Shown here piece by piece: positions 1 to 64,000 of a DNA stretch of 64,000 bases. Where the stretch lies: the NCBI GenBank assembly GCA_947445035.1, contig CANFCK010000014.1, forward strand, positions 55,178 through 119,177, in the 5' to 3' direction. Within the stretch, counting starts at the first letter, position 1. Every line of letters begins with the position of its first letter. Origin of the DNA: Deltaproteobacteria bacterium. Its GTDB lineage: Bacteria > Myxococcota_A > UBA796 > SXON01. The notes under the pieces were generated by a model, which had not been told where the DNA came from, made no database searches, and saw nothing but the letters and a program-made list of their open reading frames with translations. Both the position numbers and the translations under genes were made by a program.

Positions 1-94
1 CTTTCTGTTCGGTGGCGCGGGGGGCGCGGCGCTTCGGCTCGCGAGCGCGGGCGACGCTGCGCTCGCGGCCCCTCTCGTCGCCGCGCTAGCGGTT

Positions 95-2050
95 TTGCCA
101 GCCGTGCGCGCCCTCCCAGTGACCTGGCAGGCGGCGGGCGCTCGGTCGCTGGCGGCGCTTCCGGCGGACAGTTTCCTGCGCGACCGCGTAAGCACGCTGC
201 GCGGCGACACGGAGGTCCAGACCTTCTGGGGCGCCTGGGGGGCGAGTCAGGTGTGGGGTGGGGAGCGCGTCACGCTGGTCGAGTTGGATGGAACAACCGC
301 GGGAAGCTCGGGGAGGGCGCGCGCGGTTGAACGGCTGGCGGGCACGCTCGCAGGGTGCGCCTCGGCGGGGCGTGGCCGCGTGCGGGTGCTGGGAGACGAC
401 TATGGGCGTGCCGTGGTCTCGTTGCGGGAGCAACGATTCACGGGGATCGACGTGGCCCTTCCGGACTCTGAGCTGGTGGCGCGACTCGCGGCGGCTGACC
501 CGGGGGCGCACCGGGCGTGGCTGTCTTCTGAGACGCGGCTGCTGGCGGTGCCGGGCGCGACGCTTTTGCGCTCGCGGGGGGGCGTGGACGCGGTGGTGGA
601 GATTGTAAGAGTGGGTTGGGAGGATGGCCGGACTCGCTGGCCCACTCCGGCGCGCCTGGCAGGAACCGCCGCGCATGTGTCGCCGGCTGGCGCGCACGTC
701 CTGGTGCTGCCTGGACTCGGTGTGGAGCCCGGGGTGCTGGAAGGAGCGGTGCGGGCCTTTGGCTCGGTCTGGCCGGTCGTGCAGGTTTGGGTGCCTCCTG
801 AGGGTGCGGAGGCGCTGCTGCTTGTTGGCACGCAGGAGGCGGTTCGTTGGGGCCAGGTGGAGGGGTGCGTGCGCGTCGCGTCGGGTGCGCGGGAGCTTGG
901 CCTCACCACGGCGCTGGAGTTGGCGAGCCTCGTGGTGGCGGACCAGCACTTCGCTGCGAGCTTGGATTCATCGGCCTCGCCGGGCCGAGGGCTCCCCGAA
1001 GCACGGGATCCGCTGCCGGTGGCGGGTCTGCTGGCCGTCGCGTCGGAAGCGGACCACGTCTTCGTCGACGCCCCGCTGGGGTTGGCGGCCCGGCAGGCGA
1101 CGCGGCGGGCATCCCTGGCGGTGCTACGGGCCAGCGCCATAGGCGACGTCCGGACCGCGTTGGAGAGCGCGCGAGGCATGCAGGACCAGCCAGGCGCCGG
1201 GGCGGCCATCGACCCGATGATTGCGCCGATATTGGATCGCGCGCGAGGCAGTTGGCGGCTGGCTCGTAGAGAGGGAGAGAACTCCCGGGAGTGGGCCACG
1301 GCGGAAGCGGCGATCGACGCAGCGCTTTTGCTGAACCCGGCCTCGGCCACCGCGCGGTGCCTGCGGGCCGACATCGCGCTGTCCCGCCGACAGTTCGATG
1401 TGGCGCTCCGCTGGTACGGTGAGTGCTCCGAGCGTGACCCCGAAAGCTGGCTCGCCTTTCAGGGGCTCGCGGCCTCACGGCAGGAGACCCGGGACTTCGT
1501 GGGTGCGGCGTCGGCTTTCCGCGAATCGGCGAGGCTGGCGCCGCACATCTGGCAGACGTCATTGAACCTGGGGGTTTTTCTTCGTGCCCGGGGAGACTTT
1601 ACCGAGGCGGAGAGCTGGTTGCGGCGCGCCGCTGACTCGTCCGCCTCTGACACCACCGTTGGTCGTTCACGGCCGCACCGCGCGCTCGCGATGCTCTATC
1701 TGGAGTCTGGTCGCGGAGAGTTGGCGTTGGTCGAGGCCCGCCGTGCTGAGGTGGACGAGCCCACGGGGGATTCCGCGTGGCTGGTGGGCGCCGCAGCGTA
1801 CGAGCTCGGTCGTTGGGAAGAGGCGGAAGCTTCGTTCCGACTGGCGCTGCAGCGCAATCCGAAGCTCGTCGAGGCGCGAACGGGCCTCGGTTTGTCCCTC
1901 GCCCAGCGCAACGACTACCAGGGCGCCGCCAAGTCGTTCCGCGAGGCGCTTGCGCTCGATCCGACTCACCAGGTAGCCCGGGAAAAGTTGGAGTTGTTAC
2001 GGCCGCTTTTGACGCCAGAGGCAGCCGATGCCACGCCTCCGCTGCCCTGA
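95..2050 (+). CDS. TPR-repeat protein. The C-terminal ~230 aa are clear TPR units; the Ala/Arg/Gly-rich N-terminus has no assignable domain. The start may lie at or upstream of the window edge.
   Basis: The TTG at 95 gives MPAVRALPVTW and there is no in-frame stop upstream within the window. The C-terminus carries TPR-like helical repeats (ALRWYGECSERDPESW..., AYELGRWEEAEASFRLALQRNPKLVEARTGLGLSLAQRNDYQGAAKSFREALALDP). Confidence 0.5.
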   Translation: MPAVRALPVTWQAAGARSLAALPADSFLRDRVSTLRGDTEVQTFWGAWGASQVWGGERVTLVELDGTTAGSSGRARAVERLAGTLAGCASAGRGRVRVLGDDYGRAVVSLREQRFTGIDVALPDSELVARLAAADPGAHRAWLSSETRLLAVPGATLLRSRGGVDAVVEIVRVGWEDGRTRWPTPARLAGTAAHVSPAGAHVLVLPGLGVEPGVLEGAVRAFGSVWPVVQVWVPPEGAEALLLVGTQEAVRWGQVEGCVRVASGARELGLTTALELASLVVADQHFAASLDSSASPGRGLPEARDPLPVAGLLAVASEADHVFVDAPLGLAARQATRRASLAVLRASAIGDVRTALESARGMQDQPGAGAAIDPMIAPILDRARGSWRLARREGENSREWATAEAAIDAALLLNPASATARCLRADIALSRRQFDVALRWYGECSERDPESWLAFQGLAASRQETRDFVGAASAFRESARLAPHIWQTSLNLGVFLRARGDFTEAESWLRRAADSSASDTTVGRSRPHRALAMLYLESGRGELALVEARRAEVDEPTGDSAWLVGAAAYELGRWEEAEASFRLALQRNPKLVEARTGLGLSLAQRNDYQGAAKSFREALALDPTHQVAREKLELLRPLLTPEAADATPPLP

Positions 2051-2181
2051 ATCTGTTGCGGCGACGTTCGGTGACGCCGGCGTGTGCCGCGGTGCTTAGC
2101 TTCCGGTGCCCGTGCTGAGTTCAGCGGCGCGGGGGCGTCTGGGGCGTTAACCGCGCCCGCTTCCTTAAATACCGGGTCTCC

Positions 2182-5100
2182 ATGATCACCGACCTCATCC
2201 GCCGCGTCATCGGCAGTCCCGCCGACCGCCTCATCAAGAAGATGCAGCCGACGGTGGTGCGCATCAACGAGCTCGAATCGCGGTACACGGCGATGTCCGA
2301 CGCAGATCTGCGTGGTTGTACTTCTGGATTTCGACAGCGGATCGACAACGGGGTCGCCGTCGACGAGCTCCTGCCCGAGGCTTTCGCGGTGGTTCGAGAA
2401 GCCGGCCGGCGTACAATGGAAATGCGTCACTTCGACGTGCAGATGATCGGCGGAATCGTGCTCCATCGCGGCATGGTGGCCGAGATGCGCACGGGCGAGG
2501 GCAAGACCCTGGTTGCGACGCTCCCGGTGTACCTCAACGCGCTCGTCGGGAAGGGGGCGCACGTCGTCACCGTGAACGACTACCTCGCCAATCGTGACGC
2601 GGAATGGATGGGGCGCATCTACAGCGCCCTGGGCATGTCGGTGGGCACGATCCTCAGCGCCGTTCGAGACGACGCCTCCAAGCGTACGGCCTACGCTTGC
2701 GACATCACCTATGGGACCAACAACGAGTTCGGATTCGACTACCTCCGCGACAACATGAAGTTCTCGCTCGACCAGTATGTGCAGCGGGCGCATCACTTCG
2801 GCATCGTGGACGAGGTCGACTCCATCTTGATCGATGAGGCGCGGACGCCGCTCATCATCTCGGGCCCCACGGACGACACGGTTGACAAGTACGAGGTGAT
2901 CGACGGGGTGATCAGCGTACTTCAGAAGGAACTCGACTTTACGGTCGACGAAAAGCAGCGGCAGGTGGGGTTGACCGACGAGGGTGTCGACAAGCTTGAA
3001 GCTCGGCTGAAGATCGCCAACCTGTACGACCCTGCGAACATGGAAGTCCTTCACCATGTCAACCAGGCGCTCAAGGCCCACTACCTCTTCAAGCGCGACA
3101 AGGACTACGTCGTCCAGCCCGATCCGCGCTCCGGGAACAAGCTCAAGGTCATCATCGTCGACGAGCACACCGGCCGGCTGATGTACGGCCGGCGCTGGTC
3201 CGATGGCCTGCACCAATCGGTCGAAGCGAAGGAACGGGTGGAGGTCGAGGCGGAGAGCCAGACGTACGCGACGATCACGTTCCAGAACTATTTCCGCATG
3301 TACACGAAGCTCGCGGGGATGACGGGCACCGCCGCCACCGAGGCGGAGGAATTCGCCAAGATATACAAGCTTGAGGTGGTTCCGGTTCCGACCAATCGCA
3401 AGGTTGAACGAACCGATCACCACGACATCGTCTACAAGTCGCAGGACGAGAAGTTCAAGAAGGTGCTCGCGGAGCTTGAGGAGTGCTACGAACGGGGGCA
3501 GCCGGTGCTCGTGGGCACGACCAGCGTCGAGAAGTCGGAGCTGGTTCATCGCCTCCTCGAACGCAAGGGCATCCCGCACGAGGTGCTCAACGCCAAGCAG
3601 CACGATCGGGAGGCGCTGATCGTCGCCCAGGCGGGTCGCCGAAAGGCCGTCACGATCAGCACCAACATGGCGGGCCGCGGCACGGACATCAAGCTCGGCG
3701 GTGACCCCGAGGGGCTTACCCGTATCGAGCTGAAGAACCGCCGCGAGGCCGGCGAGGAGGTCGATGGGCTGTGGCCTATCGAGCAGGAAGCGGCGGCGCG
3801 GCTGAAGGGGGCGCCCCCTCCGGGGCCGGATATCACCCACCCCGTGTACCGCGAGACTCTGGCCAAACACCGCGCCGAGTGCGAGGAAGAACGCCAGAAG
3901 GTGCTTGAGGTGGGCGGGCTGCACATCCTCGGCACCGAACGCCACGAGTCGCGTCGGATCGACAACCAGCTCCGGGGTCGCTCCGGGCGCCAAGGCGATC
4001 CTGGTAGTTCCAGGTTCTACCTTTGCCTTCAGGATGACCTGCTTCGCCTTTTCGGTTCCGATCGCACGGCGGTGTGGATGGAGCGGATGGGAATGAAACA
4101 GGACGAGGCCATCGAGCATCGCTGGGTGACCTCGGCAATTGAGAACGCGCAAAAGAAGGTTGAAGGCAACTACTTCAACATGCGCAAAAACCTCCTCGAA
4201 TACGACGACGTCATGAACATGCAGCGCAAGGCGGTGTACGAGCTCCGCCGTCGCGCGCTGAGCGGGGACAACATGCGCGGCATGATGCTGCAGAGCGTGG
4301 CTGACCTCGTGGACGACCTGATGGGCGAGTGCATCCCGCCGGGTACCCGACATGATCAGTGGGACACCGCCAAGCTCATGGCGCGGTCGCGCGAGATCTT
4401 CGGTGTTCAATGGGAGGACTCCGCCGAGTCCCTGCGGGAGGAGGCCCGCACCATCCTTGCGGAGCGGCTCCTGAAGGACGCTATGGCCCGATACCTGGCC
4501 AAAGAAGCCGAGATTGGCGCCGAGACCCTGCACCTTGCTGAACGACAGATCCTGCTTCAGTTGACCGACCAGTTCTGGAAAGACCACCTCGCCGCGATGG
4601 ATCGGCTTCGGGATGGCGTGTCGTTGCGGGGCTACGGCCAGAAGAACCCTCTCTTGGAGTACAAGAAGGAGGGCTTTCAGATGTTCCAGCTGATGGGCTC
4701 GTTGCGCGACGAGGCGGTCGTCAGCCGGGTCTTGAAGGCGGACTCCTCACTGGCCGAACGCTTCGCCCAGGCCGCACGGCCGCGGACCATCACCGCGGCC
4801 GATATCGAACGCCAGCTAGCCATCCAGCGCGCGCGTGCGCAGGCCGAGGCCGCCGAGGTTGAGGAGCCGCTGGTGGTGATGCCGCCGCAGCGCCCCCCGC
4901 CCCGCCTGCCCGAAAAGGGTGCCGAAGCACGGCTGGTTGCGTTCCAGCAAGGCTTGCGGCGGAACGATCCCTGTCCATGCGGAACCGGCCTCAAGTTCAA
5001 GCGTTGCTGCTACGACGAGGAGGAGGATCGCGCGCGGGCGAGCGCGATGGCGGAGCTTGCGGCGGCCGCTGCTGCCGTCGCGGTGGTCAGCGCAGGGGAC

Positions 5101-5316
5101 GGGGAAACCTTCCCCCAGTCTGTCACGGAAAGCGGGGAGGACGCGGTTCCCGAGGACCGGCTCGCCTTCGCCGAGGACGGCCCCACCCAGGAGGAACGTG
5201 GTGACGTCGAGGCGGGCGGCTGGATGCCGGCCGACGTGGATGTGCTCGGCGGGGGGGACGCCAGCGAGGTCGCAGAGGCGGATGACGCGGTCGCCGACGA
5301 CGGCGACCGTTCGTAG
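2182..5316 (+). CDS. secA: Preprotein translocase ATPase SecA, with the C-terminal zinc finger (CPCGTGLKFKRCC) followed by a ~110-aa acidic extension.
   Basis: 1044 aa. The N-terminus is MITDLIRRVIGSPADRLIKKMQ...GEGKTLVATLPVYLNALVGKGAHVVTVNDYLANRDAEWMG, with DEAD-like motor motifs (DEVDSILIDEARTPLIISG) and a CPCG zinc-finger motif near 4960-5010. Confidence 0.95.
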   Translation: MITDLIRRVIGSPADRLIKKMQPTVVRINELESRYTAMSDADLRGCTSGFRQRIDNGVAVDELLPEAFAVVREAGRRTMEMRHFDVQMIGGIVLHRGMVAEMRTGEGKTLVATLPVYLNALVGKGAHVVTVNDYLANRDAEWMGRIYSALGMSVGTILSAVRDDASKRTAYACDITYGTNNEFGFDYLRDNMKFSLDQYVQRAHHFGIVDEVDSILIDEARTPLIISGPTDDTVDKYEVIDGVISVLQKELDFTVDEKQRQVGLTDEGVDKLEARLKIANLYDPANMEVLHHVNQALKAHYLFKRDKDYVVQPDPRSGNKLKVIIVDEHTGRLMYGRRWSDGLHQSVEAKERVEVEAESQTYATITFQNYFRMYTKLAGMTGTAATEAEEFAKIYKLEVVPVPTNRKVERTDHHDIVYKSQDEKFKKVLAELEECYERGQPVLVGTTSVEKSELVHRLLERKGIPHEVLNAKQHDREALIVAQAGRRKAVTISTNMAGRGTDIKLGGDPEGLTRIELKNRREAGEEVDGLWPIEQEAAARLKGAPPPGPDITHPVYRETLAKHRAECEEERQKVLEVGGLHILGTERHESRRIDNQLRGRSGRQGDPGSSRFYLCLQDDLLRLFGSDRTAVWMERMGMKQDEAIEHRWVTSAIENAQKKVEGNYFNMRKNLLEYDDVMNMQRKAVYELRRRALSGDNMRGMMLQSVADLVDDLMGECIPPGTRHDQWDTAKLMARSREIFGVQWEDSAESLREEARTILAERLLKDAMARYLAKEAEIGAETLHLAERQILLQLTDQFWKDHLAAMDRLRDGVSLRGYGQKNPLLEYKKEGFQMFQLMGSLRDEAVVSRVLKADSSLAERFAQAARPRTITAADIERQLAIQRARAQAEAAEVEEPLVVMPPQRPPPRLPEKGAEARLVAFQQGLRRNDPCPCGTGLKFKRCCYDEEEDRARASAMAELAAAAAAVAVVSAGDGETFPQSVTESGEDAVPEDRLAFAEDGPTQEERGDVEAGGWMPADVDVLGGGDASEVAEADDAVADDGDRS

Positions 5317-5368
5317 GCCGCACGTCGGACGGTGGTGAGAGCCAAAAAGTGGCGCAGCCTGAGAACAC

Positions 5369-5749
5369 GTGTTCAGTTGCGGGATGCCTCCAGGCCGCCT
5401 CGCCCATGTCCGCATCTCTGCCCGGGACCCCGGCCGCGCCGCGCGTTTCTACGCCGCGTGTTTTGGCTGGCAGGTGCTCCGAACCGAGGGCGACGCCGTG
5501 CGTTTCAGCGCGCCCGGCGGGCTGGAAGGCAGCTTCTGGGGCGGCGGTGAGCCGTCGAGCGCTGGGCCGGAGCTTTATGTCGAGGTGCAGGGGATCGACC
5601 TCGTGGTCCGGCGCGCGATCGAGTTGGGCGGGATGCGGATCGCGCGCGTGGGTCCAGGGCCGGGCGGGGTCCTCGTCGCCCAGTTGTTGGACACCGAGGG
5701 CAACCGCGTAGGCGTGTGGGAGGTGGCTCCGCTCTCCGAAATCCCCTGA
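5369..5749 (+). CDS. VOC/glyoxalase-family protein
   Basis: 126 aa. 'HVRISARDPGRAARFYAACFGWQV...GVLVAQLLDTEGNRVGVWE' matches the glyoxalase/bleomycin-resistance fold pattern. Confidence 0.55.
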   Translation: MFSCGMPPGRLAHVRISARDPGRAARFYAACFGWQVLRTEGDAVRFSAPGGLEGSFWGGGEPSSAGPELYVEVQGIDLVVRRAIELGGMRIARVGPGPGGVLVAQLLDTEGNRVGVWEVAPLSEIP

Positions 5750-5802
5750 CGCGCTGGGTCTATGTGCTTACGATCGTGGCTCACCCCGACCCGAGGACCG
5801 CC

Positions 5803-6942
5803 ATGTCACTGTGGAATGCCCTGAAGGGCCAGGCCGCCGCTCAGTTTCTTGATGTCTTGGAATGGACGGATGACACGCCGAACACGTTGGTGTACCGCTT
5901 CCCGGTATTCCAAAAGGCCATTCAGGACGGTGGAAAGCTCGTGGTCCGCGAGGGACAGATGGCCGTGTTCGTCGCCGAGGGCAAGCTCAGCGACGTCTTC
6001 TCGCCGGGCACCTACGAGCTCAGCACACGCACCAAGCCGGTCATGGCCTTCTTCGAGAGCATCAAGTACGCGCTGAACATGCCCTACAAGGGCGATGTGT
6101 ACTTCGTCTCCACCCGGCAGTTCACCGACCAGAAGTGGGGCACGCCCAACCCGATTCCGGTGCGGGATGCGGACCTGGGTGTGGTGCGTCTGCGCGCGTT
6201 CGGCAGCTTTGCCTTCCGTGTGTCCGACCCTGCCTGTTTCATCAAGGAGATCGTCGGCACGGCCGGCATCTTCACCACCGACGAAATCACTGGGCACGTC
6301 AAGCGCAAGGTTGTCGCGGCGCTGGCCGACACCATCGGCGAGGCCAAGATTCCGCTTCTCGATCTGGTCGCCCACTACATGGATTTCGGTGACGCGCTCA
6401 AGGATCGTCTCAACACCTGGTTCCAGGGCAACTGGGGGCTGACGCTGACCGACTTCGTCGTGGAGAACATTTCCGTGCCGCCCGAAGTTGAAAAGATGAT
6501 GGACAAGCGCAGTTCGATGGCGCTGGCGGGCGACATGAACGCCTACACCCAGTTCCAGGCGGCCAACGCGATGGAGGAAGCGGCCAAGCGTCCGGGGGGC
6601 GGGGGCGCCTTCATGGAGGCTGGCCTTGGTGTGGCGATGGGCGCGAACATGGCGGGAGCTTTGGGTCGCGCCCAGGCCGGTGGTGGTGCCTTCAACCCGC
6701 AGTCCGGATTGTCGGCCGGTCCCCCTCCGCTGCCCCCGCCCCTCCCGGGCGAGGCGCTCCTCCACTACGCTGGTCCTGACGGGGTGAAAGTGCAGTTGAG
6801 CGCAGGTGACATTGCGACGAGGATTCGCGGAGCCGCCGGGCGTCACCTCGCCTGGAAAGACGGAATGCCCAACTGGGTCGACGCGGCCTCGATCCCCGAG
6901 ATTGCCGCGGCGCTGACCTCGACGCCGCCTCCGCTCCCGTAG
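5803..6942 (+). CDS. SPFH-domain protein of the Band_7_1 (YdjI-like, 'virion core protein-like') family
   Basis: A start at ATG 5803 gives MSLWNALKGQAAAQFLDVLEWTDDTPNTLVYRFP..., the hallmark N-terminus of this family. The ORF track starts 87 nt further upstream, out of the conserved region. The C-terminus is Gly/Pro-rich with a DGVKVQL...WKDG tail. Confidence 0.75.
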   Translation: MSLWNALKGQAAAQFLDVLEWTDDTPNTLVYRFPVFQKAIQDGGKLVVREGQMAVFVAEGKLSDVFSPGTYELSTRTKPVMAFFESIKYALNMPYKGDVYFVSTRQFTDQKWGTPNPIPVRDADLGVVRLRAFGSFAFRVSDPACFIKEIVGTAGIFTTDEITGHVKRKVVAALADTIGEAKIPLLDLVAHYMDFGDALKDRLNTWFQGNWGLTLTDFVVENISVPPEVEKMMDKRSSMALAGDMNAYTQFQAANAMEEAAKRPGGGGAFMEAGLGVAMGANMAGALGRAQAGGGAFNPQSGLSAGPPPLPPPLPGEALLHYAGPDGVKVQLSAGDIATRIRGAAGRHLAWKDGMPNWVDAASIPEIAAALTSTPPPLP

Positions 6943-6960
6943 GTCGAGACTGCCCGCCCT

Positions 6961-7131
6961 CAGTGCCCGGCGCTGGCCCCGGCGGTCAGCTGCGCTACGT
7001 TCAGCTCGGCCGCGGCCGCCTCATTCTCACCATCCAGTTTCAGGAGGATGACGGTGAGAATGGCCAAGCTGATGAAGCAGAAGGCGACGCGCTGCACGCT
7101 CGAGGCCGGAGAGTCTGTTTTCATATTTTAA
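6961..7131 (-). CDS. Small single-TM hypothetical protein (56 aa), below the ORF-track size cutoff
   Basis: A manual translation of the minus strand gives MKTDSPASSVQRVAFCFISLAILTVILLKLDGENEAAAAELNVAQLTAGASAGH*. The ATG sits just downstream (on the minus strand) of an AT-rich island at 7123-7140. Confidence 0.3.
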
Positions 7132-7563
7132 GATTTATTGCACCCGGTCCCTTTGGCTCGGGTGAAACCGATGCTTGGCAATTTGCAAGACGGAATGGCG
7201 GCCGTCTGCGTTGGGTCGAGCGGGTCAGACGAGACCGAGCATCGTCACCACGATGCCCAAAATGGCGTTCAGCAAGTACACGCCGAACGCCCGCGCCGAG
7301 ATGAAAATACGCATGTTGGTGGCGCGATTGTGCTGCCCTGGACAAGACTCCCGCGGATGACCAGGTCGAAGATCAGCGGCAAGATCGGGGGAGGTCCAGA
7401 ACCGTCGGAAAGGGCCATCACCTCGAAGGCGACAAGGGGGCGTTCACCAGGAGGATCAGCCCCGCCACCCGGTAAGGATTCTTGAAAAAGGGCAGGTCGA
7501 CCGGGTCCTCAACGGGCGGACGCTCTGGGAAGCCCGTCGGAACCGGCGACCAACCCGGGCCGC

Positions 7564-9321
7564 TCACTCGGTGTTCCGCACGTGCAGCTCCACCAACTGC
7601 TTGGGATCGACGGGACTGGGGGCGCCCGACATCAGGTCTTGCGCGCTGGCGGTCTTGGGGAACGCGATGACCTCGCGAATGTTGTCGGTGCCGCACAGGA
7701 GCATGGCCATGCGGTCAAAGCCGAAGGCGAGGCCGCCGTGGGGGGGCGCGCCGTGGCGCAGCGCGTCGAGCAGGAAGCCGAACTTCTGCTCGGCGTCCTC
7801 GGGAGTCATGCCGAGCGCGGCAAAAACCTTGCTTTGTACTTCGGGATCGTGGATGCGGATGCTCCCGCCGCCAATCTCGTACCCGTTGCACACCAGATCG
7901 TAGGCGTCGGCGAACATCTCGCCTTCGCGGCCCGTGCCCATCAAGGCGATGTGCTCGGGACGGGGACTGGTGAAGGGGTGGTGGACGGCCATCCAGCGGC
8001 CGCTGTCCTCGTCCAGCTCGAAGCTCGGGAAATCGACCACCCACACGAACGAGAACCCCGGCGGGAGGAGGGCGAGCTCCTTCGCCACCGCGGCGCGCAA
8101 CTTCCCGAGGCCGGCGTTGACTGCTGCGTAGGTCCCCGCGCCGAGAAGCACGAGGTCGCCGTCCGCCGCGCCCGACGCCGCTACGATGCCGCTCTGTTCG
8201 GCCTCGGAGAGCTTTGCGAGCGGTCCGGTCCACGGCGCGCCGACCTTGCCGTAGAGCAAGCCGCCCAGCTTGTAGGTACGCACGAACAAGGTCCACGCGT
8301 CGAGCTGCTTGCGGCTGACGCTGGCCCCGCCGCCTTTGACCACGAAAACCTTCGCGATGCCGCCAGCATCGAGCGGCCCGCGCACCACGCCGAAGTCGGT
8401 GGTCCGCAGCAGTTCGGTGACGTCGGCGTGTTCCATGCCGAAGCGGGTGTCGGGGGAGTCAACGCCGAAACGTGCGATCGCCTCGGTGTAGGAGATCGCC
8501 GCGATCTCGCCGATGTCGTGGTCAAGCATCTCCTTCCACACCGTGCGTACCAGCTTGGTGGCGAGCTCCATGACCAGCGCGCGGGTGGCGAAGCTGACCT
8601 CGATGTCGATCTGGGTGAACTCGGGCTGGCGGTCGGCGCGCAAGTCCTCGTCGCGGAAACACTTCACGATCTGGAAGTACCGGTCCATCCCGGCGACCAT
8701 GAGGATCTGCTTGAAGATCTGTGGGCTCTGCGGGAGCGCGTACCACTGCCCGGCGTGCACCCGACTGGGCACGAGGTAGTCGCGCGCACCTTCGGGCGTG
8801 GCCTTGGTGAGGATGGGGGTCTCCACCTCTACGAAGCCCTCACTGTCGAGGTAACGGCGCACCGCGAGCGACGCCCTGTGACGCAGGATCAGGTTCTTTT
8901 GAAGGTCAGGCCGGCGCAGCTCCAGGTACCGGTACTGAAGGCGGAGGTCCTCGTTCGCCGAGATGTGCCCCTCGATCGAAAAGGGCAGGGGGGGCGTGCG
9001 CGAGAGGATGGTGACCGAGTCGGCGACGACCTCGACGAGTCCCGTGGCCAGCTTCGCATTGGGGCTGGCCCGCATCGCCACGGTGCCTTCGACCTCGACG
9101 ACGTACTCCAGGTGCACGCTTGCCGCTGCCTGGCGCACGTCGTCACGACAGCGTTCGTCGGCGACGACCTGGATGATCCCGTGCCGGTCGCGCAGGTTGA
9201 TGAACACGACGCCACCCATGTCGCGGGCGTTCTGCGCCCAACCCTGCAAGACGACGCGGCGGCCGACGTCATCAGGACGGAGCGCTCCGCAGGTGTGGGT
9301 GCGGCGGGCGTTGTCGAACAT
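7564..9321 (-). CDS. aspS: Aspartyl-tRNA synthetase
   Basis: 585 aa. The N-terminal OB-fold region (MFDNARRTHTCGALRPDDVGRRVVLQGWAQNARDMGGVVFINLRDRHGIIQVV) and the class II core motifs (FRDEDLRADRQPEFTQIDIE; GGGSIRIHD...FGFLLDAL) are present. Confidence 0.95.
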   Translation of the reverse strand: MFDNARRTHTCGALRPDDVGRRVVLQGWAQNARDMGGVVFINLRDRHGIIQVVADERCRDDVRQAAASVHLEYVVEVEGTVAMRASPNAKLATGLVEVVADSVTILSRTPPLPFSIEGHISANEDLRLQYRYLELRRPDLQKNLILRHRASLAVRRYLDSEGFVEVETPILTKATPEGARDYLVPSRVHAGQWYALPQSPQIFKQILMVAGMDRYFQIVKCFRDEDLRADRQPEFTQIDIEVSFATRALVMELATKLVRTVWKEMLDHDIGEIAAISYTEAIARFGVDSPDTRFGMEHADVTELLRTTDFGVVRGPLDAGGIAKVFVVKGGGASVSRKQLDAWTLFVRTYKLGGLLYGKVGAPWTGPLAKLSEAEQSGIVAASGAADGDLVLLGAGTYAAVNAGLGKLRAAVAKELALLPPGFSFVWVVDFPSFELDEDSGRWMAVHHPFTSPRPEHIALMGTGREGEMFADAYDLVCNGYEIGGGSIRIHDPEVQSKVFAALGMTPEDAEQKFGFLLDALRHGAPPHGGLAFGFDRMAMLLCGTDNIREVIAFPKTASAQDLMSGAPSPVDPKQLVELHVRNTE

Positions 9322-9367
9322 GGTGGGTCCAGGAAGGCGTGCGACCTAACCCGGCCTCCGGCCTCGT

Positions 9368-12300
9368 TCAGTACGCTTCGAGGTTGTCGTACCCGCTGCG
9401 GCAGCCCGGCTCATCGGCGTCGGTGAAGCTGTTGATGTCGTTGTCGACGTCGTCATTGCACTGGTAGTCGCCCGAGAACGCCGCGGGATCCCCGCAGGCG
9501 ATGGTCTCGGTGTCGGTGATGGGCGTGGCGCAATCGGGGTCGAGCACGTCAACCCAGCCGTCGCAGTCGTCATCGAGGCCGTTGTTGCACGTGGTGGGCG
9601 GGTCGACCTCGTCGGCGTCGGCACCGCTTTCGCAGCCCCAGTCGCCAGCGTCGACGAGGCCGTCAGCGTCGTCGTCGAGGCCGTTGTTGCAGGCCTCGGT
9701 GCCGAGGCCGTCGTCCTCGAACAAGTCGGTGCCGGTGGTGCAGACCGGGTCGTCGGTGTCGGTCCAGCCGTCGCCGTCGTCGTCGTCTCCGTCCATACAC
9801 TCGGGGGTGTGGATCTCGTCGCCGTCGAGCGCGCTTTCGCACCCGGGGTCGTCGGCGTCGGTGAGGGTGTCGCTGTCGGTGTCGTCGCCGTCGTTGCAGA
9901 CGAAGTCGGTGTCGAGGCCCGCTTCTTCGCCGAGCCAGGCGCAGTCGGGGTCGTCGTTGTCGATCCAGCCGTCACCGTCGTCGTCGGTGCCGTCGACGCA
10001 GCTGGGGCCGCCGGCCGCGGACGGGGTTTCGAGGTTGTCGTCGGCGTCGAGGCAATCGCTGTCGTCAGCGTCTGTGGTGCCGTCGCCATCGTTGTCCAGG
10101 CCGTCGTGGCACTCGGCGGGCCCGACCGCGCCGCGTTCGGCGGTGGCGACCACGCAGTCGGGATCGTCACTGTCGGTCCACCCGTCGCCGTCGTTGTCGC
10201 TGCCGTCGGCGCAGACCGCGGCGGGGTCGTTCTCGGCGTCGTCGTTGCCGCTTTCGCAGCCGGGGTCGTCGGCGTCGGTGAGGCCGTCGCCGTCGTCGTC
10301 GAGGCCGTTGTTGCAGCCGAGCGCGGAGTAGCCGCTGGCGTCACAGTCGGGGTCGTCGTCGTCGGTCCAGCCGTCCCCGTCGTCGTCGCTGAGGTCGGTG
10401 CAGTCGCTGCCGACGCTTGCTTCGTCGTTGTCGAGGCCGTCGTCGCAGTCACTGTCGTCGGCGTCGGCCAAGCTGTCGCCGTCGTCATCGAGACCATCGC
10501 TACACGCGGAGGCCGCATAGCCGTCGCCTTCGGAGCCGCCGAGGGCACAGTCGGCGTCGTCTTCGTCGGTCCAGCCGTCGCCGTCGTCGTCGGCACCATC
10601 GGTGCACGAGGCGCTCCCCGCCGCTTCGTCGCCGTCGGTAGCGTCGTCACAGTCGACGTCGTCGGCATCGACGTCGCCATCGCTGTCGTCGTCTTCGCCG
10701 TCGTTGCACGCGCTGCTGCCAAAGCCGACCTCGTCGCCGTCGAGGGCGCAGTCGGGGTCTTCGTCGTCGGCCCAGCCATCACCATCGTCGTCGCTGCCGT
10801 TGTCGCAGTCGTCCGGGGTGGCGCTCTCGTCGTCGTCCCAGCCGACCGCGCAGGAGCTGTCGTCGGCATCGATGGTGCCGTCGTGGTCGTCGTCGATGCC
10901 GTTGTCGCACTCCCGGGTGCCGGCGCCGAGCTCATCGCCGACGGTGCCGCAGTCGACGTCGTCGCCGTCGGCCCAGCCATCGCTGTCGTCGTCGACGCCG
11001 TTGACGCAGTCGTCCGCGGCGGCGTCTTCGACCGGATCGACGGCGCTGGCGCAGCCCGTATCGGCCGCGTCGAGGATGTGGTTGCCGTCGTTGTCGGTGC
11101 CGTCGTTGCACTCGCCAGAGCCGAAGCCAAGCTCGTCGGTGCCGCCGTCGCAGTCGGGGTCGTCGGCGTCGCTCCACCCGTCGCCGTCGCTGTCGGCACC
11201 GTCGAAGCAGTCGCCGCTGGGGTCCTCTTCGTCTTCGTCGTCGGCGCTGGCACAGCCAGGATCGTCGGCGTCGATGGCGCCGTCGCTGTCGTCATCGTCG
11301 CCGTCGTTGCACACGGTGGTGCCGAAGTCCAGTTCGTCGTCACCGGTGGCACAGTCGGGGTCGTCCGCGTCGGTCCAGCCGTCCAGGTCGCCGTCGCTTC
11401 CGTCGGTGCAGTCGGTGGAGGCGCTGTCCTCGATGGTGTCTGCGGCCGAGGCGCAATCGAGGTCGTCGCGGTCGACGAGCCCGTCGCTGTCGTTGTCGGC
11501 GCCGTCGTTGCACCCGGCGTCCGAGAGCCCGGCCTCGGAGGTTCCGTCGTCGCAATCGGGGTCGTCGGCGTCCGTCCAATCGTCGGCGTCGTTGTCGAGC
11601 CCGTCGCTGCAGCCGGTGATCGGGTCTTCTTCGTCGTTGTCGTTGCCGGCGCTACAGCCGGGGTCGTTGCTGTCGGTCAGCCCGTCGCCGTCGTCGTCGC
11701 TGCCGTTGTTGCAGTCGTAGGTGCTGGTCGAGGGGGCTTCGGTGGGGCCCACCGAGCTTGCGCAGGCTGGGTCGTCGGTGTCGGTCCAGCCATCGCTGTC
11801 GTCGTCGAGTCCGTTGGCGCAGGCGTAGTCGGTCTCGTAGTCGTCGAGCGCCTCGCTGCACTCCGGATCGAGCCAATCGACGAGCCCATCGGGGGTGGCT
11901 TCGTTGTCGAGGCCGTCGTTGCACTCGGTCGCGCCAAAACCGATCTCGGTCAGGCCCGCGGTGCAGTCGGGGTCCTCGTCGTCGAGCCAACCGTCCCCAT
12001 CTTCATCGACCCCGTTGTCGCAGTCACTCGCTTCGGCCGGGGTGATCGCGAAAAAGCAGAGCGCGTCGCCAGCGTCAAACGTCAGGTCGCCGTCGTTGTC
12101 GACGCCGTCGTTGCATTCGCCGGTGCCGTAGCCGACCTCCTCGCTGCCGGTGGTGCAGTCGGGGTCGGCGCTGTCGGTCCACCCGTCGCCATCGCCGTCA
12201 ACGCTGTCGTTGCAGCCGTCGGTCTCGTCGTCGTCGAGCGCGTCGTCGCACGCGGCATCGTCGGCGTCGCGCTGCCCGTCGGCGTCGTTGTCTTCGTTGT

Positions 12301-13633
12301 CGTTGCAGGCAGTCTCGCCGAAGCTACGCTCGGTGCCGAGGCTGTCGCAGTCGGGGTCGGCGGCGTCGGTCCAGTCGTCGCCGTCGTTGTCGTAGCCGTC
12401 TTCGCAATCGCCCAGCTCAGAGGCGTCGTAGGCGTTGGCGCAGTCTTTGTCGAAGGCGTCCGCAAAGCCGTCGCCGTCGTCGTCGGCGCCGTTGCTGCAC
12501 GCGTCCGCGTTGTCGATGCCGCCTTCGTCGTCGTCGAGCAGGCTGGCGCAGCCCGGGTCGTTCAGGTCGGTCCAGCCGTCACCGTCGTTGTCGAGGTCGT
12601 CGGCACAACGGTTGAGCTCGCTGTCGTCGGTGGCGGACTCGCAGCCGGCATCGTCGTTGTCGATTTTGCCGTCAAGGTCGTCGTCGATGCCGTTGTTGCA
12701 CAAGGTGTCGCTGATGGAGATCTCGACGTCGCCGACGTAGCAGTCGGGGTCATCTTCGTCGGCCCAGCCGTCGCCGTCGTTGTCGAGGCCGTCGGCGCAG
12801 GGGGGGGTGAACTCGTCGTCGTCGAGCGCGGAGTCGCATTGGCGATCGTCGGCGTCGAGGTCGCCGTCGAGGTCGTTGTCCTCGTTGTCGTTACACTGCG
12901 TCGGCCCAAAGCCCAGCTCGTCGTCCAGGTCCGCGCAGTCGGGATCGTCGAGGTCGCTCCACCCGTCAACGTCGTTGTCCTTGCCGTCTTCGCAGGGGCC
13001 CGCCTCGGCCAGCCCGAAGGCATCCTCACAGCGGTCGTCGGTGCCGTCTTTGCCGCCGTCGCTGTCGTTGTCGATGCCGTCATTGCACTCGTTGAGTCCG
13101 AAGCCGGCCTCGGCCGTGCCTTCGAGGCAATCCGGGTCGGCCGCGTCTACGAAGCCGTCGTTGTCGCCATCGCGGAGGTCGTGGCACCCATCGACGGGCG
13201 TCTCCAGCGGGACCATCGTGAAGCGAATATTCTGGACCTCGTCCACGACGAACGCCAGCGGCCCGTAGGTTGCCGACCCCACGGTGAGCACGTCGTCTTC
13301 CCACCCGGCGCCGCTGAGCGAGAAGGAGGCGTCGCTGTTTCCTTGGTGGAGTTCGACCGAGGCGAAGGCGCCGTCGCGCACGACGACGTTGACGCGGCAT
13401 TCCAGCGCGGCGTCGTCGAGCACCCAGTCGGCGAGGCAATCGTCGTCAGCGGTGGTGAGCGCGACGCCGTCGGCGTTGGTGTAGGGCTCGGACGGGTCGA
13501 CGAAGAGCGCGAACGTACTGCCCGCGGCAAGCGCCTCGTCGCCGTCGATGGTCACGACAATGGCGGTGCGGTCGTCACCCTCGGAGGTGCAGGCGGCGAG
13601 GAGGAAGGAGACAAACAAGGAGCGAGCCATCAT
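9368..13633 (-). CDS. Giant polyanionic lipoprotein of ~1,420 aa. It has a ~190-aa N-terminal domain followed by ~50 tandem ~22-aa Cys-bracketed Asp-rich motifs (C-[NE]-D-G-x-D-N-D-x-D-G-x-x-D-x-x-D-x-x-C), which resemble TSP type-3 / MopE-like putative Ca2+/metal-binding repeats.
   Basis: - The likely start is the internal ATG ATG at 13633 (MMARSLFVSFLLAAC, lipobox LAAC) rather than the ORF-track start at 13753.
- That start overlaps the stop of the upstream PEGA gene (ATGA).
- The repeats alternate two unit types, e.g. ECNDGIDNDSDGGKDGTDDRC and GPCEDGKDNDVDGWSDLDDPDC.
- The DNA is a GAC/GTC-rich near-periodic array. Confidence 0.8.
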   Translation of the reverse strand: MMARSLFVSFLLAACTSEGDDRTAIVVTIDGDEALAAGSTFALFVDPSEPYTNADGVALTTADDDCLADWVLDDAALECRVNVVVRDGAFASVELHQGNSDASFSLSGAGWEDDVLTVGSATYGPLAFVVDEVQNIRFTMVPLETPVDGCHDLRDGDNDGFVDAADPDCLEGTAEAGFGLNECNDGIDNDSDGGKDGTDDRCEDAFGLAEAGPCEDGKDNDVDGWSDLDDPDCADLDDELGFGPTQCNDNEDNDLDGDLDADDRQCDSALDDDEFTPPCADGLDNDGDGWADEDDPDCYVGDVEISISDTLCNNGIDDDLDGKIDNDDAGCESATDDSELNRCADDLDNDGDGWTDLNDPGCASLLDDDEGGIDNADACSNGADDDGDGFADAFDKDCANAYDASELGDCEDGYDNDGDDWTDAADPDCDSLGTERSFGETACNDNEDNDADGQRDADDAACDDALDDDETDGCNDSVDGDGDGWTDSADPDCTTGSEEVGYGTGECNDGVDNDGDLTFDAGDALCFFAITPAEASDCDNGVDEDGDGWLDDEDPDCTAGLTEIGFGATECNDGLDNEATPDGLVDWLDPECSEALDDYETDYACANGLDDDSDGWTDTDDPACASSVGPTEAPSTSTYDCNNGSDDDGDGLTDSNDPGCSAGNDNDEEDPITGCSDGLDNDADDWTDADDPDCDDGTSEAGLSDAGCNDGADNDSDGLVDRDDLDCASAADTIEDSASTDCTDGSDGDLDGWTDADDPDCATGDDELDFGTTVCNDGDDDDSDGAIDADDPGCASADDEDEEDPSGDCFDGADSDGDGWSDADDPDCDGGTDELGFGSGECNDGTDNDGNHILDAADTGCASAVDPVEDAAADDCVNGVDDDSDGWADGDDVDCGTVGDELGAGTRECDNGIDDDHDGTIDADDSSCAVGWDDDESATPDDCDNGSDDDGDGWADDEDPDCALDGDEVGFGSSACNDGEDDDSDGDVDADDVDCDDATDGDEAAGSASCTDGADDDGDGWTDEDDADCALGGSEGDGYAASACSDGLDDDGDSLADADDSDCDDGLDNDEASVGSDCTDLSDDDGDGWTDDDDPDCDASGYSALGCNNGLDDDGDGLTDADDPGCESGNDDAENDPAAVCADGSDNDGDGWTDSDDPDCVVATAERGAVGPAECHDGLDNDGDGTTDADDSDCLDADDNLETPSAAGGPSCVDGTDDDGDGWIDNDDPDCAWLGEEAGLDTDFVCNDGDDTDSDTLTDADDPGCESALDGDEIHTPECMDGDDDDGDGWTDTDDPVCTTGTDLFEDDGLGTEACNNGLDDDADGLVDAGDWGCESGADADEVDPPTTCNNGLDDDCDGWVDVLDPDCATPITDTETIACGDPAAFSGDYQCNDDVDNDINSFTDADEPGCRSGYDNLEAY

Positions 13634-14679
13634 GGGAGCGTCACGACTACGTCGCCTTCGGGCGCCGGTGCGGGTTGGTTGGCGGCGACAACGACGGCGG
13701 CGGTGGTCCCGGCCGCGACGGCGCCGCCCCCGACTGCGGCCCAGAAGCCCCACTGTTGGGTGAGCGGCTTCGCCTCGACGACCGTCTTTTCTGTGGTGCG
13801 GGCGAGGACAGATCCTGAGCTTGGAACCTCGACCCTGCCGCTGACCGAACGACTGTCGGTAGTGACGGTGATCTCCGTCTTGCCGCGGCCCACCCCCACG
13901 ACCTTCACCGTTGTGCCCCGACCGACCTCGACCCCGTTGAAGAACACGGTGGCGTCGGGGTTCCCTGTGCTGACGTTCACTTCGGCTCCGCCTTTGTTCA
14001 TCGTCGCATCGACGGTGCCGCGGATGCCGGCGGTTGTGTCCACCTTCTTGTAGGTCGTGGCGTAGCCGTCGAGCGTGACCTCCACGCCGTGCACACCTGG
14101 GGCGATGTCGCGCACCTTGACCGGCGTGACGCCGAGGTCCTTGCCGTCGAGGCGGACCGTGGCCCCCGCTGGGTTGGAGGTGACCGCGACCACGCCGACA
14201 CTGGACTCCAGTGCGATGGCGACGAGGTAGTTGCGCCCCTTGACCAGGGGGATCGTGCCGCTACCGGCTTCGAAGTTCGGCGCCTGTCCCTGCCACACGA
14301 GGCTGCCGGCGCCGGGCGATGGGAGGCGGACGGGAACCGGAAAGGTCTGGCCGTTGACGCTGACGGTGGTCCCGACCGCGCCGGTGAACTCGACCGAGCC
14401 GGGTCCCGCCGTCATCGCGGCGGTCAGCTCGAGCGTCTTGCCGGCCTGCACCTCGATCTGGCGGACGAACGGCTCGAAGTTGTCCGCGACGATGCGGAGC
14501 TTGTGCGCCCCGACCGCCACATACTTGGTGAGCGGTGCGGCGCCGAGCATCGTGCCGTCGAGGTACACCTCCGCCCCTGCCGCCGAAGCGGAGATCTTCA
14601 CGGCCCCGGTGGGGTCGGCCGCAGACGCCGGGAGCACGAGGCCGACTAAAAAGAGCCACAACGCGAGCAGGGACATGGT
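13630..14679 (-). CDS. PEGA-domain secreted protein, translationally coupled to the downstream giant acidic lipoprotein
   Basis: The start at 14679 gives MSLLALWLFLVGLVLPASAADP, a signal peptide. There are at least three PEGA-like units (VYLDGTMLGAAPL..., VRLDGKDLGVTPVKVRDIAPGVHGVEVTLDGY, VFFNGVEVGRGT). The stop TGA overlaps the start of the next gene (CCATGATGG). Confidence 0.8.
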   Translation of the reverse strand, partial: TMSLLALWLFLVGLVLPASAADPTGAVKISASAAGAEVYLDGTMLGAAPLTKYVAVGAHKLRIVADNFEPFVRQIEVQAGKTLELTAAMTAGPGSVEFTGAVGTTVSVNGQTFPVPVRLPSPGAGSLVWQGQAPNFEAGSGTIPLVKGRNYLVAIALESSVGVVAVTSNPAGATVRLDGKDLGVTPVKVRDIAPGVHGVEVTLDGYATTYKKVDTTAGIRGTVDATMNKGGAEVNVSTGNPDATVFFNGVEVGRGTTVKVVGVGRGKTEITVTTDSRSVSGRVEVPSSGSVLARTTEKTVVEAKPLTQQWGFWAAVGGGAVAAGTTAAVVVAANQPAPAPEGDVVVTLP

Positions 14680-14746
14680 GTGGCAGGGTACCACGACAGC
14701 GCGGCACTCTGAAACGTTTCGGGGCCTGCGGCATTGGAGCGGCGGC

Positions 14747-16039
14747 ATGCATCACGTCATCGTCGGGAACTCGATTGCGGGCATCGAAGCGGCGTTGGTC
14801 ATTCGTCGTCGGGACGAGTCGGCGCGGATCACCCTGGTTTCGGCCGAATCGGACCACCCCTTCGCTCGCACGGCGATGATGTACGTCTTCTGTGGGCAGT
14901 TGCGGCAAGCGGACACCGAGTTTTACGATCGGGGACTCTACGAGCGGATGCGATTCGAGCGCGTGCGCGACCGCGTCGTGGGCGTTGACTGCGCCGGCCG
15001 CCGCGTGCTTCTGGAGCGGGTCGGGGCGCTCGGCTACGACCGTCTGCTCCTGGCCATCGGGAGCGCGGCGCGTCGGTTGACCCTCGCCGGCGCCTATGAT
15101 GGACCCGGTGTCTTCCACTACGTGTCCCTCCAGGATCACGTTGCCCTCGATGTCGCAGCGAAGGCGGGGCTGCGAGCCGCGGTGATTGGCGGGGGGCTCA
15201 TCGGGGTGGAGGTCGCGGAGATTTTGCACGCGCGTGGGCTACGCGTGCACTGGTTGGTGCGCGACGCGTGGACGTGGCCAGTGGCGCTGGACCGCGACGA
15301 GGCCGCGATCGTCGAGGCGCACGTGCGAGATCACGGGGTGGACGTTCGAGCGGCGACGGAGGTGACCAGGCTCGATCGCGGCTCGGCGTTGAAGCTGACG
15401 CTTGGCGTGGAGGAGCCGCTGGAGGTCGACCTCGTCGTGGGCGCGGTCGGCGTGGTGCCCAACACCCGGTTTCTGGTGGGCTCGGACGTTGCGCTTTCGG
15501 TGGACGGGGGGGTCGAGACCCGCGCCGACTTGTCCAGCACGAGCGTGCCCGACGTTTACGCCGCTGGGGACTGCGCAACGGTGACTTGGGCGGACGGGAG
15601 CCGCCGCCCTGAGACCCTGTGGTACACCGCACGGGACCAGGGCCGAGCGGCGGGGGCCGCGATGGTCGGAGATTCGGTGAACTACCGTCGTAGCACCTGG
15701 TATAACTCGGCGAAGTTCTTCGATCTCGAGTACACCACTGCGGGCTACGTGCCGCTGGCCGAGCCGGCGCGACGTGATCCGACTCCGGGCCACTGGCAGA
15801 CGTGGTTTCAGCAGCATCCAAACGAAGCTGCGAGCCTACGAATCGTGGCGAAGGACGACCGCGTGGTGGGCTTCAACGCGCTCGGGCGACGGTGGAGCAC
15901 CGAGGTCTGGTTGCGGTGGATCCACGAGCGGCGGACGTTGGCGTGGGTACACCATCACCTCGCGGAGTCGAGCTTCGACGAGGAATTCATCGAGCCGTTC
16001 CCGGTGCTTCCCTCGGCGATTTTGCACGAGGGCGCCTGA
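14747..16039 (+). CDS. FAD/NAD(P)-dependent pyridine nucleotide-disulfide-family oxidoreductase with a ~110-aa C-terminal extension
   Basis: The start at 14747 gives MHHVIVGNSIAGIEAALVIRR, a Rossmann GxGxxG-type motif. A second dinucleotide-binding motif is present (AAVIGGGLIGVEVAE), along with ...VYAAGDCA. The gene is divergent from the PEGA gene by a 67-bp intergenic region. Confidence 0.8.
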   Translation: MHHVIVGNSIAGIEAALVIRRRDESARITLVSAESDHPFARTAMMYVFCGQLRQADTEFYDRGLYERMRFERVRDRVVGVDCAGRRVLLERVGALGYDRLLLAIGSAARRLTLAGAYDGPGVFHYVSLQDHVALDVAAKAGLRAAVIGGGLIGVEVAEILHARGLRVHWLVRDAWTWPVALDRDEAAIVEAHVRDHGVDVRAATEVTRLDRGSALKLTLGVEEPLEVDLVVGAVGVVPNTRFLVGSDVALSVDGGVETRADLSSTSVPDVYAAGDCATVTWADGSRRPETLWYTARDQGRAAGAAMVGDSVNYRRSTWYNSAKFFDLEYTTAGYVPLAEPARRDPTPGHWQTWFQQHPNEAASLRIVAKDDRVVGFNALGRRWSTEVWLRWIHERRTLAWVHHHLAESSFDEEFIEPFPVLPSAILHEGA

Positions 16040-17391
16040 TGCAAGCCGGCCTGCTCGACACCTGGAAACGGCCATCCCGGGCCCGCGGCGCAACCGCCTG
16101 GGGCGCAGCGGGGATTCTCACAAGCTTCTACCTGCTCTTGTACCTGCCGGAGAGCATGTTCACTCCCAATTTTCCGGACGTACTCAGCCCCGTGGCCGAG
16201 GCGCTGCACCTGCCGTCGAAGTGGTTTCTGTACGGGTTGCTCTACTCGATTGCCATGGTCGTGGGCGGCTTCTTCATGCTGCGGAAGCACGGCAACAGCC
16301 GCTACCATCGCATCCGCACGGTGACGGTGGTCACGGTGCAGATCGTGCTTGGGTTCTCGTTGCCCTTGGCCCTGAGTATCGCCGGAAAACCGGAGTTGTA
16401 CCTAAGCTACGTGTGGCCGCTGTCCTACGACAAGCTCTTTCCCGACACCCTGGCAGCCATGCCCGCGGCCGCGGCGCTGTGGTTCATCTTCGCGTCGTTG
16501 GTGCTGTTTCCGGCGTTGGCGTGGCGGTACGGCAAGCGCTTCTACTGCTCGTGGGTGTGTGGCTGCGGCGGTCTGGCCGAGACCTTCGGCGACGGGTGGC
16601 GCCACCTTTCCGACAAGTCGACGAAGGCGTGGCGGTTCGAACAATGGAGCGTCCACGGAGTCCTGGTCCTCGTTCTCGTCATGACCGGGCTGGTGATCGC
16701 CGATGGGATCAGCCGCTCGGGAATGGTGGTGGCGGCGGGCGGTGCCGAGGGGGAGCGCGTGGCGTTGTCGGCGCGGCTGGCGCAGGAGGCGACCTCGCTG
16801 ACCGAGTTGTCCGTCGCAGAGCTGGCGCCGCGGGCGGAGGGGATCCGTCGTGACGTAGAGGCCACGTTGCCGCCGACGTGGGTCATCGACAAGCTCGCTC
16901 CCGTCGAGGTTGCAGCGACGGCGGGCGACGCAGTGGCCATGGCCTCGGCGGTGAAGGACCTAGCCTACGGAGTGATGCCGGGCTCGCCGCTCGGGCGCGC
17001 AGCGGGGACGGTGAAGGGGCTGTACGCGTTCTTCATCGGGGCGCTTTTCTCGGGAGTCGCCGGCGTGGGCCTTTACCCGCTGATGGGCACGCGGGTCTGG
17101 TGCCGTTTCGGCTGTCCGATGGCCGCGATCCTGGGCCTGGTCCAGAAGCTCGGCCGCTTCCGCATCGCCGTGAAAAAGGACATGTGCATCAGCTGTGGGA
17201 ACTGCTCGGCCTACTGCGAGATGGGCATCGACGTTCGCGCCTACGCGATGGCCAACCTGGATATCCGTCGCGCCAGCTGCGTCGGCTGTGGCATGTGCGC
17301 CCACGTCTGCCCCCGAGGGGTTTTGCGGCTGACGAACGAGGCCGACGTCGGCCCCGGGGAACGCGTTGGGGAGTGGGTTGTGGAGATTTGA
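16039..17391 (+). CDS. Membrane-bound 4Fe-4S polyferredoxin (CcoG/NapH-like), coupled to the upstream oxidoreductase
   Basis: The ATG at 16039 overlaps the upstream stop (TGATG). The protein has multiple TM helices, a 'FYCSWVCGCGG' Cys cluster, 'VWCRFGCPMAAILG', and two ferredoxin-type CxxCxxCxxxCP motifs (CISCGNCSAYCE; CVGCGMCAHVCP). Confidence 0.8.
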   Translation: MQAGLLDTWKRPSRARGATAWGAAGILTSFYLLLYLPESMFTPNFPDVLSPVAEALHLPSKWFLYGLLYSIAMVVGGFFMLRKHGNSRYHRIRTVTVVTVQIVLGFSLPLALSIAGKPELYLSYVWPLSYDKLFPDTLAAMPAAAALWFIFASLVLFPALAWRYGKRFYCSWVCGCGGLAETFGDGWRHLSDKSTKAWRFEQWSVHGVLVLVLVMTGLVIADGISRSGMVVAAGGAEGERVALSARLAQEATSLTELSVAELAPRAEGIRRDVEATLPPTWVIDKLAPVEVAATAGDAVAMASAVKDLAYGVMPGSPLGRAAGTVKGLYAFFIGALFSGVAGVGLYPLMGTRVWCRFGCPMAAILGLVQKLGRFRIAVKKDMCISCGNCSAYCEMGIDVRAYAMANLDIRRASCVGCGMCAHVCPRGVLRLTNEADVGPGERVGEWVVEI

Positions 17392-17422
17392 GCGGGGCGC
17401 GTCGCCGGCCCCCGCCCCCGCC

Positions 17423-17890
17423 TCAAGCGAATGGATTGACGACCCGTACGGGGCCGAATCGCCTGCCCGCCTGCAGGTCCTCGGAGTAGAGCGTGTCGCA
17501 CCCGGCGTGCTCCGCTGCCCGGATGACGAGGGCGTCCCAAAAGGAAACAGAGTCGAGCCGGTTGAGGTCCACCGCCGCGAGCAGGAGCGAAGGCGTCACG
17601 GTCACGATATCGAAGCCCAGGTACACTTCGATGCGGGCGCGCGCTGCGGCGCCGTCCAACTTCAGCTTTTCCCTCGCGTTGACGTAGAACTCCTGGAGCA
17701 CCTGGGTGGAGACCACGCCGGTGCGATCCGACATCGAGCGCCGCAAAAGATCGCGCGCAGCGCCGTCGTGAATGCCCGTCTCGGCTTCCAGGAGGTCCCG
17801 CACCAGCTGGTTGAGGCTCTTGCCGCGGCCGGCGGCGACAGCCCGCGCGCGCTCCGCCAGCGCTTCGTCGATGGAGAGCGTGAGGTTCAT
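17423..17890 (-). CDS. PIN-domain (VapC-like) protein with an N-terminal RHH/antitoxin-like segment fused in one frame
   Basis: The start at 17890 gives MNLTLSIDEALAERARAVAAGRGKSLNQLVRDLLEAE, which is RHH-antitoxin-like. The C-terminal part (...VLQEFYV...SFWDALVIRAAEHAGCDTLYSEDLQ...) resembles the PIN acidic-residue pattern. The ORF-track start at 18478 adds an implausible Arg-rich extension. Confidence 0.5.
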   Translation of the reverse strand: MNLTLSIDEALAERARAVAAGRGKSLNQLVRDLLEAETGIHDGAARDLLRRSMSDRTGVVSTQVLQEFYVNAREKLKLDGAAARARIEVYLGFDIVTVTPSLLLAAVDLNRLDSVSFWDALVIRAAEHAGCDTLYSEDLQAGRRFGPVRVVNPFA

Positions 17891-18037
17891 GTCCACAGGA
17901 TACGTGCGCGCGTAGCCTGCGTCAGGCGTCTGTGGGCCGGCTCGGGGCGCCAGCGTTCGGCGGCTGCCAGCGGATAGGGCGGCCCTGATCGCTCTGGTGG
18001 CAACTCGCCGCCTGGCCCTCTCGTGTTCACTCCTTGA

Positions 18038-19363
18038 ATGCGCCTCCGTCTGCTGGTCGCCTGCACGCTGTTCGCCTTTGGCTGTGTCGAGAACAACCTG
18101 AACGTTGCCTCCACCACGGTGGCGGTGAACCCCGGGCTTCTGGACCTCGGCACCGCGGCCCCGGGCAGCTCGGTCTCGGGAACCCGCTCGATCAGCAGCG
18201 TCGGGCTCGGGGCGCTGACGGTTGCGTCGCTGACGGTCGCTGGCAACGACGCCGACGCCTTCGTCGTCGATGGCGACTTCGGCGGCACGCTGCTCGCCAA
18301 AGGCGATTCGCTGGAGGTGCCGATCCCGTTTGCGCCGACCAGCGAAGGCGCCTGGGAGGCCGATCTTACCGTGCAGACCGATGCCAACAGCGGCGTCGCG
18401 GCGGTCGAGGTCCACCTTCGCGGGTTCGGGGCGTCGCCAAGGCTGGTCATCTCGCCGAACGCCGTGGACTTCGGCCACGTCGATCCCGGTCCCGACGTTT
18501 TCCAGACGGTGGTATTGCAGTGTGTCAGCGCGGTGGGCGCGACCCTGCTCACCGCAGAGCTGAGCGGCGACCTCGAGTTCTACCTCGTCCCCGTCACGAC
18601 GCCGGCGTTGATCACCAGCGCCACGACCTTGGAGCTAAGCGTCTCCTTCGGTCCCACCGACACCGCCGCGCGGGAGGGCGTGCTCACCCTGACCACGGAC
18701 GACCCCCAAACAGCCAGAGTCCTGATTCCCGTGACGGCAAACGTCTGCCTCGGGGACGCGGCGCTGGACCTGGACAGCGACGGCTATTCCGGGTGCGCGG
18801 GAGACTGCGATGATGCCGATGCCAGAGCGGTTCCGGGAGGGGACGAGCGCATCGACGGCACCGACAACGACTGCGATGGCCTCGTCGACGAGGGTACGGA
18901 CGCCTACGATGACGACGGCTTCACCGAGCGGGGCGGGGACTGCGACGACACCACCGCCAGCACCTCTCCCGGTGCGCCCGAGATTCCCGACGGCCTCGAC
19001 AACGACTGCGACGGGGATGGGTACGACGAAGCCGCCGGCGATTGCGACGCCGCCGACGCCGCCATCAATCCGGGCGCCACCGAGACGCCTTACGACGGCA
19101 TCGACCAGGATTGCTCCGGGGCCGACCTCACCGATGCCGACGGCGACGGCGTCTCCCCCGACGATGGCGACTGTGATGACGGCGGAGGGGCCGCAAATCG
19201 AGATGGAGGACGGTCCCTTCGCGTACTCGGACTGGGCGCGCGGCGCGGCGCGGGTTGCGGGGCTGCTGAGCGATTGGCGCGGCGCGGGTGGTCACTCAGC
19301 CAGAAGGCGGCAGGACCGCATCGCGCCGCGCCTTCGGCCGCGTGCGCTGCCGGTTCGCATTAG
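18038..19363 (+). CDS. Secreted lipoprotein with an N-terminal beta-rich domain and C-terminal MopE-type putative metal-binding motifs. The 3' ~60 codons are doubtful.
   Basis: MRLRLLVACTLFAFGC provides a lipobox. Repeated 'DxDxDGYSGCAGDCDDADARAVPGGDERIDGTDNDCDG' and 'GDCDDTTASTSPGAPEIPDGLDNDCDG' match the PF11617-like pattern. The tail after ~19190 becomes Arg/Gly-rich and overlaps the next gene, so the true stop may be earlier or a frame change may be present. Confidence 0.6.
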   Translation: MRLRLLVACTLFAFGCVENNLNVASTTVAVNPGLLDLGTAAPGSSVSGTRSISSVGLGALTVASLTVAGNDADAFVVDGDFGGTLLAKGDSLEVPIPFAPTSEGAWEADLTVQTDANSGVAAVEVHLRGFGASPRLVISPNAVDFGHVDPGPDVFQTVVLQCVSAVGATLLTAELSGDLEFYLVPVTTPALITSATTLELSVSFGPTDTAAREGVLTLTTDDPQTARVLIPVTANVCLGDAALDLDSDGYSGCAGDCDDADARAVPGGDERIDGTDNDCDGLVDEGTDAYDDDGFTERGGDCDDTTASTSPGAPEIPDGLDNDCDGDGYDEAAGDCDAADAAINPGATETPYDGIDQDCSGADLTDADGDGVSPDDGDCDDGGGAANRDGGRSLRVLGLGARRGAGCGAAERLARRGWSLSQKAAGPHRAAPSAACAAGSH

Positions 19364-20190
19364 GTCGGCGTGTGCTCCTCGTCGCGGCTCTTGCCTGCTC
19401 CCACCCGGACGTTGTCGTACCCGCAGAAAGCGCGATGCGGTGGGCGTCGAAGGTGCGGTGGCCTGACGCGGCGGCGACGGGGCTTTTCCTCGCCGGAGAG
19501 GTGCCGCAGCAGTTCCTGGTGGGCGCTGAGGGGCAGGTTCGGTCGGGTCCGTTCTTGCGGCTGGAGGCTCCCGTCGATGGCTACGGGCGGGGCTGGGTGG
19601 ACGAGGGGCACTTCCAACTGCTCAAGGCCGATGGCAGCATCCTCGTCGCGCAGCCGTTGTCCGCAATCGAGCCCTTCGACGCGGCGGAGCGGGCGTTTGC
19701 AGCCACCAGCGAGTCCAACTGGGGTTTGATGACCCGGCCCGGCGGGTGGCTGGTCATGTCGCTGTGGAAGGCGCACGGCCACGCGCGGATCGGTCAGACC
19801 GAGCTGTACGCCTTCTCAAATGGGGGAATGCCGTTGGTGGTGGATGCTTCCGGTGCCTCGGTGGACGTGGAAGCCCTGGTGATCGCGGCGTGTGGGCCCC
19901 GTGCCAAGGCGGTTTTGCCGGAGGCCTGCGCGTCGATCGAGGCGTGGGCTGGCGCTCCGCGCGGCGAGGCGAATCTGGCGGGTGCGGACGGCCCGGTGCG
20001 GCTGCGTTGGTTCTGCGGCGGCCCGGTCGAGACGCAAGCGGGGCCGGCGTCGATTTGGACACTACCCGGCCACTCTCAGGCCGATGCCAGCGCGCTTTCA
20101 GGGCGGTGCGGTGCCGCGGGGGGCGACACGCGTGTGCGCCTGGTGGAGGGCGGCGCGGAGCTGCGGATTGGGTTGAGCGTCGAGCGCTGA
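19342..20190 (+). CDS. Hypothetical secreted or lipo-protein
   Basis: A GTG at 19342 gives MRCRFALGRRVLLVAALACSHP, a signal-like sequence. Downstream the sequence is protein-like (GWVDEGHFQLLKADGSILVAQPL...). There is no recognisable domain. Confidence 0.4.
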   Translation: MRCRFALGRRVLLVAALACSHPDVVVPAESAMRWASKVRWPDAAATGLFLAGEVPQQFLVGAEGQVRSGPFLRLEAPVDGYGRGWVDEGHFQLLKADGSILVAQPLSAIEPFDAAERAFAATSESNWGLMTRPGGWLVMSLWKAHGHARIGQTELYAFSNGGMPLVVDASGASVDVEALVIAACGPRAKAVLPEACASIEAWAGAPRGEANLAGADGPVRLRWFCGGPVETQAGPASIWTLPGHSQADASALSGRCGAAGGDTRVRLVEGGAELRIGLSVER

Positions 20191-20271
20191 GGCGATCGCC
20201 TACAGGCGCCGCGGGACGCCGCGTCGATACCTGACGCCAGCGGCCAGCGATTGCGGCCCGCCCTTACGGAG

Positions 20272-21008
20272 TCAGTACGTCTCGAGCGCTTCGGCCGGGG
20301 GCTGGTTGGCCAGGACCACAGCGTCCCACTGCGCCAGGATCCGCGCGCGGAGCACCATCGAGAGAGCGGCAGCGTGAACAGCGCGCCGACGTAGCAGAGG
20401 ATGATGCCGAGGCCGCCGATGAGCCCGCAGAGGAAGAGCCCCAACCAGGTCATCAAGAAGGCGCCCGGCGAACGCTTGATCGCGCCGAGGCTGGCGCCGG
20501 GGCTGAACATCGGGAAGTTCTCGCCGCTGAAGATGCGCCGGGTCACGTCGATGCTGAGCACGCCCATGACCAGGCTGCTGAGGATGATCCAGCCGTAGCC
20601 GAAGATCGCCCCGACCATGCCGAGCAGAATCCCCATGCCGCCGGCGGCGCCGGGGTCGTCGCTGCCGGCTGCTCCGGCCGCCGCGCCGAGCACGACCGCC
20701 CCACCGATGCAGCCGCCCCCGATGGCGACGTTCAGCAGTGCGTACGGGAGGAAGTTGCCGAGGGTCTTGAGCCAGTCGAAGAAGCCGGTGCCGATGTCGG
20801 CGCCGAGCTGGGGCTCGGGGAGGCCCTTGTTTCCGGCCTTTGCGTGTTCGAACGCGCGGTGGAAATAGCCCCCGGCCTGGAAGGGGCCGACGAACGGGAT
20901 GAGCATGCACGCGCCGACGATAGCGACCTTCTTCACCCAGTCCGGGTCCTCCGAAAAGACGGCGAAGGCGTCGCCGATGTTCACGGAAGGACTGTTTTCT
21001 GCGGACAT
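20272..21008 (-). CDS. DUF4013-like polytopic membrane protein with an apparent frame change at a (CT)3 tract near 20330. The in-sequence frame runs to 20076 with a junk-like tail.
   Basis: The start at 21008 gives MSAENSPSVNIGDAFAVFSEDPDWVKKVAIVGACMLIPFVGPFQAGGYF... After 'GALFTLPLS' the contiguous frame gives an R/S/P-rich tail that is antisense into the neighbouring gene. The +2 frame instead gives a protein-like end 'MVLRARILAQWDAVVLANQPPAEALETY*' stopping at 20272. Confidence 0.55.
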
Positions 21009-21058
21009 GGATGCTCCTGGAAGGCGGCTGCTATCCCAACCGTGCGCTATCTGGTACG

Positions 21059-21539
21059 GATGAAGCGCTTCGTCGTCGTGGTCGGTGCCTCGCTTCTCGG
21101 TTGCGCGCCGGCCAAGCTGCCGAGTGTGAACCCGCCGCCACCCGAGCCCGTCGTGACGCCGCCCGAGCTGGTGCCGACGCCGCCCCTTCCGGTCATGACG
21201 GACGGTGGGCACGACGGTATCGCCGAGCTGGTGGCCACCCCAAACCCGCGGCGGCCGCTCCCGACATGGGACTCCGTGAGCTCCGGCCATCCCACCGGCG
21301 CCACCAATCCGCCCTACCCGGTGCTGATCTACGCCACCGAGCCGCAGGAGTGTTTCAAGGCTTGGCGCGGGGGAATGATGCCACCCGCCCCCGACGAGCG
21401 CAAGGCCGGAGGGTTCGTGGTCAAGACGCGCGTTGAGGCGCTGGAGATCGTCCGCGGTGGCGTGCAAGTGGCCTGTCCGGAAGGCGAGCCGGCGCGATTG
21501 TTGGCCGCGTGGGCGCAGAAGGACGCGCCGCCGAAGTGA
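21059..21539 (+). CDS. Hypothetical lipoprotein
   Basis: MKRFVVVVGASLLGCAP provides a lipobox, followed by a Pro-rich linker. The stop overlaps the next gene's GTG (GTGA). Confidence 0.55.
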
Positions 21540-22177
21540 CCGGGCGGGTTCGCCAGGAATGGTCCCGTCGGGTGGCGGCGGAGTACGGAAGCGCTGGGAT
21601 CACCGCGCAGGTGCTGGCGTGGAGCGTACAAGCGGGCCTGCCACCAGGGCTCTTGTACACGGCAAACCGAATCGTGCGGGACGAGCTCGATCACGCGCGC
21701 CTGTCGCACGAGGTGCTCGTGGCTTTGGGCGGCGCCGAAGAGCCGGTGGTGTTGGCGGCTGAGGACTTGTCGGTAGGCGGCACCCTGGTCGATGTGGTGG
21801 TGCGCAATTTCTGCTTGGGCGAAAGCTTCGCGGTTCCCACGTTCGAACGGATGCGCCGTCGTGCCACACACCCCGCGGTGAGGCCGGTGCTCGATCGCAT
21901 CCTCGAAGACGAAGCGGTCCACCGCGCCTTCGGTTGGGATGCTCTGGACGCCCTCCTGGAATTGGCACCCACCCTCCGCGAGCACGTCACCATCGTGCTC
22001 CCAGGGCACGTCGCCAGCTTCGACGGGTACGCGAATCCGCGGGCGGCCCCGCCGCTGACCGACGAAGAACGCGGCTGTGGGCTCCTCGACCACGCCGAGT
22101 ACGCGGAGCTGTTCCAGTCGACCTGGACCGGCGACATCGCGCCTCGCTTTGTGCGCCGCGGGATTCCCATCGGATAA
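21536..22177 (+). CDS. Ferritin-like-domain protein
   Basis: The GTG at 21536 is coupled to the upstream lipoprotein. Helical pairs with E/H residues are present (DELDHARLSHEVL...ESFAVPTFERM...EDEAVHRAFGWD), typical of the ferritin-like superfamily. Confidence 0.55.
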   Translation: MTGRVRQEWSRRVAAEYGSAGITAQVLAWSVQAGLPPGLLYTANRIVRDELDHARLSHEVLVALGGAEEPVVLAAEDLSVGGTLVDVVVRNFCLGESFAVPTFERMRRRATHPAVRPVLDRILEDEAVHRAFGWDALDALLELAPTLREHVTIVLPGHVASFDGYANPRAAPPLTDEERGCGLLDHAEYAELFQSTWTGDIAPRFVRRGIPIG

Positions 22178-22197
22178 GTACTCGCGGGAGCTACCCG

Positions 22198-22842
22198 ATG
22201 CGGCACTTCGCCCTGTTCATGCTCGTTTCGATCGGCTGTGACACCGCCGGCACTGACTCCGGGGACGCTGCGGGCGATGACGACCCCTACGCCATCCCCA
22301 CGGACTACCTGGACCAATGGGACGTGGAGTCGCGCGGGTGCGAGGGGGCTCTCGGCTATTGGGCCTTCGACGGCGACTTCACCGACGCTGGCAAGCTCAG
22401 CGGTACCGAGCGCTGGTTCTGGTTCTTTCCGGAAGACGACCCGTCGGCCGATTGTGTCGACACCTTCTCGCTGGACGGCGAGGTGGCCGCCACGCCCGTC
22501 GACGACGATCCCTGCTTGTCTTGCGACCGGGACGTGACCGCCGACTACGAGCTGATCGAGAAGACCTGCAACTGGGACGGCTACGAGAGCCTGCTCGACA
22601 ACAACGACGAAAACGACTCCGTCGACGACGAAACGTACAAGCTGGCGCTGATGTTCGACCTCGATCGGTACGACGGCATCGAGGTGGACGTGTGGAACTT
22701 CGTCCGGGATCCAGAGGCCAGGGACAACTACCTCGAGCGCGACAACGTCAAGGGCGTCTGGGGCGGGGCCGACAAGGACGCCGCCGGGCACATCAGCTGG
22801 GCCAACGAAGGGATGTGCGTCGAGGTCATCACCGAAGAGTAG
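22198..22842 (+). CDS. Hypothetical acidic lipoprotein
   Basis: MRHFALFMLVSIGCDTAG provides a lipobox. The protein is Asp-rich and Cys-containing and matches no recognisable family. Confidence 0.55.
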   Translation: MRHFALFMLVSIGCDTAGTDSGDAAGDDDPYAIPTDYLDQWDVESRGCEGALGYWAFDGDFTDAGKLSGTERWFWFFPEDDPSADCVDTFSLDGEVAATPVDDDPCLSCDRDVTADYELIEKTCNWDGYESLLDNNDENDSVDDETYKLALMFDLDRYDGIEVDVWNFVRDPEARDNYLERDNVKGVWGGADKDAAGHISWANEGMCVEVITEE

Positions 22843-22849
22843 CGGGCCG

Positions 22850-23935
22850 CTACATCGACACCACTTCGGCATGCAGCCCGCCCGCGCGGCGCATGCTCTG
22901 AAGGATGACGATCAGGTCGCGCGGGGTGACGCCCATCGCGTTGAGGGCGCTGACGACGTCACCGACGGTGGTTCCCTTGACGAGGATTAGCTTGCCAGCG
23001 TCTTCGCGGACGCGCACCTCGGTGTTGGTGACCGTGGTCGTCTCTCCCGCTGCGAGCATGCCGGGCTGGCTGACCTGGGTCTGTCGCGACACATCGATGG
23101 TGAGGCCCCCGTGGGCGATGGCGACCGGGGACAGGGGGATGTCCGCCCCCATCACCACGGTGCCGGTCCGCTCGTTGACGACCACGCGCAGCACGTGGTC
23201 GAGCTGGACCTCCAACGCCTCTACCGTGGCGATGAATTCGGCCTGACGGCCCAGGTAGTCGTCGGGGACATGCACCATGACGGTGCCGTTGTTCAGCGCG
23301 CGAGCCGTTTCCGGTCCCAGGAGCGCGTTGACTACCGTGGCCACCCGAGCGGAGTTGGTGAAGTCGGGGTCGTGGAGGATCCACTCGAACTGGACCTGCT
23401 CGGTCACCCGAAGACGGTTGGGGATCTCCCGACTGACGCTGGCGCCGCCGGGGATCACGCCTACCGTGGGGTGGTTCCGGGTTGTCTCGTTGCCACCTCC
23501 GGAAACCGAGTAGCCGCCGACGGTGAGCGGGCCCTCGGCGATGGCGTAAACCTGATTTCCGGCGTGCAGCTCCGTCAGGAGTAGGACACCGCCCTCCAAG
23601 GACTTTGCGTCTGCCACCGACATCACGGTGACGTCGAGCTTGCTGCCGGACCGAGCGCCCGCCGGGAGGGTGGCGGAGATCATCACCATCGCCACGTTGC
23701 GCGACTTGATCGCGTCGTCTTGCAGCGAAATCCCCAACGGTGGGAGGCGCGCCTCCAGGGCCCTGATGGTACCGATGTTCTGGGAGCTGTCCCCGCTCTT
23801 GTTGAGGCCGACGACCAGGCCGTAGCCGACCAGCGGGTCGTCATGGATGCCGTAGATACTGGCGAAGTCTTTGAGCCGCGCGGCCTCGGCCGGGGACGAA
23901 AGGACGAGGAGCAGACATCCGAGCAGCGGCGCCAT
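22850..23935 (-). CDS. flgI: Flagellar P-ring protein FlgI, orphaned away from flgH/flgA
   Basis: 361 aa. A signal peptide is followed by 'ARLKDFASIYGIHDDPLVGYGLVVGLNKSGD', the conserved FlgI N-terminus, with the FlgI signature running through to the C-terminus. Confidence 0.9.
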   Translation of the reverse strand: MAPLLGCLLLVLSSPAEAARLKDFASIYGIHDDPLVGYGLVVGLNKSGDSSQNIGTIRALEARLPPLGISLQDDAIKSRNVAMVMISATLPAGARSGSKLDVTVMSVADAKSLEGGVLLLTELHAGNQVYAIAEGPLTVGGYSVSGGGNETTRNHPTVGVIPGGASVSREIPNRLRVTEQVQFEWILHDPDFTNSARVATVVNALLGPETARALNNGTVMVHVPDDYLGRQAEFIATVEALEVQLDHVLRVVVNERTGTVVMGADIPLSPVAIAHGGLTIDVSRQTQVSQPGMLAAGETTTVTNTEVRVREDAGKLILVKGTTVGDVVSALNAMGVTPRDLIVILQSMRRAGGLHAEVVSM

Positions 23936-24001
23936 GACCCCCTATCGGTCGGGGTCGCGGCGAATTGAGCGTTAGCTTCCGAGAACTCAAACGGTGACCT
24001 G

Positions 24002-24763
24002 ATGTCTCTCTCTCGTCGTGATCTGGTGGGCTCCTTCGCGGCTGTAGCTGCCGCCACGCTGGCGGGCACGGCCCACGCGGGCGACAAGAAGCAGGGCACC
24101 AGCCCGCTTCCCGCTTCTGGCACCCCGGCTGCGGCTCCGGCTGCGGCTGCGGCGCCTGCCAGTGGACCCTTCGTGCTGCCGGCGCTCCCATACGCGGACA
24201 CCGACCTCGCTCCTGCAATCTCCCAGAACACCCTCGCCTTCCACTACGGCAAACACCACCAGGGCTACCTCAACAAGCTCAACGAGCTGGTCGCAGGCAA
24301 GGAGTGGGCGGACAAGTCACTGGAAGCGGTGATGAAGGGCACCTACGGCACCGACAAGCTGCCGCTCTACAACAACAGCGCGCAGGTGTGGAACCACACC
24401 TTCTACTGGCAGAGCATGAAGAAGGGCGGCGGCGGTGCGCCGGGTCCAGGCAAGCTCTCCGACGCGATCAAGGCGAGTTTTGGCGACGGCGACGGCTTGA
24501 AGAAGGAGCTGACCCAGGCCGCGGTCAGCAACTTCGGCTCGGGCTGGGCGTGGTTGGTGCAAGACGCCGAGGGCAAGCTCAAGGTGCTCAAGACCTCGAA
24601 CGCCGACAACCCGGTCGTGATGGCGACCGGGCGGCCGCTCCTGACCATCGACGTGTGGGAGCACGCCTACTACCTGGACTATCAGAACAAACGCGCCGAG
24701 TACGTGGCGGCGTGGTTGGACAAGCTGGTGAACTGGAGCTGGGCCGAATCGCAGATGGCGTAG
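24002..24763 (+). CDS. Fe/Mn superoxide dismutase with a twin-arginine (Tat) signal peptide, which suggests a periplasmic location
   Basis: MSLSRRDLVGSFAAVAAATLAGTAHAG carries the SRRxLV Tat motif. The catalytic signatures are present (FHYGKHHQGY...WNHTFYW...DVWEHAYYLDYQNKR). Confidence 0.9.
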   Translation: MSLSRRDLVGSFAAVAAATLAGTAHAGDKKQGTSPLPASGTPAAAPAAAAAPASGPFVLPALPYADTDLAPAISQNTLAFHYGKHHQGYLNKLNELVAGKEWADKSLEAVMKGTYGTDKLPLYNNSAQVWNHTFYWQSMKKGGGGAPGPGKLSDAIKASFGDGDGLKKELTQAAVSNFGSGWAWLVQDAEGKLKVLKTSNADNPVVMATGRPLLTIDVWEHAYYLDYQNKRAEYVAAWLDKLVNWSWAESQMA

Positions 24764-24774
24764 GCGGTCTGTCG

Positions 24775-25236
24775 CTACTGCCCTGAGCCGTCCCCGTCAT
24801 CGGTAGGGCAGCCCGTCTGGTCGAACTGATCGGCCACGAACTCCCCGAAGTAGCACGCCATGATGCCGCCCTCGTCGTCGTAAACCCGCCAGCCCGCGTA
24901 GGGGCCGTCGTCGCACGAGAGCGTGGTATTGCCGGCGTTGGCCTCCGAGGCCTCGGTGTCGAGCTCGGCGTCGTACAGGTGGATGGTCTTGGTGTCCTTG
25001 TCGAGCCCGCCGTAGGGCACGGTGTGGAACTCCACCGGATCGGGGCTGGCCTTGACCTCGGCGATGACCTCGGGGACCTGCTCCGAGAAGCCAATCTGGA
25101 GGTGGAGCACGCCATCGACGCACTCGTTGAGCGGCGTGCCCACGATCTCGATGACGGTGTCGGAGGTGAAGGGGACGTCCTCTTCGGCAGAGTCGGACTC
25201 GGGGGTGCAGGCGAGGGTGAAGAGGAGGAGCATCTG
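24775..25236 (-). CDS. Small hypothetical lipoprotein
   Basis: An internal start gives MLLLFTLACTPESD, a lipobox. The protein is acidic and Cys-containing. The ORF-track N-terminal extension is Arg/Cys junk. Confidence 0.45.
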   Translation of the reverse strand, partial: QMLLLFTLACTPESDSAEEDVPFTSDTVIEIVGTPLNECVDGVLHLQIGFSEQVPEVIAEVKASPDPVEFHTVPYGGLDKDTKTIHLYDAELDTEASEANAGNTTLSCDDGPYAGWRVYDDEGGIMACYFGEFVADQFDQTGCPTDDGDGSGQ

Positions 25237-25324
25237 ACGCGATAACTCGATGCCCCTCGACCGCGGTAGCGGCTTCCGCCGCGGCGGCCGCCGGCGAACT
25301 CCCGGTCTGCCCGCTACGCCTCCG

Positions 25325-26569
25325 CTACCTGGGCGGCCCAGGCTCGACCGGCTCGACCGGCTCGACCGGCACCACCGGCACCACCGGCAGCTCCGCCGGT
25401 CCAAACACGACCTCCCTCATCTGCGAGTAGCGGCTCTCCGCGTGCTGCTTGTCGATCCAGCCCATCAGCGCGGCGCTGTGGTAGCCGATGCGCACCTGGG
25501 AGAGGCTGCGCACCTCGGCCTCGGTGGTGGGCGTCAACGGGCGATCGACCGCCATGAGCTCGGCGTAGCGCTGCGGCAAGAGCGGCTTGCGGTTGGGCTC
25601 GACCAGACCGTAGGGCAGTAGGGCCAAGGACGTCTCAGGATCGTAGAGGTCCTCGGCGCCGAGAACATGCCCGAGCTCATGGGCCACGGTCTCTTGGGCA
25701 TAGGCGGCGTTGTTGTCGTCGAGAGATACGAACGAAACCGCGATACGACCGGTGCTCGAGCCCCGGCTGTCGGACGCCAGGCTCCCCGCGTCGTGACCGT
25801 ACACCAGGTAGACGCGAACGCCCCAGTCGTCGGGCTCGGCGCCGTTGTCCCGCGCGAGTCCGTGCCAGAAGTCGGCATAGCGCCATGCACGCCACGCCGC
25901 TGTCACCCGGTTGATATCGGGGTCGTCGAGCACCGGCGGGTCAACCGTGCCAACCCACGGACCGAAGGTGGTGACGCGGATGGGCACCGCCGTACTGCCG
26001 GTGAACCGCGCGTACTCCTGTTCGTACCAGTCCTGCACTCGCCGGAGCGCCCACGGGCTGCCGACGTCGTTGAGCAGGCCGATCATCGGATGGTTTGCGT
26101 CTTCGGCCTGCACGAACTGGAACACCGCCACGCTGATGCCCTCGGTCACGTCGAGGTGCTCACGCTCGTCGCGGTTGTGCTGCACGACCTCGTAGAGAAA
26201 GACGGTGAACAGGAAGATCGCGAAGAGTTGCCGGACACGCCTATTCCGCTGGAGTGTCTTGCGCTTTTCCGTGCACGACACGCAAAAGCGTCCGCCCCCC
26301 GCGTCCAGTCGGCACTGCGCGCAGATGCCCATGCCGCAGTCGGAGCAGGTGCGCCCGAGCAGCTGGGGCGGGTGTTTCGGACAGGTCGCCGGCGAGCCGT
26401 CCAGGTCCTCGATGATGGCGATGAGGGCGCCCGTGTCGCGCATGCGGGCCGCGAGGGCCTCGGCCTGGGGGGCGTCCGCGGTGATGAGCACCGGAACTGG
26501 AAAGAGCGCCGAGCCGGACACGGCAGCGTCGCCCGGCTGGCCGTCGGGCGGTGGGCGAATGACGACCAC
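25325..26569 (-). CDS. Membrane-anchored putative zinc metallopeptidase (HExxH) with an N-terminal cytoplasmic double zinc-ribbon
   Basis: The N-terminus carries CPKHP...CSDCGMGICAQC...FCVSC. It is followed by a TM helix (LFAIFLFTVFLY), then 'AQETVAHELGHVLGAEDLYD'. The C-terminal PVVPVVPVEPVEPVEP comes from 9-bp DNA repeats at 25341-25385. Confidence 0.55.
   Translation of the reverse strand: MVVIRPPPDGQPGDAAVSGSALFPVPVLITADAPQAEALAARMRDTGALIAIIEDLDGSPATCPKHPPQLLGRTCSDCGMGICAQCRLDAGGGRFCVSCTEKRKTLQRNRRVRQLFAIFLFTVFLYEVVQHNRDEREHLDVTEGISVAVFQFVQAEDANHPMIGLLNDVGSPWALRRVQDWYEQEYARFTGSTAVPIRVTTFGPWVGTVDPPVLDDPDINRVTAAWRAWRYADFWHGLARDNGAEPDDWGVRVYLVYGHDAGSLASDSRGSSTGRIAVSFVSLDDNNAAYAQETVAHELGHVLGAEDLYDPETSLALLPYGLVEPNRKPLLPQRYAELMAVDRPLTPTTEAEVRSLSQVRIGYHSAALMGWIDKQHAESRYSQMREVVFGPAELPVVPVVPVEPVEPVEPGPPR
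25341..25385. repeat. 9-bp tandem repeats, (GGCTCGACC)3(GGCACCACC)2, encoding the C-terminal PVVPVVPVEPVEPVEP of the metallopeptidase-like gene
   Basis: Read directly: ggctcgaccggctcgaccggctcgaccggcaccaccggcaccacc. Confidence 0.9.
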
Positions 26570-26583
26570 CTGCCAGCGGCGGT

Positions 26584-28896
26584 TCAGAGCCCCTGCCCGA
26601 GCACGAGGTAGGCGCTGCCCGCGCGGCTGCCGACCCCGTAGTCCTCGTACGGGGCGCCCACGAGCACATCGCCGTTGCCGTCGCCGTCGACATCGCCCAC
26701 CGCGGCGAGCCCGTTGCCGGCGTAGTCGTTGTCCCGTTCGCCGGTGAGCTTGGCGTCGGCCGACGTCAGGCTCGTGAACGCTGCGAGGGGGCCGTACATC
26801 AGGTACGCGGCGCCCGCGCTGGTGCCGCCGCTGTCCTCAAGGACGGCGCCGATGAGCACGTCGTCGTCACCGTCGCCGTCCATGTCCCCCGCGCTGGCGA
26901 GGGTCCAGCCGGCGCCGTCGTCGCCCCCTTCGCCGGCGACTTTGGCGTCGGCAGCGGACAGGTCCACCCTGCCGGCATGCATGCCCCCGAGGATCACGTA
27001 GGCGCCGCCCGAGTCGGCGGCCCCGTAGTCGTGGTAGGGCGCGCCCACCAGCACGTCGCCGTAGCCGTCGCCGTTGGTGTCGCCGCCGCTGGAGACCGCG
27101 TAGCCGGCCTGATCGCCCGCATTTTCGCCGATGAGGGTAATGTCGGCGCTGCCGAGGTTCGCGTCGGTGGCAAGCGGGCCGTACAGGACGTAGGCCGCCC
27201 CGGCGCCGGAACCGCCCCCCGCATCGCCGATGGCCCCGATCGCGAGGTCGACAGCGCCGTCGCCGTTGACGTCGCCCAGGATGGCGACGCTGGTCCCGGC
27301 CTGATCGGAGCCGGACTCGCCCACGATGCCGATGGCCGCGCTCAGATCGAGGGTGCCGCTGACCCCCCCGCTCACCACCCAGGCCACCCCGGCCAGGGTG
27401 CCGCCGTCGTCGGCCCAGGGTCCACCGACCACGAGGTCGTTCTGACCGTCACCGGTGAGGTCGCCGTCACCGCTGACGGTCCAACCCGCGTAGTCGCCGG
27501 CGTCCTCGCCGACGAGGGTGAGCATCGCCCCGGTGCCGACGTTTACCGTGCCGGAGCCCGCCCCGCTGAGGATGTAGGCCGCCCCCGCATCGGTGCCGCC
27601 ACTGTCGTTGGCCCAGGCGCCCGCCGCGAGGTCGTCCACCCCGTCGCCGTCCCAGTCGCCGATGCCGGCCACCGAGTAGCCAAAGCCGTCGCCGGCGGCG
27701 GCGCCCACCAGAATCAGGTCCGCGGTTGTGCCGAGATCGACCACCCCGGAGGCGCTCGTGGCCAGCACCCGGTAGGCGGCGCCGCTCCCGGTGCCGCCGT
27801 CGTCGGCACCGAACGCGCCGATGAACAGGTCGGTCAGCCCGTCGCCGTCGGCGTCCCCCGCGCCGGAAACCGCGGCCCCAGCGTAGTCCCCGCCGGCGCT
27901 GCCACGGAGCTGCGCATTGCTGGTGGAGAGGCTGGCGGTGCCGCCGAGCCCGCAGCCGTTGCTGGTTCCGTCACAGTCGTTGTCGAGCCCATCGTGACAG
28001 ATTTCCGTTTCCGCGGGGCTGACGGCACCGTCGCTGTCGAGGCAGTCTTCGGCGTTGGCGACGTAGCCAGCGGGGGCGGAGCAGGCTTCGTTGGGCGAGG
28101 CTTCGTCGCCGTAGCCGTCGCTGTCGCTATCCAGCCAGAACGGCGACTTCACGCCTTCGTCGACGACCTCGTTGCAGTCGTTGTCGAGCCCGTCGCAGAT
28201 TTCGGGGTTGCCCGGCCACCGGTCGGTCTCGGTGTCGTCGCAATCGAGGGTGTTGTCGACGTAGCCGGCGGGGGCCTCACAGGCCTCGATCGGCGAGGCG
28301 GGATCGCCGTGATCGTCCCCGTCAGCGTCGGCCCAGAAGGGGAGCAACACCCCATCATCGACACGCGTGTCGCAGTCGTCATCGAGCCCGTTGCAGACCT
28401 CGACCCCGTCGGGGTTGATGGCGGCGTCCTCGTCGTCGCAGTCTTCGCCGCCGAGCCCTGCCGTCTCGAACCCGTCGCCGTCGGCGTCACGTTCCACCAC
28501 CGAGAAGGTGACGCTGGCGATCGCGACCTGCGCTGCGGGGTCGGTGGCGGTGACGATGAGGGTGTACTCCCCGAGCGGAAGCGGCGCGAGCGTGAAGTCC
28601 GCCAGACCGTTGATACCGGGGTTTCCGGGGGTCTCGGCGCCGCCCACCGGTCCCTGCCAGGTCAGCGTCAAGAGGTCGATCGCGGCGCCGTCCATGTCGC
28701 CCGCGAGCACTTCCACGCGGATCGAGTCGTCCTTGTCGAAGAACTCGCCGCCGCGCGGGTCTAGAAAGCCAATCTGTGGGTCGCGCGGGGCATCGGCGAG
28801 CGGGGCGGGCTCGATCGACACGTCGCCCAGCCAGACGCCGCCGGCCGCTTCGTCCGCGAAGTCTTCGGAGCAGCCGGCGAGCCAGAGGACGAGCAT
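26584..28896 (-). CDS. Lipoprotein with MopE-type metal-binding motifs and ~7 FG-GAP (integrin-alpha-like) repeats. It lies 17 bp downstream of flhB.
   Basis: The start at 28896 gives MLVLWLAGC, a lipobox. The MopE-type motifs include 'DCDDEDAAINPDGVEVCNGLDDDCD' and 'DCDDTETDRWPGNPEICDGLDNDCN'. These are followed by repeated 'GDxxGDGxxDLxxGA...' FG-GAP units. Confidence 0.8.
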   Translation of the reverse strand: MLVLWLAGCSEDFADEAAGGVWLGDVSIEPAPLADAPRDPQIGFLDPRGGEFFDKDDSIRVEVLAGDMDGAAIDLLTLTWQGPVGGAETPGNPGINGLADFTLAPLPLGEYTLIVTATDPAAQVAIASVTFSVVERDADGDGFETAGLGGEDCDDEDAAINPDGVEVCNGLDDDCDTRVDDGVLLPFWADADGDDHGDPASPIEACEAPAGYVDNTLDCDDTETDRWPGNPEICDGLDNDCNEVVDEGVKSPFWLDSDSDGYGDEASPNEACSAPAGYVANAEDCLDSDGAVSPAETEICHDGLDNDCDGTSNGCGLGGTASLSTSNAQLRGSAGGDYAGAAVSGAGDADGDGLTDLFIGAFGADDGGTGSGAAYRVLATSASGVVDLGTTADLILVGAAAGDGFGYSVAGIGDWDGDGVDDLAAGAWANDSGGTDAGAAYILSGAGSGTVNVGTGAMLTLVGEDAGDYAGWTVSGDGDLTGDGQNDLVVGGPWADDGGTLAGVAWVVSGGVSGTLDLSAAIGIVGESGSDQAGTSVAILGDVNGDGAVDLAIGAIGDAGGGSGAGAAYVLYGPLATDANLGSADITLIGENAGDQAGYAVSSGGDTNGDGYGDVLVGAPYHDYGAADSGGAYVILGGMHAGRVDLSAADAKVAGEGGDDGAGWTLASAGDMDGDGDDDVLIGAVLEDSGGTSAGAAYLMYGPLAAFTSLTSADAKLTGERDNDYAGNGLAAVGDVDGDGNGDVLVGAPYEDYGVGSRAGSAYLVLGQGL

Positions 28897-28913
28897 CAAG
28901 GCAGTGTAGCCCG

Positions 28914-30002
28914 TCAGGCCGAGCCTGCCCGCGCGGCGTGTGCTTGGGCCCGGCGCCGGTACACGACCGCCAGCACTTGGGCCACGGCGCCGTAGAACTC
29001 GGCGGGGATTGGGAGGCCCAGACGGGACTTCGCGTACAGCGCGCGCGCCAGGGTTCGGTTCTCGATGATCGGCACTTCGTGGCGGTTGGCCTCCGCGCGA
29101 ATCTTGAGGGCGAGGTGATCGACCCCTCGGGCGAGCACGATCGGTGCGCCGCTCTGATCTTTGCGGTAACGCAGCGCGATGGCGTAGTGGGTGGGGTTGA
29201 CCACCACGACGTCGGCCTCCTGGACCTTGCGGAGCATCTGCCCCGTGGCCAGCTGACGTTGTCGCTGACGACGTTTCGCTTTGACCTGGGGATTGCCTTC
29301 CTGCTCCTTGTGCTCCTGCTTCACTTCCTGCTGGGTCATCCGCATCTGCTCGGCCAGCTGGAAACGTTGCCACCCGTAATCGGCGGCGCCGATCGCGAGC
29401 GTCACGGGCAGCACCCGCTGGAAGAAGCTTTGGATCAGCTCGGTCATGAACTCGAGCTGCCCCCGCACGTCCACCGCGGCGATGACCGGCAGGGCATCCA
29501 ACCGCGTCTCGATGGCGGACCACGCGGCCCAGGATACCGCGGTCGCGACCGCCAAACCCTTGATGAGGGCGACGACCGGCTGGACACTGAAGAAGTGGCT
29601 CTTGGCGTTCTCCAGCGGATCCAGCCGCTCGAGCTTGGGCACCAGCGCGTCGGGAGCGACGTTGAACCCGGTGACCAGCAGCCCGGCGATGATCGTGGAG
29701 AACGTGCTCGCCGCGAGCACCAGCAACAGCGGCGGCCCGAGGTTCACGGCGATGGCGAGGGCCACGTTGCTTACGTCTTCCTGCGTCAATTCGTGATCGC
29801 TGATCCGGTCGTTGAGGGCGTCGAACAGGCCGTAAAAGCCGGCGCTGAACAGTGGAAACGCCGCGAGCAACGAGCCGGCGCCCACGGTCAGCCCGATCGC
29901 GGCGGACAGCTCCTTGCTCTGGGCGACCTTGCCCTCGTCGCGGAACTGTTGGATCTTCCGTTCACTGGCGTCCTCGGTTTTTTCCTGCTCGGAATCAGCC
30001 AC
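28914..30002 (-). CDS. flhB: Flagellar export apparatus protein FlhB
   Basis: A GTG at 30002 gives MADSEQEKTEDASERKIQQFRDEGKVAQSKEL. TM helices are present and the NPTHYA autocleavage motif (VVVVNPTHYAIALRY) is present. Confidence 0.9.
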   Translation of the reverse strand: MADSEQEKTEDASERKIQQFRDEGKVAQSKELSAAIGLTVGAGSLLAAFPLFSAGFYGLFDALNDRISDHELTQEDVSNVALAIAVNLGPPLLLVLAASTFSTIIAGLLVTGFNVAPDALVPKLERLDPLENAKSHFFSVQPVVALIKGLAVATAVSWAAWSAIETRLDALPVIAAVDVRGQLEFMTELIQSFFQRVLPVTLAIGAADYGWQRFQLAEQMRMTQQEVKQEHKEQEGNPQVKAKRRQRQRQLATGQMLRKVQEADVVVVNPTHYAIALRYRKDQSGAPIVLARGVDHLALKIRAEANRHEVPIIENRTLARALYAKSRLGLPIPAEFYGAVAQVLAVVYRRRAQAHAARAGSA

Positions 30003-30771
30003 CGCCCATCCCGCGGATGATGCGATGAATGGGCTCCCAGGCGCCTTGCAGGGCCACTGCTTCGACGTGCAGCAGCGCCGGCAGCGCCGCACCGAGCAGC
30101 ACGATCCCGGCAATGATGGTGAACGACATTCCGATCGAGAAGAAGAGTTGGAGGCCCGGCGCCATCCGGCCAATGACGAGGAGCGCCAGGTTCAGCATCA
30201 ACGCGAACGCCACCAGCGGACCGGCGAGCTGCACTCCGAGGCGAAACACATTGTTCGCCACCTCGAAGAGCACGGTCGCGGCGCCGAGGGGGTCCGTGAC
30301 GTGCCCGGGGGGGAGCGCTCGGAACGACTCGCCCAGCGCCCGCACGCAGCCGAGGTGCATGTCCAGGGCGAAGAAGACCCCGGTCGCCAAGAGCTGCGCG
30401 AGCGCCCCCAGCGTGCTGCCGTGGGCGCCTGTCATCGGGTCCAGCATCGACGACATCGTGAGGCCGATGTTGTTGCTGATGATCTCCGAGGCCGTCGATA
30501 CCGCCCCGGTCAGCAGGGCGAGCGTGAATCCCATCGCGACGCCGAGCACGACCTCGCCGGCGACGGTCGCGACCAGCTCAGGCACGGTCACCGGCAGCCG
30601 GGCGCCGTCGGCCGCGGGTACCAACACCGCCGCCAGTGGGAGGCAGATCGCCATGCGCACGGGTCGGGGCACGCCCGCGTTCCCCGTCACCGGGAGTGCC
30701 ATGAACATCGCCGACACCCGCGCAAACACCAGGATCCCCACCAGAAAGGGGGTGAGGTCCAGGTTTTCCAT
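29995..30771 (-). CDS. fliR: Flagellar export apparatus protein FliR
   Basis: The start at 30771 gives MENLDLTPFLVGILVFARVSAMFMALPV..., a polytopic membrane protein of the FliR family. Its end overlaps the flhB start. Confidence 0.9.
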   Translation of the reverse strand: MENLDLTPFLVGILVFARVSAMFMALPVTGNAGVPRPVRMAICLPLAAVLVPAADGARLPVTVPELVATVAGEVVLGVAMGFTLALLTGAVSTASEIISNNIGLTMSSMLDPMTGAHGSTLGALAQLLATGVFFALDMHLGCVRALGESFRALPPGHVTDPLGAATVLFEVANNVFRLGVQLAGPLVAFALMLNLALLVIGRMAPGLQLFFSIGMSFTIIAGIVLLGAALPALLHVEAVALQGAWEPIHRIIRGMGGG

Positions 30772-31052
30772 CAGCGTTCGGCTCGGCCGGACGCCTCTGA
30801 AATGCGGTCGAAGGACCGGGTAGCGTAGGCGACGGTCTGCTCGAGCATCCAGCCGCCGCCGACGGCGAGCACGCCGATGACCGCGATGAGCTTGGGCAAG
30901 AAGCTGAGCGTCTGCTCGTGGATCTGGGTGACCGCCTGCACGAGCGACACCACGGTGCCCACCAGGATCGAGGCGATGAGCACCGGGGCGCTCAAGAGCA
31001 GCGCCATCCGCATGGCCTCCTGACCGATTCGCATGACCTCGGAGGCATTCAT
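30771..31052 (-). CDS. fliQ: Flagellar export apparatus protein FliQ
   Basis: 93 aa. MNASEVMRIGQEAMRMALLLSAPVLIASILVGTVVSLVQAVTQIHEQTLSFLPKLIAV..., with its stop overlapping the fliR start. Confidence 0.9.
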   Translation of the reverse strand: MNASEVMRIGQEAMRMALLLSAPVLIASILVGTVVSLVQAVTQIHEQTLSFLPKLIAVIGVLAVGGGWMLEQTVAYATRSFDRISEASGRAER

Positions 31053-31792
31053 CGCACCACCCCGGCCGCAAGGTCCCGCACCAGGAGTGCCCAGCCGTCC
31101 ATCAACACAAAGATGATGAGCTTGAAGGGCAGCGAAACCACGACTGGAGGCAACATCATCATGCCCATGCCGACCAGGATGCTCGACACCACAAGGTCGA
31201 TGACCAGGAAAGGCACGAACACGTAGATGGTGGTGATGAACGCCGTCTTGAGCTCGCTGAGCACGAAAGCGCTGACCACCGCCGGCGTTGGCACGTCGTC
31301 GAGGCTCTGCGGCCGCGGGAGCTCCGCCACCTGAAGGATGGTGGCCATGTCTTCGCGACGCGTGTTCGCGAACATGAACCCACGCAGAGGCTCAAGCGAG
31401 TCGTGCATCGCGACCGAGGCTTCGGTCTGGCCGGCCAGGTAGGGCGCGACGCCGCCGTCCCAGGAAGCGGTGAGCGTAGGTTGCATCACCAACATCGCGA
31501 GGAAAAGCGACAGACCGACGATAACCTGGTTGGGGGGGCTCTGCTGAAGCCCCAGCGCCTGCCGCAACATCGAGAACACCACCACGAAGCGGACAAATGG
31601 TGTCATCACCACCAGCATCGCCGGAATGAACGACATGCCGGTGAGCATGAGCAGCATGCGCACCGCCGTCGATGACTGCGTCTGGGAGACGCCATCCACC
31701 AGCTGGCCCGCGAGGAGGACGCCGGGCTCGGCCACGGACACCCCGACCTGGGCATCGACGGCGAGGGCGATGCTGGTCATAAGCAGGATCAC
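31049..31792 (-). CDS. fliP: Flagellar export apparatus protein FliP
   Basis: 247 aa. The FliP signature is present (...VVMTPFVRFVVVFSMLRQALGLQQSPPNQVIVGLSLFLAMLVMQPT...). Confidence 0.9.
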   Translation of the reverse strand: MILLMTSIALAVDAQVGVSVAEPGVLLAGQLVDGVSQTQSSTAVRMLLMLTGMSFIPAMLVVMTPFVRFVVVFSMLRQALGLQQSPPNQVIVGLSLFLAMLVMQPTLTASWDGGVAPYLAGQTEASVAMHDSLEPLRGFMFANTRREDMATILQVAELPRPQSLDDVPTPAVVSAFVLSELKTAFITTIYVFVPFLVIDLVVSSILVGMGMMMLPPVVVSLPFKLIIFVLMDGWALLVRDLAAGVVR

Positions 31793-33117
31793 CGTGCACC
31801 CTCTTTGGCGACGATCGCGTTGAAGCGAGCGCGCATCCCGTCGGCCCGGGTGGGGCGCACGTTCTCGTTGACCGCGATGCGCTCTTCCCCGGCCTGCGCG
31901 GCGGCCCGCAAGCGCTCCACCAGCTCGGCCACGGCGGGCACCGGCGGTTCTTCGGTGACGCGGGAGCGGCTGTCAGCGAGGCGAAGCCTTGGCGTGACTG
32001 GGGCGCCCGCGGTGAGGCGCGCGTCCCGGAGCGGCGGACCGACCAGGCGGCGGTCGGCGGGCGCGCCTGGTGCGGTGGCCATCGACGGTGAGCGGTAGAC
32101 CGGACGCGTCTGGTGACCGGGAGCGATGGCGACTGCCGGCGCCTCCGCGACCTCGAACGTCCGCTCCGGCTGCGCGATGACCGGCAGCGGCGGCACGACA
32201 ATCAGGTTCGGCGCGGCCAGCATTTCGGTCGGCGCGGTGATCAGGTCGGCAGCGGGGAGCGTGTTCTTCACCAGGAGCGACAGCCCCGCCTTTGCCGCCG
32301 CGGGCGTCGGTTTGGGCCCCCGTAGGAGCGCAGCGGCGCCGCGGCGCACGGGCTCAATGATCGGCTCGGCGAAGGCGGTGACGATCGGCTCGGGCGCCGC
32401 GGTGGGCACGAAGGCCTCGATCACAGCGGACCAACCATGGTTATTTGCGGGCTCTGGCGCGGCGTGCGGGGCGCTGAAGCGGCCGCGGAAGTTGGCGCGG
32501 CGGCGGCTGGGGCGGCGGGGGGCCACCTCGGCGGGCCGCGCGAGATCGTCGTCGGAGAAGAAGCGAGGGCGATCCGGTACGTCAGTGGGGTCCGGCATCG
32601 GCTCAGGGTCACGTTCGACGAGCACCTCCTCGAGCATCCGCTGGAACTCGTCGGCCCGGTTGGCGGGTCCCGGCGCACTCTTGACGTCGAACTCGTCGTC
32701 CTCGGACGGGAGTGCGACGTCGGCGAACTGCTCGCGGGGGGCAGAGGCGGCGACCTCGCCGAGGTCGTTGAGCAGCGTGAGTCCGGCGCCCGACGAGCCC
32801 AGGAGCAGGCGGCGGGTGGCGCCGGACGCGTCTTGCACTTCGACCAGCACCAGCGCCGACTTGTCGCCGAGGCCATGGCGCTGAACGACGCGCATCTCCG
32901 CTGAGGACGCGGTGGTGGCGCGCTTGCGGAGCTGCCAGGCGCCGACGAGGCCGGCCGCACTCAACAGCGCCGGCCATGCCCAGCCGGAGGACGGGAGGGC
33001 GCCGGGCTCGGGGGCCGCGATCGTCTGCGCCTGGGCATCGACATCGAAAAGCCGCTGGTAGGTGGGCTCGGGGGGGTCGCCGAAGGCGAGGCTGCTCAGC
33101 AGCAGAAGGGCGCTCAC
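31789..33117 (-). CDS. fliO: FliO-like protein (N-terminal ~130 aa) fused to a ~300-aa Pro/Ala/Glu-rich low-complexity C-terminal extension
   Basis: The N-terminus has one TM plus '...WQLRKRATTASSAEMRVVQRHGLGDKSALVLVEVQDASGATRRLLLGSSGAGLTLLND', a FliO-like region. The frame continues without a stop to overlap the fliP start (31792). Confidence 0.55.
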   Translation of the reverse strand: MSALLLLSSLAFGDPPEPTYQRLFDVDAQAQTIAAPEPGALPSSGWAWPALLSAAGLVGAWQLRKRATTASSAEMRVVQRHGLGDKSALVLVEVQDASGATRRLLLGSSGAGLTLLNDLGEVAASAPREQFADVALPSEDDEFDVKSAPGPANRADEFQRMLEEVLVERDPEPMPDPTDVPDRPRFFSDDDLARPAEVAPRRPSRRRANFRGRFSAPHAAPEPANNHGWSAVIEAFVPTAAPEPIVTAFAEPIIEPVRRGAAALLRGPKPTPAAAKAGLSLLVKNTLPAADLITAPTEMLAAPNLIVVPPLPVIAQPERTFEVAEAPAVAIAPGHQTRPVYRSPSMATAPGAPADRRLVGPPLRDARLTAGAPVTPRLRLADSRSRVTEEPPVPAVAELVERLRAAAQAGEERIAVNENVRPTRADGMRARFNAIVAKEGAR

Positions 33118-33380
33118 GACGCGGTCCGGGCCATCTGGTCGTCGACCAGCTCGGTGATGCGCAGCGCCATCTTCTCGCCCACCATGACGACCTCGCCGCG
33201 GGCGAGGACCTTGCCGCCGACGACCACGTCGAGGGGGGCCTCGCTGCCGCGGGTCAGGTCCACGACATCGTCGCGGTCGAGCTCGGCGAGCTGCCGGATG
33301 GTGAGTCGGGTACGCCCGAGCTCGATGATGACCTCGACGGGCAGGTCGGAAAGAAAGGCGGAGGAGTTGCGTTCAGACAT
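33114..33380 (-). CDS. fliN: Flagellar motor switch protein FliN (SpoA domain)
   Basis: An internal start gives MSERNSSAFLSDLPVEVIIELGRTRLTIRQLAELDRDDVVDLTRGSEAPLDVVVGGKVLARGEVVMVGEKMALRITELV. Confidence 0.8.
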   Translation of the reverse strand: MSERNSSAFLSDLPVEVIIELGRTRLTIRQLAELDRDDVVDLTRGSEAPLDVVVGGKVLARGEVVMVGEKMALRITELVDDQMARTAS

Positions 33381-33433
33381 CGGTACTCCCGATGCCTTCC
33401 CTTCGGTCACTCCCGAGGGATCTTTAGCGGTAC

Positions 33434-34309
33434 CTAGGCAATATTCTCGATCGTCAGCACGCGTCGTGAGACACGGAACGAACGAACGCCGTCGCACGCG
33501 CCTGGTTCGCCCGAGAACGAGGGGGTGCCGTTGACCAGCGCCCGCACCTCGCCCAGCGCTCCGAGGGGCATGGCGTCGCCGATCTTCAGCGCGCGAAGGG
33601 CGCCGAGGGTGGTCGACAGGCGCGTCAGCTCGACGGTCATCTCGATCTCGCAGCCGTAGAGCCGCTCGTAGTTGGCACGTCGACGTGCCGCCGCGCGGGC
33701 GGTGGCGGTGTGATCAGCGGCGCCGCCCACCCCGCGGAGCATCACCGCCGGCAGCGCCAGCGTGAGTTTTCCGAGGGGCTCGTGTTCCGGCCCGCATTCA
33801 ATGGTGCAGGCCAGCACCACCGCGCTCATCGAGGTGTCGGCCACCCCGTGACGGTTCCCGGTGGCGGCGCGGGGGGTCAGGCGCGGTGCCGGCTTCACCG
33901 GCCAGTGGGCTTCGAGGGCCGCGAAGAGCTCGTCACACATGCGAGTCGCCACGCACAGCTCCACCTCGGTGGCGCCGCGGGCGGCGGTGTCCATGCTCGG
34001 GCCGGCGGAGTCGCCGAAGAGCCGGGCGGTCAGCCGCTCCAGTAGCGGACCCTCGATCACCGCGAAGCCCGCGACCCCGCCGCGCTCCATGTAGAAGCCC
34101 GACCATGCCGCGGCGCCCTGGACCTCTGGTTCGTTCATCAGGTCGCCGACCGCGCATAGTCGCGCCTGCAAAAGCCGCATCGGCGTGTCCGTGCCGGAAC
34201 GGGTGAGGATACGGGTTCGCAGACGTCGAAGCGCGTGCTTGAGGCAGTCCTCCATCATCGGAATACACGCCTGCAACTCCCGATCTTGCGCGAGGACCGA
34301 ACTCGACAT
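33434..34309 (-). CDS. fliM: Flagellar motor switch protein FliM
   Basis: The N-terminus MSSSVLAQDRELQAC resembles an LSQxEID CheY-binding-like motif. A CheC-like middle domain and a C-terminal SpoA-like region (LGALRALKIGDAMPLGALGEVRALVNGTP) are present. Confidence 0.7.
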   Translation of the reverse strand: MSSSVLAQDRELQACIPMMEDCLKHALRRLRTRILTRSGTDTPMRLLQARLCAVGDLMNEPEVQGAAAWSGFYMERGGVAGFAVIEGPLLERLTARLFGDSAGPSMDTAARGATEVELCVATRMCDELFAALEAHWPVKPAPRLTPRAATGNRHGVADTSMSAVVLACTIECGPEHEPLGKLTLALPAVMLRGVGGAADHTATARAAARRRANYERLYGCEIEMTVELTRLSTTLGALRALKIGDAMPLGALGEVRALVNGTPSFSGEPGACDGVRSFRVSRRVLTIENIA

Positions 34310-34935
34310 TAGCTCACCACGAAGGTCGTGAGGTAGACGCGGTCGACGCGGATGGGCTCGGTCACGCCGTTTATCCGCATGAGGAGTTCATCCTTGAGGC
34401 GCGTCTTGCCATCGGTGCCTTCGAGCTCCGACCAGGTGAAGTCGCTGACCGCGGTGATGATGCTGTCGCGCAGCTGCGGCGTCAACCCTTGGACCGCGTC
34501 CCGTGTGGATGCCTCGGAGTCGACAGCCACTTCGAGGCGGAGCACGCGGCCGCCGCCGCTTCCTTTCAGGTTGACGGTGAAGCTGCCCAGCGTGGTGACC
34601 GTTGGGACCGCCTGCGTCCCGCCGAGGGGCTTTACGGGGGTCGCGCCGTGGCCGGCCGGTTCGGCTTTCGCCTCGCCGTGCCCTTCCGCCGGCTTCTCCT
34701 CGCCGTGCCCTTCCGCCGGCTTCTCCTCGCCGTGGCCTTCGGCCGGCTTCTCGCCCTCTGCCGCCGGCTCGTGTCCCGCTCCGGTCGCGACGACATCCAC
34801 GTCGTCGTCGGGCTTCGGCGCCAGCGCGATGGACGCGCCGTAGCCTCCGCCCAACCCGAGAAGGAGCACGCCGACCAGCGGCAGCATCGCCTTGAGCTTC
34901 GAGGGCTTCGGGGCTTCGGTTTCTTCGTCATCCAT
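34309..34935 (-). CDS. fliL: Flagellar basal-body protein FliL, containing an (EKPAEGHGE)x3 tandem repeat
   Basis: One TM helix (AMLPLVGVLLLGLGGGYGASIALA) and a FliL-like C-terminus (FTVNLKGSGGGRVLRLEVAVDSEA...DELLMRINGV) are present. The 27-bp DNA repeat x3 lies at 34674-34754. Confidence 0.8.
   Translation of the reverse strand: MDDEETEAPKPSKLKAMLPLVGVLLLGLGGGYGASIALAPKPDDDVDVVATGAGHEPAAEGEKPAEGHGEEKPAEGHGEEKPAEGHGEAKAEPAGHGATPVKPLGGTQAVPTVTTLGSFTVNLKGSGGGRVLRLEVAVDSEASTRDAVQGLTPQLRDSIITAVSDFTWSELEGTDGKTRLKDELLMRINGVTEPIRVDRVYLTTFVVS
34674..34754. repeat. 27-bp tandem repeat x3 (the third copy is degenerate) inside fliL. It encodes the (EKPAEGHGE)3 His/Glu-rich insert.
   Basis: cgccgtgcccttccgccggcttctcct appears twice, then cgccgtggccttcggccggcttctcgc. 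Confidence 0.9.
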
Positions 34936-34948
34936 GGCGTGCTCCGAG

Positions 34949-36289
34949 CTAGATCAACTGCATGAGGGTCTGAAGGGTGTCGTTCGCGGTGCTGATCACC
35001 TTGCTCGACGCCTGGTAGGAGCGCTGGGCGGTGATCATCGAGACGAACTGACTTTCGAGGTCGACGTTGGACTTCTCCAACGAGTTGCCGGCGATCGACC
35101 CGCGGCCGCCGGTCCCTGCCGTGCCCACCGCCGCCTGGCCAGCGTCGGGAGTGGCGCGGAAAAGGGCGCCGCCGATGCGCTCGAGGCCCTGCGGGGCCTG
35201 AAAGCTGGCCACGCCCACCCGGCCGATGTCCACGGACTCGCCGTTGGAGTAGGCGCCGGTCAGGGTCCCATCGGTGCCGACGGCGATGCCGGTGAGCTGC
35301 CCAGACATGGTTCCGTCCTGGGCGATCGCGGTCAGCGCCGACTCTTCGCCAGACATCGAGACGACGCCGTCGGTTGCGACACCGGTGCTGTCGAGGCCGA
35401 AGTCGAAGAACACGCTCGGCGTCTCGGTGCCGCCGAAGTCCCACGTGGTGGTGGTGGAGGTGTCGGCCTGGGTGCTGCCGGTAAGCGTGCCTTCGGTGTC
35501 GAACGTCAGGGTGCCAGAGGCGACCTCGAAGGCGTAGCCGGTGTCGGCCGAGAACTGGGTGCCGGTGGAGTCGTAGGCCTCGCTGGCGTCGACGACCGCG
35601 CGCCAGCTCCAGTCGTTGGCGCCGCTGCGTTCGTACAGCACGGTCACGTCGTGACCGACCCCGCGGCTGTCGTAGATGGTGGTGGAGGTGGTGAACTGCG
35701 CGGCGGTTCCGGCATCGACCAGGGTGCTGGTGCCGGCCCCCGTGCCGAACAGGTCCAGCCCCGCAACGTCGGTGGCCACGTCCTCTTCGGCCGACAGCGT
35801 CGTCTCGAGGATCACGTTTGACGTCGGCGTTCCCGGCACGTCGGCCGTCGGCAGCTTCAGGTCGCCCAGCGCCGCCGAGACGGCCACGCCATCGCCCGAG
35901 TAGCCCTGGACGCGCATGCCGTTGGCGCTGACGACGTAGCCTTCGTCGTCGTAGCCGAACTCGCCAGAGCGGGTGTAGAAGTCCTGGGTGCCGTCGCTGA
36001 CGACGAAGAAGCCGCCGCCTTCGATGGCCATGTCCAGCGCGTTGTCGGTAGTCTCGAAGGAGCCCTGCCCGAGCATCGTCGCGACGCGGCTGGTGGCTGC
36101 GCCGCCGCCGATCTGCCCGCCGCCGTTCACCCCGAACACGTGTTGGGGAAGGAAGTCGACGAACGAGGCACGACCGCCTTTGTAGCCAGTGGTGTTGAGG
36201 TTGGCGATGTTGTCGCCGATGACGTTCATCCAGGTGCTGGTGGTGCCGAGACCGGCTGCGCCGACATTGAGAGCTGAGAAAAGAGACAT
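34949..36289 (-). CDS. flgE: Flagellar hook protein FlgE
   Basis: MSLFSALNVGAAGLGTTSTWMNVIGDNIANLNTTGYKGGRASFVD... The C-terminus is ...SYQASSKVISTANDTLQTLMQLI. Confidence 0.9.
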   Translation of the reverse strand: MSLFSALNVGAAGLGTTSTWMNVIGDNIANLNTTGYKGGRASFVDFLPQHVFGVNGGGQIGGGAATSRVATMLGQGSFETTDNALDMAIEGGGFFVVSDGTQDFYTRSGEFGYDDEGYVVSANGMRVQGYSGDGVAVSAALGDLKLPTADVPGTPTSNVILETTLSAEEDVATDVAGLDLFGTGAGTSTLVDAGTAAQFTTSTTIYDSRGVGHDVTVLYERSGANDWSWRAVVDASEAYDSTGTQFSADTGYAFEVASGTLTFDTEGTLTGSTQADTSTTTTWDFGGTETPSVFFDFGLDSTGVATDGVVSMSGEESALTAIAQDGTMSGQLTGIAVGTDGTLTGAYSNGESVDIGRVGVASFQAPQGLERIGGALFRATPDAGQAAVGTAGTGGRGSIAGNSLEKSNVDLESQFVSMITAQRSYQASSKVISTANDTLQTLMQLI

Positions 36290-36389
36290 GATGACGTTCC
36301 TTGTGGGTGAGTGCCCCGACCAAACAGATCGTTGCGTTTTCGGGCCCCCTTGGAATATCCTTGGTCCAGCCCTGGTTTCTGAAGATCGC

Positions 36390-36794
36390 CTAGCGGGCGA
36401 CCACCGTCGAATCGATATTGGTGAAGATGTTGCCGATCGCCTCCTGGCGGGTGAGCGCGGTGATCACCTTTCGGTCGGAAACGCCGACGATGAAGGCGTT
36501 GTCGCCCAAAAGCACGAGGCTCTCTTTCGCGCCCTTCTGGCGCAGCTTGTCCACGGCGGAGCCGAGATCTTCGAGGTCGGTGTCATCGAGCGTGATGCCG
36601 CGCGAGGTGAGTCGCGCCTGGGCGTGTTTGCTGAAGGTGAGGCCGCCGGATGGGGCCGCCGCTGGCGCCGCCGGCGCCGCTTGCGGACGCAGCAGCGACT
36701 CCAGCGCCTCGCCGAAGCCGGGCAGGGCTTCGAGGCCCCGCGCGGGTCCAGTGCTCGGGCCTACCGAGCCGACGCGTCCGAAGGGGCCGATCAT
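36390..36794 (-). CDS. Flagellar operon protein (TIGR02530-like), lying between flgD and flgE
   Basis: 'LTFSKHAQARLTSRGITLDDTDLEDLGSAVDKLRQKGAKESLVLLGDNAFIVGVSDRKVITALTRQE' and its position match this conserved small flagellar-operon protein. Confidence 0.55.
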   Translation of the reverse strand: MIGPFGRVGSVGPSTGPARGLEALPGFGEALESLLRPQAAPAAPAAAPSGGLTFSKHAQARLTSRGITLDDTDLEDLGSAVDKLRQKGAKESLVLLGDNAFIVGVSDRKVITALTRQEAIGNIFTNIDSTVVAR

Positions 36795-37468
36795 TCGGAC
36801 GGCTCCCCGAGGCTCTGCACCGAGCCGAGCTCGATCGAGATGCCGTCCATGGTCAGGAGCGGCGAGCCGCTCGAAAGGTCCATGCCGTCGATGCGCCCGC
36901 GCATCTGCTCGGTGACGGCGACTTCGGCGCCCTGGGCATCGGTGGCCGTGATCGCGAAGCTGTAGTCACCCTCGGCGCAGGCTTGACCATTGAGGTCCTT
37001 GCCATCCCAGGTGTAGGAGCCGTCGCCCGCGGACATCGGACCGAGGTCCTTGGTGAAGACCACGTCCCCATCGGCGTTGGTGATGGTGATCGACGAGGTC
37101 GTGGCCGCCGCACTTGCGGCGTACGTGACGGTTTCGTCTCCGGTTCCGGCGTAGTGGAAATCGTTTCCGGTCGCGACTACGTCCTTGCCGATGAGCCCGG
37201 TGAGCGCGGCGTTGTTCATCGACATGTTCACGAGGTACAGCGACTCCATGCCGTCGGAGAGGCCCTGGAGCTGCTCCAGCGAGGAGAACTGGGCCAGCTG
37301 CGCCACGAACTCCGCGTTCTCCATCGGGTTGAGCGGGTCCTGGTGCTGTAGCTGCGTCGTGAGCAACTTCAGAAAGGCGTCCTTGCCCAACTCGTCGGTG
37401 GGGCCGCTGTTCTGGGCGGCCAGGGCGGCTTGCTGGTCAGCGCTGTAGACTCCGGCGACGGCGTTCAT
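36791..37468 (-). CDS. flgD: Flagellar hook capping/scaffold protein FlgD
   Basis: 'GKDAFLKLLTTQLQHQDPLNPMENAEFVAQLAQFSSLEQLQGL' is the conserved FlgD N-terminus. A beta-rich C-terminus is also present. Confidence 0.85.
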   Translation of the reverse strand: MNAVAGVYSADQQAALAAQNSGPTDELGKDAFLKLLTTQLQHQDPLNPMENAEFVAQLAQFSSLEQLQGLSDGMESLYLVNMSMNNAALTGLIGKDVVATGNDFHYAGTGDETVTYAASAAATTSSITITNADGDVVFTKDLGPMSAGDGSYTWDGKDLNGQACAEGDYSFAITATDAQGAEVAVTEQMRGRIDGMDLSSGSPLLTMDGISIELGSVQSLGEPSE

Positions 37469-37514
37469 GTTCTACTCTTCGGTCGGGGCTGGGGGTTCTT
37501 GAGGTCCGAAACGT

Positions 37515-38912
37515 TTAGACCGCGCGATTGAGCAGCCCGTCGCGGATCCGGCCCGCGATGGCGGCGCGGCGCACCTTTGCGGGCCACGGCGGGGCCTCTT
37601 CGCGACGTCCATCGCCACCAGGGTTGTGGTGGTGCCGGTTTTCGCCGAAGTTCGCGCCCTCGCCCTCGTGGACGGCTTCCACGGCGCGGGTGGTCTCGCC
37701 GCGGGCCGACGTCGCTGGCGCGAACTCGATCCGCTGGAGAGTCAGTCCTTCGGCGGCGAGCCGATCCACGAGCTCGGGGGTGGCCTCGGCCACCATGCGA
37801 TGCAGCTCGGCGTCCCCACGGAGCACCAGGTTTAGGAGCTCGTCGTGCCGAACCATGTCCACTTCCCAGTGGCCGAGCGCGTCGTCGAGGCGGAGCGTCA
37901 GGCGGTCCCCCACCGTGGCTCCGGCGTCCTGAACTTCGCCGAGGGCCTCGATCTTACCGGCGACCCCGGCGAGCTTTTCGAGCGGAAGTTCGCTGGTGGA
38001 GACGGGCAGCGCACCGCTCATCGCGAAGTCGAAGTGATCAGGGGGGAAGGCGGCGACGGCGCCGGCTCCCGCGTCGCCGTCGGACGATTCCGCGCCGGCG
38101 TCGGCGCCGTTCCCCTCGGTGGCCGTCTCGTCGAAGTCACCGTTGGCCGCAGCCACACGTTGCAGTTCGAAGCTGGTGTTCGCGGACTCGGGGGCGGACG
38201 ACTCCTTGGAGAGGCCGGCATTGCCGAGGGCCGGTCGGGCGGCTGCGGTGCGGACCGGCTGCGCCGGGAGGGCTGCCGTCGTGAGTGGGCTGCCGTAGGC
38301 CGCGATGGCCTTGGGGGCCAGGGCCGGCGCCTCGCTCGGGAGGAACATCGGGAACTCGAAGATCAGGCCCGGGTCGCGGATGGGGTCCGCCGGCACCGGC
38401 GAAGGGATCACGATGGCTGCTGTCCCGATCGGGGGCGGATTCCGCGGTAGCGTGAGACGCGTCTGCGACATCGTCGCCATCGGCATCGCGGGGGCATGGT
38501 CCACCTCGATCGAGGTGCCCAGGAGCATGAGGTTGGTCCGCAGGTCGTCGGTGGGCGCGGCCCGGTCGAGCACCATCTCCAAGCTCGCGGACAGCGCGAA
38601 GGGCTGGCGCGAGAGTGGCGGCAACATCGGCATGAGGATCGGGAAGGGGATGAGCGCGGCGAGGTCCGCCTCGGCCAGGTCCTCGAACTCGACCTCAGCG
38701 GCGTCGATTTCGGGAAAGCCGAAGCCCTCGCCCAGCGCGCGCATCCCGGTCTCGAGCAAGAGCGGCAGCGGCGCGAGACGCGGCGGCGGTTCGGTGACCG
38801 CGCCGAGGACCACTGCGAAGCTGGTCGGCGGGGTCGCGACCCCGTATCCGCTCGGTCCGACCGTGGTCGGGAGCGCCGGGAGCGTGATGGTACCGGGCAG
38901 GGTGAGATTCAC
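37515..38912 (-). CDS. fliK: Flagellar hook-length control protein FliK
   Basis: A Pro/Ala-rich N-terminal region is followed by a C-terminal FliK domain (LRLDDALGHWEVDMVRHDELLNLVLRGDAELHRMVAEATPELVDRLAAEGLTLQRIEF). Confidence 0.7.
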   Translation of the reverse strand: MNLTLPGTITLPALPTTVGPSGYGVATPPTSFAVVLGAVTEPPPRLAPLPLLLETGMRALGEGFGFPEIDAAEVEFEDLAEADLAALIPFPILMPMLPPLSRQPFALSASLEMVLDRAAPTDDLRTNLMLLGTSIEVDHAPAMPMATMSQTRLTLPRNPPPIGTAAIVIPSPVPADPIRDPGLIFEFPMFLPSEAPALAPKAIAAYGSPLTTAALPAQPVRTAAARPALGNAGLSKESSAPESANTSFELQRVAAANGDFDETATEGNGADAGAESSDGDAGAGAVAAFPPDHFDFAMSGALPVSTSELPLEKLAGVAGKIEALGEVQDAGATVGDRLTLRLDDALGHWEVDMVRHDELLNLVLRGDAELHRMVAEATPELVDRLAAEGLTLQRIEFAPATSARGETTRAVEAVHEGEGANFGENRHHHNPGGDGRREEAPPWPAKVRRAAIAGRIRDGLLNRAV

Positions 38913-39451
38913 GGCAACTCCACGGCGATGGGCTCGGCCATCCGTTGGGCGAGCGCGGCTGCTTTCGCGGGGGGCAGCACGGCCAGGAGCTGGCCTGCTT
39001 TCTTGCGCTTCATCTTGTCGAGGACGGTCACGGCGAGCGGATCGTCCAGCTGGGCGAACATCGGGGCGATGGTCCCGGCGCGGTTGGCTTCGACCATCTT
39101 GACGATGCCGTCGATGCGGAGATCGCGGGCGACGTCGGCCACACCGATCAGGGCCTGGAGCTCGGTGCGGGCCCGTTCGAGCCCGGTCAGCCGCTCGATG
39201 AGCCGCGCCTCGGCGGTGGCCATCTCTGCCCGCTGGGCGTCGAGGGCGTGCGCACGTCCGTCGAGCTCGCGCTCGCGATGCAAGAGGTCCTGCGCCAGTT
39301 GGTGGGCGCCTTCTTCTTCCAGGGAGCAGTAGCGCTCGATCTCAGAGGCGGTGGGGTCTCGCCCAGCCCAAGCGGCGGTGCCAGTGCCGAGGCCCAGCAC
39401 CATCCCGCCGAACGCGAGAGCCCAGGCTCGACGGAGCGTGGTGATTGCCAT
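38909..39451 (-). CDS. MgtE_N-domain flagellar protein (MotE/FlbB-like)
   Basis: The N-terminus carries a signal/TM segment. 'IVKMVEANRAGTIAPMFAQLDDPLAVTVLDKMKRKKAGQLLAVLPPAKAAAL' resembles the MgtE N-terminal domain that is common in flagellar operons. Confidence 0.5.
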   Translation of the reverse strand: MAITTLRRAWALAFGGMVLGLGTGTAAWAGRDPTASEIERYCSLEEEGAHQLAQDLLHRERELDGRAHALDAQRAEMATAEARLIERLTGLERARTELQALIGVADVARDLRIDGIVKMVEANRAGTIAPMFAQLDDPLAVTVLDKMKRKKAGQLLAVLPPAKAAALAQRMAEPIAVELP

Positions 39452-39513
39452 GGCCCCGTCTTCGGTCGGGCCGGGGCGAACTTGAGCCGGGCCGGGGCGA
39501 TAGGGTGCCGTTC

Positions 39514-40596
39514 ATGGCCGCTCGTGTCCTTGCCCTCCTCGCCGCCGTCCAGGCCGTCGCCATCGTCGCCCCCCCGCTTTCTTGGCCGCTCTGGATGGTT
39601 CACTTCGTGGCGCTGGAAGCCTGCCTGCTCGGCGCGGTGGTGGCCCTGGTGGCGATCCTCATGACGGACGAGCGCTGGGTGACGGCCACCGCCACGGTCG
39701 CGGGCCTCGTCTGCCTCTTGCCCGCGCTCTACATCATCCCGCCCTACATCCGGGAGGGGCAGTCGTTCTCGGTCTGGAGCTGGGTCACCGGCGGCAGCGT
39801 GCCGATCGTGGAGGTGGAGCGCGACGTGGCCCTGGGCGCCACCGTCACCGCGGATGTGTGGCGCGGGCGTGGCGAGGGCTTACGCCCCGCCGTGGTGGTG
39901 GTGCACGGCGGGAGCTGGCGTTCCGGCGACAAAGGCGAGCTGCCCCACCTCTCCGCCGTGCTGGCCGATGCGGGGTACACGGTGGTCGACGTGCGCTACC
40001 GCCTGGTGGGTGACGCGCCGTTTCCAGCGGCCATCGAAGACGTGCGTTGCGCCTTGGCCACGTTGGCGGCGGAGCCGGCCCGCTTCGGGGTCGATCCGTC
40101 GCGGCTGGCCCTGCTCGGGCGCAGCGCGGGGGGGCAGATCGTGCTCGTCGCGGCCTACGCCGATGCGTCGATTGCCTCCTCCTGTGGGGGCGCCGTGCCG
40201 CCGGTGCGGGCCGTCATCTCGCTCTACGGCGTGACCGACGTCGCGTGGGCGCACGACCACCCCTACACCCCCGATGTGGTCGATGGTGTCGCCGCGACAG
40301 AGGTCTACCTGTCGGGGACGCCGACCGGCGCGGCCGAGCGTTACCGTGCTGCGACGCCCCAGTCATGGGTGCGCGCCGACGTGCCAGAGACCTTGCTGCT
40401 TCACGGCACCGGCGAAGGCTGTGTGCGCCCCGAGAACACGACCTTCCTCAACGACAAGCTGGTCGAGGCCGGCGCCCGGGTCCAAATGGTGCTGGTACCG
40501 TGGGCGGACCACGGCTTCGACGTGCGTAGGGGCGGCTTCGGCGAGCAGTTGTCGCGGGGGGTGATCCTTCGTTTCCTCGAGAGGGTGATGGCGTGA
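39514..40596 (+). CDS. Alpha/beta-hydrolase-fold esterase/lipase with N-terminal TM segments
   Basis: The HGGSW oxyanion motif (AVVVVHGGSWRSGDK) and the GxSxG nucleophile (LLGRSAGGQI) are present. A C-terminal His is in 'WADHGFD'. Confidence 0.8.
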   Translation: MAARVLALLAAVQAVAIVAPPLSWPLWMVHFVALEACLLGAVVALVAILMTDERWVTATATVAGLVCLLPALYIIPPYIREGQSFSVWSWVTGGSVPIVEVERDVALGATVTADVWRGRGEGLRPAVVVVHGGSWRSGDKGELPHLSAVLADAGYTVVDVRYRLVGDAPFPAAIEDVRCALATLAAEPARFGVDPSRLALLGRSAGGQIVLVAAYADASIASSCGGAVPPVRAVISLYGVTDVAWAHDHPYTPDVVDGVAATEVYLSGTPTGAAERYRAATPQSWVRADVPETLLLHGTGEGCVRPENTTFLNDKLVEAGARVQMVLVPWADHGFDVRRGGFGEQLSRGVILRFLERVMA

Positions 40597-40606
40597 CGTT
40601 CGGCGC

Positions 40607-41023
40607 CTACGGGCCGTCGAATTCGCGCCGGGAGGCGATCTCGTCCATCCGCCGGGCATCACGGGTGGCCTGTTCGCGCTCTTCTTCTTTGGCGTGGGCC
40701 TCGATCACGTTCTCGGTGGCGATCTCGTCGCGCACCCGGCCCACGTGGATGCCGCGCTTCTGCTCGACCTCCCGCTCACGTTGCTGCAAACGAGCGCTTT
40801 CGCGGCGTTCGGCGACCTCCTGGCGCATTCGGAAGGCGTGGTAGGTTGCCAGGGCGAACGGGTCGCTGGGGTCGGCCCGCTCTCGCGCCTGGACCACAGC
40901 GTTGCGCACCGCCTCGACTCGCTCAGCCTGGGTGTCGCGTTCGTCCTCGGCCCGCCGCAGCATGCCCTGCGACTCTTCCCGCGCGTGGGCCCGCAGGCGC
41001 AGGAGCGTGTGGAGTGCGGCCAT
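40607..41023 (-). CDS. fliJ: Coiled-coil flagellar export chaperone FliJ-like protein
   Basis: 138 aa, highly charged and helical (…ERVEAVRNAVVQARERADPS…RESARLQQREREVEQKRGIH…). Its size and composition fit FliJ. The gene lies in a flagellar context. Confidence 0.55.
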   Translation of the reverse strand: MAALHTLLRLRAHAREESQGMLRRAEDERDTQAERVEAVRNAVVQARERADPSDPFALATYHAFRMRQEVAERRESARLQQREREVEQKRGIHVGRVRDEIATENVIEAHAKEEEREQATRDARRMDEIASRREFDGP

Positions 41024-41125
41024 GGTGCTTCATCGGTCGGGAGCGGAGCGGCTTCAGTCGGGTTCCGCAAAGGAAGACTCCAACCGCCCTGGACGTCAAC
41101 CACGCGCGGTCGGCACCCCCGCCGC

Positions 41126-42079
41126 CTAGCGCCCCGGCGCCTTCGGCACCTGCAGCGCGACCAGCCGCGCCATGGTGTCCGACATCTTGTCGGGCGAACC
41201 ATCGAGGAAAATAACGTTCCCCTTGCCTTCTTCGGCGAAGTGCTTCAGGGACTCGGTCCACATCGAGAACAGGATGAAGCTGACATCGAGGTTGGCCTTT
41301 TGCATCTCGGCGGCCGCCTCGGTCATGCCGCGGGCGACCTCGTGACGGAACAAGGCGATGCCCTGCCCGCGGAGCTGCGCGGCGACTTTTTCAGCCTCGG
41401 CGGCGATCCGGATCGCGTTGCCCTCGGCCTCGGCCTGTTTGGTGCGGGTGATGAGGAGCGCTTGACCCTCGTTCTCGGCGGCGGCGCGGAGGTTGCTGGA
41501 GGCCACGACCTTGGCCATCGATCGCAAGATCTCTTCGTCAAAGGCGATGTCGTTCATCTGGAGATCGATGAGGTGGTAGCCCCACTCGGAAAGCTGGTGG
41601 TCGAGCTGTTCTTTGACCGAGTCGATGATCTCACGACGCAGGCCGAGGATCTCCGACTGCTTCTTGGTCGCGACAAAGGACCGGACGGAGCCTTCGATCG
41701 AACGAACCAGCGCGGTCATGAACGCCCGTTCGTCCACGAACTTGAACGCCACGTTCATGATGGTGTCTTCGTCGTGGTTGAGCACCGAGAAAAGCAGCAT
41801 CTGCTTGAAGTGCACGTTGGCCTGGTCGATGGTGATCGCCTGGAACGACATCTCGACGGCGCGGTTCTGTAACGACAGCCGCTGCGACACCACCTCGATG
41901 ATCGGAATCTTCAGGTTGAGGCCTGGCCGCAGCACTCGCCCAAACTTGCCGAAGCGGGTCACGATGCCGACGCAGCCTTGCTGGATGGTGGTGAAGCTGC
42001 CGGCCGCGATGACGAGCCCGACGATTGCGATGCACGGGATCCCCGTGAGGGTCAAAAGTCCGAGTAGCTCTTCCATCAT
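41126..42079 (-). CDS. SPFH/band-7 (stomatin/prohibitin-like) membrane protein immediately upstream of fliJ
   Basis: The start at 42079 gives MMEELLGLLTLTGIPCIAIVGLVIAAGSFTTIQQGCVGIVTRFGKFGRVLRPGLNLKIPIIEVV..., the canonical SPFH start. A coiled-coil C-terminus is present (AAENEGQALLITRTKQAEAEGNAIRIAAEAEKVAAQLRG). Confidence 0.8.
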   Translation of the reverse strand: MMEELLGLLTLTGIPCIAIVGLVIAAGSFTTIQQGCVGIVTRFGKFGRVLRPGLNLKIPIIEVVSQRLSLQNRAVEMSFQAITIDQANVHFKQMLLFSVLNHDEDTIMNVAFKFVDERAFMTALVRSIEGSVRSFVATKKQSEILGLRREIIDSVKEQLDHQLSEWGYHLIDLQMNDIAFDEEILRSMAKVVASSNLRAAAENEGQALLITRTKQAEAEGNAIRIAAEAEKVAAQLRGQGIALFRHEVARGMTEAAAEMQKANLDVSFILFSMWTESLKHFAEEGKGNVIFLDGSPDKMSDTMARLVALQVPKAPGR

Positions 42080-42455
42080 GCACCAGGGTGGGGAACACGG
42101 ATGTAACGCGGTTGGCGTGGCCGCTCGGGCCGAAACGCGGAGCGCGGCGGGTGGGGTGAGGCCGCGCGCGGGTGTGCCCGACGCATCGCCGAATCGTGCA
42201 TCACCCAGCGAGAGTGAGCTGCCCCTGCGGACCCGCCAGCAGCGCAGTTCCAAGCGGGAGATCGTCGGGGAGAGAGGTGGTGCATGCGCGTCGGGGCCTG
42301 CCCGCGCACGGTTTCCGGGGCGTGCCGTGGTCAGCGCTCCGGTTTGCCTCACGCCGATGGCGCCGACCGGGGGTGGCCAGGGGCCCGGGGAGCGACCGCG
42401 AGGGCGGGCTCGGACAAATCGTGACATGTTAATTTATGGGCCGCAGACGGGACAA

Positions 42456-42488
<33 letters not shown>

Positions 42489-42567
42489 CGGCGTCGTAGC
42501 GTGCACACTGTCGATGTGCAACGCTGCCTCCGCGCGCCCGACTTTCCACCTCTTACCTGGCGCGCGG

Positions 42568-42972
42568 GAGTATTCAATGTGCCAGACCCGGACCATCAAC
42601 CTGCCCTGGACCACGCGCTACTCGGATGTGACCGCCAACGACGGTGTCTTTTTGCCGGTGTCTGGTTGGATGGACGCATCGACGGTACGTCGGCTGCGAG
42701 TGGCCTTCGAGGTCGCGGCGACGACCGACGCCAGTGGGATCATCAAGCCGGGCATCGAGTACGCCAATGTGGAGAACACCCCCTTTGGCGGACTGACGTT
42801 GACCGGCGCCGCTGCGCAGACGGGGAACGGCGTGAATTACCCGACGCAACTGTCAGACGTCGGCGCGTCGTCAGACGGCAAGCAACTCGCGCGCCTCGGC
42901 TTCTGGTTCAAGGCCTCGTCGGCGGGGCTGAAAGCGGCGCGCGTGGCGGGCAAGGCGGACGTCGAGTCGTGA
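42568..42972 (+). CDS. Hypothetical protein (134 aa) with no recognisable family
   Basis: MCQTRTINLPWTTRYSDVTANDGVFLPVSGWMDASTVRRLRVAFEVAATTDASGIIKPGIEYANVENTPFGGLTLTGAAAQ... The sequence is protein-like and beta-rich. The stop overlaps the next gene's GTG (GTGA). Confidence 0.4.
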   Translation, partial: EYSMCQTRTINLPWTTRYSDVTANDGVFLPVSGWMDASTVRRLRVAFEVAATTDASGIIKPGIEYANVENTPFGGLTLTGAAAQTGNGVNYPTQLSDVGASSDGKQLARLGFWFKASSAGLKAARVAGKADVES

Positions 42973-44348
42973 TCCGGGAGTCGCTGCTTCCGGAAGGCGC
43001 CGGCTCGACGATGTCGGTGCCGCGCTGCTTTCCGGAGACCGACGGGAGCTCGGTGCCGGCGCCGTTCGCTTCGGCGGGGGGGGCGGGGCGGTTCGCCGCA
43101 CGCGCCAAGAACGTCGACGACGCAGACTTGATGCCGCCGTTTCAGACGCAGAACGACGGCATGACCGTTGATGCGTACGGGCATGGTGGGTTCTTCACCC
43201 CGGCATCCATCGGTCCTTGGGTGGACATCTACCTGTCCGCCGGCGTCGAGGACGGCGGCGCGTCGTGTCATCATGACAACCAGGCCACTTGTGGGCTGTA
43301 CCGCGTACGATGGGACCTTGGGCTGGAACGCGCGGTGGAGGTGGAACTGATTCGTCGCTCGTGGCGAGGCCCCGATGGGACCCAGTACGGAAACGTGGAG
43401 GCCGCGGTTTCGGAGGCGGGCGACCTCGCCTGGCTGCTGCGCGGATACGACCCGTCAGGCGGCGACGAGAAGCAGACCTACCTGCTGCATAGGCGCAGCG
43501 GCAGTTCGTTTGCCGATGTGCTCGATTCCGGCACGGCGAAGGCGGATCGCCCCCATTTTCCCTGGTTCAACACGGCGGATACCGTCATCTATGCCAAACA
43601 CGACGGGGGACCCTCTCCGGCCGGTCCGGACTGGCAGTCGCTGTGGTGGGTACCGGTCGGTGGCGCGCCGCACGCGCTGGTGGGCAGGGGTCCAGAGACC
43701 GAGCTGAACAGCGGCGCAAGCGACGACCTGAGCTATGGCAACCCGCAGGCCTTTGGCTACGACGGCCGGCGGGTGGTCACCTTCGGCGTGGAGGTGGGCG
43801 CCGACGGCACGGTGAGCGAGCACACAGTTCCGCACGTCACTTCGTTCTTTGGCACGGGGCGGGAGGACTTTTCACTGGGCGGGGGCGGTTTCCTTTCGTG
43901 CCAACATCCGGCGTGGAGCCTGGATGGGACTCGGATTGCGTGCACGCGGCACGCGAAGATGGAGGAGCCTGCCATCGACAGGAAACTGCGCCAGCTGTAC
44001 CGATTCGCGAAGGTCGGCACCATCTGGGTGTCGGAGGGGCCGCTGTTCAAAGCAGCGGACCCCAGCCTGCTGCCGGGGCCCTTCCCCGGGGTCTCCTGTA
44101 AACTCCTCACGTACAAACAGGCCCATTGGTGCGGCGACGCCACGCACGTGGTGGCTACCGTCTTCTGTACGGACTCCAATTTCCCCGACCTGCCGCCATC
44201 GATGTCGCGGGTGCTGCTGATCAACTTCAAGGATCAGGCGAACCCGGTCCACTATGATGTCACCGCGGCGGTGGTGGCGGCGTTTCGCGAGATGGGGGGA
44301 AACCGGCGTTGGCGAGCTATCTTCAGCGTCTGTCGGACCGTAGGGTGA
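42969..44348 (+). CDS. Hypothetical protein (459 aa), possibly a beta-propeller-like fold
   Basis: The GTG at 42969 is coupled to the upstream ORF. The composition is protein-like (…YLLHRRSGSSFADVLDSGTAKADRPHFPWFNTADTVIYAKHDGG…SLDGTRIACTRHAKMEEP…). The upstream 450 aa of the ORF-track call (41613-) is antisense of the SPFH gene and is rejected. Confidence 0.45.
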   Translation: MIRESLLPEGAGSTMSVPRCFPETDGSSVPAPFASAGGAGRFAARAKNVDDADLMPPFQTQNDGMTVDAYGHGGFFTPASIGPWVDIYLSAGVEDGGASCHHDNQATCGLYRVRWDLGLERAVEVELIRRSWRGPDGTQYGNVEAAVSEAGDLAWLLRGYDPSGGDEKQTYLLHRRSGSSFADVLDSGTAKADRPHFPWFNTADTVIYAKHDGGPSPAGPDWQSLWWVPVGGAPHALVGRGPETELNSGASDDLSYGNPQAFGYDGRRVVTFGVEVGADGTVSEHTVPHVTSFFGTGREDFSLGGGGFLSCQHPAWSLDGTRIACTRHAKMEEPAIDRKLRQLYRFAKVGTIWVSEGPLFKAADPSLLPGPFPGVSCKLLTYKQAHWCGDATHVVATVFCTDSNFPDLPPSMSRVLLINFKDQANPVHYDVTAAVVAAFREMGGNRRWRAIFSVCRTVG

Positions 44349-44719
44349 CGCGCGGTACTTGGCGCGCCGCCGTGCTGTGCACGGCCACGGCCTGTGCCCG
44401 GTCGTGCGAACCGGCGTCCACCGCTGAGCCGGCGCCCGCCGATGAGCCGAAGCTCATCCGCTGGACGGACGTGACGCTGGGCTTCTTCCACGGGTGCGGA
44501 ATTCGCCCGAACGGCGACATCCAGTGCTGGTCCGGGGCGCCGATTCCCGTTCACGACACCGGCGGGGACACGGTCATGGACGGCTCGCTGGTGGGGACCT
44601 TTCCGGGGCCGTTCACCTCCGTGGCGTTGAATCACCCCTACCCACACCCCGGGTACGCCGAGACGGTGTGCGGCGTCCGTGCGGCTGGCGATGTGCTCTG
44701 CGTGGGGGGGATGCGATGA
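44345..44719 (+). CDS. RCC1-like-repeat lipoprotein (N-terminal module)
   Basis: The GTG at 44345 (GTGA overlap with the upstream stop) gives MTRGTWRAAVLCTATAC, a lipobox. RCC1-like units are present: 'HGCGIRPNGDIQCWSG' and 'VCGVRAAGDVLCVGG'. Confidence 0.5.
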   Translation: MTRGTWRAAVLCTATACARSCEPASTAEPAPADEPKLIRWTDVTLGFFHGCGIRPNGDIQCWSGAPIPVHDTGGDTVMDGSLVGTFPGPFTSVALNHPYPHPGYAETVCGVRAAGDVLCVGGMR

Positions 44720-45309
44720 CCCCCCAAGGCTCCTTTACCCACTTCTATCCGACCGGCGCGGGCGTGGGTTGCGGGCTTCTGAGCGATGGCGGTGGCAGAT
44801 GCGAGCCGGATTGGCCCCACGAAGGGTCCGCGCGGGACCTGCCCGATGTCATGGCGATGTCGGTGTCGCAGTTTTACCTGGCCCTGATCGACTTGGCCGG
44901 TGCGCTCACCGTGGACATGGACTTTGTGGAGCCGGTCGATACCGTCGTCGTCAGTGGGTCGTGGACGGCAATTGCGGGTGATGACTGGGGCTCGTTTTGT
45001 GGACTGCAGCGTCAGGGTACACTCGTGTGCTGGGACCTCGGGCCGGGGCCCACGTCCATGCCGGTCCCCCTTTCCGCGCCGACCGGCACCTACCAACAGG
45101 TATGCCTCACCGCGAACGATCAGGCCTGCGTCCTCGACGCCGGCGGCAAGGCAACATGCTGGGGCGCCGAACGGATGGAGGCCCCGGACGAGACCTTCAG
45201 CAAGCTGGCCTGCGGAACCCATTCGGTGTGCGGCCTGACCGACGACGGCCGCATCGTCTGCTGGGGCGCCTGCGACAACGGGGAGTGTGATGTCCCGACC
45301 TATGAATAG
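44716..45309 (+). CDS. RCC1-like-repeat protein, coupled to the previous gene (ATGA). It may be the C-terminal part of one split gene.
   Basis: MTPQGSFTHFYPTGAGVGCGLLSDGGGRCEP...SFCGLQRQGTLVCWD...ACVLDAGGKATCWGA...VCGLTDDGRIVCWGAC. Four more RCC1-like Cys/Trp/Gly units are present. Confidence 0.55.
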   Translation: MTPQGSFTHFYPTGAGVGCGLLSDGGGRCEPDWPHEGSARDLPDVMAMSVSQFYLALIDLAGALTVDMDFVEPVDTVVVSGSWTAIAGDDWGSFCGLQRQGTLVCWDLGPGPTSMPVPLSAPTGTYQQVCLTANDQACVLDAGGKATCWGAERMEAPDETFSKLACGTHSVCGLTDDGRIVCWGACDNGECDVPTYE

Positions 45310-45443
45310 CGTCTGTCGGACCGTGGCGTGACCCGCGTGAACTGGGCGCGGTAGTCTCGCCTGGGACGCCGCGTCGCGGCCCAGCGCCTGCCTGTCGAGA
45401 CGCCTGGGCCTGGCGCGACGCCCAAACAGAGTTCGGTCGCCCC

Positions 45444-46751
45444 CTACCGCAAAAGCGCCTCCATCGTCGCGATGGTCTCCGCCAGCGGCGTCGCCTCTTC
45501 CACCGGCTGCGCGAGCCAGGCGTGGATCTTGTCGATGCGCGCGATGGCGGCGTCGACGGGGGGGCTGGAGCCGGCCTTGTAGGCGCCTAGTCGCACGAGC
45601 TCCTCGTTCTGCGCCCAGGTGTTGAGCACGGTGCGCACTTTGCGAGCGGCCTCGCGGTGCGGCGCTCCAGTCACGACGTCCATGACCCGGGAGATGCTCG
45701 CCAGCACATCGACAGCGGGGAAGCGGCCCTGCCCTGCGATCTTGCGGCTGAGCACGACATGGCCGTCCACGATGCCGCGGACCGCGTCGCCGACGGGGTC
45801 GGCTTCGACATCGTCGCCGTCCACCAGCACGGTGTAGAGCGCGGTGATGCTGCCGCGGTTGGCGCCCGGACCCGCCCGCTCCAAAAGGCGAGGCAAGAGC
45901 GAAAAGCAGCTTGGGGTGTAGCCGCGGGTCGTCGGGGGCTCGCCGACCGCGAGGCCGATCTGCCGTTGGGCCATCGCAAGCCGAGTGACGCTGTCGAGCA
46001 TGAGCATCACGTCGCGGCCTTGATCGCGGAAGTGCTCGGCCACGGCCATCGCCAAGAAGGCACCGCGCAGTTGCAACACGGGAGAGCGATCACTGGTCAC
46101 GACGATGACCACGCTGCGGCGCAGGCCCTCGGGCCCGAGGACGTCCTCGAGGAACTCGCGAACCTCGCGGCCGCGTTCGCCGACCAGCGCGATGACGTTG
46201 ACGTCGGCAGCGCTTCGGCGCGCGATCATGCCGAGCAGCGTGCTCTTGCCTACACCGGAGCCGGCCATCAGTCCGACGCGCTGACCGCGGCCCAGGGTCA
46301 GGAGCCCATCGAGTACCCGGACGCCGGTCGGGAGCGGGGTCCGCACCAGCGAGCGCGACATCGCGTCGGGAGGGAGCGCGTGCAGCGGGCGCGCGATGAC
46401 CCCGGCGATGGGGCCCTTGCCGTCGAGCGGCTGCCCGAATCCGTCGATCACCCGCCCGCGAAGCGCGTCGCTGACCATCGCCATCGGCATCTCGCCGGTG
46501 CAGGTCACGCTTGCCCCGTGACGCACGCCGTCCAACGACGAAAAGGGCATCAGCAGCGCCCGGCGCTCCTTGAAGCCGACGGTCTCGGCGGGGCCCACGC
46601 CATCGATGATCGCGACCTCGCCGATGCGCGCGCCCGGCAGCTCGGCCGTGACCAGGGTCCCTTGCACCGCGACCACCCGGCCGCGGCGACTCTGGGTCGG
46701 CGCGTCGGTCCAGCGTCGTTCGAGCGACTCCAAGCCCAAGAGCGAGGCGCT
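45444..46751 (-). CDS. fliI: Flagellum-specific ATPase FliI
   Basis: The start at 46751 gives MSASLLGLESLERRW... The Walker A motif (MAGSGVGKSTLLGMIAR) and Walker B motif (VMLMLDSVTRLAMAQRQIGLAVGEPP) are present. The protein is related to F1-beta and T3SS ATPases. Confidence 0.92.
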   Translation of the reverse strand, partial: SASLLGLESLERRWTDAPTQSRRGRVVAVQGTLVTAELPGARIGEVAIIDGVGPAETVGFKERRALLMPFSSLDGVRHGASVTCTGEMPMAMVSDALRGRVIDGFGQPLDGKGPIAGVIARPLHALPPDAMSRSLVRTPLPTGVRVLDGLLTLGRGQRVGLMAGSGVGKSTLLGMIARRSAADVNVIALVGERGREVREFLEDVLGPEGLRRSVVIVVTSDRSPVLQLRGAFLAMAVAEHFRDQGRDVMLMLDSVTRLAMAQRQIGLAVGEPPTTRGYTPSCFSLLPRLLERAGPGANRGSITALYTVLVDGDDVEADPVGDAVRGIVDGHVVLSRKIAGQGRFPAVDVLASISRVMDVVTGAPHREAARKVRTVLNTWAQNEELVRLGAYKAGSSPPVDAAIARIDKIHAWLAQPVEEATPLAETIATMEALLR

Positions 46752-47548
46752 CATGCGCTGCGCTTCCACGCCTGGACCTCGGCCAGAAGCGAGCCAGAGG
46801 CGGTGTTGAGGGTCGCATCGACGATGCCCGCGTCGCCCTCGGCGATGCATCCCGCCTGCACGGAGGGGTCTCCCAGTACGCGGATGCTCTCGCCCATCGC
46901 GGACTGCACGCGCTCGACGTCTGCGGGGTTCACGCGCACGGTGACCGCGCCTGAGGACAGGGTTTCGACGGTCTCGCGGACCAACGCTTCGAGCAGGCCC
47001 GGCTGCGCTTGGAGCGCGTCTCCGGCGAGTTTGCGGGCACCTAGGAGCAGCAGGGTACCGGCGTGGGCGCGAAGCTCTGCGACCATGCTCTGCTTGAGCC
47101 GGGCCAGCTCGGCGGCGAGCTGTCCGAGACGTTCGGTGGAGGCGGCGGCGCGGAGCTTCTGAGCTTGGAGATCGGCGACGAGGTGCGCGTGTTCGGCCTC
47201 GCGCACGCGGTCGAGCTCGGCGTTTTCTGCGGCCGTCGCCTCGGCGCCCTTGACGGCTTGGGCGATGGCCTCGGCCTGGACCTGCTCGGCGAGCGAAACG
47301 TACCCGGACGCAGTGCCAGCCGGCAGTCCGTCGTCGCTCGGGGCGGTGGCCGGGTCGTCGGTGTGCTCAACCGACTCGTCGAGCGCCGGAGCCGGCGCCT
47401 CGGCCGCGACCGGGTCTCGCGCGGGTAGCCCAGCGGTGAACACCATCGATCGGGCCGGTGCCAGCGTGCTGAAGGCGCGAGGCGCGCCGCCGCTTGGCGC
47501 GCTGGGAACGAACACGCCGCGGGGTGACAGAGGGCGGAAGGTGGCCAC
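46751..47548 (-). CDS. fliH: Flagellar assembly protein FliH
   Basis: 265 aa with a coiled-coil charged central region (…AENAELDRVREAEHAHLVADLQAQKLRAA…) and a C-terminal FliH/YscL-like domain. It lies immediately upstream of fliI and its stop overlaps the fliI start. Confidence 0.7.
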   Translation of the reverse strand: MATFRPLSPRGVFVPSAPSGGAPRAFSTLAPARSMVFTAGLPARDPVAAEAPAPALDESVEHTDDPATAPSDDGLPAGTASGYVSLAEQVQAEAIAQAVKGAEATAAENAELDRVREAEHAHLVADLQAQKLRAAASTERLGQLAAELARLKQSMVAELRAHAGTLLLLGARKLAGDALQAQPGLLEALVRETVETLSSGAVTVRVNPADVERVQSAMGESIRVLGDPSVQAGCIAEGDAGIVDATLNTASGSLLAEVQAWKRSA

Positions 47549-47551
47549 GTC

Positions 47552-48598
47552 CTACGCGTCCTCGTCCGGACCGGTCGCGAGCACGATGACGCCTTCGTCA
47601 TGGAGCCGCTGCGCCGCTGCGGTGACGCTCTCCTGGGCCGTGCGCATCTGCGACTTGCGGGGGTTGCCAAGCACGTCCATCTCGTCTTGGAGATCGGCGG
47701 CAGCGCGGCTGGACAGGTTCTTGAGGAAACGGCCCTTGAGCTCGGGCGGCGCACCCTTGAGCGCCATGACGAGGTGGCCGCGCTCCACCACCTTGAGCAC
47801 CTGCTGGATGGCGCGGTCGTCGAGGTTGATGAGGTCGTCGAAGACCACCATGAGTCGCTGCAGCTTGTCGGCCAGTTCGTTGCCCTCGTCGCGCAGCCGC
47901 TCAAGGACCAGCTGGTTCGTTTCGCGGGGCAGGCGGCCGAGGATGCGCGCCGTGGTCTGAGCGCCGCCGATGAGCAGCGGGTCGTCCTGATCTTCGAGAG
48001 CACGCCGGATGGCGTCTTCCACGTCGTCCGCCAGCTCCCCCGAGACGCGCTCAGCGCCCGCCATGCGCTTGGTCAGATCGTACTGCGCTTCGGCGTCGAG
48101 CACGCCCAGCACACGGGAGGCGTTCTCGGGCCCCATGCGCAGCAGGGCCACGGCCTGAACCTGGGGGTGCTCCTCACGCAGCACCGCCGCAATGGCGCCA
48201 GCGGAGCGGCTCTTGATGAAGTCTTCGAAGTCGCTGCCAACACGACGGCGGATGGCGCCGGCCACCACATGCCGACGCTCCTCATCGACCAGCTCGGGCA
48301 GCACGGACTGCGCGAAGTCGCGACCGGTGTACGGTACCAGCGACACGCTCTGCAGGCTGAGGATGAAGTCCTTGACCACGCCTTCGATCACCTCGTCAGG
48401 CACTTGCTGGACGGCGGCGATGGCCATCCCAAGGCGCTTGACCTCGTCGTCCTTGAGCTTGCGCAGCACCATCCGCGCGGTGTCGCGCTGCAGGTACATG
48501 ATGAGGATGGCGGCCTTTTCGAGCCCGCTCAGCGTCACCAATGGCTTGGCGGGAACCTCGGCGGCCTTGGCTTCATCTTTTTTTGCGGCGGCGGCCAT
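47552..48598 (-). CDS. fliG: Flagellar motor switch protein FliG
   Basis: 348 aa. '…LSGLEKAAILIMYLQRDTARMVLRKLKDDEVKRLGMAIAAV…' and the C-terminal 'DDRAIQQVLKVVERGHLVMALKGAPPELKGRFLKNLSSRAA' match the FliG armadillo and torque-helix regions. Confidence 0.9.
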   Translation of the reverse strand: MAAAAKKDEAKAAEVPAKPLVTLSGLEKAAILIMYLQRDTARMVLRKLKDDEVKRLGMAIAAVQQVPDEVIEGVVKDFILSLQSVSLVPYTGRDFAQSVLPELVDEERRHVVAGAIRRRVGSDFEDFIKSRSAGAIAAVLREEHPQVQAVALLRMGPENASRVLGVLDAEAQYDLTKRMAGAERVSGELADDVEDAIRRALEDQDDPLLIGGAQTTARILGRLPRETNQLVLERLRDEGNELADKLQRLMVVFDDLINLDDRAIQQVLKVVERGHLVMALKGAPPELKGRFLKNLSSRAAADLQDEMDVLGNPRKSQMRTAQESVTAAAQRLHDEGVIVLATGPDEDA

Positions 48599-48607
48599 CG
48601 CGACTCC

Positions 48608-50251
48608 TTAGGTCCGTATCCAGCGACGGAGCACTTCCGCGCTGTGGTCAGTTTCGCGGAGCACCAGCGCGGAGACGTCCTGCGCGCTGACGTGGCGGAA
48701 GCCCTCGACCTGCTTGCGCAGCCGCTCGCCGAGGTCCGTAACGTGGTCGTCGTGTTCGCCACCGACCTGAGCGTGTTGGCCGTACGCCGCCGCACCCCTG
48801 GTCGCCGAACCCGCCACACGGGTGACGGTGATCGGCGTGCCGTCAGGGCCGATCGTCTCGACGGTTTCCATGTGAGCGGGCTGGCCGAGCGAGACCGCCC
48901 CGTGCAGTTGAAGCGCCTTGAGCAGCGGGCGGACCACCATGAAGAAGGTGAGCAGCACCGCCACCAGCGCGACGGCGGCCGGAATGAGGCTCGCCCATGG
49001 AATGGCTACGGAGAAAGTCGCGTCGCTCATCGGGGTCTCCGCAAAGGGAACGAAGCGCACGTTGATGGCGTCGCCGCGCTTGGCGTCAAACCCGAGGGCC
49101 GTCTGGGCGACCAGCTCCAGCGAGGCGCGCAGCTCCTTCTCGTCGATCTTGCTGGCGGTCGCGATGGCCTGCACCGTGGCGAGGTCGATCATCACGCCGG
49201 CGCTGATGCGCTTGAGCTCGCCGGCCGGCTTGATCGTCGTGGTCTGGGTGGTGCTGACCTGGTATTGGGTGTCGGTCTGCTCGCGTTTGCGGGCGGTTCC
49301 GGCGTTGGATGGGGTCGCGACCGTAGGAGTGTTGCTCTGCACCCCGGCTTCGCCCGGTTGGGCACCGGTGGTGGTGGCGCTGTTCTGATCGCTCTCGGCC
49401 TTTTCGCGGATGGCGGCCACGCTGTCGGGGTCGACGGCGTTGACGGTCGATTGGGAGGAGGTGCTGTCGACGTCGAGCTGCACGATCACGCTGACCGCGG
49501 CCGGGGTGCCCAGCACGGCCGCCAGGGCCTCGGTGACGGTCTTCTGCATCCGTGCAGCGCGCCGCTCGGCTTCGTCGGGGGCGGCGGCAGGATCCTCGAC
49601 GCCTTCGCCGGACCAGATGGTGCGGCCGGTGTTCTGATCGACCACGGTCACGTCGGCGTCGGTCATGCCGGGAAGGCCGTCGGCGACGAGCTTCGCGATG
49701 GTCTTGCCCAGGTCGCGGTTGGCAGTCATGCCCGCTTCGGTCTTGATGCTCACCGAGGCGCTGGGCCGGGCATCGTCGCCGAGGAAGCCGGTGCCCTGGT
49801 CGAGGTTGACCAGCACCGAGCTGGCGGCGATGCCGCGGATGCCGTTGATCTGCTTGACGAGCTCGCCCGCCAGCATCTTCTGGAGGTAGACCTTCTCCGC
49901 CCAGGGGGTGCTCCACGCCGGCACGTCGGTGACACCTTCGAGGCCGGTGGCAGCGGGGTTGCCGGCGGTCGCCTTCTTGGCGCTCGCCAGGTCGATCGAG
50001 GGCACTTCGATCGTCTGGCCGTCCGCGCCCAGCCGCCAGTCCACGCCGGCCGCGCTGAGCTGGTCGAGGATGACCGTACGGTTGTCGTTGTCGTAGACCC
50101 GGTTGAGCTTGCTCCAGCTCGGCTGGCTCGCCCAGATACCCACCCCGATCAGGGCGAGGAGGGAGGCGCCGGCGGCCACGCCCAGTACCTTCTTACGGGT
50201 GGCGTCGAGGCCACTCCAGAACTCGGTCACCTGGGTCCGCACATCCGACAC
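48608..50251 (-). CDS. fliF: Flagellar M-ring protein FliF
   Basis: 547 aa. MSDVRTQVTEFWSGLDATRKKVLGVAAGASLLALIGVGIWASQPSW... The N-terminal TM, the ring-building motifs and the C-terminal TM with a FliG-binding tail are all present. Confidence 0.9.
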   Translation of the reverse strand: MSDVRTQVTEFWSGLDATRKKVLGVAAGASLLALIGVGIWASQPSWSKLNRVYDNDNRTVILDQLSAAGVDWRLGADGQTIEVPSIDLASAKKATAGNPAATGLEGVTDVPAWSTPWAEKVYLQKMLAGELVKQINGIRGIAASSVLVNLDQGTGFLGDDARPSASVSIKTEAGMTANRDLGKTIAKLVADGLPGMTDADVTVVDQNTGRTIWSGEGVEDPAAAPDEAERRAARMQKTVTEALAAVLGTPAAVSVIVQLDVDSTSSQSTVNAVDPDSVAAIREKAESDQNSATTTGAQPGEAGVQSNTPTVATPSNAGTARKREQTDTQYQVSTTQTTTIKPAGELKRISAGVMIDLATVQAIATASKIDEKELRASLELVAQTALGFDAKRGDAINVRFVPFAETPMSDATFSVAIPWASLIPAAVALVAVLLTFFMVVRPLLKALQLHGAVSLGQPAHMETVETIGPDGTPITVTRVAGSATRGAAAYGQHAQVGGEHDDHVTDLGERLRKQVEGFRHVSAQDVSALVLRETDHSAEVLRRWIRT

Positions 50252-50321
50252 TCAACAATCCAGTTCATGGCCGTCATCGGTCACACCGGGAATTGCTTGA
50301 GCGGGACGGGCGTGATTATTT

Positions 50322-52199
50322 TCAGAGGGTGGTCAGGTACGCTTCGATGTCGTCCAGATCGGCCTCGGAGAGGGAGGAGGTGTCCCCCATCTCGCCAGTC
50401 TGGCTCAGTTTCAGGACGTCACGGAGGGTCGCGGCGCGCCCGTCGTGCAGGTAGGGCGGGGTGGCCGCGATGCCGATGAGCGAAGGGGTGTCGACGCCCT
50501 TGAGCCCGAACATGTCGTGGGGGAGTTGGTCGGTCATGCGCTCGCCGTTGTGGCAGCCGGCGCAGCCGATGTCGTAGCGATTGAACAGCGCCAGACCCCG
50601 CTCCGTGGCCGCAGTGACCTCGCCCTTGCGCGGGTGGTCGACGTCGCGGGTGTAGTCGAGGAAGGCCGCGATGGCATCGAGCTGAGCATCGGTGATGCCC
50701 ACCCCGCCGAGGCGCTCCTGGCTGGTGATGCGCGCTTCTTCTTGGAGCGTGGTCACCCCCGCGGTCCAGGTGAACGGCGCGGTCAGCGAGACCGGACCCG
50801 CAAAGGACGGAGTCTGCCGGATTCCTGAATCGACGGGCCAGGTCATCCCGTCGTTGCGGCCCTCGAAGTGGCAGGCCGAGCAGGAGAGCCCTGCGGCGGG
50901 GGTGACCACCGCGGGGTTGGTGGCGGCGTAAAACAGGGCACGGCCCTCGGTGATCTCGGAGCCGAGGGTGTTGGCGGTGAGCTCGACCGCGGGCTCGGCC
51001 GTGACCATCGCCTTGGCGGCCTCGCCGCCGGTGAGCTGGGCGTCGATCAGCGCCTGGATCGGCGCAAGTTCGATCCTGGAGAGCGCGCGATCGAGGAAGA
51101 GGTGTACCCACGGCACGCCGTCGGGCGCGAGCGCGATGCCCCGTGGGCCGGCGCCGGTGCCGACCAGGACCGTGGGGCTCAAGAAGAAGCCGCCCGGGCC
51201 CTCGCTCATCGTCGCGGGGTCGGCGCCGAGCACGATGACATTCTTGGAGGTCTCCATGGTGCCGAAGAGCAAGCCGCCATCGGCCGAGTAGCTGGTGCTG
51301 GCCAGATAGCTGCGCACCACCATCGGGTGCTCGGGGTCGTCGGTGGCGGCGTAGCCTTCCGCATAGACGATGGGACCTGCCGCACCGAGCGGCGCCCCAT
51401 GCTCGTCCACGTCCAAGAGGGCAATGCCAGGGTTGTTCGGGGAGAGTCCCAGGCCGAGCTTCTCGTAGCGCTCTGCCGGATCGTGCCCTTCCTCGCCATG
51501 ATTGCCGCCCGGTACGCTCACGTCGTCGACCCAGAGTCCGGGGATCGCGAGCTGGTCGCCGTCGGGATTGAAGGCCGGGTCACCGGTCAGACGCCGCGCG
51601 TAGGGCTGGTCCATCTGCTTTCCGGCGCCCATCAGCGTCGGGAACTCGATGGGAATGGGGGTCGCTTCTGGCTCGGTGGTATCGACGTAGGAGACGATTC
51701 CGCCCACGGCCGCGCTCACGTACAGCGTGTCGCCGCTGGGGTGGAGGGCCAGCCACGACGGACGACCGGGGATGGCGATCACGCGCACAGGTGAGAGGTC
51801 GCGGTCCAGCTCGTGCACCTCGTCCTGCGTGGAGAGCGCCACGTACACGTGCTCCCCATCGGCGCTGGCTACGATGCCCAGCGGCTCGGCGCCGGTCTCG
51901 ACGCGGTGTAGCAGGGTGAGCTGCCCGTCGACGTCTTGGAGCACGGCGATGCTCCGCTCGGCCCGCAGCGTGACCAGGAGGCGGTCGCCCAGGACAACGA
52001 TGCGGGAGGGCTCGCCACCCAGGTCGAGGCTGTCGATCGTGCCGCGCTCCAGGTCGTAGCGGGAGACCACGCCCTCGTCGGTGTGCGCCACGTAGAGTGC
52101 GTCTTCGCTCGCCGCGGCGGACTGGCTGCCGGTGCCGGTGGTCTCGGGCGGCGGCGTGCACGCGGCGAAGCTCAAGAGGGCGAGGGTGGGGCGGAGCAC
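50322..52199 (-). CDS. Lipoprotein consisting of an N-terminal beta-propeller-like domain and a C-terminal di-haem cytochrome c peroxidase-family domain
   Basis: MLRPTLALLSFAACT provides a lipobox. Two CxxCH haem-binding motifs are present (CSACHFEGRNDG; CAGCHNGERMTD), together with 'GVDTPSLIGIAATPPYLHDGRAATL' (CCP/MauG family). The propeller-like part has repeats such as 'GxHVYVAL' and 'DTLYV'. Confidence 0.8.
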   Translation of the reverse strand: MLRPTLALLSFAACTPPPETTGTGSQSAAASEDALYVAHTDEGVVSRYDLERGTIDSLDLGGEPSRIVVLGDRLLVTLRAERSIAVLQDVDGQLTLLHRVETGAEPLGIVASADGEHVYVALSTQDEVHELDRDLSPVRVIAIPGRPSWLALHPSGDTLYVSAAVGGIVSYVDTTEPEATPIPIEFPTLMGAGKQMDQPYARRLTGDPAFNPDGDQLAIPGLWVDDVSVPGGNHGEEGHDPAERYEKLGLGLSPNNPGIALLDVDEHGAPLGAAGPIVYAEGYAATDDPEHPMVVRSYLASTSYSADGGLLFGTMETSKNVIVLGADPATMSEGPGGFFLSPTVLVGTGAGPRGIALAPDGVPWVHLFLDRALSRIELAPIQALIDAQLTGGEAAKAMVTAEPAVELTANTLGSEITEGRALFYAATNPAVVTPAAGLSCSACHFEGRNDGMTWPVDSGIRQTPSFAGPVSLTAPFTWTAGVTTLQEEARITSQERLGGVGITDAQLDAIAAFLDYTRDVDHPRKGEVTAATERGLALFNRYDIGCAGCHNGERMTDQLPHDMFGLKGVDTPSLIGIAATPPYLHDGRAATLRDVLKLSQTGEMGDTSSLSEADLDDIEAYLTTL

Positions 52200-52450
52200 G
52201 GGGGTAGTGTACTCCTGTCCGTCGGCGAACCGAAGCCAGGGGATGGCGGCCGCCCGGCTTCGCCGCGGCGGCGTTGCCGTGCGATCCGTCTCCAGTGCGG
52301 GCTACGCCTTGAACCGCTCGGGCCAGCGCTGCTCGGTTTCGCCAGCGGGGAGTTCGGTCGCCTGTGGCGCCCAGTCCCCCTCGCGGCGCTTGCTCGCGCG
52401 CGAACCCGCTTGCGGGACCGTCCAGCTTGAAGTACAGACCACGGGTGGAG

Positions 52451-54376
52451 ATGCGCGGGATGCGTGGAGTCGGCCGGTTCGCCCTGACGCTCCTACCGCT
52501 TTCGGGGTGCGAGGCCGAGCCGGCGCCAGAAGCGGTCGAGTCAAGTTGGGCCGGAACCTCCCCCACGGGCAGCCAGCCGATTGTTGCCTCGGCGGACGGC
52601 TCCGTCCTGGTTTCGGTGCTCGCCGACGAAGGACTCGTGGTGCGGGCGGAGGGTGACGACGTCTCACGTCTCCCCCTTGGCGGGACCCCGAGCCGGGTGG
52701 CGTCCCTCGGCGACAAGCTGCTGGTCACCCTGCGCTCCGAGCGCGGCATCGCCGTGCTCGCAGAGGTGGACGGGGCGCTGGTAGAAGTGAATCGGGTCGC
52801 GACAGGCGCGGAGCCGATGGCGGTGGTGGTCTCTCCGGACGGTTCGCGGGTGTACGTCGCGCTGTACGGACACGACGAGGTTCGGGTGTACGACGCCGAC
52901 CTTTCCGTCGTCCGGACCCTCGTCGCGCCGGGCCTCCCGACCTGGCTCGCCCTGCACCCCAGCGGCGACAGTCTCTACGTTGTCGCGGGTGTGGGCGGTG
53001 GCGTCACGTGGTTCGACCTCCGCGAGTCCGAGCCGGTCGGCGTCCCCATCGACATTCCCGCCCTCGATGGCGCCGGCCGCGATGGCGACCTCCAATTCAC
53101 GCGACGGCTCACCGGCGATCCGGCGGTGCGCCCCGATGGCGGCCAACTCGCTGTCCCCGGGCTGTGGGTCGACAACACTTCGGCCCCCAAACACAGCGCG
53201 GAAGAGCAGGCCACGCGCGATCCCGCCGTCGCCTACGACATGATCGGCCTCGGCCTCGCACCGACCAATCCGGGCCTGATTCTGGTCGAGCTCGACCCGG
53301 CGACGGGCACCCCGCTCGGCGTCGATCTCCGCTATGCCACCTCCGAGGCCTCGCCCGCCGATCCCGAGCTGCCGCAAGTGGTGCGCGGCTACCTCGCCGG
53401 CGTCGCCTATTCGCCCGATGGCGCCTACCTCGCAGCGCCGATGGAGAACTCGCGGTTGGTGGTGGTGATGGCGGCTGACCAGTCCAGCGAGAGCGCGACG
53501 TTGGGTGGGTTCCGCGAGGGCCCGCTGGCCACGGTGCTCACCGAGGACGGCCCCCGAGGTGTCAGCTGGACCGATGCCGGCGTCAGCGTGCTCAACGTCT
53601 TTTCGCTCACGATGGCGGAGCTGCCCGTCGCCGAGGCGATCGCCGGGATCGACGCCGAGCTCGCTGCCGGTGGTCTCGGACACACCCACATCGCGGCGGC
53701 GCCGGGTCTGGTCCTCTCGCCGCCGCTTTTCAACGACCAGCTCACGGAAGGGCGGCTGCTCTTTTCCTCGGCGATCTTCCCGGAGATGGCCACGCGTGAC
53801 TCAGGGGTTTCCTGCACCACCTGCCATGTGGACAGCCGCATGGACGGCATCGCCTGGCCCGACTTCGACAAGATTCCGCGACAGACCAAGACCCTGGCGG
53901 GGCCGATGTCCCTCACCGCGCCGTTCACCTGGACCGAAGATGTCCTGACGGTCGCCGAGGAGTCGCGGATCACCAGCGAAAGCCGCCTCGGCGGCCGCAA
54001 TGCCACCGATGCCCAGCACGACGCGGTGGCCGCGTGGATTGAGCACACCCCCGACGTTGATCACGCCGATCGTGGCGCTACGACCGAGGCGGTCACCCGT
54101 GGGAAGGCCCTCTTCGAACGCGAGGACGTTGGCTGCGCCGGCTGCCACGGGGGTGTCCGCTACTCGGACCAGGGCCGCCACGACCTCTACGAGCTCGCTG
54201 GCGTCGACACTCCAGCGCTGGTCGGCATCGCAGCTACCGCGCCCTATCTACACGACGGCCGCGCCCCCACCCTCCGCTCCGTTCTGGAGTCCAGTCGCGA
54301 CGGTGAGATGGGCGACACGTCAATGCTGTCGGAGGCGGAAATGGCCGATCTCGAAGCGTTCTTGCGGTCGTTGTAG
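52451..54376 (+). CDS. A paralogue of the beta-propeller + di-haem CCP-like lipoprotein at 50322-52199, transcribed divergently from it
   Basis: MRGMRGVGRFALTLLPLSGCE provides a lipobox. The domain order is the same. The CxxCH motifs are CTTCHVDSRMDG and CAGCHGGVRYSD, with 'GVDTPALVGIAATAPYLHDGRAPTL'. Many blocks are colinear with the paralogue (LGDKLLVTLRSERGIAVL vs LGDRLLVTLRAERSIAVL). Confidence 0.8.
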   Translation: MRGMRGVGRFALTLLPLSGCEAEPAPEAVESSWAGTSPTGSQPIVASADGSVLVSVLADEGLVVRAEGDDVSRLPLGGTPSRVASLGDKLLVTLRSERGIAVLAEVDGALVEVNRVATGAEPMAVVVSPDGSRVYVALYGHDEVRVYDADLSVVRTLVAPGLPTWLALHPSGDSLYVVAGVGGGVTWFDLRESEPVGVPIDIPALDGAGRDGDLQFTRRLTGDPAVRPDGGQLAVPGLWVDNTSAPKHSAEEQATRDPAVAYDMIGLGLAPTNPGLILVELDPATGTPLGVDLRYATSEASPADPELPQVVRGYLAGVAYSPDGAYLAAPMENSRLVVVMAADQSSESATLGGFREGPLATVLTEDGPRGVSWTDAGVSVLNVFSLTMAELPVAEAIAGIDAELAAGGLGHTHIAAAPGLVLSPPLFNDQLTEGRLLFSSAIFPEMATRDSGVSCTTCHVDSRMDGIAWPDFDKIPRQTKTLAGPMSLTAPFTWTEDVLTVAEESRITSESRLGGRNATDAQHDAVAAWIEHTPDVDHADRGATTEAVTRGKALFEREDVGCAGCHGGVRYSDQGRHDLYELAGVDTPALVGIAATAPYLHDGRAPTLRSVLESSRDGEMGDTSMLSEAEMADLEAFLRSL

Positions 54377-54424
54377 ACCTGGTCGTCCGTCGGGTCGCAG
54401 GTGGCGCCCTCGTCCACGCTGGCC

Positions 54425-54889
54425 TCACCCCGGCGAAAGCGCCCGATACTTCCCGCTGAAGTAGGTGAGGGGCGCGGCGTCCCGCCACCCCGCCGAGAGC
54501 ACGTGACCGACGAAAAGGGTGTGGTCTCCGGCGTCGTGCTGCGCGTGACCCTCGCACTGGACCCAGGCCAGCGCGCCGTCGATCCGCGGCGCGCTCCCCC
54601 CCTCGATCCAGCGCACGTCCGCCTCTCCGTACCCAGCGAAGTGGTTGGACAACGCCGCCTGGTCGTCGGCGAGAATCGACGCGCTCCAGCGGCCTCCCGC
54701 CGCGAGCACTCCGTGCATCTGGGCCGATTTCGCCACGCTCACCAGCACCAGCGGTGGGGCCAATGACACCGACAAGAACGCGCTCGCCGTCATCCCGTGG
54801 CGTTTCCCATCGACCTCCGCCGCGATGATCGTGACCCCACTGAGGAAGCGTCCGAGCGCCTGTTTGAACTCTACTGCCGCGACTGACAT
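54425..54889 (-). CDS. Flavin reductase-like FMN-binding protein (HpaC/RutF family)
   Basis: MSVAAVEFKQALGRFLSGVTIIAAEVDGKRHGMTASAFLSVSLAPPLVLVSV...GDHTLFVGHV is the typical flavin reductase domain. Confidence 0.8.
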   Translation of the reverse strand: MSVAAVEFKQALGRFLSGVTIIAAEVDGKRHGMTASAFLSVSLAPPLVLVSVAKSAQMHGVLAAGGRWSASILADDQAALSNHFAGYGEADVRWIEGGSAPRIDGALAWVQCEGHAQHDAGDHTLFVGHVLSAGWRDAAPLTYFSGKYRALSPG

Positions 54890-54924
54890 CCGCGGAAGCT
54901 ATCGCCCTCGGGGTATGGTGAACC

Positions 54925-55920
54925 ATGCTCCCCTTCGTCGTTGCGTCGGCGTTCGCGATCGAGGCCACTGTCGACGTCACCCTTCCGGCCGAAGCGCAGC
55001 AGCTCGGACTGGACGAGGCGGCGTTGGAGGCCGAGTTGGCTGGAGCGATCGGCGTCCAACTCCACATCGTCGACCTGGGCGCGTACATGGACCAGATGGC
55101 AGATGCCAACGTGCTCAGCGCCAAGGGCATGGGCGTGGACTACGGCTCCGACATGCAGCGCTTCGCGTTCGGGGCGGCGTTCGGGACCGCGGTCAGCGGG
55201 GCTGGAGCGGCGCTGGATGGTGGCACCAGCGACGGGACGGGGCTCCCCGAAACGGGCTTCGCGCTCCAGATCGGCGGAATGGCGGGGCTCAACCTGGGCG
55301 CCTTCTCGGAGAAGGACAGCGCGCTCCGCCGCTTCAAACTGTACATCAATGGGATGAGCGCCGAGACCGATCGTGCGCCCTTCGCGGCGACCTTCCTGAA
55401 CTATGGCGGTCATGTCCAGATCAAGTTGGTCAAGGGCGGCGACAAGACCGACGGGGTTCGGTGGGGCGGCCTCGACTTCACCGGCGGCTACGAATATTCG
55501 AGCTACACCCTGGCGCTGACCGAGTCCATGCCGGTGAGGCAGTCCGGGATGACCTGGAACGCCACCGGCACCTACGAGCTGTCAGCGGAGTCCCAGAGCC
55601 TCCCCGCCGAACTCTCGACAAACCTGCATGTCTTTGTCGCGACGGTCTACTGTGGGGTCGGCTTCGACTACCGCCTCTCCGGCGGCGCGGACACCTCGAT
55701 CTCGGTGGGCGGGCCGATCACCATGGAGTTCGACGGGCAGACGGCGGACGTCGGTACCGCAACGCTGACGCTGGCGGACTCGGGTGAGGTCTCACCGTGG
55801 ACGGCGCGGGCATTCACCGGGGTACAGGCTGATATCTTTATGGTGAAGCTCTACGGGCAGGTCAACGTCACGCTCGATGAGAGCGTCGGGGGCCATGTGG
55901 GGGTGCGGGTGGTTTTGTAG
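54925..55920 (+). CDS. Hypothetical secreted beta-rich protein, possibly an outer-membrane beta-barrel
   Basis: MLPFVVASAFAIEA is a signal peptide. An amphipathic alternating pattern is present through the C-terminal part (GVQADIFMVKLYGQVNVTLDESVGGHVGVRVVL). No family is assignable. Confidence 0.45.
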   Translation: MLPFVVASAFAIEATVDVTLPAEAQQLGLDEAALEAELAGAIGVQLHIVDLGAYMDQMADANVLSAKGMGVDYGSDMQRFAFGAAFGTAVSGAGAALDGGTSDGTGLPETGFALQIGGMAGLNLGAFSEKDSALRRFKLYINGMSAETDRAPFAATFLNYGGHVQIKLVKGGDKTDGVRWGGLDFTGGYEYSSYTLALTESMPVRQSGMTWNATGTYELSAESQSLPAELSTNLHVFVATVYCGVGFDYRLSGGADTSISVGGPITMEFDGQTADVGTATLTLADSGEVSPWTARAFTGVQADIFMVKLYGQVNVTLDESVGGHVGVRVVL

Positions 55921-56008
55921 AAGGTGGCGCAGACCGTGTAGTCGGGGGCGGTGTCGCCGCCGCTGTCGGTGTCGGTGTCAGAATCATGGGTGCCGTCGCT
56001 ACGGCAGT

Positions 56009-56563
56009 TCAGAATGTCCCGCCCACCGTGACCCCGTTCGGCGAGGGGAGCACCGCCACCTTGCTGCCGCGCCGATCGTGGATGCCGAACTGGATCGGGC
56101 CGCCCAGGCAGCCGAGGGTGCTGCCGGCCACGAAGAGGATCGGGCCGAGGGTGTAGTCCCCGCTCGCCGCCAGGAGGGGAAACGTCGCCATCAGGCCCAG
56201 TCCGACGTACCCGAGCACCAGGCCGGTGGCCGGGGTCCCTTTGGGCGCCTTGCCCCAGGTGTAGGTCGTGGTGAAAAGCGCACCAGGCGCGGCGGAGAGG
56301 CCCAGCACGGCCCCGCTCACCAAAAAGACGGTGCCTACCGTGAAGCCGGCCCCAAAGGACGAGTCCGAGGCCATCACGCCGCCGCCGATGAGCGCCAGCC
56401 CCGCGCCGACCCCCTCGGCGATCACAAAGCCCTTGCCGATGCGATGCGACACCCAGAACGGCCCGCCCGGCCGGTCGGTCGGGAGCGTGTCGGCGGTGAC
56501 GGCCGGCTGCTCGCGAAGGCTCGACAGCGTGGGGAGCGGCAGGTTCTCTTCGGCCTGCGCCAT
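56009..56563 (-). CDS. Hypothetical Gly-rich polytopic membrane protein (184 aa)
   Basis: An internal start gives MAQAEENLPLPTLSS.... Four or five hydrophobic segments follow (GVGAGLALIGGGVMA, FTVGTVFLVSGAVLGLSAA, GLVLGYVGLGLMATFPLLAA, ILFVAGSTLGCLGG). The longer ORF-track call is an off-frame overlap of selD. Confidence 0.45.
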   Translation of the reverse strand: MAQAEENLPLPTLSSLREQPAVTADTLPTDRPGGPFWVSHRIGKGFVIAEGVGAGLALIGGGVMASDSSFGAGFTVGTVFLVSGAVLGLSAAPGALFTTTYTWGKAPKGTPATGLVLGYVGLGLMATFPLLAASGDYTLGPILFVAGSTLGCLGGPIQFGIHDRRGSKVAVLPSPNGVTVGGTF

Positions 56564-56589
56564 CGCGAGACGGAAGAGCGCAGGGGTGA

Positions 56590-57651
56590 TCACCGAGGCG
56601 CCGTGGCCATCACGCGCAACCTCGCCTCCCCATCCTCGGCGCGAAGCCGCCCCACCACCGCAGCCGCGAGCGCACCCGCCACGTTCAACGCCTCGATGAC
56701 GGAGGCGAGCTTCTCCTCGGGCACCGCGAGCAGGAGCCCCCCCGACGTTTGCGGATCCGCGAGGATCGGCTTCGCCAGCGCGTCCAGCTCTGCAGCCCAC
56801 GAGACGTTCGGCCCGTAGTGCGCAAGGTTGCGCCCAGTTGCCCCGGGAACCGCGCCCGCGGCGATGTGATCGCGCGCCCCAGGCAAACTCGGCAGCCGGT
56901 CGAACCACAGGTCGGCGCCCAACCCCGAGCCGGCCGCCACCTCGTGCGTATGGCCCAGGAGCCCGAAGCCGGTGATGTCGGTGGCGCAGATGAGCCCCGC
57001 CGCGACCGCCACTTCCGAGGGGACCCGGTTCAGGAAGGTGGTGACGCGGATGAACTCGGCGTACTGATCCTCGGTGATGAGCTGCTTTTTCACGGCGTGG
57101 GCCAGCGTGCCGCTGCCGAGCGGTTTGGTAAGGACAAGGTAGTCCCCCGCCTTGCCCGCGTCGTTGCGCAAGAGGCGATCGGGGTGGACGACTCCGGTCA
57201 CCGACAGCCCGAACTTCAGTTCCTCGTCGTCGATGCTGTGCCCCCCCGCGATGATGATTCCCGCGTCTGCGCAGACCTCTGCCGCTCCACCGAGGATGTC
57301 CGCCATGACTTCGGGGGCGAGCTTCTTGAGCGGGAGCCCCACGATCCCCAGCGCGAGGATCGGTTTTCCGCCCATCGCGTACACGTCTGAGATGCTGTTT
57401 GCCGCCGCGATCCGTCCGTAATCTCGGGCGTCGTCGACCACGGGCATGAAGAAGTCGAGCGTCTGTACCACCGCGAGGTCGTCCCGCAGCTTGTAGACGG
57501 CGGCGTCGTCGCTGGTGGTGATGCCCACCAAAAGCTCCGCCGGCCCGCGCCGCGGGAGCTTCTTGAGGATGCGTTCCAGGTCCGCCGGACCCAGCTTGCA
57601 GCCTCACCCACCGCCGTGGGAGTACTGGGTGAGGCGGAGACGATCGGGCAT
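56590..57651 (-). CDS. selD: Selenide, water dikinase (selenophosphate synthetase) SelD, a selenoprotein with an in-frame UGA (Sec) at codon 16
   Basis: The ORF track truncates the gene at 57531 (MVGITTSDDAAVYKL...). Reading upstream in the same frame gives ATG(57651)-MPDRLRLTQYSHGGG-TGA(57606..57604)-GCKLGPADLERILKKLP.... 'GGUGCK' is the conserved SelD active-site loop in which Sec/Cys occurs. Downstream lie ...SDVYAMGG and other SelD/PurM-fold motifs. Confidence 0.85.
57576..57603 (-). promoter_or_regulatory. Candidate bacterial SECIS-like hairpin immediately 3' of the selD UGA
   Basis: The minus-strand mRNA reads UGA-GGCUGCAAG-CUGGGUCCGGCGGACCUGG. The last 19 nt can form an ~8-bp stem (GGUCC/GGACC core plus G-U pairs) with a short GGC loop, starting ~9-12 nt after the UGA. 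Confidence 0.4.
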
Positions 57652-57660
57652 GGGCGTAGC

Positions 57661-59052
57661 TTAGCCGGCCGAGGGACCGAGCACATCGGCGATCGCGCTG
57701 CCGACGGCCTGGGCGAGGAGGGCAGACTCGGCTGGCTCCATGACCAACGGGGGCATGACCATCACCGTGTCGCCCAAGTTGCGCACGATGGCGCCATGCC
57801 GACGCGTCGCGAGGCTGACGCGGTGGCCGACGCGCGCTGCCGCCACAAACGGGGACCCGTCCGCCTCTGCGAGCACGATGGCGCCCATCATTCCGGCGTG
57901 ACGCACCTCCTTGATACACGGATGTGTCACCGCTCGAAGCGCGGTCCCAAGCGCGGTAGCGCGCACCGGTAGCCGCTCCAGGACCCTCTCGTCGGCGTAC
58001 GCGTCGAGGGTGGCGTTGGCGGCCGCGATGGCCAGCGGGTTGCCGGTGTAGGTGTGGCCGTGAAAGAAGGTGCGGTGTTCGGTGTACGGACCGCGAAAGG
58101 CGTCGTAGATGGCCTCCGTGGTGAGCGTTGCTGCCAGGGGCAGGTACCCTCCGGTGATCGCTTTGGCGAGGCAGAGAAAGTCTGGCTTCACCGAAGCTTG
58201 TTCGATGGCGAACATCGTCCCCAGCCGCCCGAACCCCGTGGCCACCTCGTCGACGACCACGAAGACCCCGTGGGCGCGGGCGAGGTCGACGAGCGCGCGC
58301 AGGAACGCCGGCGTGTGGGTGCGCATTCCCCCCGCCCCTTGGACCAGCGGCTCCACCACCAGCGCGACGAGCTCAGCGCCGTGGCGCTCAAACAAACTCT
58401 GCGCGGCTGCGAGGCAGACCGCCTCCTCGCCTGCCGCCGCCCGCTCCGGCGAAGGAATCCGCAGCGCTTCGAACAAAAGCGGCCGGTAGATCCCGTGGAA
58501 GAGCTCAATCCCGCCCAGTGATACACTCCCAACTGTATCACCGTGGTACGCGTCGGTCAGCGCGACAAAGCGGGTGCGGCCGGTCTCGCCCAGCTGTTGC
58601 TTGGCCTGAAACGCCATCTTCAGCGCCACCTCGACGGCAGTGCTGCCCGAGTCGCTGTAGAAGACGCGGTCGAGGCCGGTGAGGGCGGTCAATCGTTCTG
58701 CATGCTCGATGACACCGGGGTGAGAGAGCCCAAGCATGGTCGTGTGTGCGATACGTCCGAGTTGGTCGCGCACCGCCGCGTCCAGACGGGGGTGCCGATG
58801 GCCGAGCACATTGCACCACAACGACGCGGTTCCATCGAGGTAGCGGCGGCCGTCGGTGTCGAAAAGATACACGCCGTCGCCACGCTCGATCACCAGGTTC
58901 TCAGTCTGCTTCTCCCACTCGTCCGCTTGGGTGAACGGGTGCCAGAGTGCGGCATAATCGCGGGGGAGCCAACGTTTTGGAACCTGGGCCGCCACCCACG
59001 ACGCCCCGGGCGGATCTTGGGAGGTGACCGGCGGACGACGTGGGCGGCGCAT
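57661..59052 (-). CDS. bioA: Adenosylmethionine-8-amino-7-oxononanoate aminotransferase BioA (class III PLP aminotransferase)
   Basis: 'WHPFTQ...LVIERGDGVYLFDTDGRRYLDGTASLWCNVLGHRHP' is the BioA N-terminus. The PLP-lysine region is 'FLCLAKAITGGYLPLAA'. The stop lies 9 nt before the selD ATG. Confidence 0.85.
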   Translation of the reverse strand: MRRPRRPPVTSQDPPGASWVAAQVPKRWLPRDYAALWHPFTQADEWEKQTENLVIERGDGVYLFDTDGRRYLDGTASLWCNVLGHRHPRLDAAVRDQLGRIAHTTMLGLSHPGVIEHAERLTALTGLDRVFYSDSGSTAVEVALKMAFQAKQQLGETGRTRFVALTDAYHGDTVGSVSLGGIELFHGIYRPLLFEALRIPSPERAAAGEEAVCLAAAQSLFERHGAELVALVVEPLVQGAGGMRTHTPAFLRALVDLARAHGVFVVVDEVATGFGRLGTMFAIEQASVKPDFLCLAKAITGGYLPLAATLTTEAIYDAFRGPYTEHRTFFHGHTYTGNPLAIAAANATLDAYADERVLERLPVRATALGTALRAVTHPCIKEVRHAGMMGAIVLAEADGSPFVAAARVGHRVSLATRRHGAIVRNLGDTVMVMPPLVMEPAESALLAQAVGSAIADVLGPSAG

Positions 59053-59130
59053 CGTCCGGTCGATATCACTGTTCCCGCGGATCGCCTGTGCTTATCAATT
59101 AGCGCGCACTGCCCACTCTTGGAGTCTGTC

Positions 59131-61470
59131 TTGGATGAGCTCATCGTAGCCCTCGTGTCTCTGGCGTTGGGTAGTCTTCCAGTGATCGCGGCGGTCTTCG
59201 CCGGGCTGATCCTCCTCTGGCAAAGCGTCGCCATCGTTAGCGGCGATCAGTTCATCACGCTCGAACGGCGCTGGTTCGGCAAGGGCATGACCGACGGACG
59301 CACCGTGGCGCTCCGCAGCGAAGTCGGCGTGCAGGCTCGCACGCTGGGGCCGGGCGTCCACTTCTTCATCCCCTTCATCTACACGGTGGAAAAGCACAAG
59401 TTCTTCTCGATCGGCGAGGAAGAAATCGGCATCGTCCAGGCGATCACCGGCCTGCCCATCCCCCCCGGCCAGTTCTTCGCTAAGACGGTCGAATGTAATA
59501 TTTTTCAGGATGGCGAAGCATTCTTGCAGAATGGGGGTGAAAAAGGCCCGCAGCTCTCCATCCTGCCTCCGGGGCAGTACCAGATCAACCCCCACCTGTT
59601 CACGCTCAAGATTGAAAGCGCGGTGATCATTGGCGAAAACGAGGTGGGTCTCATTGAGGCGGTCGCTGGTCTGCCCTGCAAAGTGGGCCGGATCTTCGCC
59701 GATCCCGTCGAGTGCGATGCCTTCCAGGATGCCGACGCCTTCTTGCACAACGGCGGTCAGAAGGGCCCGCAGATCCGCATCCTGCCCCCCGGCAACTACC
59801 GCATCAACACCGCGCTGTTCAAGGTCGACAAGCGGGCGGTCACGGTCATCCCCAACGGGCACATCGGCCTCATCACCGCGATGGACGGCGGGCGGATCAT
59901 GGAGGGCAGCCTGCTCAGCCGCAAGATCCAGGGTCACTCGAACTTCGAGGACGGCCAGGCGTTCATCGCCAACGGCGGGCAGAAGGGGCACCAGCTCGAT
60001 GTGCTGATGCCGGGCGCCTATCGTATCAACACGATGTTTTTCGTGATCAAGGCCGTCGTTCCGTGGACCTCCATCAACGCCGACTCCATTGGCATCGTCA
60101 CCGTGCTCGAAGGCCGCCCCATCCTCGAAGCCAACCGCATCGCCGCCGAGGAACTGTCGCTCGGCACCCACAACAACTACCAGGACGCGGCTGCTTTCCT
60201 CGCCGCCGGCGGCCAGAAGGGCCTGCAGATTCCCGTGCTTCGTGCGGGTAACTACGCCATCAACCCCTGGTTCGCGATCATCGACCAGGTCCAGATGGTC
60301 GAGGTCAAGATCGGCGAATGTGGGGTGGTCACGAGCTTTGTCGGCGAAGAAGGCGAGGATACCACCGACGCCAACGTCAACGCCAAGATCGTACCGGTGG
60401 GCAAACGCGGCATCTGGGCCGAGCCGCTCGGGCCGGGAAAGCACCCGATCAACACCAAGGTCTCGAAGGTCGACAAGGTGCCGACCACCCAGATCTTGCT
60501 CAACTGGGCTGACACCCAATCGAGCGCCCACAAGCTCGACTCCGAGCTGCAGACCATCACCTTGCGCACCGCCGACGCCTTCAGCGTCAGCATGGACGTC
60601 AGCGTCATCATCCACATCGCGATGGGCGATGCGCCCAAGGTCGTGGCAAACCTCGGTTCAGTCGACAACATGATCTCCCAGGTGCTCGAGCCGGCGATCT
60701 CCTCGCACTTTCGCAACTCGGCCCAGTCGGTCAAGGCGCTGGACCTCTACACCAAGCGCGCCGAGCTACAGGCCCACGCCAAAGAGCACTTGCAAGCGGT
60801 ACTTCGGGTCCACCACATCGAGTCGAAGGACACGATGATCGCCGACGTGGTCCTGCCTGAGGAGCTCACCCGCACCGTCACCGACCGTCAGATCGCCGAG
60901 CAGGAGCGCATCACCTTCAGCACGCAGCGCCAGGCCCAAGAGGAGCGCAAGACGCTCGAAAATGCCAAGGCCCAAGCCAATATGCAGCCGAAGGTCGTCG
61001 AGTCGGAGCGGGGGGTGGAAATCTCCAAGAACCTGGCCAACGCGGAGATCGAAAAGGCGATGGGCGACTCTCGCGGCATCGAGGTGCGCGCCGAGGGTGC
61101 GGCGAAGGCCACCCGGCTTACCGCCGGCGCCGGTGCTGAAGCGACGCGTGTCAATGCGCTCGCGGATGCTGAAGCCATTGAGAAGAAGGGCCTTGCGGAG
61201 GCGCTGGTCATCCTCGAACAGGGCAAGTCCACCGCCGAGTCCTACAAGCTCCAGGTCAATGCGATGGGCAACGAGATCTTCGGTCAGATCCAGGTGGTCG
61301 AAAAGATCGCCTCGAACAAGCTGAAGCTCATCCCCGACGTGTACATCGGCGGCAGCTCGGGCAGCGGCACGGGCGTCGGTGGCTCGGAGAATCAGAACGC
61401 GCTGATGTCGATTGCACTCTTGCAGTACCTGACCGGGCGGAAGGTGCTGGAGGGGAAGGCGGAGGAGTAG
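59131..61470 (+). CDS. Flotillin-like SPFH protein with an N-terminal TM, four or more internal ~100-aa-period repeats of an SPFH N-terminal strand motif, then an SPFH core and a flotillin-type coiled-coil tail. The start is uncertain within 59119-59160.
   Basis: - A candidate TTG at 59131 gives MDELIVALVSLALGSLPVIAAVFAGLILLW.
- The internal repeats are: IFQDGEAFLQNGGEKGPQLSILPPGQYQINPHLF, FQDADAFLHNGGQKGPQIRILPPGNYRINTALF, FEDGQAFIANGGQKGHQLDVLMPGAYRINTMFF and YQDAAAFLAAGGQKGLQIPVLRAGNYAINPWF.
- The C-terminus carries EA-rich flotillin-like repeats (...RTADAFSVSMDVSVIIHI... then ...AEAIEKKGLAEALVILEQGK...). Confidence 0.75.
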   Translation: MDELIVALVSLALGSLPVIAAVFAGLILLWQSVAIVSGDQFITLERRWFGKGMTDGRTVALRSEVGVQARTLGPGVHFFIPFIYTVEKHKFFSIGEEEIGIVQAITGLPIPPGQFFAKTVECNIFQDGEAFLQNGGEKGPQLSILPPGQYQINPHLFTLKIESAVIIGENEVGLIEAVAGLPCKVGRIFADPVECDAFQDADAFLHNGGQKGPQIRILPPGNYRINTALFKVDKRAVTVIPNGHIGLITAMDGGRIMEGSLLSRKIQGHSNFEDGQAFIANGGQKGHQLDVLMPGAYRINTMFFVIKAVVPWTSINADSIGIVTVLEGRPILEANRIAAEELSLGTHNNYQDAAAFLAAGGQKGLQIPVLRAGNYAINPWFAIIDQVQMVEVKIGECGVVTSFVGEEGEDTTDANVNAKIVPVGKRGIWAEPLGPGKHPINTKVSKVDKVPTTQILLNWADTQSSAHKLDSELQTITLRTADAFSVSMDVSVIIHIAMGDAPKVVANLGSVDNMISQVLEPAISSHFRNSAQSVKALDLYTKRAELQAHAKEHLQAVLRVHHIESKDTMIADVVLPEELTRTVTDRQIAEQERITFSTQRQAQEERKTLENAKAQANMQPKVVESERGVEISKNLANAEIEKAMGDSRGIEVRAEGAAKATRLTAGAGAEATRVNALADAEAIEKKGLAEALVILEQGKSTAESYKLQVNAMGNEIFGQIQVVEKIASNKLKLIPDVYIGGSSGSGTGVGGSENQNALMSIALLQYLTGRKVLEGKAEE

Positions 61471-61740
61471 CTGTCCCGCGCCGGGCATCCCCCGAAATGC
61501 GGGCGCGGCCGTGCTGACGCGGCTCAGCCGGTATCGCCTGTTCGACATTCGGGAGGCAGGGCGGAGCTGGGCACCCATGTGCTGACGCCGAGTTCCAAAG
61601 CGGCGACCATCCCCCTCGGAAAGCGCCCGAGGTGGTGCTGGCGTGCGGGAAGGGCTGGCGGCGGGTGGCGCGTGAGCCGTTGGTAGGAGTACGTCCCGTC
61701 CCGCCCTCCGTGTTAACCGCCGCCCCTCACCGGAAAACCC

Positions 61741-62994
61741 ATGGCTCTTGTCCCTGTCCACGGCGGTCTCGACGCCCCTGTCGATCGCATCCTGCCCTTC
61801 TCGAAGAAGGCGGCGCTCCTCGCTGAATCGGCCGGGATGCCCCGCATCTTGGTCACCGACGCGGATTTGTCGGTGGTGTACCGCATCGCCGACGGCACGC
61901 TGTCGCCGCTGACCGGCTTCATGGACGAGACCACCTACAACCACGTCCTCGACAACAAGAACGTCGTGCGCAACGGCGTGGCTTACGCGTGGGCCATCCC
62001 TCTCGCCTTGCCGGTGACGGAGGCCGAGGCGGCTTCGCTCAAGCCGGGGATGATCGCGGCCTTGGTCGACTCGACCGGCGCGGTGTTCGGCACCCTCGCC
62101 GTCAGCAGCATCTTCACGTGGAACAAGGCTCGTTACGTCGAGCAGGTCTACGGCACCTCGCGGATGGATCACCCTGGCGCGGCCATCGCAACCGGCGACG
62201 AGCGCGGTACCTTGGTCGGCGGGGACCTCTCGGTGCTTCCCGCCCGTCGCAACACTGAGTACGGGGACCTGCTCCTTTCTCCGGCGCGCACCCGGCAGAT
62301 GATCGGGGAGAAGAAGTGGACCGCGGCCCTGGCGTTCCAGACCCGCAACCCGCTCCATCGTGCCCACGAGTATGCTCTCGTCTACGGCGCCGAGCAGCTC
62401 ACCCGCGCCGGCAACTACACCGGTGTCGTGCTCAACCCCCTGGTCGGGCAGCTCAAGAACGACGATGTCGACGCCTCAACCCGTGTTCGCACGTACCGCA
62501 TGCTGCGAGACCGGCGTCTGCTGGGTGAAGGGGACAGCGACACCTCGGTCTGGGAGGCTGCGGGCTACAATCTCAACGACGTCTTCGAGCTGGTGTGTCT
62601 GGACATGAAGATGTTCTACGGCGGCCCCTCCGAAGCGATCATGCACAGCATCTATCGGCAGAACCACGGATTCAGCCACATCGTCATCGGCAGGAAGCAT
62701 GCCGACGCGCCGTACTTCGACAAGTCCGCCATCTGGGGTGACTTCGACGCCCAGGAGATCTTCGACAAGCTGCCCGGTGCGCTGTCCACTCGCCCCGTCA
62801 AGGTTGGATTCGCCGCCTTCTACGAGAGTCTCGGCCGGGTTGATCTGACCGAGCGCCACAAGGGTGAAGCACCCTACAGCATCTCCGGCACCCTGATGCG
62901 TGAGCAGCTCGTAGCCGGCGAGCGCCCTGATGCCCGGATCATCCGCGGCGAGGTCGCTGACGTGCTGATCGAGGCGTATCGGGCCAAGGGGTAG
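61741..62994 (+). CDS. sat: Sulfate adenylyltransferase (ATP sulfurylase)
   Basis: 417 aa. The 'QTRNPLHRAHE' and 'GRKHADAPYFD'-type HxxH/GRD motifs of the ATP-sulfurylase family are present. A PUA-like N-terminus is present. Confidence 0.9.
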   Translation: MALVPVHGGLDAPVDRILPFSKKAALLAESAGMPRILVTDADLSVVYRIADGTLSPLTGFMDETTYNHVLDNKNVVRNGVAYAWAIPLALPVTEAEAASLKPGMIAALVDSTGAVFGTLAVSSIFTWNKARYVEQVYGTSRMDHPGAAIATGDERGTLVGGDLSVLPARRNTEYGDLLLSPARTRQMIGEKKWTAALAFQTRNPLHRAHEYALVYGAEQLTRAGNYTGVVLNPLVGQLKNDDVDASTRVRTYRMLRDRRLLGEGDSDTSVWEAAGYNLNDVFELVCLDMKMFYGGPSEAIMHSIYRQNHGFSHIVIGRKHADAPYFDKSAIWGDFDAQEIFDKLPGALSTRPVKVGFAAFYESLGRVDLTERHKGEAPYSISGTLMREQLVAGERPDARIIRGEVADVLIEAYRAKG

Positions 62995-63143
62995 GGGGGT
63001 AGCGGAGGGCGGCCGCCTGGCGGAGCCTGGTCGCCAGGCCATCGCTACGGGACCCCGACTTCCGGGCCGGAGGCCCTTTGCTCTGGCGAAGATCGCGGTC
63101 GACGCGGCGTTCGCATCGCGCACCGCGGCCGGGGATCGGGCGG

Positions 63144-64000
63144 CTATTCCCCGCCGTAGATGAGCCAGCCCTCCCCCTGCGCGGTCAGAGGGTTCCACCC
63201 GCTGCAGAGGAGGTCGGGCGCTCCATCACCGTTGACGTCCAGTTCGCCGGCCAGCGATGCCCCCTCAGACTCGCTCCCGCTCGCGGCGATCGTTGCCCAG
63301 GCGTCGGCTGCCAAAATGGAGCCGCTGAACGCCGCCGCTCCCTCGATGAGCCACGCCGAACCTCCATCGACGTCCTCCCGCGAGTTTCCGATGCCCAACT
63401 CCGGGTAGCCGTCCCCGCTTAGGTCGCCCGCCCCAGCCACCGATCGACCCGCCGCTGCCCCTGCTGTCGGCCCATGAACCAACGCGTCGGCGGCGATGCT
63501 GATGGACCGCCCGCCGGCGATGGTCGCAGAACCAAGCAGGACGTAGACCCCTCCTGCGCCGCTCGACAGGCCCGGCGCCGAGAAGGCCGCGTCATCCCTG
63601 CCGTCTCGGTTGAGGTCTCCCACACCCGCCATGGAGGAGAACGTGTCGTCCTCAACCGGACCGGAGAAGACCTCCGCCGCGCTGGCGGGCTCACCCGACG
63701 TCTGGCGCGCGCTGTCGCCAGGAAACACAAAGGCGCGGTGTTCGCCGGTCGACGAGTCGACTGCGGCGTCCCAAATGGCGAACTCGGGAAGGCCGTCGCC
63801 GTCGAGGTCGCCGAGCGCGCTGGCTTGGTGCCCCCCGTCTTCCGAATCCACGCTCGACCGCAAAACCACAGCCTCCTCCAATCCAATCTCCCTCCCACCG
63901 CCGACGCCGTCGCCGTAGTACAAAAAAGCGGCGCCGCTCCCCTGGTACAGGTAGTCGCCGACGAGGGTGTCGCCGAAGCCGTCGCCGTCGATGTCGCCGA
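63144..64000 (-). CDS. FG-GAP-repeat protein (3' part only; the gene continues beyond the window end)
   Basis: Repeated 'GDLDGDGxPE', 'GDLNRDGRDD' and 'GDLSGDGYPELGIG' FG-GAP units. The frame is open to position 64000. Confidence 0.55.
   Translation of the reverse strand, partial: GDIDGDGFGDTLVGDYLYQGSGAAFLYYGDGVGGGREIGLEEAVVLRSSVDSEDGGHQASALGDLDGDGLPEFAIWDAAVDSSTGEHRAFVFPGDSARQTSGEPASAAEVFSGPVEDDTFSSMAGVGDLNRDGRDDAAFSAPGLSSGAGGVYVLLGSATIAGGRSISIAADALVHGPTAGAAAGRSVAGAGDLSGDGYPELGIGNSREDVDGGSAWLIEGAAAFSGSILAADAWATIAASGSESEGASLAGELDVNGDGAPDLLCSGWNPLTAQGEGWLIYGGE

What the first reader, a model, noticed from the sequence alone, without database searches (positions are those of the whole stretch)
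9368..14679. PEGA protein and a ~1,420-aa polyanionic lipoprotein built from ~50 tandem Cys-bracketed Asp-rich (TSP3/MopE-like) motifs, translationally coupled
The 13630-14679 PEGA protein ends in CCATGATGG, so its TGA overlaps the ATG ATG of a lipoprotein (LAAC lipobox). The lipoprotein has a ~190-aa N-terminal domain followed by an almost uninterrupted array of ~22-residue units, C-[NE]-D-G-x-D-N-D-x-D-G-x-x-D-x-x-D-x-x-C. The unit combines the Dx[DN]xDGxxDxxD calcium-binding signature of thrombospondin type-3 repeats with the Cys framing of myxobacterial MopE-type metal-binding motifs. The protein would be extremely acidic, with Asp probably above 25%, and would carry more than 100 Cys. An array this long and regular is unusual. 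Plausible roles are a cell-surface divalent-cation sponge or buffer, an S-layer or matrix scaffold, or a biomineralisation component. The PEGA partner is a surface-layer-associated fold. The same motif also occurs in two other lipoproteins in this window (18038-19363; 26584-28896), which suggests lineage-specific expansion.
Basis: partly seen in the sequence, partly recalled or inferred. Interest (0 to 1): 0.7.

Follow-up and report, generated by a model that had tools for sequence, protein, structure and literature searches.

The report
Giant calcium-binding lipoprotein with PEGA partner
A real, conserved two-gene unit in uncultured freshwater "deltaproteobacteria" encodes a membrane-anchored PEGA protein and a 1,421-residue, 28%-aspartate lipoprotein made of 38 small disulfide-closed modules that match the calcium-binding cysteine-rich domain of animal teneurins; the module type is already catalogued and widespread, but this partnered, length-conserved version has never been studied.

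Summary
The PEGA gene's TGA overlaps the ATG of a 1,421-aa lipoprotein (lipobox LLAAC) with 28.3% Asp and net charge about -462.

Three details are wrong:
- There are 38 units of 20 residues (C-x18-C) separated by 10-17-residue linkers, not ~50 units of 22.
- There are 81 Cys, not more than 100.
- The N-terminal domain is ~134 aa, not ~190.

The units alternate between two types, giving a 67-aa super-repeat.

Pfam's MopE (PF11617) and TSP3 (PF02412) models do not hit. NCBIfam NF033662 ("acidic double-disulfide repeat") hits at 2.3e-129. The closest solved structure is the teneurin-4 C-rich domain (7PLP). It binds three Ca2+, and its ligands and 19-residue disulfide spacing align with the unit.

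The gene is not an artefact. The repeats are diverged (~69% at DNA level), dN/dS is 0.13, and the identical protein is called on six contigs.

The PEGA-to-array pair is kept in all 11 related loci examined, down to 30% PEGA identity. Arrays have 31-39 units, or 21 in one subclade.

The repeat family itself is large: 10,345 cluster representatives, with arrays reaching about 50 profile matches.

Best reading: a Ca2+-stiffened, disulfide-stapled envelope rod that works with its PEGA partner. The function is inferred, not shown.

The parts
13630..14676 (-). PEGA-domain protein, 348 aa from the ATG at 14676 (alternative GTG start at 14694). It has a signal peptide, 3 Pfam PEGA matches, a C-terminal hydrophobic segment and a conserved ...VVTLP end.
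   Evidence: PF08308 matches at E 4.6e-36 in 3 stretches. The ortholog alignment shows a conserved Met start and a conserved C-terminus.
14620..14676 (-). Signal peptide of the PEGA protein (MSLLALWLFLVGLVLPASA|ADP).
   Evidence: This is the highest Kyte-Doolittle window, 2.14. An A-x-A site is conserved in orthologs. The cleavage site is inferred.
13681..13752 (-). C-terminal Gly/Ala/Val-rich hydrophobic segment of the PEGA protein (WGFWAAVGGGAVAAGTTAAVVVAA), a putative membrane anchor.
   Evidence: Kyte-Doolittle value is 1.71 over 19 aa. The segment is conserved down to 30-34% identical orthologs. Its role as an anchor is inferred.
13630..13633 (-). ATGA overlap: the PEGA stop codon TGA shares TG with the lipoprotein ATG.
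   Evidence: The same CCATGA junction is found in L002, L003, L004, L005, L006, L012 and L019. In L007, L020 and L021 it is replaced by a 9-17-nt gap.
9368..13633 (-). Acidic-array lipoprotein, 1,421 aa, 28.3% Asp, 81 Cys.
   Evidence: NF033662 matches at E 2.3e-129. dN/dS is 0.13. The identical protein is called on 6 contigs.
13589..13633 (-). Lipoprotein signal peptide with lipobox (MMARSLFVSFLLAAC, lipidated Cys15; residue +2 is Thr).
   Evidence: The sequence is. A lipobox is kept in every ortholog: LAAC, LAGC, FLAC, LGAC, LLGC.
13187..13588 (-). Lineage-specific N-terminal domain (residues 16-149) with two conserved Cys (C66, C79). Its fold is unknown.
   Evidence: It is conserved in orthologs. 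Only 2 fragments were found among 5.8 billion proteins. The AlphaFold2 model failed, pLDDT 36.
9401..13186 (-). Array of 38 Cys-bracketed acidic units (residues 150-1411). Two unit types alternate, linkers are 10-17 aa, and the super-repeat is 67 aa.
   Evidence: The unit profile matches the teneurin-4 C-rich domain 7PLP at E 4.7e-6.
9494..9589 (-). Variant unit 38 (residues 1349-1380, CNNGLDDDCDGWVDVLDPDC...C). It has an inner Cys and a fourth Cys 12 residues downstream. It is the only MopE-like, four-Cys unit.
   Evidence: Cys spacing is. It matches the MopE regular expression.
9322..9367 (-). 46-nt spacer between the lipoprotein stop and the aspS start. No terminator-like site was found on this strand.
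7564..9321 (-). aspS (aspartyl-tRNA synthetase), immediately downstream on the same strand.
   Evidence: PF00152 matches at E 2e-117. The adjacency is kept in 7 of the 10 distinct loci where it could be checked.

Best explanation
The two genes form a translationally coupled cell-envelope module.

The PEGA protein is exported by a cleavable signal peptide. It displays three to four beta-sandwich PEGA domains outside the cytoplasm and is held by a C-terminal hydrophobic segment.

The second product is exported by Sec and lipidated on Cys15. With no Asp or Lys at +2, it probably goes to the outer membrane. In the oxidising envelope, each of its 38 twenty-residue units is closed by one disulfide (Cys1-Cys20). 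Each unit folds around at least two Ca2+ ions using the side chains of D3, D6, N/D7, D8, D10, D14, D17 and D19, as in sites I and II of the teneurin C-rich domain and in thrombospondin type-3 repeats.

The outcome is a Ca2+-dependent string of rigid knots with no regular secondary structure. It would hold roughly 76 or more Ca2+ per molecule, and its length, not only its charge, is under selection. It most likely serves, together with the PEGA partner, as a structural rod, tether or spacer of the envelope or cell surface.

Shown here: the genes, their coupling, the lipobox, the unit anatomy, the homology to a solved Ca2+ domain, purifying selection, and conservation of the partner and of unit number.

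Inferred: disulfide pairing, Ca2+ stoichiometry, localisation, physical interaction with the PEGA protein, and the structural role.
For: Anatomy and composition.

Family assignment: NF033662 matches at 420.7 bits against a cut-off of 41, in 35 stretches.

Structural reference:
- The unit profile matches 7PLP (teneurin-4 C-rich domain) at E 4.7e-6 and also matches the other teneurins.
- The alignment CxDGxDNDGDGWtDadDPDC / CGDSKDNDGDGLVDCMDPDC places every acidic ligand named in PMC9058538 (D840, D843, N844, D845, D847, D851, D854, D856) on a conserved D/N of the unit.
- It places the C838-C857 disulfide, spacing 19, on the unit's two Cys.
- The AlphaFold2 model of four units has pLDDT 70 and essentially no helices or strands, as expected for a metal-organised loop.

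Selection: dN/dS is 0.09 in units, 0.18 in linkers and 0.15 in the N-terminal domain.

Positional orthology: window versus L006 is 68% identical, collinear, with no long gap blocks. Same-index units are 69% identical against 43% for other pairs.

Partner conservation: the PEGA-to-array pair is present in all 11 distinct loci examined.

Unit number (C-x18-C pairs): 31 to 39 across lineages whose PEGA is only 30-45% identical, and 21 in one subclade. Indels come in two-unit blocks.
Against: - There is no experimental datum for any member of this subfamily.
- Ca2+ binding is inferred from a 20-residue alignment to a domain that has three disulfides, whereas the unit has one.
- One subclade works with 21 units, so the length constraint is not absolute.
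- After loading about 76 Ca2+ the protein would still carry roughly -300 net charge, which also fits a low-affinity cation sink.
- The PEGA C-terminal segment is only moderately hydrophobic and has no flanking basic residues, so its topology is uncertain.
- Nothing shows that the two proteins touch each other.
Confidence: 0.45

Rival explanations
1. It is a high-capacity, low-affinity divalent-cation buffer or reservoir (calsequestrin-like) tethered in the periplasm or on the surface. On this view only the total number of carboxylates matters, and the PEGA protein merely anchors or organises it.
For: The protein has 402 Asp plus 79 Glu, net charge about -462 and pI about 4. The linkers are also acidic. 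The host lineage comes from freshwater lakes, where Ca2+/Mg2+ supply can be low (record titles).
Against: A pure sponge needs neither a precise ligand geometry nor disulfides. Yet ligand positions and Cys are invariant and the units evolve under the strongest constraint, dN/dS 0.09. Units are positionally orthologous and their number is held at 31-39 in most lineages. This is not expected if only bulk charge counted.
Confidence: 0.2
2. It is a surface-exposed adhesin or fibril that binds prey cells, particles or matrix, with the Ca2+ modules acting as a stalk. Related array proteins carry LTD, PKD, IPT/TIG, PPC or beta-helix domains.
For: Family members combine the units with typical extracellular binding domains. 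The positional homologs in the distant subgroup (P0001, L007) add LTD domains after the array. A fully extended chain of 38 units would probably be longer than a periplasm is wide (inference).
Against: The window protein has no recognisable binding domain apart from the orphan 134-aa N-terminal domain, which sits next to the lipid anchor rather than at the distal tip. No surface-export system for lipoproteins is identified nearby.
Confidence: 0.2
3. It is a biomineralisation nucleator or inhibitor, that is, an Asp-rich template for Ca carbonate or phosphate.
For: The Asp content is extreme. This rival rests on analogy with Asp-rich mineral-associated proteins (general knowledge, not tested here).
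Against: There are no neighbouring genes for carbonate chemistry or compartment formation. The ordered, disulfide-closed ligand cages are unlike the disordered poly-Asp stretches of mineral proteins.
Confidence: 0.05
4. It is a copper-binding MopE-type protein.
For: It shares the C-x-DG-x-DND-x-DG core with the PF11617 motif, hhalign probability 65%. Two neighbouring genes carry true PF11617 motifs.
Against: PF11617 does not match the protein at E<=1. The protein has only 6 His in 1,421 residues. In the solved homologous domain the shared core binds Ca2+ (PMC9058538).
Confidence: 0.03
5. It is an artefact: a collapsed or expanded repeat assembly, or a shadow ORF in high-GC DNA.
For: The opposite strand carries a 1,414-aa ORF. 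Repetitive genes are prone to misassembly.
Against: Repeats are only about 69% identical at the DNA level. The identical protein is called on six contigs. Collinear orthologs of exactly the same length occur in L002 and L006. GC3 is 0.85 in the minus-strand frame. dN/dS is 0.13.
Confidence: 0.01

Closest known systems
NCBIfam NF033662, 'acidic double-disulfide repeat-containing protein'
   Same: The protein scores 420.7 bits against a cut-off of 41, with 35 repeat matches. This is the curated family that the array belongs to by sequence.
   Different: The family is a repeat definition with no known function. The name implies four Cys per repeat, but 37 of the 38 units here have only two Cys. 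The model's own definition could not be read.
Teneurin C-rich (cysteine-rich) Ca2+-binding domain, PDB 7PLP (Meijer et al. 2022, PMC9058538)
   Same: It is the best solved-structure match, profile E 4.7e-6. It has the same C-x18-C disulfide spacing. All acidic ligands of its Ca2+ sites align with conserved D/N of the unit. The DNDGDG and DPDC submotifs are identical.
   Different: Teneurin has one copy with six Cys (three disulfides) and three Ca2+. Here there are 38 tandem copies with one disulfide each. The counterpart of ligand E835 (position -3) is not conserved, so a third site is doubtful. The unit does not pack on a fused TTR domain.
Thrombospondin/COMP type-3 repeats (PF02412; PDB 1UX6)
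   Same: The DxDxDGxxDxxD signature is shared. Per PMC9058538, the geometry of two Ca2+ sites is the same as in the teneurin homolog. Both are long tandem arrays that fold only around Ca2+ and lack regular secondary structure.
   Different: There is no Pfam match at E<=1. No thrombospondin chain was retrieved by the unit profile at E<=10. The Cys framework and the unit/linker organisation differ.
MopE-type 'putative metal-binding motif' (PF11617), as in the neighbouring genes 18038-19363 and 26584-28896
   Same: It shares the core C-x-DG-x-D-N-D-x-DG-x-x-D, hhalign probability 65% over 16 columns. Tucker et al. 2012 (PMC3278476) had already aligned the teneurin core with this motif. Unit 38 has the MopE inner Cys.
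   Different: PF11617 does not match the protein. MopE motifs have an upstream DCDD...P segment and the DNDCDG inner Cys, and they lack the closing DPDC.
Other acidic-array proteins from metagenomes (for example P0002 at 2,271 aa and P0155 at 3,359 aa)
   Same: They have the same alternating two-unit super-repeat, and many have lipoboxes. Their unit-profile match counts are 44 and 50, higher than this protein's 35 NF033662 stretches; P0002 has 31 strict-pattern units.
   Different: Those examined (P0002, P0005, P0006, P0008, P0013) have no PEGA partner and no shared N-terminal domain.

Membership tests
NCBIfam NF033662 acidic double-disulfide repeat | Score above the curated cut-off with multiple repeat matches | tested here: met
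   420.7 bits against a cut-off of 41, E 2.3e-129, 35 stretches.
NCBIfam NF033662 acidic double-disulfide repeat | Two disulfides (four Cys) per repeat, as the family name implies | tested here: inconclusive
   37 units have two Cys per ~33-aa period. Only unit 38 has four. The model's definition text is not available, and top family members show the same two-Cys period.
Teneurin C-rich Ca2+-binding domain | Significant sequence similarity to the solved domain | tested here: met
   Profile against 7PLP gives E 4.7e-6. Teneurin-2, -3, -4 and -m are also hit.
Teneurin C-rich Ca2+-binding domain | Conservation of the acidic Ca2+ ligands (D840, D843, N844, D845, D847, D851, D854, D856) | tested here: met
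   Alignments combined with the column counts. D6, D8, D14 and D17 are invariant or nearly so, D10 is >=94%, position 3 is always D/N, and D19 is present mainly in type-A units.
Teneurin C-rich Ca2+-binding domain | Six Cys forming disulfides 1-3, 2-5 and 4-6 | tested here: not met
   Only the Cys1 and Cys3 equivalents (spacing 19) are present. The position of teneurin C852 is A, S or D in the units.
Teneurin C-rich Ca2+-binding domain | Actual binding of Ca2+ | not testable with these tools
   Needs biochemistry or a structure with metal.
Pfam PF11617 Cu-binding_MopE motif | Match to the Pfam model | tested here: not met
   Zero Pfam families at E<=1 for the protein, while the two neighbours score 1e-23 and 1.7e-24.
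Pfam PF11617 Cu-binding_MopE motif | DNDCDG inner Cys and upstream DCDD..P..E segment | tested here: not met
   Absent from 37 of 38 units. Only a 16-column core is shared.
Thrombospondin type-3 repeat (PF02412) | Match to the Pfam model or to solved thrombospondins | tested here: not met
   No Pfam hit at E<=1. No thrombospondin or COMP chain at E<=10 with the unit profile.
Thrombospondin type-3 repeat (PF02412) | DxDxDGxxDxxD calcium signature | tested here: met
   Positions 6 to 17 of the unit.
Bacterial lipoprotein | Signal peptide ending in a lipobox [LVI][ASTVI][GAS]C | tested here: met
   MMARSLFVSFLLAAC. Conserved in all orthologs.
PEGA domain protein (PF08308) - the partner | Match above the Pfam gathering score | tested here: met
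   123 bits against 20.8, 3 stretches.

The most novel reading that the evidence does not exclude
The PEGA protein and the 38-module array together build a previously undescribed Ca2+-dependent envelope or surface structure. In it the array acts as a length-defining rod or ruler, with unit number held at about 31-39 across deeply diverged lineages. Its unit would be the bacterial prototype from which the teneurin C-rich domain was acquired, together with the YD shell, rather than from a diatom as proposed in 2012.
Probability: 0.15. Interest if true: 0.7.

Novelty: new member of a known kind. Interest (0 to 1): 0.45.

Why it matters
The repeat unit is catalogued (NF033662) and is found in more than 10,000 protein clusters. 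Searches of the paper library found no paper that mentions the repeat family by name and no functional study of these proteins.

This locus offers the cleanest handle on the family. It is almost a pure array, with a fixed partner gene, translational coupling, and a natural 38-versus-21-unit contrast between sister clades.

It also links a very abundant bacterial module to a solved animal Ca2+ domain, which gives a concrete structural hypothesis: at least two Ca2+ and one disulfide per 20 residues.

It bears on the origin of the teneurin cysteine-rich domain as well. The 2012 proposal of an algal source was made before this bacterial diversity was visible.

Tried and rejected
- Pfam scan of the array protein: no family at E<=1, so the suggested PF11617 and PF02412 tests are negative.
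- Literature search for the NCBIfam family name: no papers. Searches for PEGA plus lipoprotein and for Asp-rich Ca-binding lipoproteins in myxobacteria: nothing relevant.
- N-terminal domain:
  - No similarity among the 120 best array hits.
  - Only two fragments in the 5.8-billion-protein search.
  - The AlphaFold2 model was useless, pLDDT 36, so no fold search was made.
- Four-unit AlphaFold2 model (pLDDT 70):
  - Foldseek against the PDB gave only 5WTL, the periplasmic portion of a Capnocytophaga OmpA, at E 4.6, which is not significant. From my own memory, unchecked, that chain carries TSP3-like repeats.
- PEGA protein against PDB sequences: nothing. The idea that PEGA, as a transthyretin-like fold, mirrors the TTR domain on which the teneurin C-rich domain packs rests only on faint CarboxypepD_reg co-hits and on fusion proteins P0014 and P0079. 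I do not claim it.
- aspS coupling. I considered that the Asp-richest gene (402 Asp codons) is functionally tied to the aspartyl-tRNA synthetase gene just downstream. The adjacency holds in 7 loci, including one whose AspRS is only 49.6% identical. It is broken in L019 and L021 and interrupted by four genes (about 4 kb) in L020. It is therefore at most ancestral synteny or an optional operon, not a requirement.
- RNA elements: no Rfam family in the window. No terminator-like site between the array gene and aspS on the coding strand.
- Concerted evolution or recent expansion of the array: rejected.
- Assembly artefact and shadow ORF: rejected.


Full report
**Observation**

On the minus strand, an ORF from 13633 to 9368 encodes 1,421 residues beginning MMARSLFVSFLLAAC, a signal peptide ending in a canonical lipobox. 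The upstream ORF is a PEGA protein: PF08308, E 4.6e-36, three matched stretches. It ends ...ctc cca TGA tgg, so its stop codon shares two bases with the lipoprotein's ATG.

The PEGA start is the conserved ATG at 14676.

The lipoprotein is 28.3% Asp, 12.5% Gly and 5.7% Cys (81 Cys). It has only 19 Lys+Arg, a net charge near -462 and a computed pI near 4. The long plus-strand ORF 9809-14053 is a shadow of this gene. The minus-strand frame has GC3 of 0.85, a strong family match and dN/dS of 0.13 against an ortholog.

**Anatomy of the array**

Cys spacing is strictly periodic: 19, then 10-17, repeated. This defines 37 units of 20 residues (C-x18-C) plus one variant unit with two extra Cys (residues 1349-1380). 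That makes 38 units, not about 50, with a period of about 33 residues, not 22.

The 81 Cys are accounted for as follows:
- 1 in the lipobox
- 2 in the N-terminal domain (C66, C79)
- 74 in the 37 canonical units
- 4 in unit 38

The units alternate between two types. Type A is CxDGxDNDGDGWTDxDDPDC, with Trp or Phe at position 12 and Pro at position 18. Type B is CNDGxDDDxDGxxDADDxxC. The linkers alternate too..E.GFG.. follows type A, and ..A.D.DE.. follows type B. The true repeat is therefore a 67-residue / 201-nt super-repeat, which Tandem Repeats Finder detects at about 69% identity.

The mature N-terminal domain (residues 16-149) is about 134 residues, not about 190.

**What the unit is**

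NCBIfam gives a decisive match to NF033662, 'acidic double-disulfide repeat': 420.7 bits against a cut-off of 41, in 35 stretches.

Against all PDB sequences, the whole protein and a 71-sequence unit profile both pick the teneurin C-rich domain as the best hit. 7PLP scores E 4.7e-6 with the profile, followed by teneurin-2, -3, -4 and Ten-m. No thrombospondin or COMP chain appears at E<=10.

Meijer et al. 2022 (PMC9058538) solved that domain at 1.5 A. It holds three Ca2+ ions, coordinated by E835, D840, D843, N844, D845, D847, D851, D854 and D856 plus three backbone carbonyls. It has a C838-C857 disulfide. Sites I and II have the geometry of thrombospondin type-3 repeats.

In the HMMER alignments (CxDGxDNDGDGWtDadDPDC against CGDSKDNDGDGLVDCMDPDC), every one of those Asp/Asn ligands falls on a conserved D/N of the unit. 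The 19-residue disulfide spacing is identical. E835 has no conserved counterpart, and the other four teneurin Cys are absent.

I therefore infer one disulfide and at least two Ca2+ per unit, which is about 76 or more Ca2+ per molecule.

An AlphaFold2 model of four units, built on an alignment of the window's own repeats, has pLDDT 70 and essentially no helices or strands. That is what a metal-organised loop should look like. Structure searches with this model were uninformative.

**Relation to MopE**

Those motifs have an upstream DCDD..P..E segment and an inner Cys (DNDCDG), and they lack the closing DPDC.

Profile-profile comparison with the acidic unit gives 65% probability over a 16-column shared core, C-DG-DND-DG--D. 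Tucker et al. 2012 (PMC3278476) had already aligned the teneurin core with the PF11617 consensus.

The protein is not a member of either Pfam family. The strict acidic unit occurs nowhere else in the window.

**Not an artefact, and not recently expanded**

- The identical 1,421-aa protein is called on six contigs. The window corresponds to ENA ERZ27265271 k141_626908, 119.6 kb.
- Orthologs in L002 (87.6% identity) and L006 (68%) have exactly the same length and align with no long gap blocks.
- Same-index units between the window and L006 are 69% identical, against 43% for other unit pairs. The best match is the same index for 28 of 37 units. The array is old and positionally stable, with no concerted evolution.
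- dN/dS between the window and L002 is 0.09 in units, 0.18 in linkers and 0.15 in the N-terminal domain.

**The partner and the neighbourhood**

The window neighbourhood reads: SecA..., aspS (7564-9321, minus strand), array, PEGA, then a divergently transcribed pyridine-nucleotide-disulfide oxidoreductase and an Fe-S protein.

Searching genomes, metagenomes and the protein collection with the PEGA protein found about 48 orthologs of 345-386 aa. I examined 11 distinct loci: the window, L002, L003, L004, L005, L006, L012, L007 (which is the same as L016), L019, L020 and L021. In every one, the PEGA gene is followed directly by a lipobox-bearing acidic array.

The ATGA overlap is kept in the closer group and replaced by a 9-17-nt gap in the distant group.

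Counts of C-x18-C pairs per locus:

| Locus | C-x18-C pairs | Note |
|---|---|---|
| Window | 37 | plus the 21-spaced unit 14; 38 units by my annotation |
| L002 | 37 | |
| L012 | 37 | |
| L006 | 36 | |
| L019 | 39 | |
| L020 | 36 | |
| L021 | 37 | |
| L007 | 32 in the main array, plus 2 after the LTD domains | spacing list, |
| L003, L005 | 21 | |
| L004 | at least 5 | contig ends |

The 829-aa forms differ from the 1,421-aa forms mostly by blocks of 64-71 residues, which is whole super-repeats.

Other members of the wider repeat family (P0002, P0005, P0006, P0008, P0013) have no PEGA neighbour. The partnership therefore defines a subfamily.

The PEGA protein has a signal peptide, a near-neutral ectodomain (pI about 8), a conserved Gly/Ala/Val-rich hydrophobic segment near the C-terminus (Kyte-Doolittle 1.71) and a conserved ...V(T/V)LP end.

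**How common the module is**

A window-only unit profile finds 10,345 cluster representatives at E<=1e-3 among 1.84 billion proteins. Of these, 3,701 are at E<=1e-10 and 606 at E<=1e-30. The largest arrays give 50, 44, 43, 41, 37 and 35 matches.

The units are combined with LTD, PKD, IPT/TIG, PPC, beta-helix, CarboxypepD_reg and other extracellular domains, and many of the proteins are lipoproteins. 'Lineage-specific expansion' is therefore not correct, and the length is high but not unique. What is specific here is the nearly pure array, the orphan N-terminal domain and the fixed PEGA partner.

**Mechanism**

The best-supported reading is a Ca2+-stiffened, disulfide-stapled modular rod. It is lipid-anchored in the envelope, and the absence of Asp or Lys at +2 suggests outer-membrane targeting. 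It is made in fixed proportion with a membrane-anchored PEGA protein.

The evidence favouring a structural or length-dependent role over a bulk cation sponge is threefold:
- The ligand geometry and Cys are strictly conserved.
- The units are positionally orthologous.
- Unit number is retained across lineages whose PEGA proteins are only 30-45% identical.

The evidence that keeps the sponge or adhesin readings alive is also threefold:
- A large negative charge remains after Ca2+ loading.
- A subclade functions with 21 units.
- The distant positional homologs carry added LTD domains.

None of these can be separated without experiments.

**Verdict**

The finding is real and mostly well described, with wrong counts. 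It belongs to a catalogued but functionally unknown repeat family. Its best structural reference is the teneurin C-rich Ca2+ domain, not TSP3 or MopE. The conserved PEGA-array module has no mention in the papers I could search and is a good entry point to the family. I rate it as a new member of a known kind, of moderate interest.

Noticed in passing
window 7564-9321 (-) and 9322-9367; loci L002, L003, L005, L006, L012, L007, L019, L020, L021: The gene with 402 Asp codons (360 GAC, 42 GAT) sits 46 nt upstream of aspS (aspartyl-tRNA synthetase) on the same strand, with no terminator-like site between them. The adjacency is kept in 7 loci, including L007, whose AspRS is only 49.6% identical to the window's. 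It is lost in L019 and L021, and four genes (about 4 kb) intervene in L020. It may be old synteny or an optional operon that couples Asp-tRNA supply to demand.
   Followed up: partly
window 9401-13186 (-) compared with PDB 7PLP: The teneurin cysteine-rich Ca2+ domain was proposed in 2012 (PMC3278476) to have come from a diatom or alga. It has more than 10,000 bacterial relatives (cluster representatives) of the same 20-residue core. Since the teneurin YD shell is of bacterial origin, a bacterial source for the C-rich domain deserves a proper phylogeny.
   Followed up: partly
window 18038-19363 (+) and 26584-28896 (-): Two further secreted proteins carry three canonical MopE motifs each (PF11617). 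The first combines them with a choice-of-anchor D / HYDIN-type Ig region. The second combines them with seven FG-GAP repeats. The lipobox of the first (..FAFGC) is not canonical. The second begins MLVLWLAGC and may have an earlier start, since the ORF extends to 29523.
   Followed up: partly
window 22850-23935 (-), 28914-30173 (-): Flagellar genes (FlgI P-ring protein, FlhB export component) are present in an organism whose relatives are labelled 'Deltaproteobacteria' or 'Myxococcales' MAGs from freshwater lakes (record titles). The lineage's exact taxonomy was not resolved.
   Followed up: no
window 13630-13680 (-); L007 4940-4991: The last residues of the PEGA protein (..GDVVVTLP, or ..YVLP in the distant group) are conserved even where there is no overlap with the next gene's start. 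The conservation therefore reflects the protein, not only the overlapping start site. Its role, after a putative membrane segment with no flanking basic residues, is unexplained.
   Followed up: no
proteins P0014 and P0079; PEGA orthologs: Some family members fuse CarboxypepD_reg (transthyretin-like) domains to acidic units, and many PEGA orthologs co-hit PF13620. In teneurin the C-rich domain packs on a TTR domain. A recurrent pairing of the acidic unit with a TTR-like sandwich is possible but untested.
   Followed up: no
window 9809-14053 (+): A 1,414-aa open frame lies antisense to the array gene. It is a shadow ORF produced by the GAC/GTC-rich repeat in 68-70% GC DNA and could be miscalled by gene finders.
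   Followed up: yes
window 14747-17391 (+): A pyridine-nucleotide-disulfide oxidoreductase and a 4Fe-4S protein are transcribed divergently from the PEGA gene, about 52-70 nt apart depending on which PEGA start is used. This pair is also upstream of PEGA in L002, L003, L004 and L005, but not in L006 or in the distant group. No link to the array's many disulfides was tested.
   Followed up: partly

Follow-up and report, generated by a model that had tools for sequence, protein, structure and literature searches.

Flagellar genes are already known in the Myxococcota, where they have been documented in Anaeromyxobacter (PMC2330069) and in the Zodletone MAGs of the phylum (bioRxiv 10.1101/2021.07.06.451402); most cultured members have no flagella (PMC2330069). 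The 55.7-kb cluster of Anaeromyxobacter dehalogenans, like the one analyzed here, belongs to a high-GC organism from a phylum which is otherwise known for gliding and type IV pili, and it has been read as ancestral and not as recently acquired (PMC2330069). By its published description it is nearly complete in one place, carries motAB and fliC with che genes embedded in it, and has no recognisable fliJ or fliK, whereas the present locus has fliJ and a fliK-like gene and is locally without motAB, fliC, flhA and rod genes.

Here we analyzed the flagellar cluster in a 64-kb stretch of DNA (the window) from an uncultured bacterium labelled as Myxococcota, with 8-9 kb on either side, and compared it with four metagenomic loci (L010, L013, L112 and L113; FlhB 59-63% identical), which are called the relatives. 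Judged from the sequence, the cluster is a genuine and intact core set. It is quite probably the main flagellar cluster of a high-GC bacterium from a clade of Myxococcota/Deltaproteobacteria label, within which it would have been inherited vertically, and it would be read from several sigma-28-type promoters.

Composition and affiliation of the cluster

Gene identities were assigned by Pfam/NCBIfam profile searches (Table 1), which agree, in coordinates as well, with an earlier note that most core flagellar genes are present. The region would encode the export apparatus, the MS- and C-ring, the ATPase complex and the hook, together with a separate P-ring gene. Every flagellar ORF is full-length, with 55-85% protein identity to L010 and L013. 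The autocleavage site NPTH of FlhB is intact and invariant in the alignment, FliI carries the Walker A motif GSGVGKS, FliG has the EHPQ motif and the charged C-terminal (torque) helix, and FlgI has a signal peptide. The start of fliI is probably 96 nt inside the ORF first proposed, at an ATGA overlap with the fliH stop, and the resulting 436 aa equal the size in L013. FliO has a long low-complexity C-terminal extension; FliO is long in the relatives too (380-526 aa), and long FliO variants are known (PMC12248157).

Table 1. Positions of flagellar genes, neighbouring genes and sigma-28-like motifs in the window, in the reading direction of the cluster
Feature	Positions	Strand	Basis or remark
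sigma-28-like motif	50275-50300	-	fliF upstream
fliF (MS-ring)	48608-50251	-	PF01514 + PF08345, E 3e-25 each
fliG (rotor/switch)	47552-48598	-	FliG_N/M/C domains
fliH	46751-47548	-	PF02108, E 5e-13
fliI (export ATPase)	45444-46754	-	PF00006 + T3SS_ATPase_C
four ORFs interrupting fliI...fliJ (178, 445, 136, 197 aa)	42436-45309	+	GC3 frame analysis
SPFH/Band-7 (HflK-like) gene	41126-42079	-	PF01145 E 3e-28; TIGR01933 E 9e-16, below cut-off
sigma-28-like motif	41031-41056	-	ends 7 nt before fliJ ATG
fliJ	40607-41023	-	TIGR02473 E 2.5e-7, PF02050 E 9e-5, both below cut-off
alpha/beta-hydrolase esterase (BD-FAE / hormone-sensitive-lipase-like)	39514-40596	+	PF20434 E 3e-34; NCBIfam lipase/esterase families
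sigma-28-like motif	39460-39485	-	ends 8 nt before motE-like ATG
MotE/YlxF/FlbB-like gene	38909-39451	-	weak MgtE_N (E 3e-4), collar_FlbB (E 5e-5)
fliK-like (hook-length/substrate-switch candidate)	37515-38912	-	weak YscP/T3S4 match, E 0.007
sigma-28-like motif	37477-37502	-	ends 8 nt before flgD ATG
flgD (hook cap)	36791-37468	-	PF03963, PF13860, PF13861
TIGR02530 family flagellar protein	36390-36794	-	TIGR02530 87.3 bits, above 83.2 cut-off
flgE (hook)	34949-36289	-	four hook/rod domains
fliL	34309-34935	-	PF03748, E 3e-18
divergent fliM	33434-34309	-	only FliMN_C domain (E 5e-11)
sigma-28-like motif (TAAAG variant)	33401-33426	-	ends 20 nt before fliN ATG
fliN (88 aa)	33114-33380	-	PF01052, E 3e-21
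fliO (442 aa)	31789-33117	-	PF04347 E 5e-7 + TIGR03500; weak but specific
fliP	31049-31792	-	PF00813; export gate fliP-fliQ-fliR-flhB 28914-31792
fliQ	30771-31052	-	PF01313
fliR	29995-30771	-	PF01311
flhB	28914-30002	-	PF01312, E 2e-105
FG-GAP/MopE lipoprotein (770 aa)	26584-28896	-	PF01839, PF11617; lipobox LAGC
p414: Zn-ribbon, one transmembrane helix, periplasmic metzincin-like domain	25325-26569	-	HELGHVLGAED; AlphaFold, Foldseek
small lipoprotein (152 aa)	24775-25233	-	lipobox LFTLAC; last gene of same-strand run
Fe/Mn SOD, twin-arginine (Tat) signal	24002-24763	+	sequence motif SRRDLV
sigma-28-like motif	23943-23968	-	ends 7 nt before flgI ATG
flgI (P-ring)	22850-23935	-	PF02119, E 1e-113

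The FliM, FliJ, FliK and MotE-like assignments all lie below curated cut-offs. FliM matches TIGR01397 partially (E 7e-11) and far below its cut-off (41.9 against 219.6 bits), and in the alignment with relatives the CheY-binding peptide at its N-terminus can be made out only loosely. The position of fliJ and the fliJ-X-fliK placement of the motE-like gene are kept in L010 and L013. The name FliK would be mostly positional, the gene lying between the motE-like gene and flgD; its product has a C-terminal block conserved in the relatives, no Pfam match and an empty PDB profile search.

As the earlier note had it, flhA does not follow flhB, and flgB, flgC and fliE do not precede fliF: no flhA-like sequence and no rod, stator or filament gene was found in the window and its flanks, and flhA with about 15 other flagellar genes was not seen in these roughly 80 kb. 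All four relatives are also without flhA after flhB. In a random sample of flhB loci, 17 of 80 had no nearby flhA, mostly from Alphaproteobacteria and Campylobacterota, where this is usual; six of the 17 came from other taxa, on contigs that were short or truncated. The flhA, rod, L-ring, stator, filament and fliA genes would have to be located elsewhere in the genome; a complete gene set and actual motility are thus far putative.

The Myxococcota-like character proposed for the region fits the best labels, which belong to Myxococcota/Deltaproteobacteria MAGs. The closest named match of AspRS is a 'Myxococcota bacterium' (76% identity), and the 51 homologues of p414, none of them annotated, include 'Deltaproteobacteria' and 'Myxococcota' labels; AspRS also matches 'Alphaproteobacteria' and 'Pseudomonadota' MAGs (64-65%), and the taxon label rests on the names which submitters gave to MAG proteins. 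A recent acquisition of the flagellar genes as an island by horizontal transfer would agree with the scarcity of flagella among cultured Myxococcota and with the closest named FlhB matches, which include Pseudomonadota (49%, 45%) beside Myxococcota (42%, 40%). We regard it as very improbable, as GC content and skew of the cluster equal those of the flanks with no compositional anomaly, neither an integrase nor a tRNA or repeat boundary could be found around it, the cluster and its neighbours are common to relatives down to 59% FlhB identity, and homologue counts for FlhB and AspRS are similar in the clade. An AspRS homologue (P0142, 83%) and a FlhB homologue (P0004, 69%) both list a longest contig of 30,729 bp, which would suggest long-range synteny if the two are on one and the same contig.

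Sigma-28-like motif and interruptions of the cluster

The pattern TVAAD-N14-RCCGAWR was searched in the window and in 100 shuffles. Six occurrences (TCAAG/TAAAG-N14-RCCGAWR) were found against 0.26 expected, a number reached by none of the shuffles, and each of the six lies on the strand of the flagellar genes, immediately 5' of one of them. The relatives keep the motif upstream of fliJ, flgD, fliL and fliN, the fliN copy being seen in L013, L112, L113 and the distant relative L015. This promoter motif is a new finding, and it gives each separated piece its own predicted sigma-28-type promoter. The cluster would not be one operon and would be read from sigma-28 (FliA)-type promoters before fliF, fliJ, the motE-like gene, flgD, fliN and flgI. 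At four sites the distance to the ATG is so short that the predicted mRNAs would be leaderless or nearly so. The window has no fliA gene; in L015 a FliA/WhiG sigma gene follows flhB.

A 4.4-kb block of non-flagellar genes had been described between fliI and fliJ; the spacing is right (4420 bp), but the block is mixed. The SPFH gene, directly upstream of fliJ, is on the flagellar strand, with a Band_7 gene likewise placed in L010, and the four other ORFs are on the opposite strand. These four are missing from L013, where fliI abuts fliJ, and have no Pfam/NCBIfam match apart from one RCC1-like repeat (RCC1_2) in each of the 136-aa and 197-aa ORFs. The opposite-strand esterase between the motE-like gene and fliJ was found at the coordinates reported before; it is not at this junction in L010 and L013, the two relatives covering it. 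Esterase, SPFH gene and the four ORFs would be insertions between segments in this genome. Because each segment has its own predicted promoter, unrelated genes could be inserted without silencing the system, and the interrupted cluster could therefore still be expressed.

The layout of flgI, alone and divergent from a Tat-exported SOD (66 bp between), also agrees with what had been described, and flgI has no flagellar neighbours in three of the four relatives (L010, L112, L113). Upstream of fliF is a lipoprotein gene with a beta-propeller and one C-terminal cytochrome c domain; its former designation as a di-haem CCP was not established (CCP_MauG 25.2 bits, cut-off 25.6). Just outside the window, on its upstream side, is a type IV pilus cluster (pilMNOPQ).

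The full-length ORFs and their identity to relatives, the presence of the flagellum-specific FlgE, FlgD, FlgI and FliL and of the FliG torque helix, and the motifs kept before each fragment, even before the motE-like gene cut off from fliJ by the esterase, make it very improbable that the locus is a remnant under erosion in a gliding or twitching lineage, whether in decay or put to another use as a secretion device of flagellar origin or a non-motile structure. The absence of flhA, rod, stator and filament genes from about 80 kb, the state of FliM, the interrupted operon and the pilus cluster would fit such a remnant, although in many motile bacteria it is normal for flagellar loci to be dispersed.

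Envelope genes following flhB

The FG-GAP/MopE lipoprotein gene 17 bp after flhB, the Zn-ribbon metallopeptidase-like gene (p414, after a further 14 bp) and the small lipoprotein gene named in the earlier note are all present. The FG-GAP ortholog directly follows flhB in all four relatives, p414 is there in the same four and the small lipoprotein in three (L010, L112, L113), with gaps of 13-115 bp; the homologues in L010 and L112 are 53-55% identical to the small lipoprotein. Besides its tight linkage, the FG-GAP gene shows high conservation, exceeding that of FlhB (72% and 61% against 62% and 59% in the two relatives measured). The gaps between flhB, the FG-GAP gene and p414 contain no promoter motif and no terminator, and, having no motif of their own, the three envelope genes are probably co-transcribed with flhB.

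The AlphaFold model of p414 (pLDDT 83.8) matches adamalysin/ADAM catalytic domains in Foldseek (E 2.5e-4, prob 1.0), and no Pfam/NCBIfam family reaches its cut-off. The C/H and HExxH..G..D columns are invariant in the alignment, with a conserved Met downstream. The predicted fold resembles adamalysin/ADAM and snake-venom metalloproteinase catalytic domains (about 12-19% identity to the solved structures), and the HExxHxxGxxD motif is shared with adamalysin/ADAM-type metzincins and snapalysin-like enzymes; unlike adamalysin/ADAM, p414 is bacterial, and its single transmembrane helix is preceded by a cytoplasmic Zn-ribbon at the N-terminus. Distant homologues (41-46% identity) adjoin GT87/Lar_N, OmpA/TPR and Omp85 genes, and flagellar genes are absent from their 10-kb flanks, one locus having almost no downstream flank. 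Other FG-GAP/MopE proteins are numerous in the genome, with further examples at 18038-19363 and shortly past the end of the window, and in L015 the nearest one is encoded behind fliA and on the opposite strand.

These three proteins may be lineage-specific flagellar accessory components, expressed with flhB from the flgD and fliN promoters and forming a periplasmic or outer-membrane scaffold or processing module with a role like that of the FlgT/FlgP/PflA discs or the spirochaete collar. Such a role is unlikely in our judgement: the conserved linkage without a separate promoter motif, the conservation of the FG-GAP ortholog and the predicted extracytoplasmic or membrane-anchored location of all three argue for it, but linkage in close genomes may be inherited synteny without functional coupling, the p414 homologues in non-flagellar settings, the many FG-GAP/MopE proteins and the L015 arrangement count against it, and the three proteins have no similarity to known flagellar accessory families in Pfam/NCBIfam.

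Comparison with described systems

The backbone follows, by its predicted genes, the widespread Bacillus/spirochaete fla/che order: fliFGHIJ, ylxF/motE-like, fliK, flgD, TIGR02530, flgE, fliLMNOPQR, flhB. It is collinear with loci of Bacillota, Armatimonadota, Melioribacteraceae and Phycisphaerae, as demonstrated against Oceanobacillus, Paenibacillus, Acidaminobacter, Chthonomonadales and Melioribacteraceae, and the four relatives share gene order and neighbours with the window. The earlier note had called the organisation unusual, unless a flagellated clade had the same order; the order is largely standard, several of its oddities recur in the relatives, and these largely represent such a flagella-encoding clade. 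The shared features are therefore normal for the clade. The odd layout is mostly normal among the relatives, and the flagellar system itself is an ordinary one, from a lineage that has been little studied.

The flagellar operon orders of B. subtilis and Borrelia match the fla/che order, and the B. subtilis fla/che operon and the flgB/flgE operons of spirochaetes and Thermotoga have the same relative order as here. Unlike in them, fliF is not preceded here by flgB-flgC-fliE, flhB is not followed by flhA-flhF-flhG or che genes, and cheY is missing between fliN and fliO; two interruptions by unrelated genes and the three envelope genes appended after flhB also set the present cluster apart. The dispersed loci of Alphaproteobacteria and Campylobacterota also have flhB not followed by flhA, but their gene order around flhB is different, as is their regulation by CtrA, or by sigma-54 with FlgRS.

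The fla/che operons are read mainly from one sigma-A promoter, whereas several internal sigma-28-like promoters are predicted here. In sequence and in their 14-nt spacing, the -35-like half of the motif (TCAAG/TAAAG) and its -10-like half (RCCGAWR) resemble the sigma-28 promoter of P. aeruginosa fliC, TCTAAAG...GCCGATAA (PMC12784957), which has GCCGATAA at the -10 position against ACCGA(A/T)G here. Compared with sigma-28 promoters of the FliA/SigD/WhiG type, the present motif fronts early genes too (fliF, export, hook) and not late ones only, and four of its sites predict leaderless mRNAs.

Flagellar gene content of the window

The places and the minus-strand orientation which the earlier note had given to the flagellar genes were confirmed by GC3-based gene calling together with Pfam/NCBIfam scans, with one correction, as the fliI start is probably at 46754, overlapping the fliH stop. 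The genes fliF, fliG, fliH, fliI, flgD, TIGR02530 (between flgD and flgE), flgE, fliL, fliN, fliO, fliP, fliQ, fliR, flhB and flgI are unambiguous. All four export gate proteins (FliP, FliQ, FliR and FlhB) score over the Pfam gathering values and FlhB has its NPTH site. The MS-ring and C-ring set is present, with clear FliF, FliG and FliN and a divergent FliM for which a C-terminal domain and a partial TIGR01397 match under the cut-off were all that was obtained. The ATPase complex FliH/FliI/FliJ is also present; FliH and FliI are over the cut-off, and FliJ is under the curated cut-offs, its position being conserved in relatives. A MotE/YlxF/FlbB-like gene (here motE-like), located between fliJ and the fliK-like gene, gave weak matches only. 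The fliK-like gene has no Pfam match and a weak YscP/T3S4 match (E 0.007), its name coming mostly from position, and a profile search of its protein against PDB returned a chance match only.

A non-flagellar type III secretion system (injectisome) was considered for the cluster and rejected, since secretin and needle genes are missing from it and the flagellum-specific axial and periplasmic parts are present, namely hook FlgE, cap FlgD, P-ring FlgI and FliL. The sole secretin nearby is PilQ. It belongs to a type IV pilus operon, pilM-pilN-pilO-pilP-pilQ, which lies beside aroK and aroB about 3-8 kb upstream of window position 1 (1803-7006 of L100, a locus reaching beyond that end), so the organism encodes pilus machinery besides the flagellar genes.

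The search by tblastn with two verified FlhA proteins gave no match in the window, its flanks or the loci of the relatives. Among ORFs with coding-type GC3 in the window and its 8-9 kb flanks, none encodes the rod proteins FlgB/C/F/G, FliE, the stator MotA/B or the filament proteins FliC, FliD and FlgK/L. The rest of the window (SecA, AspRS, PEGA and MopE proteins, redox enzymes) holds no further flagellar genes and neither do the 8-9 kb past each window end, where pilMNOPQ/aroBK occupy one side and FG-GAP/MopE and genes of xanthine-dehydrogenase type the other. Neither the Rfam scan nor the tRNA scan of the window gave a match. The FliM N-terminus (MSSSVLAQDRELQA..., alignment A4) has a loose likeness to the CheY-P-binding peptide LSQxEIDALL, and such a peptide is missing from the distant relative L015; che genes were not found in the window. 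Chemotactic switching in this lineage may differ.

Conservation in relatives and local insertions

The FlhB family has 56 metagenomic homologues of at least 50% identity among the matches listed, and gene contexts were read for four relatives whose FlhB is 59-63% identical, L010 and L113 from JGI, L013 from NCBI (GCA_005778355.1) and L112 from ENA. In all four, flgE-fliL-fliM-fliN, a long fliO, fliPQR and flhB are followed directly by an ortholog of the FG-GAP/MopE lipoprotein gene and then by a homologue of p414, a Zn-ribbon/metzincin membrane protein; a small lipoprotein gene comes next in three of them, and flhA follows flhB in none. In L010, L112 and L113 flgI follows a few kb beyond this run, without flgH, flgA or other flagellar neighbours. 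The flagellar proteins have 55-85% identity to those of L010 and L013, and the FG-GAP protein has 72% and 61% respectively, above the values of FlhB itself. As they are shared by the relatives, the lack of flhA after flhB, the appended envelope genes, the flgI without flagellar neighbours and the long FliO are clade-level features. In L015 (FlhB 45%) a FliA/WhiG sigma gene follows flhB.

In L112 (13017-15754) and L113 (14816-17625) two genes stand before flgI on its strand, one for a 466-aa HExxH protein and one for a 446-aa protein resembling multihaem cytochromes, the gap to flgI being 6 bp in L112; after flgI come genes for a 230-aa protein and a TIG-domain protein. The window has none of these four genes, and flgI there carries a promoter motif of its own instead. 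That they might be hidden flgH/flgA was rejected on their HExxH and multihaem features and on this absence. In L013 IS66, IS4-like and IS110 transposase genes (14959-17688) take the place of the small lipoprotein gene behind the p414 homologue; rearrangement seems to occur at this downstream edge of the cluster.

The opposite-strand esterase between fliJ and the motE-like gene, and a Tat-signal SOD divergent from flgI, were both found as described before. The esterase is missing from L010 and L013, the two relatives covering the fliJ/motE-like junction, and is a local insertion. The 4.4-kb block of non-flagellar genes between fliI and fliJ was upheld in its size (gap of 4420 bp) and is not uniform, being made of an SPFH/HflK-like gene beside fliJ on the flagellar strand and four opposite-strand ORFs. 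In L013 fliJ comes immediately after fliI and the block is missing, and L010 was readable as far as its Band_7 gene; the opposite-strand part is probably a local insertion. The SPFH/Band-7 gene is directly upstream of fliJ in L010 as well as in the window, and three genes of this family are present in the 64 kb. FliL itself is regarded as SPFH-like, and by this analogy a motor-related role of the copy adjacent to fliJ is conceivable.

Two short RCC1-like ORFs have a summed size near that of one beta-propeller protein and may represent one gene that was split or frameshifted, or else two real ones. The di-haem CCP lipoprotein which had been placed upstream of fliF could not be demonstrated, the gene there being a beta-propeller and cytochrome c lipoprotein; in both members of the lipoprotein-like pair at this place a lactonase-like beta-propeller region is combined with a cytochrome c/RoxA-like domain at the C-terminus. 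A 155-aa ORF between a ferredoxin-type gene and a MopE/Ig-like gene is a possible VapC-like toxin, as judged from its matches.

The exact proteins were found on metagenome contigs (ENA ERZ27265271 k141_626908 of 119.6 kb, an NCBI contig of 183 kb, and Logan runs), so the organism is uncultured. For AspRS, the sole marker used, some 30 relatives have an identity of at least 70%; its closest named match is a "Myxococcota bacterium" MAG (76%), the next matches, at 64-65%, have mixed labels (Delta-, Alpha-, Pseudomonadota), and over the range of 61-65% Myxococcota labels are found among these too. The p414 homologues are labelled "Deltaproteobacteria" and "Myxococcota", and the MopE, PEGA and FG-GAP content of the window is suggestive of Myxococcota. 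The label "Myxococcota-like" is reasonable, though unproven.

Predicted promoters and the envelope genes after flhB

For the pattern TVAAD-N14-RCCGAWR 0.26 matches are expected in the window and six were found, a number which none of 100 shuffles reaches; for a stricter form of the motif 0.02 is expected in a Markov control. All six copies lie on the strand of the flagellar genes, each immediately 5' of one of them, and read TCAAG/TAAAG-N14-RCCGAWR, four of them ending 7-8 nt before the ATG. The motif was also found before fliJ and flgD in L010, before the fliJ junction, flgD, fliL and fliN in L013, and before fliN in L015, L112 and L113, and an alignment of 15 sites gives CTCAAG-N13-GACCGA(A/T)G with CT.AA and CCGA invariant. 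The sigma-28 promoter of P. aeruginosa fliC has the -35 element TCTAAAG and the -10 element GCCGATAA (PMC12784957). The window motif is alike in its TAAAG-like -35, its GCCGATAA-like -10 and its spacing of 14 nt, that of such promoters being about 14-15 nt, and the six copies are predicted to be sigma-28 (FliA)-type promoters. The window has no sigma factor gene, and the motif is not found before the FG-GAP, p414, p152 (small lipoprotein, 152 aa), Band_7 and esterase genes. A general scan for sigma-70 promoters and terminators gave no informative signal.

Features of the window with their coordinates
Feature	Position	Strand	Description
SPFH/Band-7 family gene	5716-6942	+	
Acidic double-disulfide repeat gene	9368-13753	-	~1420-1460 aa, 22 repeats (NF033662, E 6e-129), no Pfam match
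PEGA-domain gene	13630-14748	-	co-oriented with the repeat gene, apparent overlap
155-aa ORF	~17423-17890 (L001 16046-16513)	-	weak PIN/DUF6364 matches
Sigma-28-like motif	23943-23968	-	upstream of flgI
Sigma-28-like motif	33401-33426	-	upstream of fliN
fliM	33434-34309	-	
Sigma-28-like motif	37477-37502	-	upstream of flgD
Sigma-28-like motif	39460-39485	-	upstream of motE-like gene
Sigma-28-like motif	41031-41056	-	upstream of fliJ
SPFH/Band-7 family gene	41126-42079	-	directly upstream of fliJ
RCC1-like ORF	44309-44719	+	one repeat; ATGA overlap with next ORF
RCC1-like ORF	44716-45309	+	one repeat
Sigma-28-like motif	50275-50300	-	upstream of fliF
Lipoprotein-like gene	50322-52199	-	immediately upstream of fliF; divergent paralogous pair with next
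Lipoprotein-like gene	52364-54376	+	divergent paralogue of preceding
SPFH/Band-7 family gene	~59131-61470	+	

If the -10 element lies at -15 to -8 as in the P. aeruginosa structure, the transcripts of fliJ, the motE-like gene, flgD and flgI would start at the ATG or within 1-2 bases of it, and we infer that these four mRNAs would be leaderless. The cluster is probably a string of separately promoted units with the insertions falling between units, which gives a simple account of its "interruptions". The motE-like promoter has no counterpart in L010 and L013, where the motE-like gene overlaps fliJ, and of the two fliJ promoters, that of L010 and that of the window, its sequence is nearer to the former. 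We speculate that it may have come into being when the esterase was inserted.

The spacing of 17 bp between flhB and the start of the FG-GAP/MopE gene was confirmed. The encoded protein shows a lipobox, three Cys-rich repeats of MopE type and FG-GAP repeats of the kind that form a beta-propeller; a metagenome scan using the generic DMDGDGD pattern returned no ortholog of it. The p414 model (pLDDT 83.8, built with 35 homologues) shows a small domain at the N-terminus, a zinc ribbon of Cys/His type, a single long transmembrane helix and a metzincin-like domain, which is matched by Foldseek to adamalysin/ADAM catalytic domains (E 2.5e-4, prob 1.0). The residues H297, E298, H301, G304, D307 and M339 are invariant and make up a HExxHxxGxx(H/D) zinc site with a downstream Met-turn. 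By motif and modelled fold p414 is a putative metzincin metallopeptidase, and its earlier description as Zn-ribbon metallopeptidase-like was correct. A cryptic FlhA fragment was rejected for p414 on its single transmembrane helix and its metzincin fold. The family has 51 full-length members, none of which is annotated.

The FG-GAP ortholog is tightly linked to flhB. The p414 members of 41-46% identity are not beside flagellar genes and adjoin GT87/Lar_N, OmpA/TPR or Omp85 genes, which argues against a dedicated flagellar role of p414. A true flagellar accessory role of the appended genes is on the whole unlikely. A wider reading is also unlikely, in which the seven-bladed FG-GAP/MopE lipoprotein, the Zn-ribbon/transmembrane/metzincin protease and the small lipoprotein would be recruited, co-transcribed, lineage-specific flagellar components, and the whole regulon, early genes included, would depend on sigma-28-type promoters with leaderless mRNAs. 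If true, this would make a flagellar variant, in regulation as well as in structure, that has not been described in other systems.

Comparison with known flagellar layouts

The region provides a well-resolved flagellar gene example in a phylum whose motility is known chiefly as gliding and pilus-driven, and the genes are kept throughout a clade of uncultured freshwater/environmental bacteria. The present understanding of flagellar biology is not overturned. Only two things go beyond routine annotation, the pattern of several sigma-28-like promoters with predicted leaderless transcripts and the conserved envelope genes that follow flhB; the gain is a regulatory map with six predicted sigma-28-type promoters, four of them predicted leaderless, and a short list of envelope genes that are linked to flhB, conserved and without annotation.

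The operons of fla/che type (the Bacillus/spirochaete-type backbone) have the same order flgD-(TIGR02530)-flgE...fliN-fliP-fliQ-fliR-flhB, and the window is collinear with six of the nine loci compared (Bacillota, Armatimonadota, Melioribacteraceae). They differ in having flgB-flgC-fliE before fliF and flhA-flhF-flhG after flhB, whereas the window has neither; the earlier note had rightly described the first set and flhA as lacking there, and flhF-flhG are likewise not downstream of flhB. Among the matches listed, flhA lies within 10 kb of flhB at 63 of 80 flhB loci, and the 17 without it nearby come mainly from Alphaproteobacteria and Campylobacterota and include six short or truncated contigs of other taxa, so the separation of flhA from flhB is a known arrangement. 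The organisation which had been called unusual is thus ordinary for the clade, being shared by the relatives, and for the fla/che type. The earlier interpretation is partly supported, and what stands is a functional-looking flagellar cluster with a Myxococcota label, inherited within the clade, with the esterase and probably the opposite-strand block as local additions. Long FliO variants and varied FliO architectures have been described, Myxococcota included (PMC12248157). Flagellar genes are reported from uncultured Myxococcota orders (bioRxiv 10.1101/2021.07.06.451402), and in the same phylum Anaeromyxobacter has a 55.7-kb flagellar cluster, its strain K having been seen swimming (PMC2330069).

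What the first reader, a model, noticed from the sequence alone, without database searches (positions are those of the whole stretch)
56590..57651. selD is a selenoprotein: an in-frame UGA (Sec16) with a SECIS-like hairpin, missed by the ORF track
The six-frame track starts SelD at 57531 (MVGITTSD...), which leaves out the catalytic N-terminus. Reading the minus strand upstream in the same frame gives ATG (57651) - MPDRLRLTQYSHGGG - TGA - GCKLGPADLERILKKLP, which is the conserved SelD 'GG(U/C)GCK' loop with TGA at the Sec position. Directly 3' of the UGA, GGCUGCAAG-CUGGGUCCGGCGGACCUGG can fold into a stem-loop in the position expected for a bacterial SECIS. This implies the organism carries the full Sec machinery (selA, selB, selC) and probably other selenoproteins, and that gene callers will truncate or split this locus. 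The gene sits 9 nt after bioA in an unusual bioA-selD-membrane protein arrangement.
Basis: partly seen in the sequence, partly recalled or inferred. Interest (0 to 1): 0.6.

Follow-up and report, generated by a model that had tools for sequence, protein, structure and literature searches.

The report
Selenocysteine-encoding selD gene, truncated by gene callers
This is an ordinary member of a well-known class: a selenophosphate synthetase (SelD) gene whose catalytic residue is selenocysteine, encoded by an in-frame UGA and followed by the usual bacterial recoding hairpin, and automatic gene callers cut off its N-terminus.

Summary
On the minus strand an ATG at 57651 opens a 353-codon SelD reading frame. 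Codon 16 is TGA (57606-57604), aligned with catalytic Cys17 of E. coli SelD. The full-length protein passes both NCBIfam SelD equivalog models from profile position 5.

The TGA is not an error. It occurs in four independent assemblies, in relatives at 88%, 77% and 73% identity, and in over 100 metagenomic SelD genes. The 15 upstream codons show 10 synonymous versus 1 conservative change.

The hairpin (8-bp stem, GGC loop, 17 nt after the UGA) meets all four published bacterial SECIS criteria. Folding energy alone is not decisive, but comparison is:
- Sec-type SelDs place a hairpin loop 17 or 20 nt after the UGA in 87/104 cases, Cys-type in 2/78.
- With the peptide KLGPADL held constant, Sec-type genes use stem-forming GGU and CCG codons (14/15) and Cys-type never do (0/5).

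Database gene calls for this protein and its nearest relatives are all truncated.

Not shown: selA, selB and tRNA-Sec are absent from about 77 kb examined, so the Sec machinery is inferred. Sec-containing SelD is long known (19% of prokaryotic SelD genes). Low interest, apart from the annotation fix.

The parts
56590..57651 (-). Full-length selD coding sequence: 353 codons including Sec16, plus the stop codon
   Evidence: Translation. NCBIfam SelD equivalogs NF002098 (418 bits, cutoff 299, profile 5-346 of 347) and TIGR00476 (394 bits, cutoff 125). E. coli SelD 3u0o at E = 2.9e-88.
57649..57651 (-). True ATG start codon of selD
   Evidence: It is the only start codon between the in-frame bioA stop and the UGA. 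The same MPDR(L/I)RLTQYSHGGG N-terminus is found in L085, L086 and L182.
57604..57606 (-). In-frame UGA, codon 16, read as selenocysteine
   Evidence: It aligns with Cys17 of E. coli SelD. It is identical in 4 independent assemblies and conserved in relatives at 88%, 77% and 73% identity and in more than 100 metagenomic SelD genes.
57576..57594 (-). bSECIS upper stem-loop: 5' arm CUGGGUCC (57594-57587), loop GGC (57586-57584), 3' arm GGACCUGG (57583-57576)
   Evidence: MFE structure. It meets all four bSECIS criteria (model quoted). 91.7% of cells are paired across 15 Sec-type LGPxDL genes. The stem-forming codons GGU and CCG occur in 14/15 Sec-type and 0/5 Cys-type genes with the same peptide.
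57564..57606 (-). Extended 43-nt hairpin that includes the UGA: lower stem UGAGG/CCUCA and UGC/GCA
   Evidence: Native -23.0 kcal/mol against -14.3 +/- 3.4 for synonymous recodings, 1.2% as stable. The lower helix is 66.7% paired across the subgroup and is kept only in close relatives.
57528..57533 (-). Internal TTG (57531) and GTG (57528) that ORF and gene callers wrongly use as the start
   Evidence: the ORF listing starts the ORF at 57531. Database protein P0001 (312 aa, MGITTSDD...) starts at the GTG. A start here would remove the catalytic loop.
57661..59052 (-). bioA (adenosylmethionine-8-amino-7-oxononanoate transaminase), upstream neighbour; its stop lies 9 nt before the selD ATG
   Evidence: TIGR00508 at 479 bits, cutoff 405. 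The adjacency is conserved only in this clade.
56009..56593 (-). Downstream 194-aa hydrophobic protein; its GTG start overlaps the selD stop (GTGA)
   Evidence: Called as a gene in L081-L085. No Pfam or NCBIfam family. Three hydrophobic stretches with Kyte-Doolittle 19-residue mean above 1.6. Present at 68% identity in L085 and absent from L086 and L182.

Best explanation
The locus encodes a full-length selenophosphate synthetase (SelD; selenide, water dikinase) of 353 residues. Residue 16, in the flexible glycine-rich N-terminal loop (HGGG-U-GCK), is selenocysteine encoded by UGA.

Inferred mechanism, from the established bacterial Sec pathway. The mRNA stem-loop that starts 10 nt after the UGA (8-bp stem, apical C-GGC-G) acts as a bacterial SECIS. 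SelB carrying GTP and Sec-tRNA(Sec) binds its apical part and delivers Sec when the UGA reaches the ribosomal A site. The lower helix, which pairs the UGA itself, is unwound by the ribosome. Without recoding, translation ends after 15 residues.

The gene probably starts by translational coupling to bioA, whose stop lies 9 nt upstream, and it overlaps the start of a small membrane-protein gene.

Shown here: the UGA, its conservation, translation of the upstream codons, SelD family membership, and selection on synonymous sites to keep the hairpin. Inferred: SelB-dependent Sec insertion, and the presence of selA, selB and selC elsewhere in the genome.
For: - **SelD membership, N-terminus included:**. 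U16 aligns with E. coli Cys17 and K19 with Lys20.
- **The upstream codons are translated:** 10 synonymous against 1 conservative nonsynonymous codon change in three relatives.
- **UGA is not reassigned genome-wide:** TGA ends 13 of 27 supported genes in the window.
- **The hairpin meets the bSECIS model:** 3-nt loop, 8-bp stem, G at loop positions 1-2, 17-nt spacing, -9.7 kcal/mol (model in PMC13188914).
- **The hairpin is selected, not a by-product of the peptide:** 1.2% of synonymous recodings are as stable. The first hairpin loop lies 17 or 20 nt after the codon in 87/104 Sec-type against 2/78 Cys-type SelDs, with a consensus stem in all four Sec-type peptide subgroups and none in Cys-type. 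With the peptide KLGPADL held fixed, Gly is GGU in 14/15 against 0/5 and Pro is CCG in 14/15 against 0/5. GGU makes up only 11% of Gly codons in this window.
- **Literature:** 19% of prokaryotic SelD genes encode Sec, always at the same position (PMC4561486). SelD and FdhA are the most widespread bacterial selenoproteins (PMC1794560).
Against: - No selA, selB or tRNA-Sec in the window, in the 3.5 kb to its right (L081) or in the 10 kb to its left (L209). The machinery needed for the mechanism is therefore unverified for this genome.
- No Rfam family matches the hairpin.
- Formal covariation is weak: one pair changed on both sides, and 22/500 shuffles reach the covariation score. The stem lies over a conserved peptide.
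- Energy against dinucleotide shuffles is unremarkable (z = -0.79), and 4.2% of arbitrary TGA triplets in the window are followed by an equally good model hairpin.
- The Sec-versus-Cys statistics are not corrected for relatedness of the sequences.
Confidence: 0.93

Rival explanations
1. The UGA is a true stop. The gene is a decaying or N-terminally truncated selD that starts at the internal GTG/TTG (57528/57531), as gene callers annotate it.
For: Every automatic gene call for this protein and its nearest relatives starts downstream of the UGA. A GGAG lies 6 nt before the internal GTG. No Sec machinery was found in about 77 kb.
Against: A product starting there lacks the catalytic loop, meaning the residues equivalent to Cys17 and Lys20. 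The 15 codons upstream of the UGA are under purifying selection, 10 synonymous against 1 nonsynonymous change. The UGA sits at the identical codon in more than 100 lineages, which a decaying gene would not show. The GGAG is part of the conserved P-x-E-L-L-V-G coding motif, which Cys-type SelDs also carry.
Confidence: 0.03
2. The UGA is read through, but not by SelB and Sec (for example near-cognate Trp or Cys insertion). The hairpin is then a by-product of the conserved KLGPADL peptide rather than a SECIS.
For: The stem overlaps a conserved peptide. Cys-type genes with this peptide also form small alternative hairpins of -7 to -9 kcal/mol. Covariation is weak. The Sec machinery was not observed.
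Against: Synonymous sites are chosen to build the stem only in UGA-containing genes: GGU and CCG in 14/15 against 0/5. Only 1.2% of recodings are as stable as the native. The loop position is fixed at +17 or +20 in 87/104 Sec-type against 2/78 Cys-type genes. The loop C-GGC-G fits the commonest bSECIS apical pattern, N1-G-[G/U]-N-N2.
Confidence: 0.03
3. The TGA is a sequencing or assembly error for TGC or TGT (Cys).
For: It is a single-base difference from a Cys codon, and close Cys-type homologues exist (P0016-P0019, 64-65% identity).
Against: The TGA is identical in four assemblies from four different samples (L081-L084) and is conserved in diverged relatives whose neighbouring codons carry synonymous changes.
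Confidence: 0.005

Closest known systems
Sec-containing bacterial SelD (for example in Deltaproteobacteria such as Anaeromyxobacter and Geobacter, in Clostridia and in Pasteurellales), as catalogued by Zhang et al. 2006 (PMC1794560) and Mariotti et al. 2015 (PMC4561486)
   Same: The family is the same. The Sec position is the same: the published surveys report it 'always in the same position', and here it aligns with E. coli Cys17. The UGA is followed directly by an in-coding-region stem-loop, and automatic annotation truncates the gene in the same way.
   Different: Nothing of substance. This copy comes from an uncultured high-GC lineage and sits in a clade-specific ATP sulfurylase / bioA / selD neighbourhood rather than next to selA, selB or ybbB.
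E. coli SelD (PDB 3u0o), the Cys-type enzyme
   Same: The alignment runs over residues 4-336 at E = 2.9e-88. It shares the SHG(A/G)G-x-GCK loop, Lys20 and the AIRS/AIRS_C architecture.
   Different: E. coli has Cys17 where this gene has UGA (Sec). Cys-type genes lack the conserved hairpin 17-20 nt downstream.
Bacterial SECIS consensus model (bSECISearch model, summarised in PMC13188914 Fig. 2A) and the E. coli fdhF SECIS
   Same: The stem-loop lies directly 3' of the UGA inside the coding region. All four model criteria are met. As I recall for fdhF, the lower helix includes the UGA.
   Different: The primary sequence is unrelated to fdhF. The loop is a GGC triloop, or C-GGC-G if the closing pair opens. 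The element is constrained by the overlapping KLGPADLE coding sequence.
Aquifex aeolicus SelD (PDB 2yye/2zod)
   Same: It aligns over residues 8-321, and the loop residue aligned with U16 is Cys in the crystallised protein. The downstream peptide K-V-G-P-G-D-L is of the same LGPxDL type. From memory, unverified here: the native A. aeolicus enzyme is itself a selenoprotein that was crystallised as a Sec-to-Cys mutant.
   Different: It is much more distant (E = 5e-53), and the loop reads G-C-A-A-K rather than G-U-G-C-K.

Membership tests
SelD (selenide, water dikinase; NCBIfam NF002098 / TIGR00476) | Whole-protein score above the curated equivalog cutoff | tested here: met
   NF002098 at 418.3 bits (cutoff 299) and TIGR00476 at 393.9 bits (cutoff 125), with U replaced by C in the query.
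SelD (selenide, water dikinase; NCBIfam NF002098 / TIGR00476) | N-terminal glycine-rich loop with Sec/Cys and Lys at the positions of E. coli Cys17 and Lys20 | tested here: met
   The pairwise HMMER alignment with 3u0o places query residue 16 on Cys17 and K19 on Lys20.
SelD (selenide, water dikinase; NCBIfam NF002098 / TIGR00476) | AIRS (PF00586) plus AIRS_C (PF02769) two-domain architecture | tested here: met
   Precomputed Pfam domains for P0001, which is 100% identical, and for its gene in L081.
SelD (selenide, water dikinase; NCBIfam NF002098 / TIGR00476) | ATP-dependent synthesis of selenophosphate from selenide | not testable with these tools
   Requires an enzyme assay.
Sec-containing SelD (selenoprotein) | In-frame UGA aligned with the catalytic Cys of Cys-type homologues | tested here: met
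Sec-containing SelD (selenoprotein) | UGA conserved in orthologues, with the upstream segment under purifying selection | tested here: met
   In one search, 10 synonymous against 1 nonsynonymous codon change.
Sec-containing SelD (selenoprotein) | The genome encodes the Sec-decoding machinery (selA, selB, tRNA-Sec) | not testable with these tools
   None was found in the window, in the 3.5 kb to its right or in the 10 kb to its left. The rest of the genome could not be reached. Linkage to selD is not expected: tRNA-Sec lay near selD in only 1 of 41 related loci.
Sec-containing SelD (selenoprotein) | Selenium is actually incorporated into the protein | not testable with these tools
   Requires 75Se labelling or mass spectrometry.
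Bacterial SECIS (consensus model, PMC13188914 Fig. 2A) | Apical loop of 3-9 nt on an upper stem of 4-16 bp | tested here: met
   Loop GGC (3 nt) and a stem of 8 contiguous pairs, 2 of them G-U.
Bacterial SECIS (consensus model, PMC13188914 Fig. 2A) | G in one of the first two loop positions | tested here: met
   The loop is G-G-C. If the closing pair is counted, C-GGC-G fits N1-G-[G|U]-N-N2.
Bacterial SECIS (consensus model, PMC13188914 Fig. 2A) | 16-37 nt between the UGA and the apical loop | tested here: met
   17 nt.
Bacterial SECIS (consensus model, PMC13188914 Fig. 2A) | MFE of -7.5 kcal/mol or lower | tested here: met
   -9.7 kcal/mol for the 19-nt hairpin and -23.0 for the extended 45 nt. 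For comparison, 11.5% of arbitrary TGA triplets in the window also pass all four criteria.
Bacterial SECIS (consensus model, PMC13188914 Fig. 2A) | The structure is maintained by selection, shown by comparison | tested here: met
   Contrast between Sec-type and Cys-type genes in loop position (87/104 against 2/78), contrast in codon choice with the peptide fixed and the recoding control. Classical covariation is weak.
Bacterial SECIS (consensus model, PMC13188914 Fig. 2A) | Binding by SelB and dependence of read-through on the hairpin | not testable with these tools
   Requires an experiment.
Rfam RNA families | Match to a curated covariance model | tested here: inconclusive
   There was no hit at gathering score and only chance-level hits at E up to 10. 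No SECIS family appeared among the hits, so this neither supports nor counts against a SECIS.
BioA (TIGR00508), upstream neighbour | Score above the equivalog cutoff | tested here: met
   479 bits against a cutoff of 405.

The most novel reading that the evidence does not exclude
The tightly packed bioA-selD-194-aa unit may be a functional module: a 9-nt gap before selD and a 4-nt overlap after it, next to a divergently oriented ATP sulfurylase gene and near a xanthine-dehydrogenase-type molybdoenzyme. In that reading the uncharacterised hydrophobic 194-aa protein, or the ATP sulfurylase, would supply or deliver selenium to SelD. The in vivo selenium donor for SelD is still unresolved (PMC13188914). 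My evidence does not exclude this, but it gives little support. The 194-aa gene is present only in the two closest lineages and is replaced by an ABC ATPase gene in the relative at 73% identity. The bioA/Sat adjacency is confined to one clade.
Probability: 0.05. Interest if true: 0.5.

Novelty: already known. Interest (0 to 1): 0.15.

Why it matters
The main value is as an annotation correction. The database proteins for this gene and for all of its nearest relatives (P0001-P0015 and others) lack the catalytic loop because gene callers stop at the UGA. Homology-based inference from those entries therefore starts from truncated sequences. A Sec-type SelD also marks the organism as a likely selenocysteine user, which helps when interpreting other split or truncated genes in the same genome. 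It opens no new biological question: Sec-containing SelD and its in-coding-region SECIS have been catalogued for decades.

Tried and rejected
- **Rfam:** the scan of the whole window at gathering score and of 57450-57700 at E up to 10 gave nothing relevant.
- **Genome-collection scan:** the tool back-translated my Cys-substituted query (HGGGCGCK). I kept those loci as the Cys-type control set.
- **Fold energy against dinucleotide shuffles:** not significant. I replaced it with a synonymous-recoding control.
- **First bSECIS-criteria script:** it relied on the global MFE fold and wrongly rejected the native element, so its numbers are discarded. One search diagnosed the fault and one search is the corrected local-hairpin version. 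That version is stricter than the real bSECISearch, since only 19% of true Sec-type SelDs pass it. I use it only for the window element and the chance rate.
- **Search for the Sec machinery:** ARAGORN on the window, Pfam on 30 ORFs, the L081 gene table and a walk 10 kb to the left through SecA found none.
- **tRNA-Sec near selD in 41 related loci:** found only in L135, so it is uninformative for this organism.
- **Other selenoprotein genes in the window:** once calibrated, the scan recovers selD and two further TGAs, at 970 (-) and 14754 (-). Both lie antisense to, or upstream of, supported genes, so I rejected them.
- **Organism identity from cluster members:** no names were returned. The only hint is P0006 (74% identity), labelled 'Deltaproteobacteria bacterium'.
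- **A general functional link between bioA and selD:** rejected, because the adjacency occurs only in this clade among 194 SelD loci.

Full report
**1. The observation**

The minus strand of 56590-57651 translates as MPDRLRLTQYSHGGG*GCKLGPADLERILKKLP..., running on to a terminal TGA at 56592-56590 with a single internal stop. The ATG is at 57651-57649 and the internal TGA at 57606-57604, which is codon 16. The upstream gene ends in TAA at 57663-57661, 9 nt before the ATG and in the same frame. No other start codon lies between them, so 57651 is the only possible start for the extended frame. Every sequence-level statement in the finding is correct.

**2. Is it SelD, and is the TGA at the Sec position?**

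With the TGA read as Cys, the 353-aa protein scores 418 bits on NCBIfam NF002098 (cutoff 299), covering profile positions 5-346 of 347. It scores 394 bits on TIGR00476 (cutoff 125). The N-terminal extension therefore belongs to the protein. Against solved structures the best hit is E. coli SelD (3u0o, E = 2.9e-88). The alignment places window residue 16 on Cys17 and K19 on Lys20 within SHG(A/G)G-C-GCK.

**3. Is the TGA real?**

The identical sequence, TGA included, occurs in four assemblies from four different samples (L081-L084). The same codon is TGA in relatives whose SelD is 88% (L085), 77% (L182) and 73% (L086-L088) identical.

The 15 codons upstream of the TGA differ from the window by 10 synonymous codon changes and one conservative replacement (Leu to Ile) across these three relatives. 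That is the signature of a translated segment.

TGA is also the commonest ordinary stop codon in the window, ending 13 of 27 supported genes, so UGA is not reassigned genome-wide. A sequencing error and a decaying pseudogene are both excluded.

**4. The hairpin**

Nine nucleotides after the UGA, CUGGGUCC-GGC-GGACCUGG (57594-57576) forms an 8-bp stem with a GGC triloop. In the window and its closest relatives a lower helix (UGAGG/CCUCA and UGC/GCA) extends the structure to 43 nt and pairs the UGA itself.

The published bacterial SECIS model requires four things (PMC13188914, Fig. 2A legend), and the element meets all of them:

| Criterion | Model | Window |
|---|---|---|
| Apical loop | 3-9 nt | 3 nt (GGC) |
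| Upper stem | 4-16 bp | 8 bp |
| G in the first two loop positions | required | G at positions 1 and 2 |
| UGA-to-loop spacing | 16-37 nt | 17 nt |
| MFE | -7.5 kcal/mol or lower | -9.7 kcal/mol |

These criteria are not very specific in a 68% GC genome. Of all TGA triplets in the window, 11.5% pass and 4.2% score as well as the native. The 68-nt fold is also unremarkable against dinucleotide shuffles (z = -0.79).

The stem lies over the conserved peptide K-L-G-P-A-D-L-E, so the real question is whether the peptide alone forces the pairing. Three controls say it does not.

- **Synonymous recoding.** Recoding the peptide with the window's own codon usage gives -14.3 +/- 3.4 kcal/mol against -23.0 for the native. 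Only 1.2% of recodings are as stable.
- **Loop position.** Among 104 Sec-type and 78 Cys-type SelD genes, the first hairpin's loop lies exactly 17 or 20 nt after the codon in 87 Sec-type genes but only 2 Cys-type genes. RNAalifold finds a consensus stem at that place in each of four Sec-type subgroups with different downstream peptides (LGPxDL, xTPALL, LPxxLL, xAPSVL) and none in the Cys-type set.
- **Peptide held fixed.** With KLGPADL constant, Sec-type genes use the stem-forming codons GGU (Gly) and CCG (Pro) in 14 of 15 cases. GGU makes up only 11% of Gly codons in this window. Five Cys-type genes use GGC, GGA or GGG and always CCC, and none forms this stem.

On the 15-sequence LGPxDL alignment the upper helix is 91.7% paired, against 33-54% when the 3' partners are slid by 1-3 columns. 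One pair changes on both sides (C-G to U-A twice, and to G-C once). The lower helix is 66.7% paired and holds only among close relatives. Classical covariation is therefore weak, as expected for a stem inside a conserved coding segment, and the Sec-versus-Cys contrast carries the argument. None of these statistics is corrected for relatedness of the sequences.

**5. Gene-caller behaviour**

The database protein identical to this gene (P0001, 312 aa) starts at the internal GTG at 57528, and a second call in the same cluster has 316 aa. All of the nearest clusters (P0001-P0015, P0020-P0025 and others) start downstream of the GCK loop, several at the Leu codon of 'LGPADL' read as Met. Every full-length relative reads GGGCGCK.

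**6. What could not be shown**

The window contains no tRNA and no selA or selB. Its genes are a flagellar cluster plus SecA, AspRS, SodA, ATP sulfurylase, BioA and others. The 3.5 kb to the right holds a xanthine-dehydrogenase-type enzyme. The 10 kb to the left holds pilMNOPQ, aroK and aroB.

A calibrated scan for other in-frame UGA genes recovers selD and only two antisense artefacts. [quoted passage not shown] Linkage is not expected in any case: tRNA-Sec lay near selD in only one of 41 related loci.

**7. Neighbourhood**

The upstream gene passes the BioA equivalog cutoff (TIGR00508, 479 against 405 bits). The downstream 194-aa gene overlaps the selD stop (GTGA), has no family match and has three hydrophobic stretches, so 'membrane protein' is plausible.

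ATP sulfurylase (divergent), BioA and SelD are adjacent only in this clade (L081-L088 and L182) among 194 SelD loci. The 194-aa gene is present only in the two closest lineages. This is synteny of one lineage and not evidence for a functional link between bioA and selD.

**8. Comparison with what is known**

SelD is a classical selenoprotein family. In a survey of prokaryotic genomes, 19% of SelD genes encoded Sec, 'always in the same position' (PMC4561486). SelD and FdhA are 'the most widespread selenoproteins' in bacteria, with Sec-type SelD listed for many Deltaproteobacteria and Clostridia (PMC1794560). [quoted passage not shown] The window's gene is an ordinary member in the position of its Sec residue, in its SECIS type and in the way annotation truncates it.

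**9. Verdict**

The finding is confirmed and its interpretation supported, apart from the untested inference about selA, selB and selC and the overstatement about the bioA arrangement. It is already-known biology. The practical result is a corrected gene model: 56590-57651 (-), with Sec at codon 16.

Noticed in passing
Loci L089-L208 (Sec-type SelD) against L001-L080 (Cys-type): Across four Sec-type SelD subgroups with different downstream peptides, the apical loop of the first hairpin lies exactly 17 or 20 nt after the UGA (87/104). Cys-type genes show no preferred position (2/78 at those positions). This register is tighter than the 16-37 nt allowed by the general bSECIS model.
   Followed up: partly
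window 61741-62994 (+), 57661-59052 (-), 56590-57651 (-); L081 1-2230; L086 3498-7221: Synteny conserved within this clade: a xanthine-dehydrogenase-type molybdoenzyme (Fer2 / MoCoBD / FAD_binding_5), a divergent ATP sulfurylase, bioA and selD. Selenium-dependent molybdenum hydroxylases and selenate activation by ATP sulfurylase make this suggestive. However, no yqeB or yqeC markers were seen, and the arrangement is confined to one lineage.
   Followed up: partly
window 9368-14260 (-): A very large ORF (1421 aa as called in L209, up to 1630 aa from stop to stop) with coding-like GC3 of 0.85 has no Pfam hit at E up to 1e-5. It sits next to a PEGA-domain protein.
   Followed up: no
window 22850-50251, and L209 1803-7006 (left of the window): The window holds a large flagellar cluster (FlgI, FlhB, FliR, FliP, FliO, FliN, FliL, FlgE, FlgD, FliI, FliH, FliG, FliF). 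It lies beside type IV pilus genes pilMNOPQ, several MopE/FG-GAP repeat proteins and three SPFH/Band_7 proteins. The only taxonomic hint is 'Deltaproteobacteria bacterium' for a SelD at 74% identity (P0006). The organism was not identified.
   Followed up: no
L001 (CAMAXZ010000027.1): This record is titled 'MAG: Klebsiella pneumoniae', yet it carries a GC-rich Cys-type SelD 65% identical to the window's, far closer than the other loci that scan returned. The contig is probably mis-binned or the record mislabelled.
   Followed up: no
window 14231-17391 (+): A Pyr_redox_2 flavoprotein is followed by a NapH-like 4Fe-4S protein. The flavoprotein has a far sub-threshold match to TIGR03169 'Nterm_to_SelD' (67.6 bits against a cutoff of 310). 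That is general family similarity only and no evidence of a selenium link.
   Followed up: no
window 970 (-) and 14754 (-): Two further in-frame TGAs have coding-like GC3 on both sides. Both lie antisense to supported genes (the TPR protein and the Pyr_redox_2 protein) or upstream of the called PEGA start. They are artefacts of high GC content, not selenoprotein candidates.
   Followed up: yes
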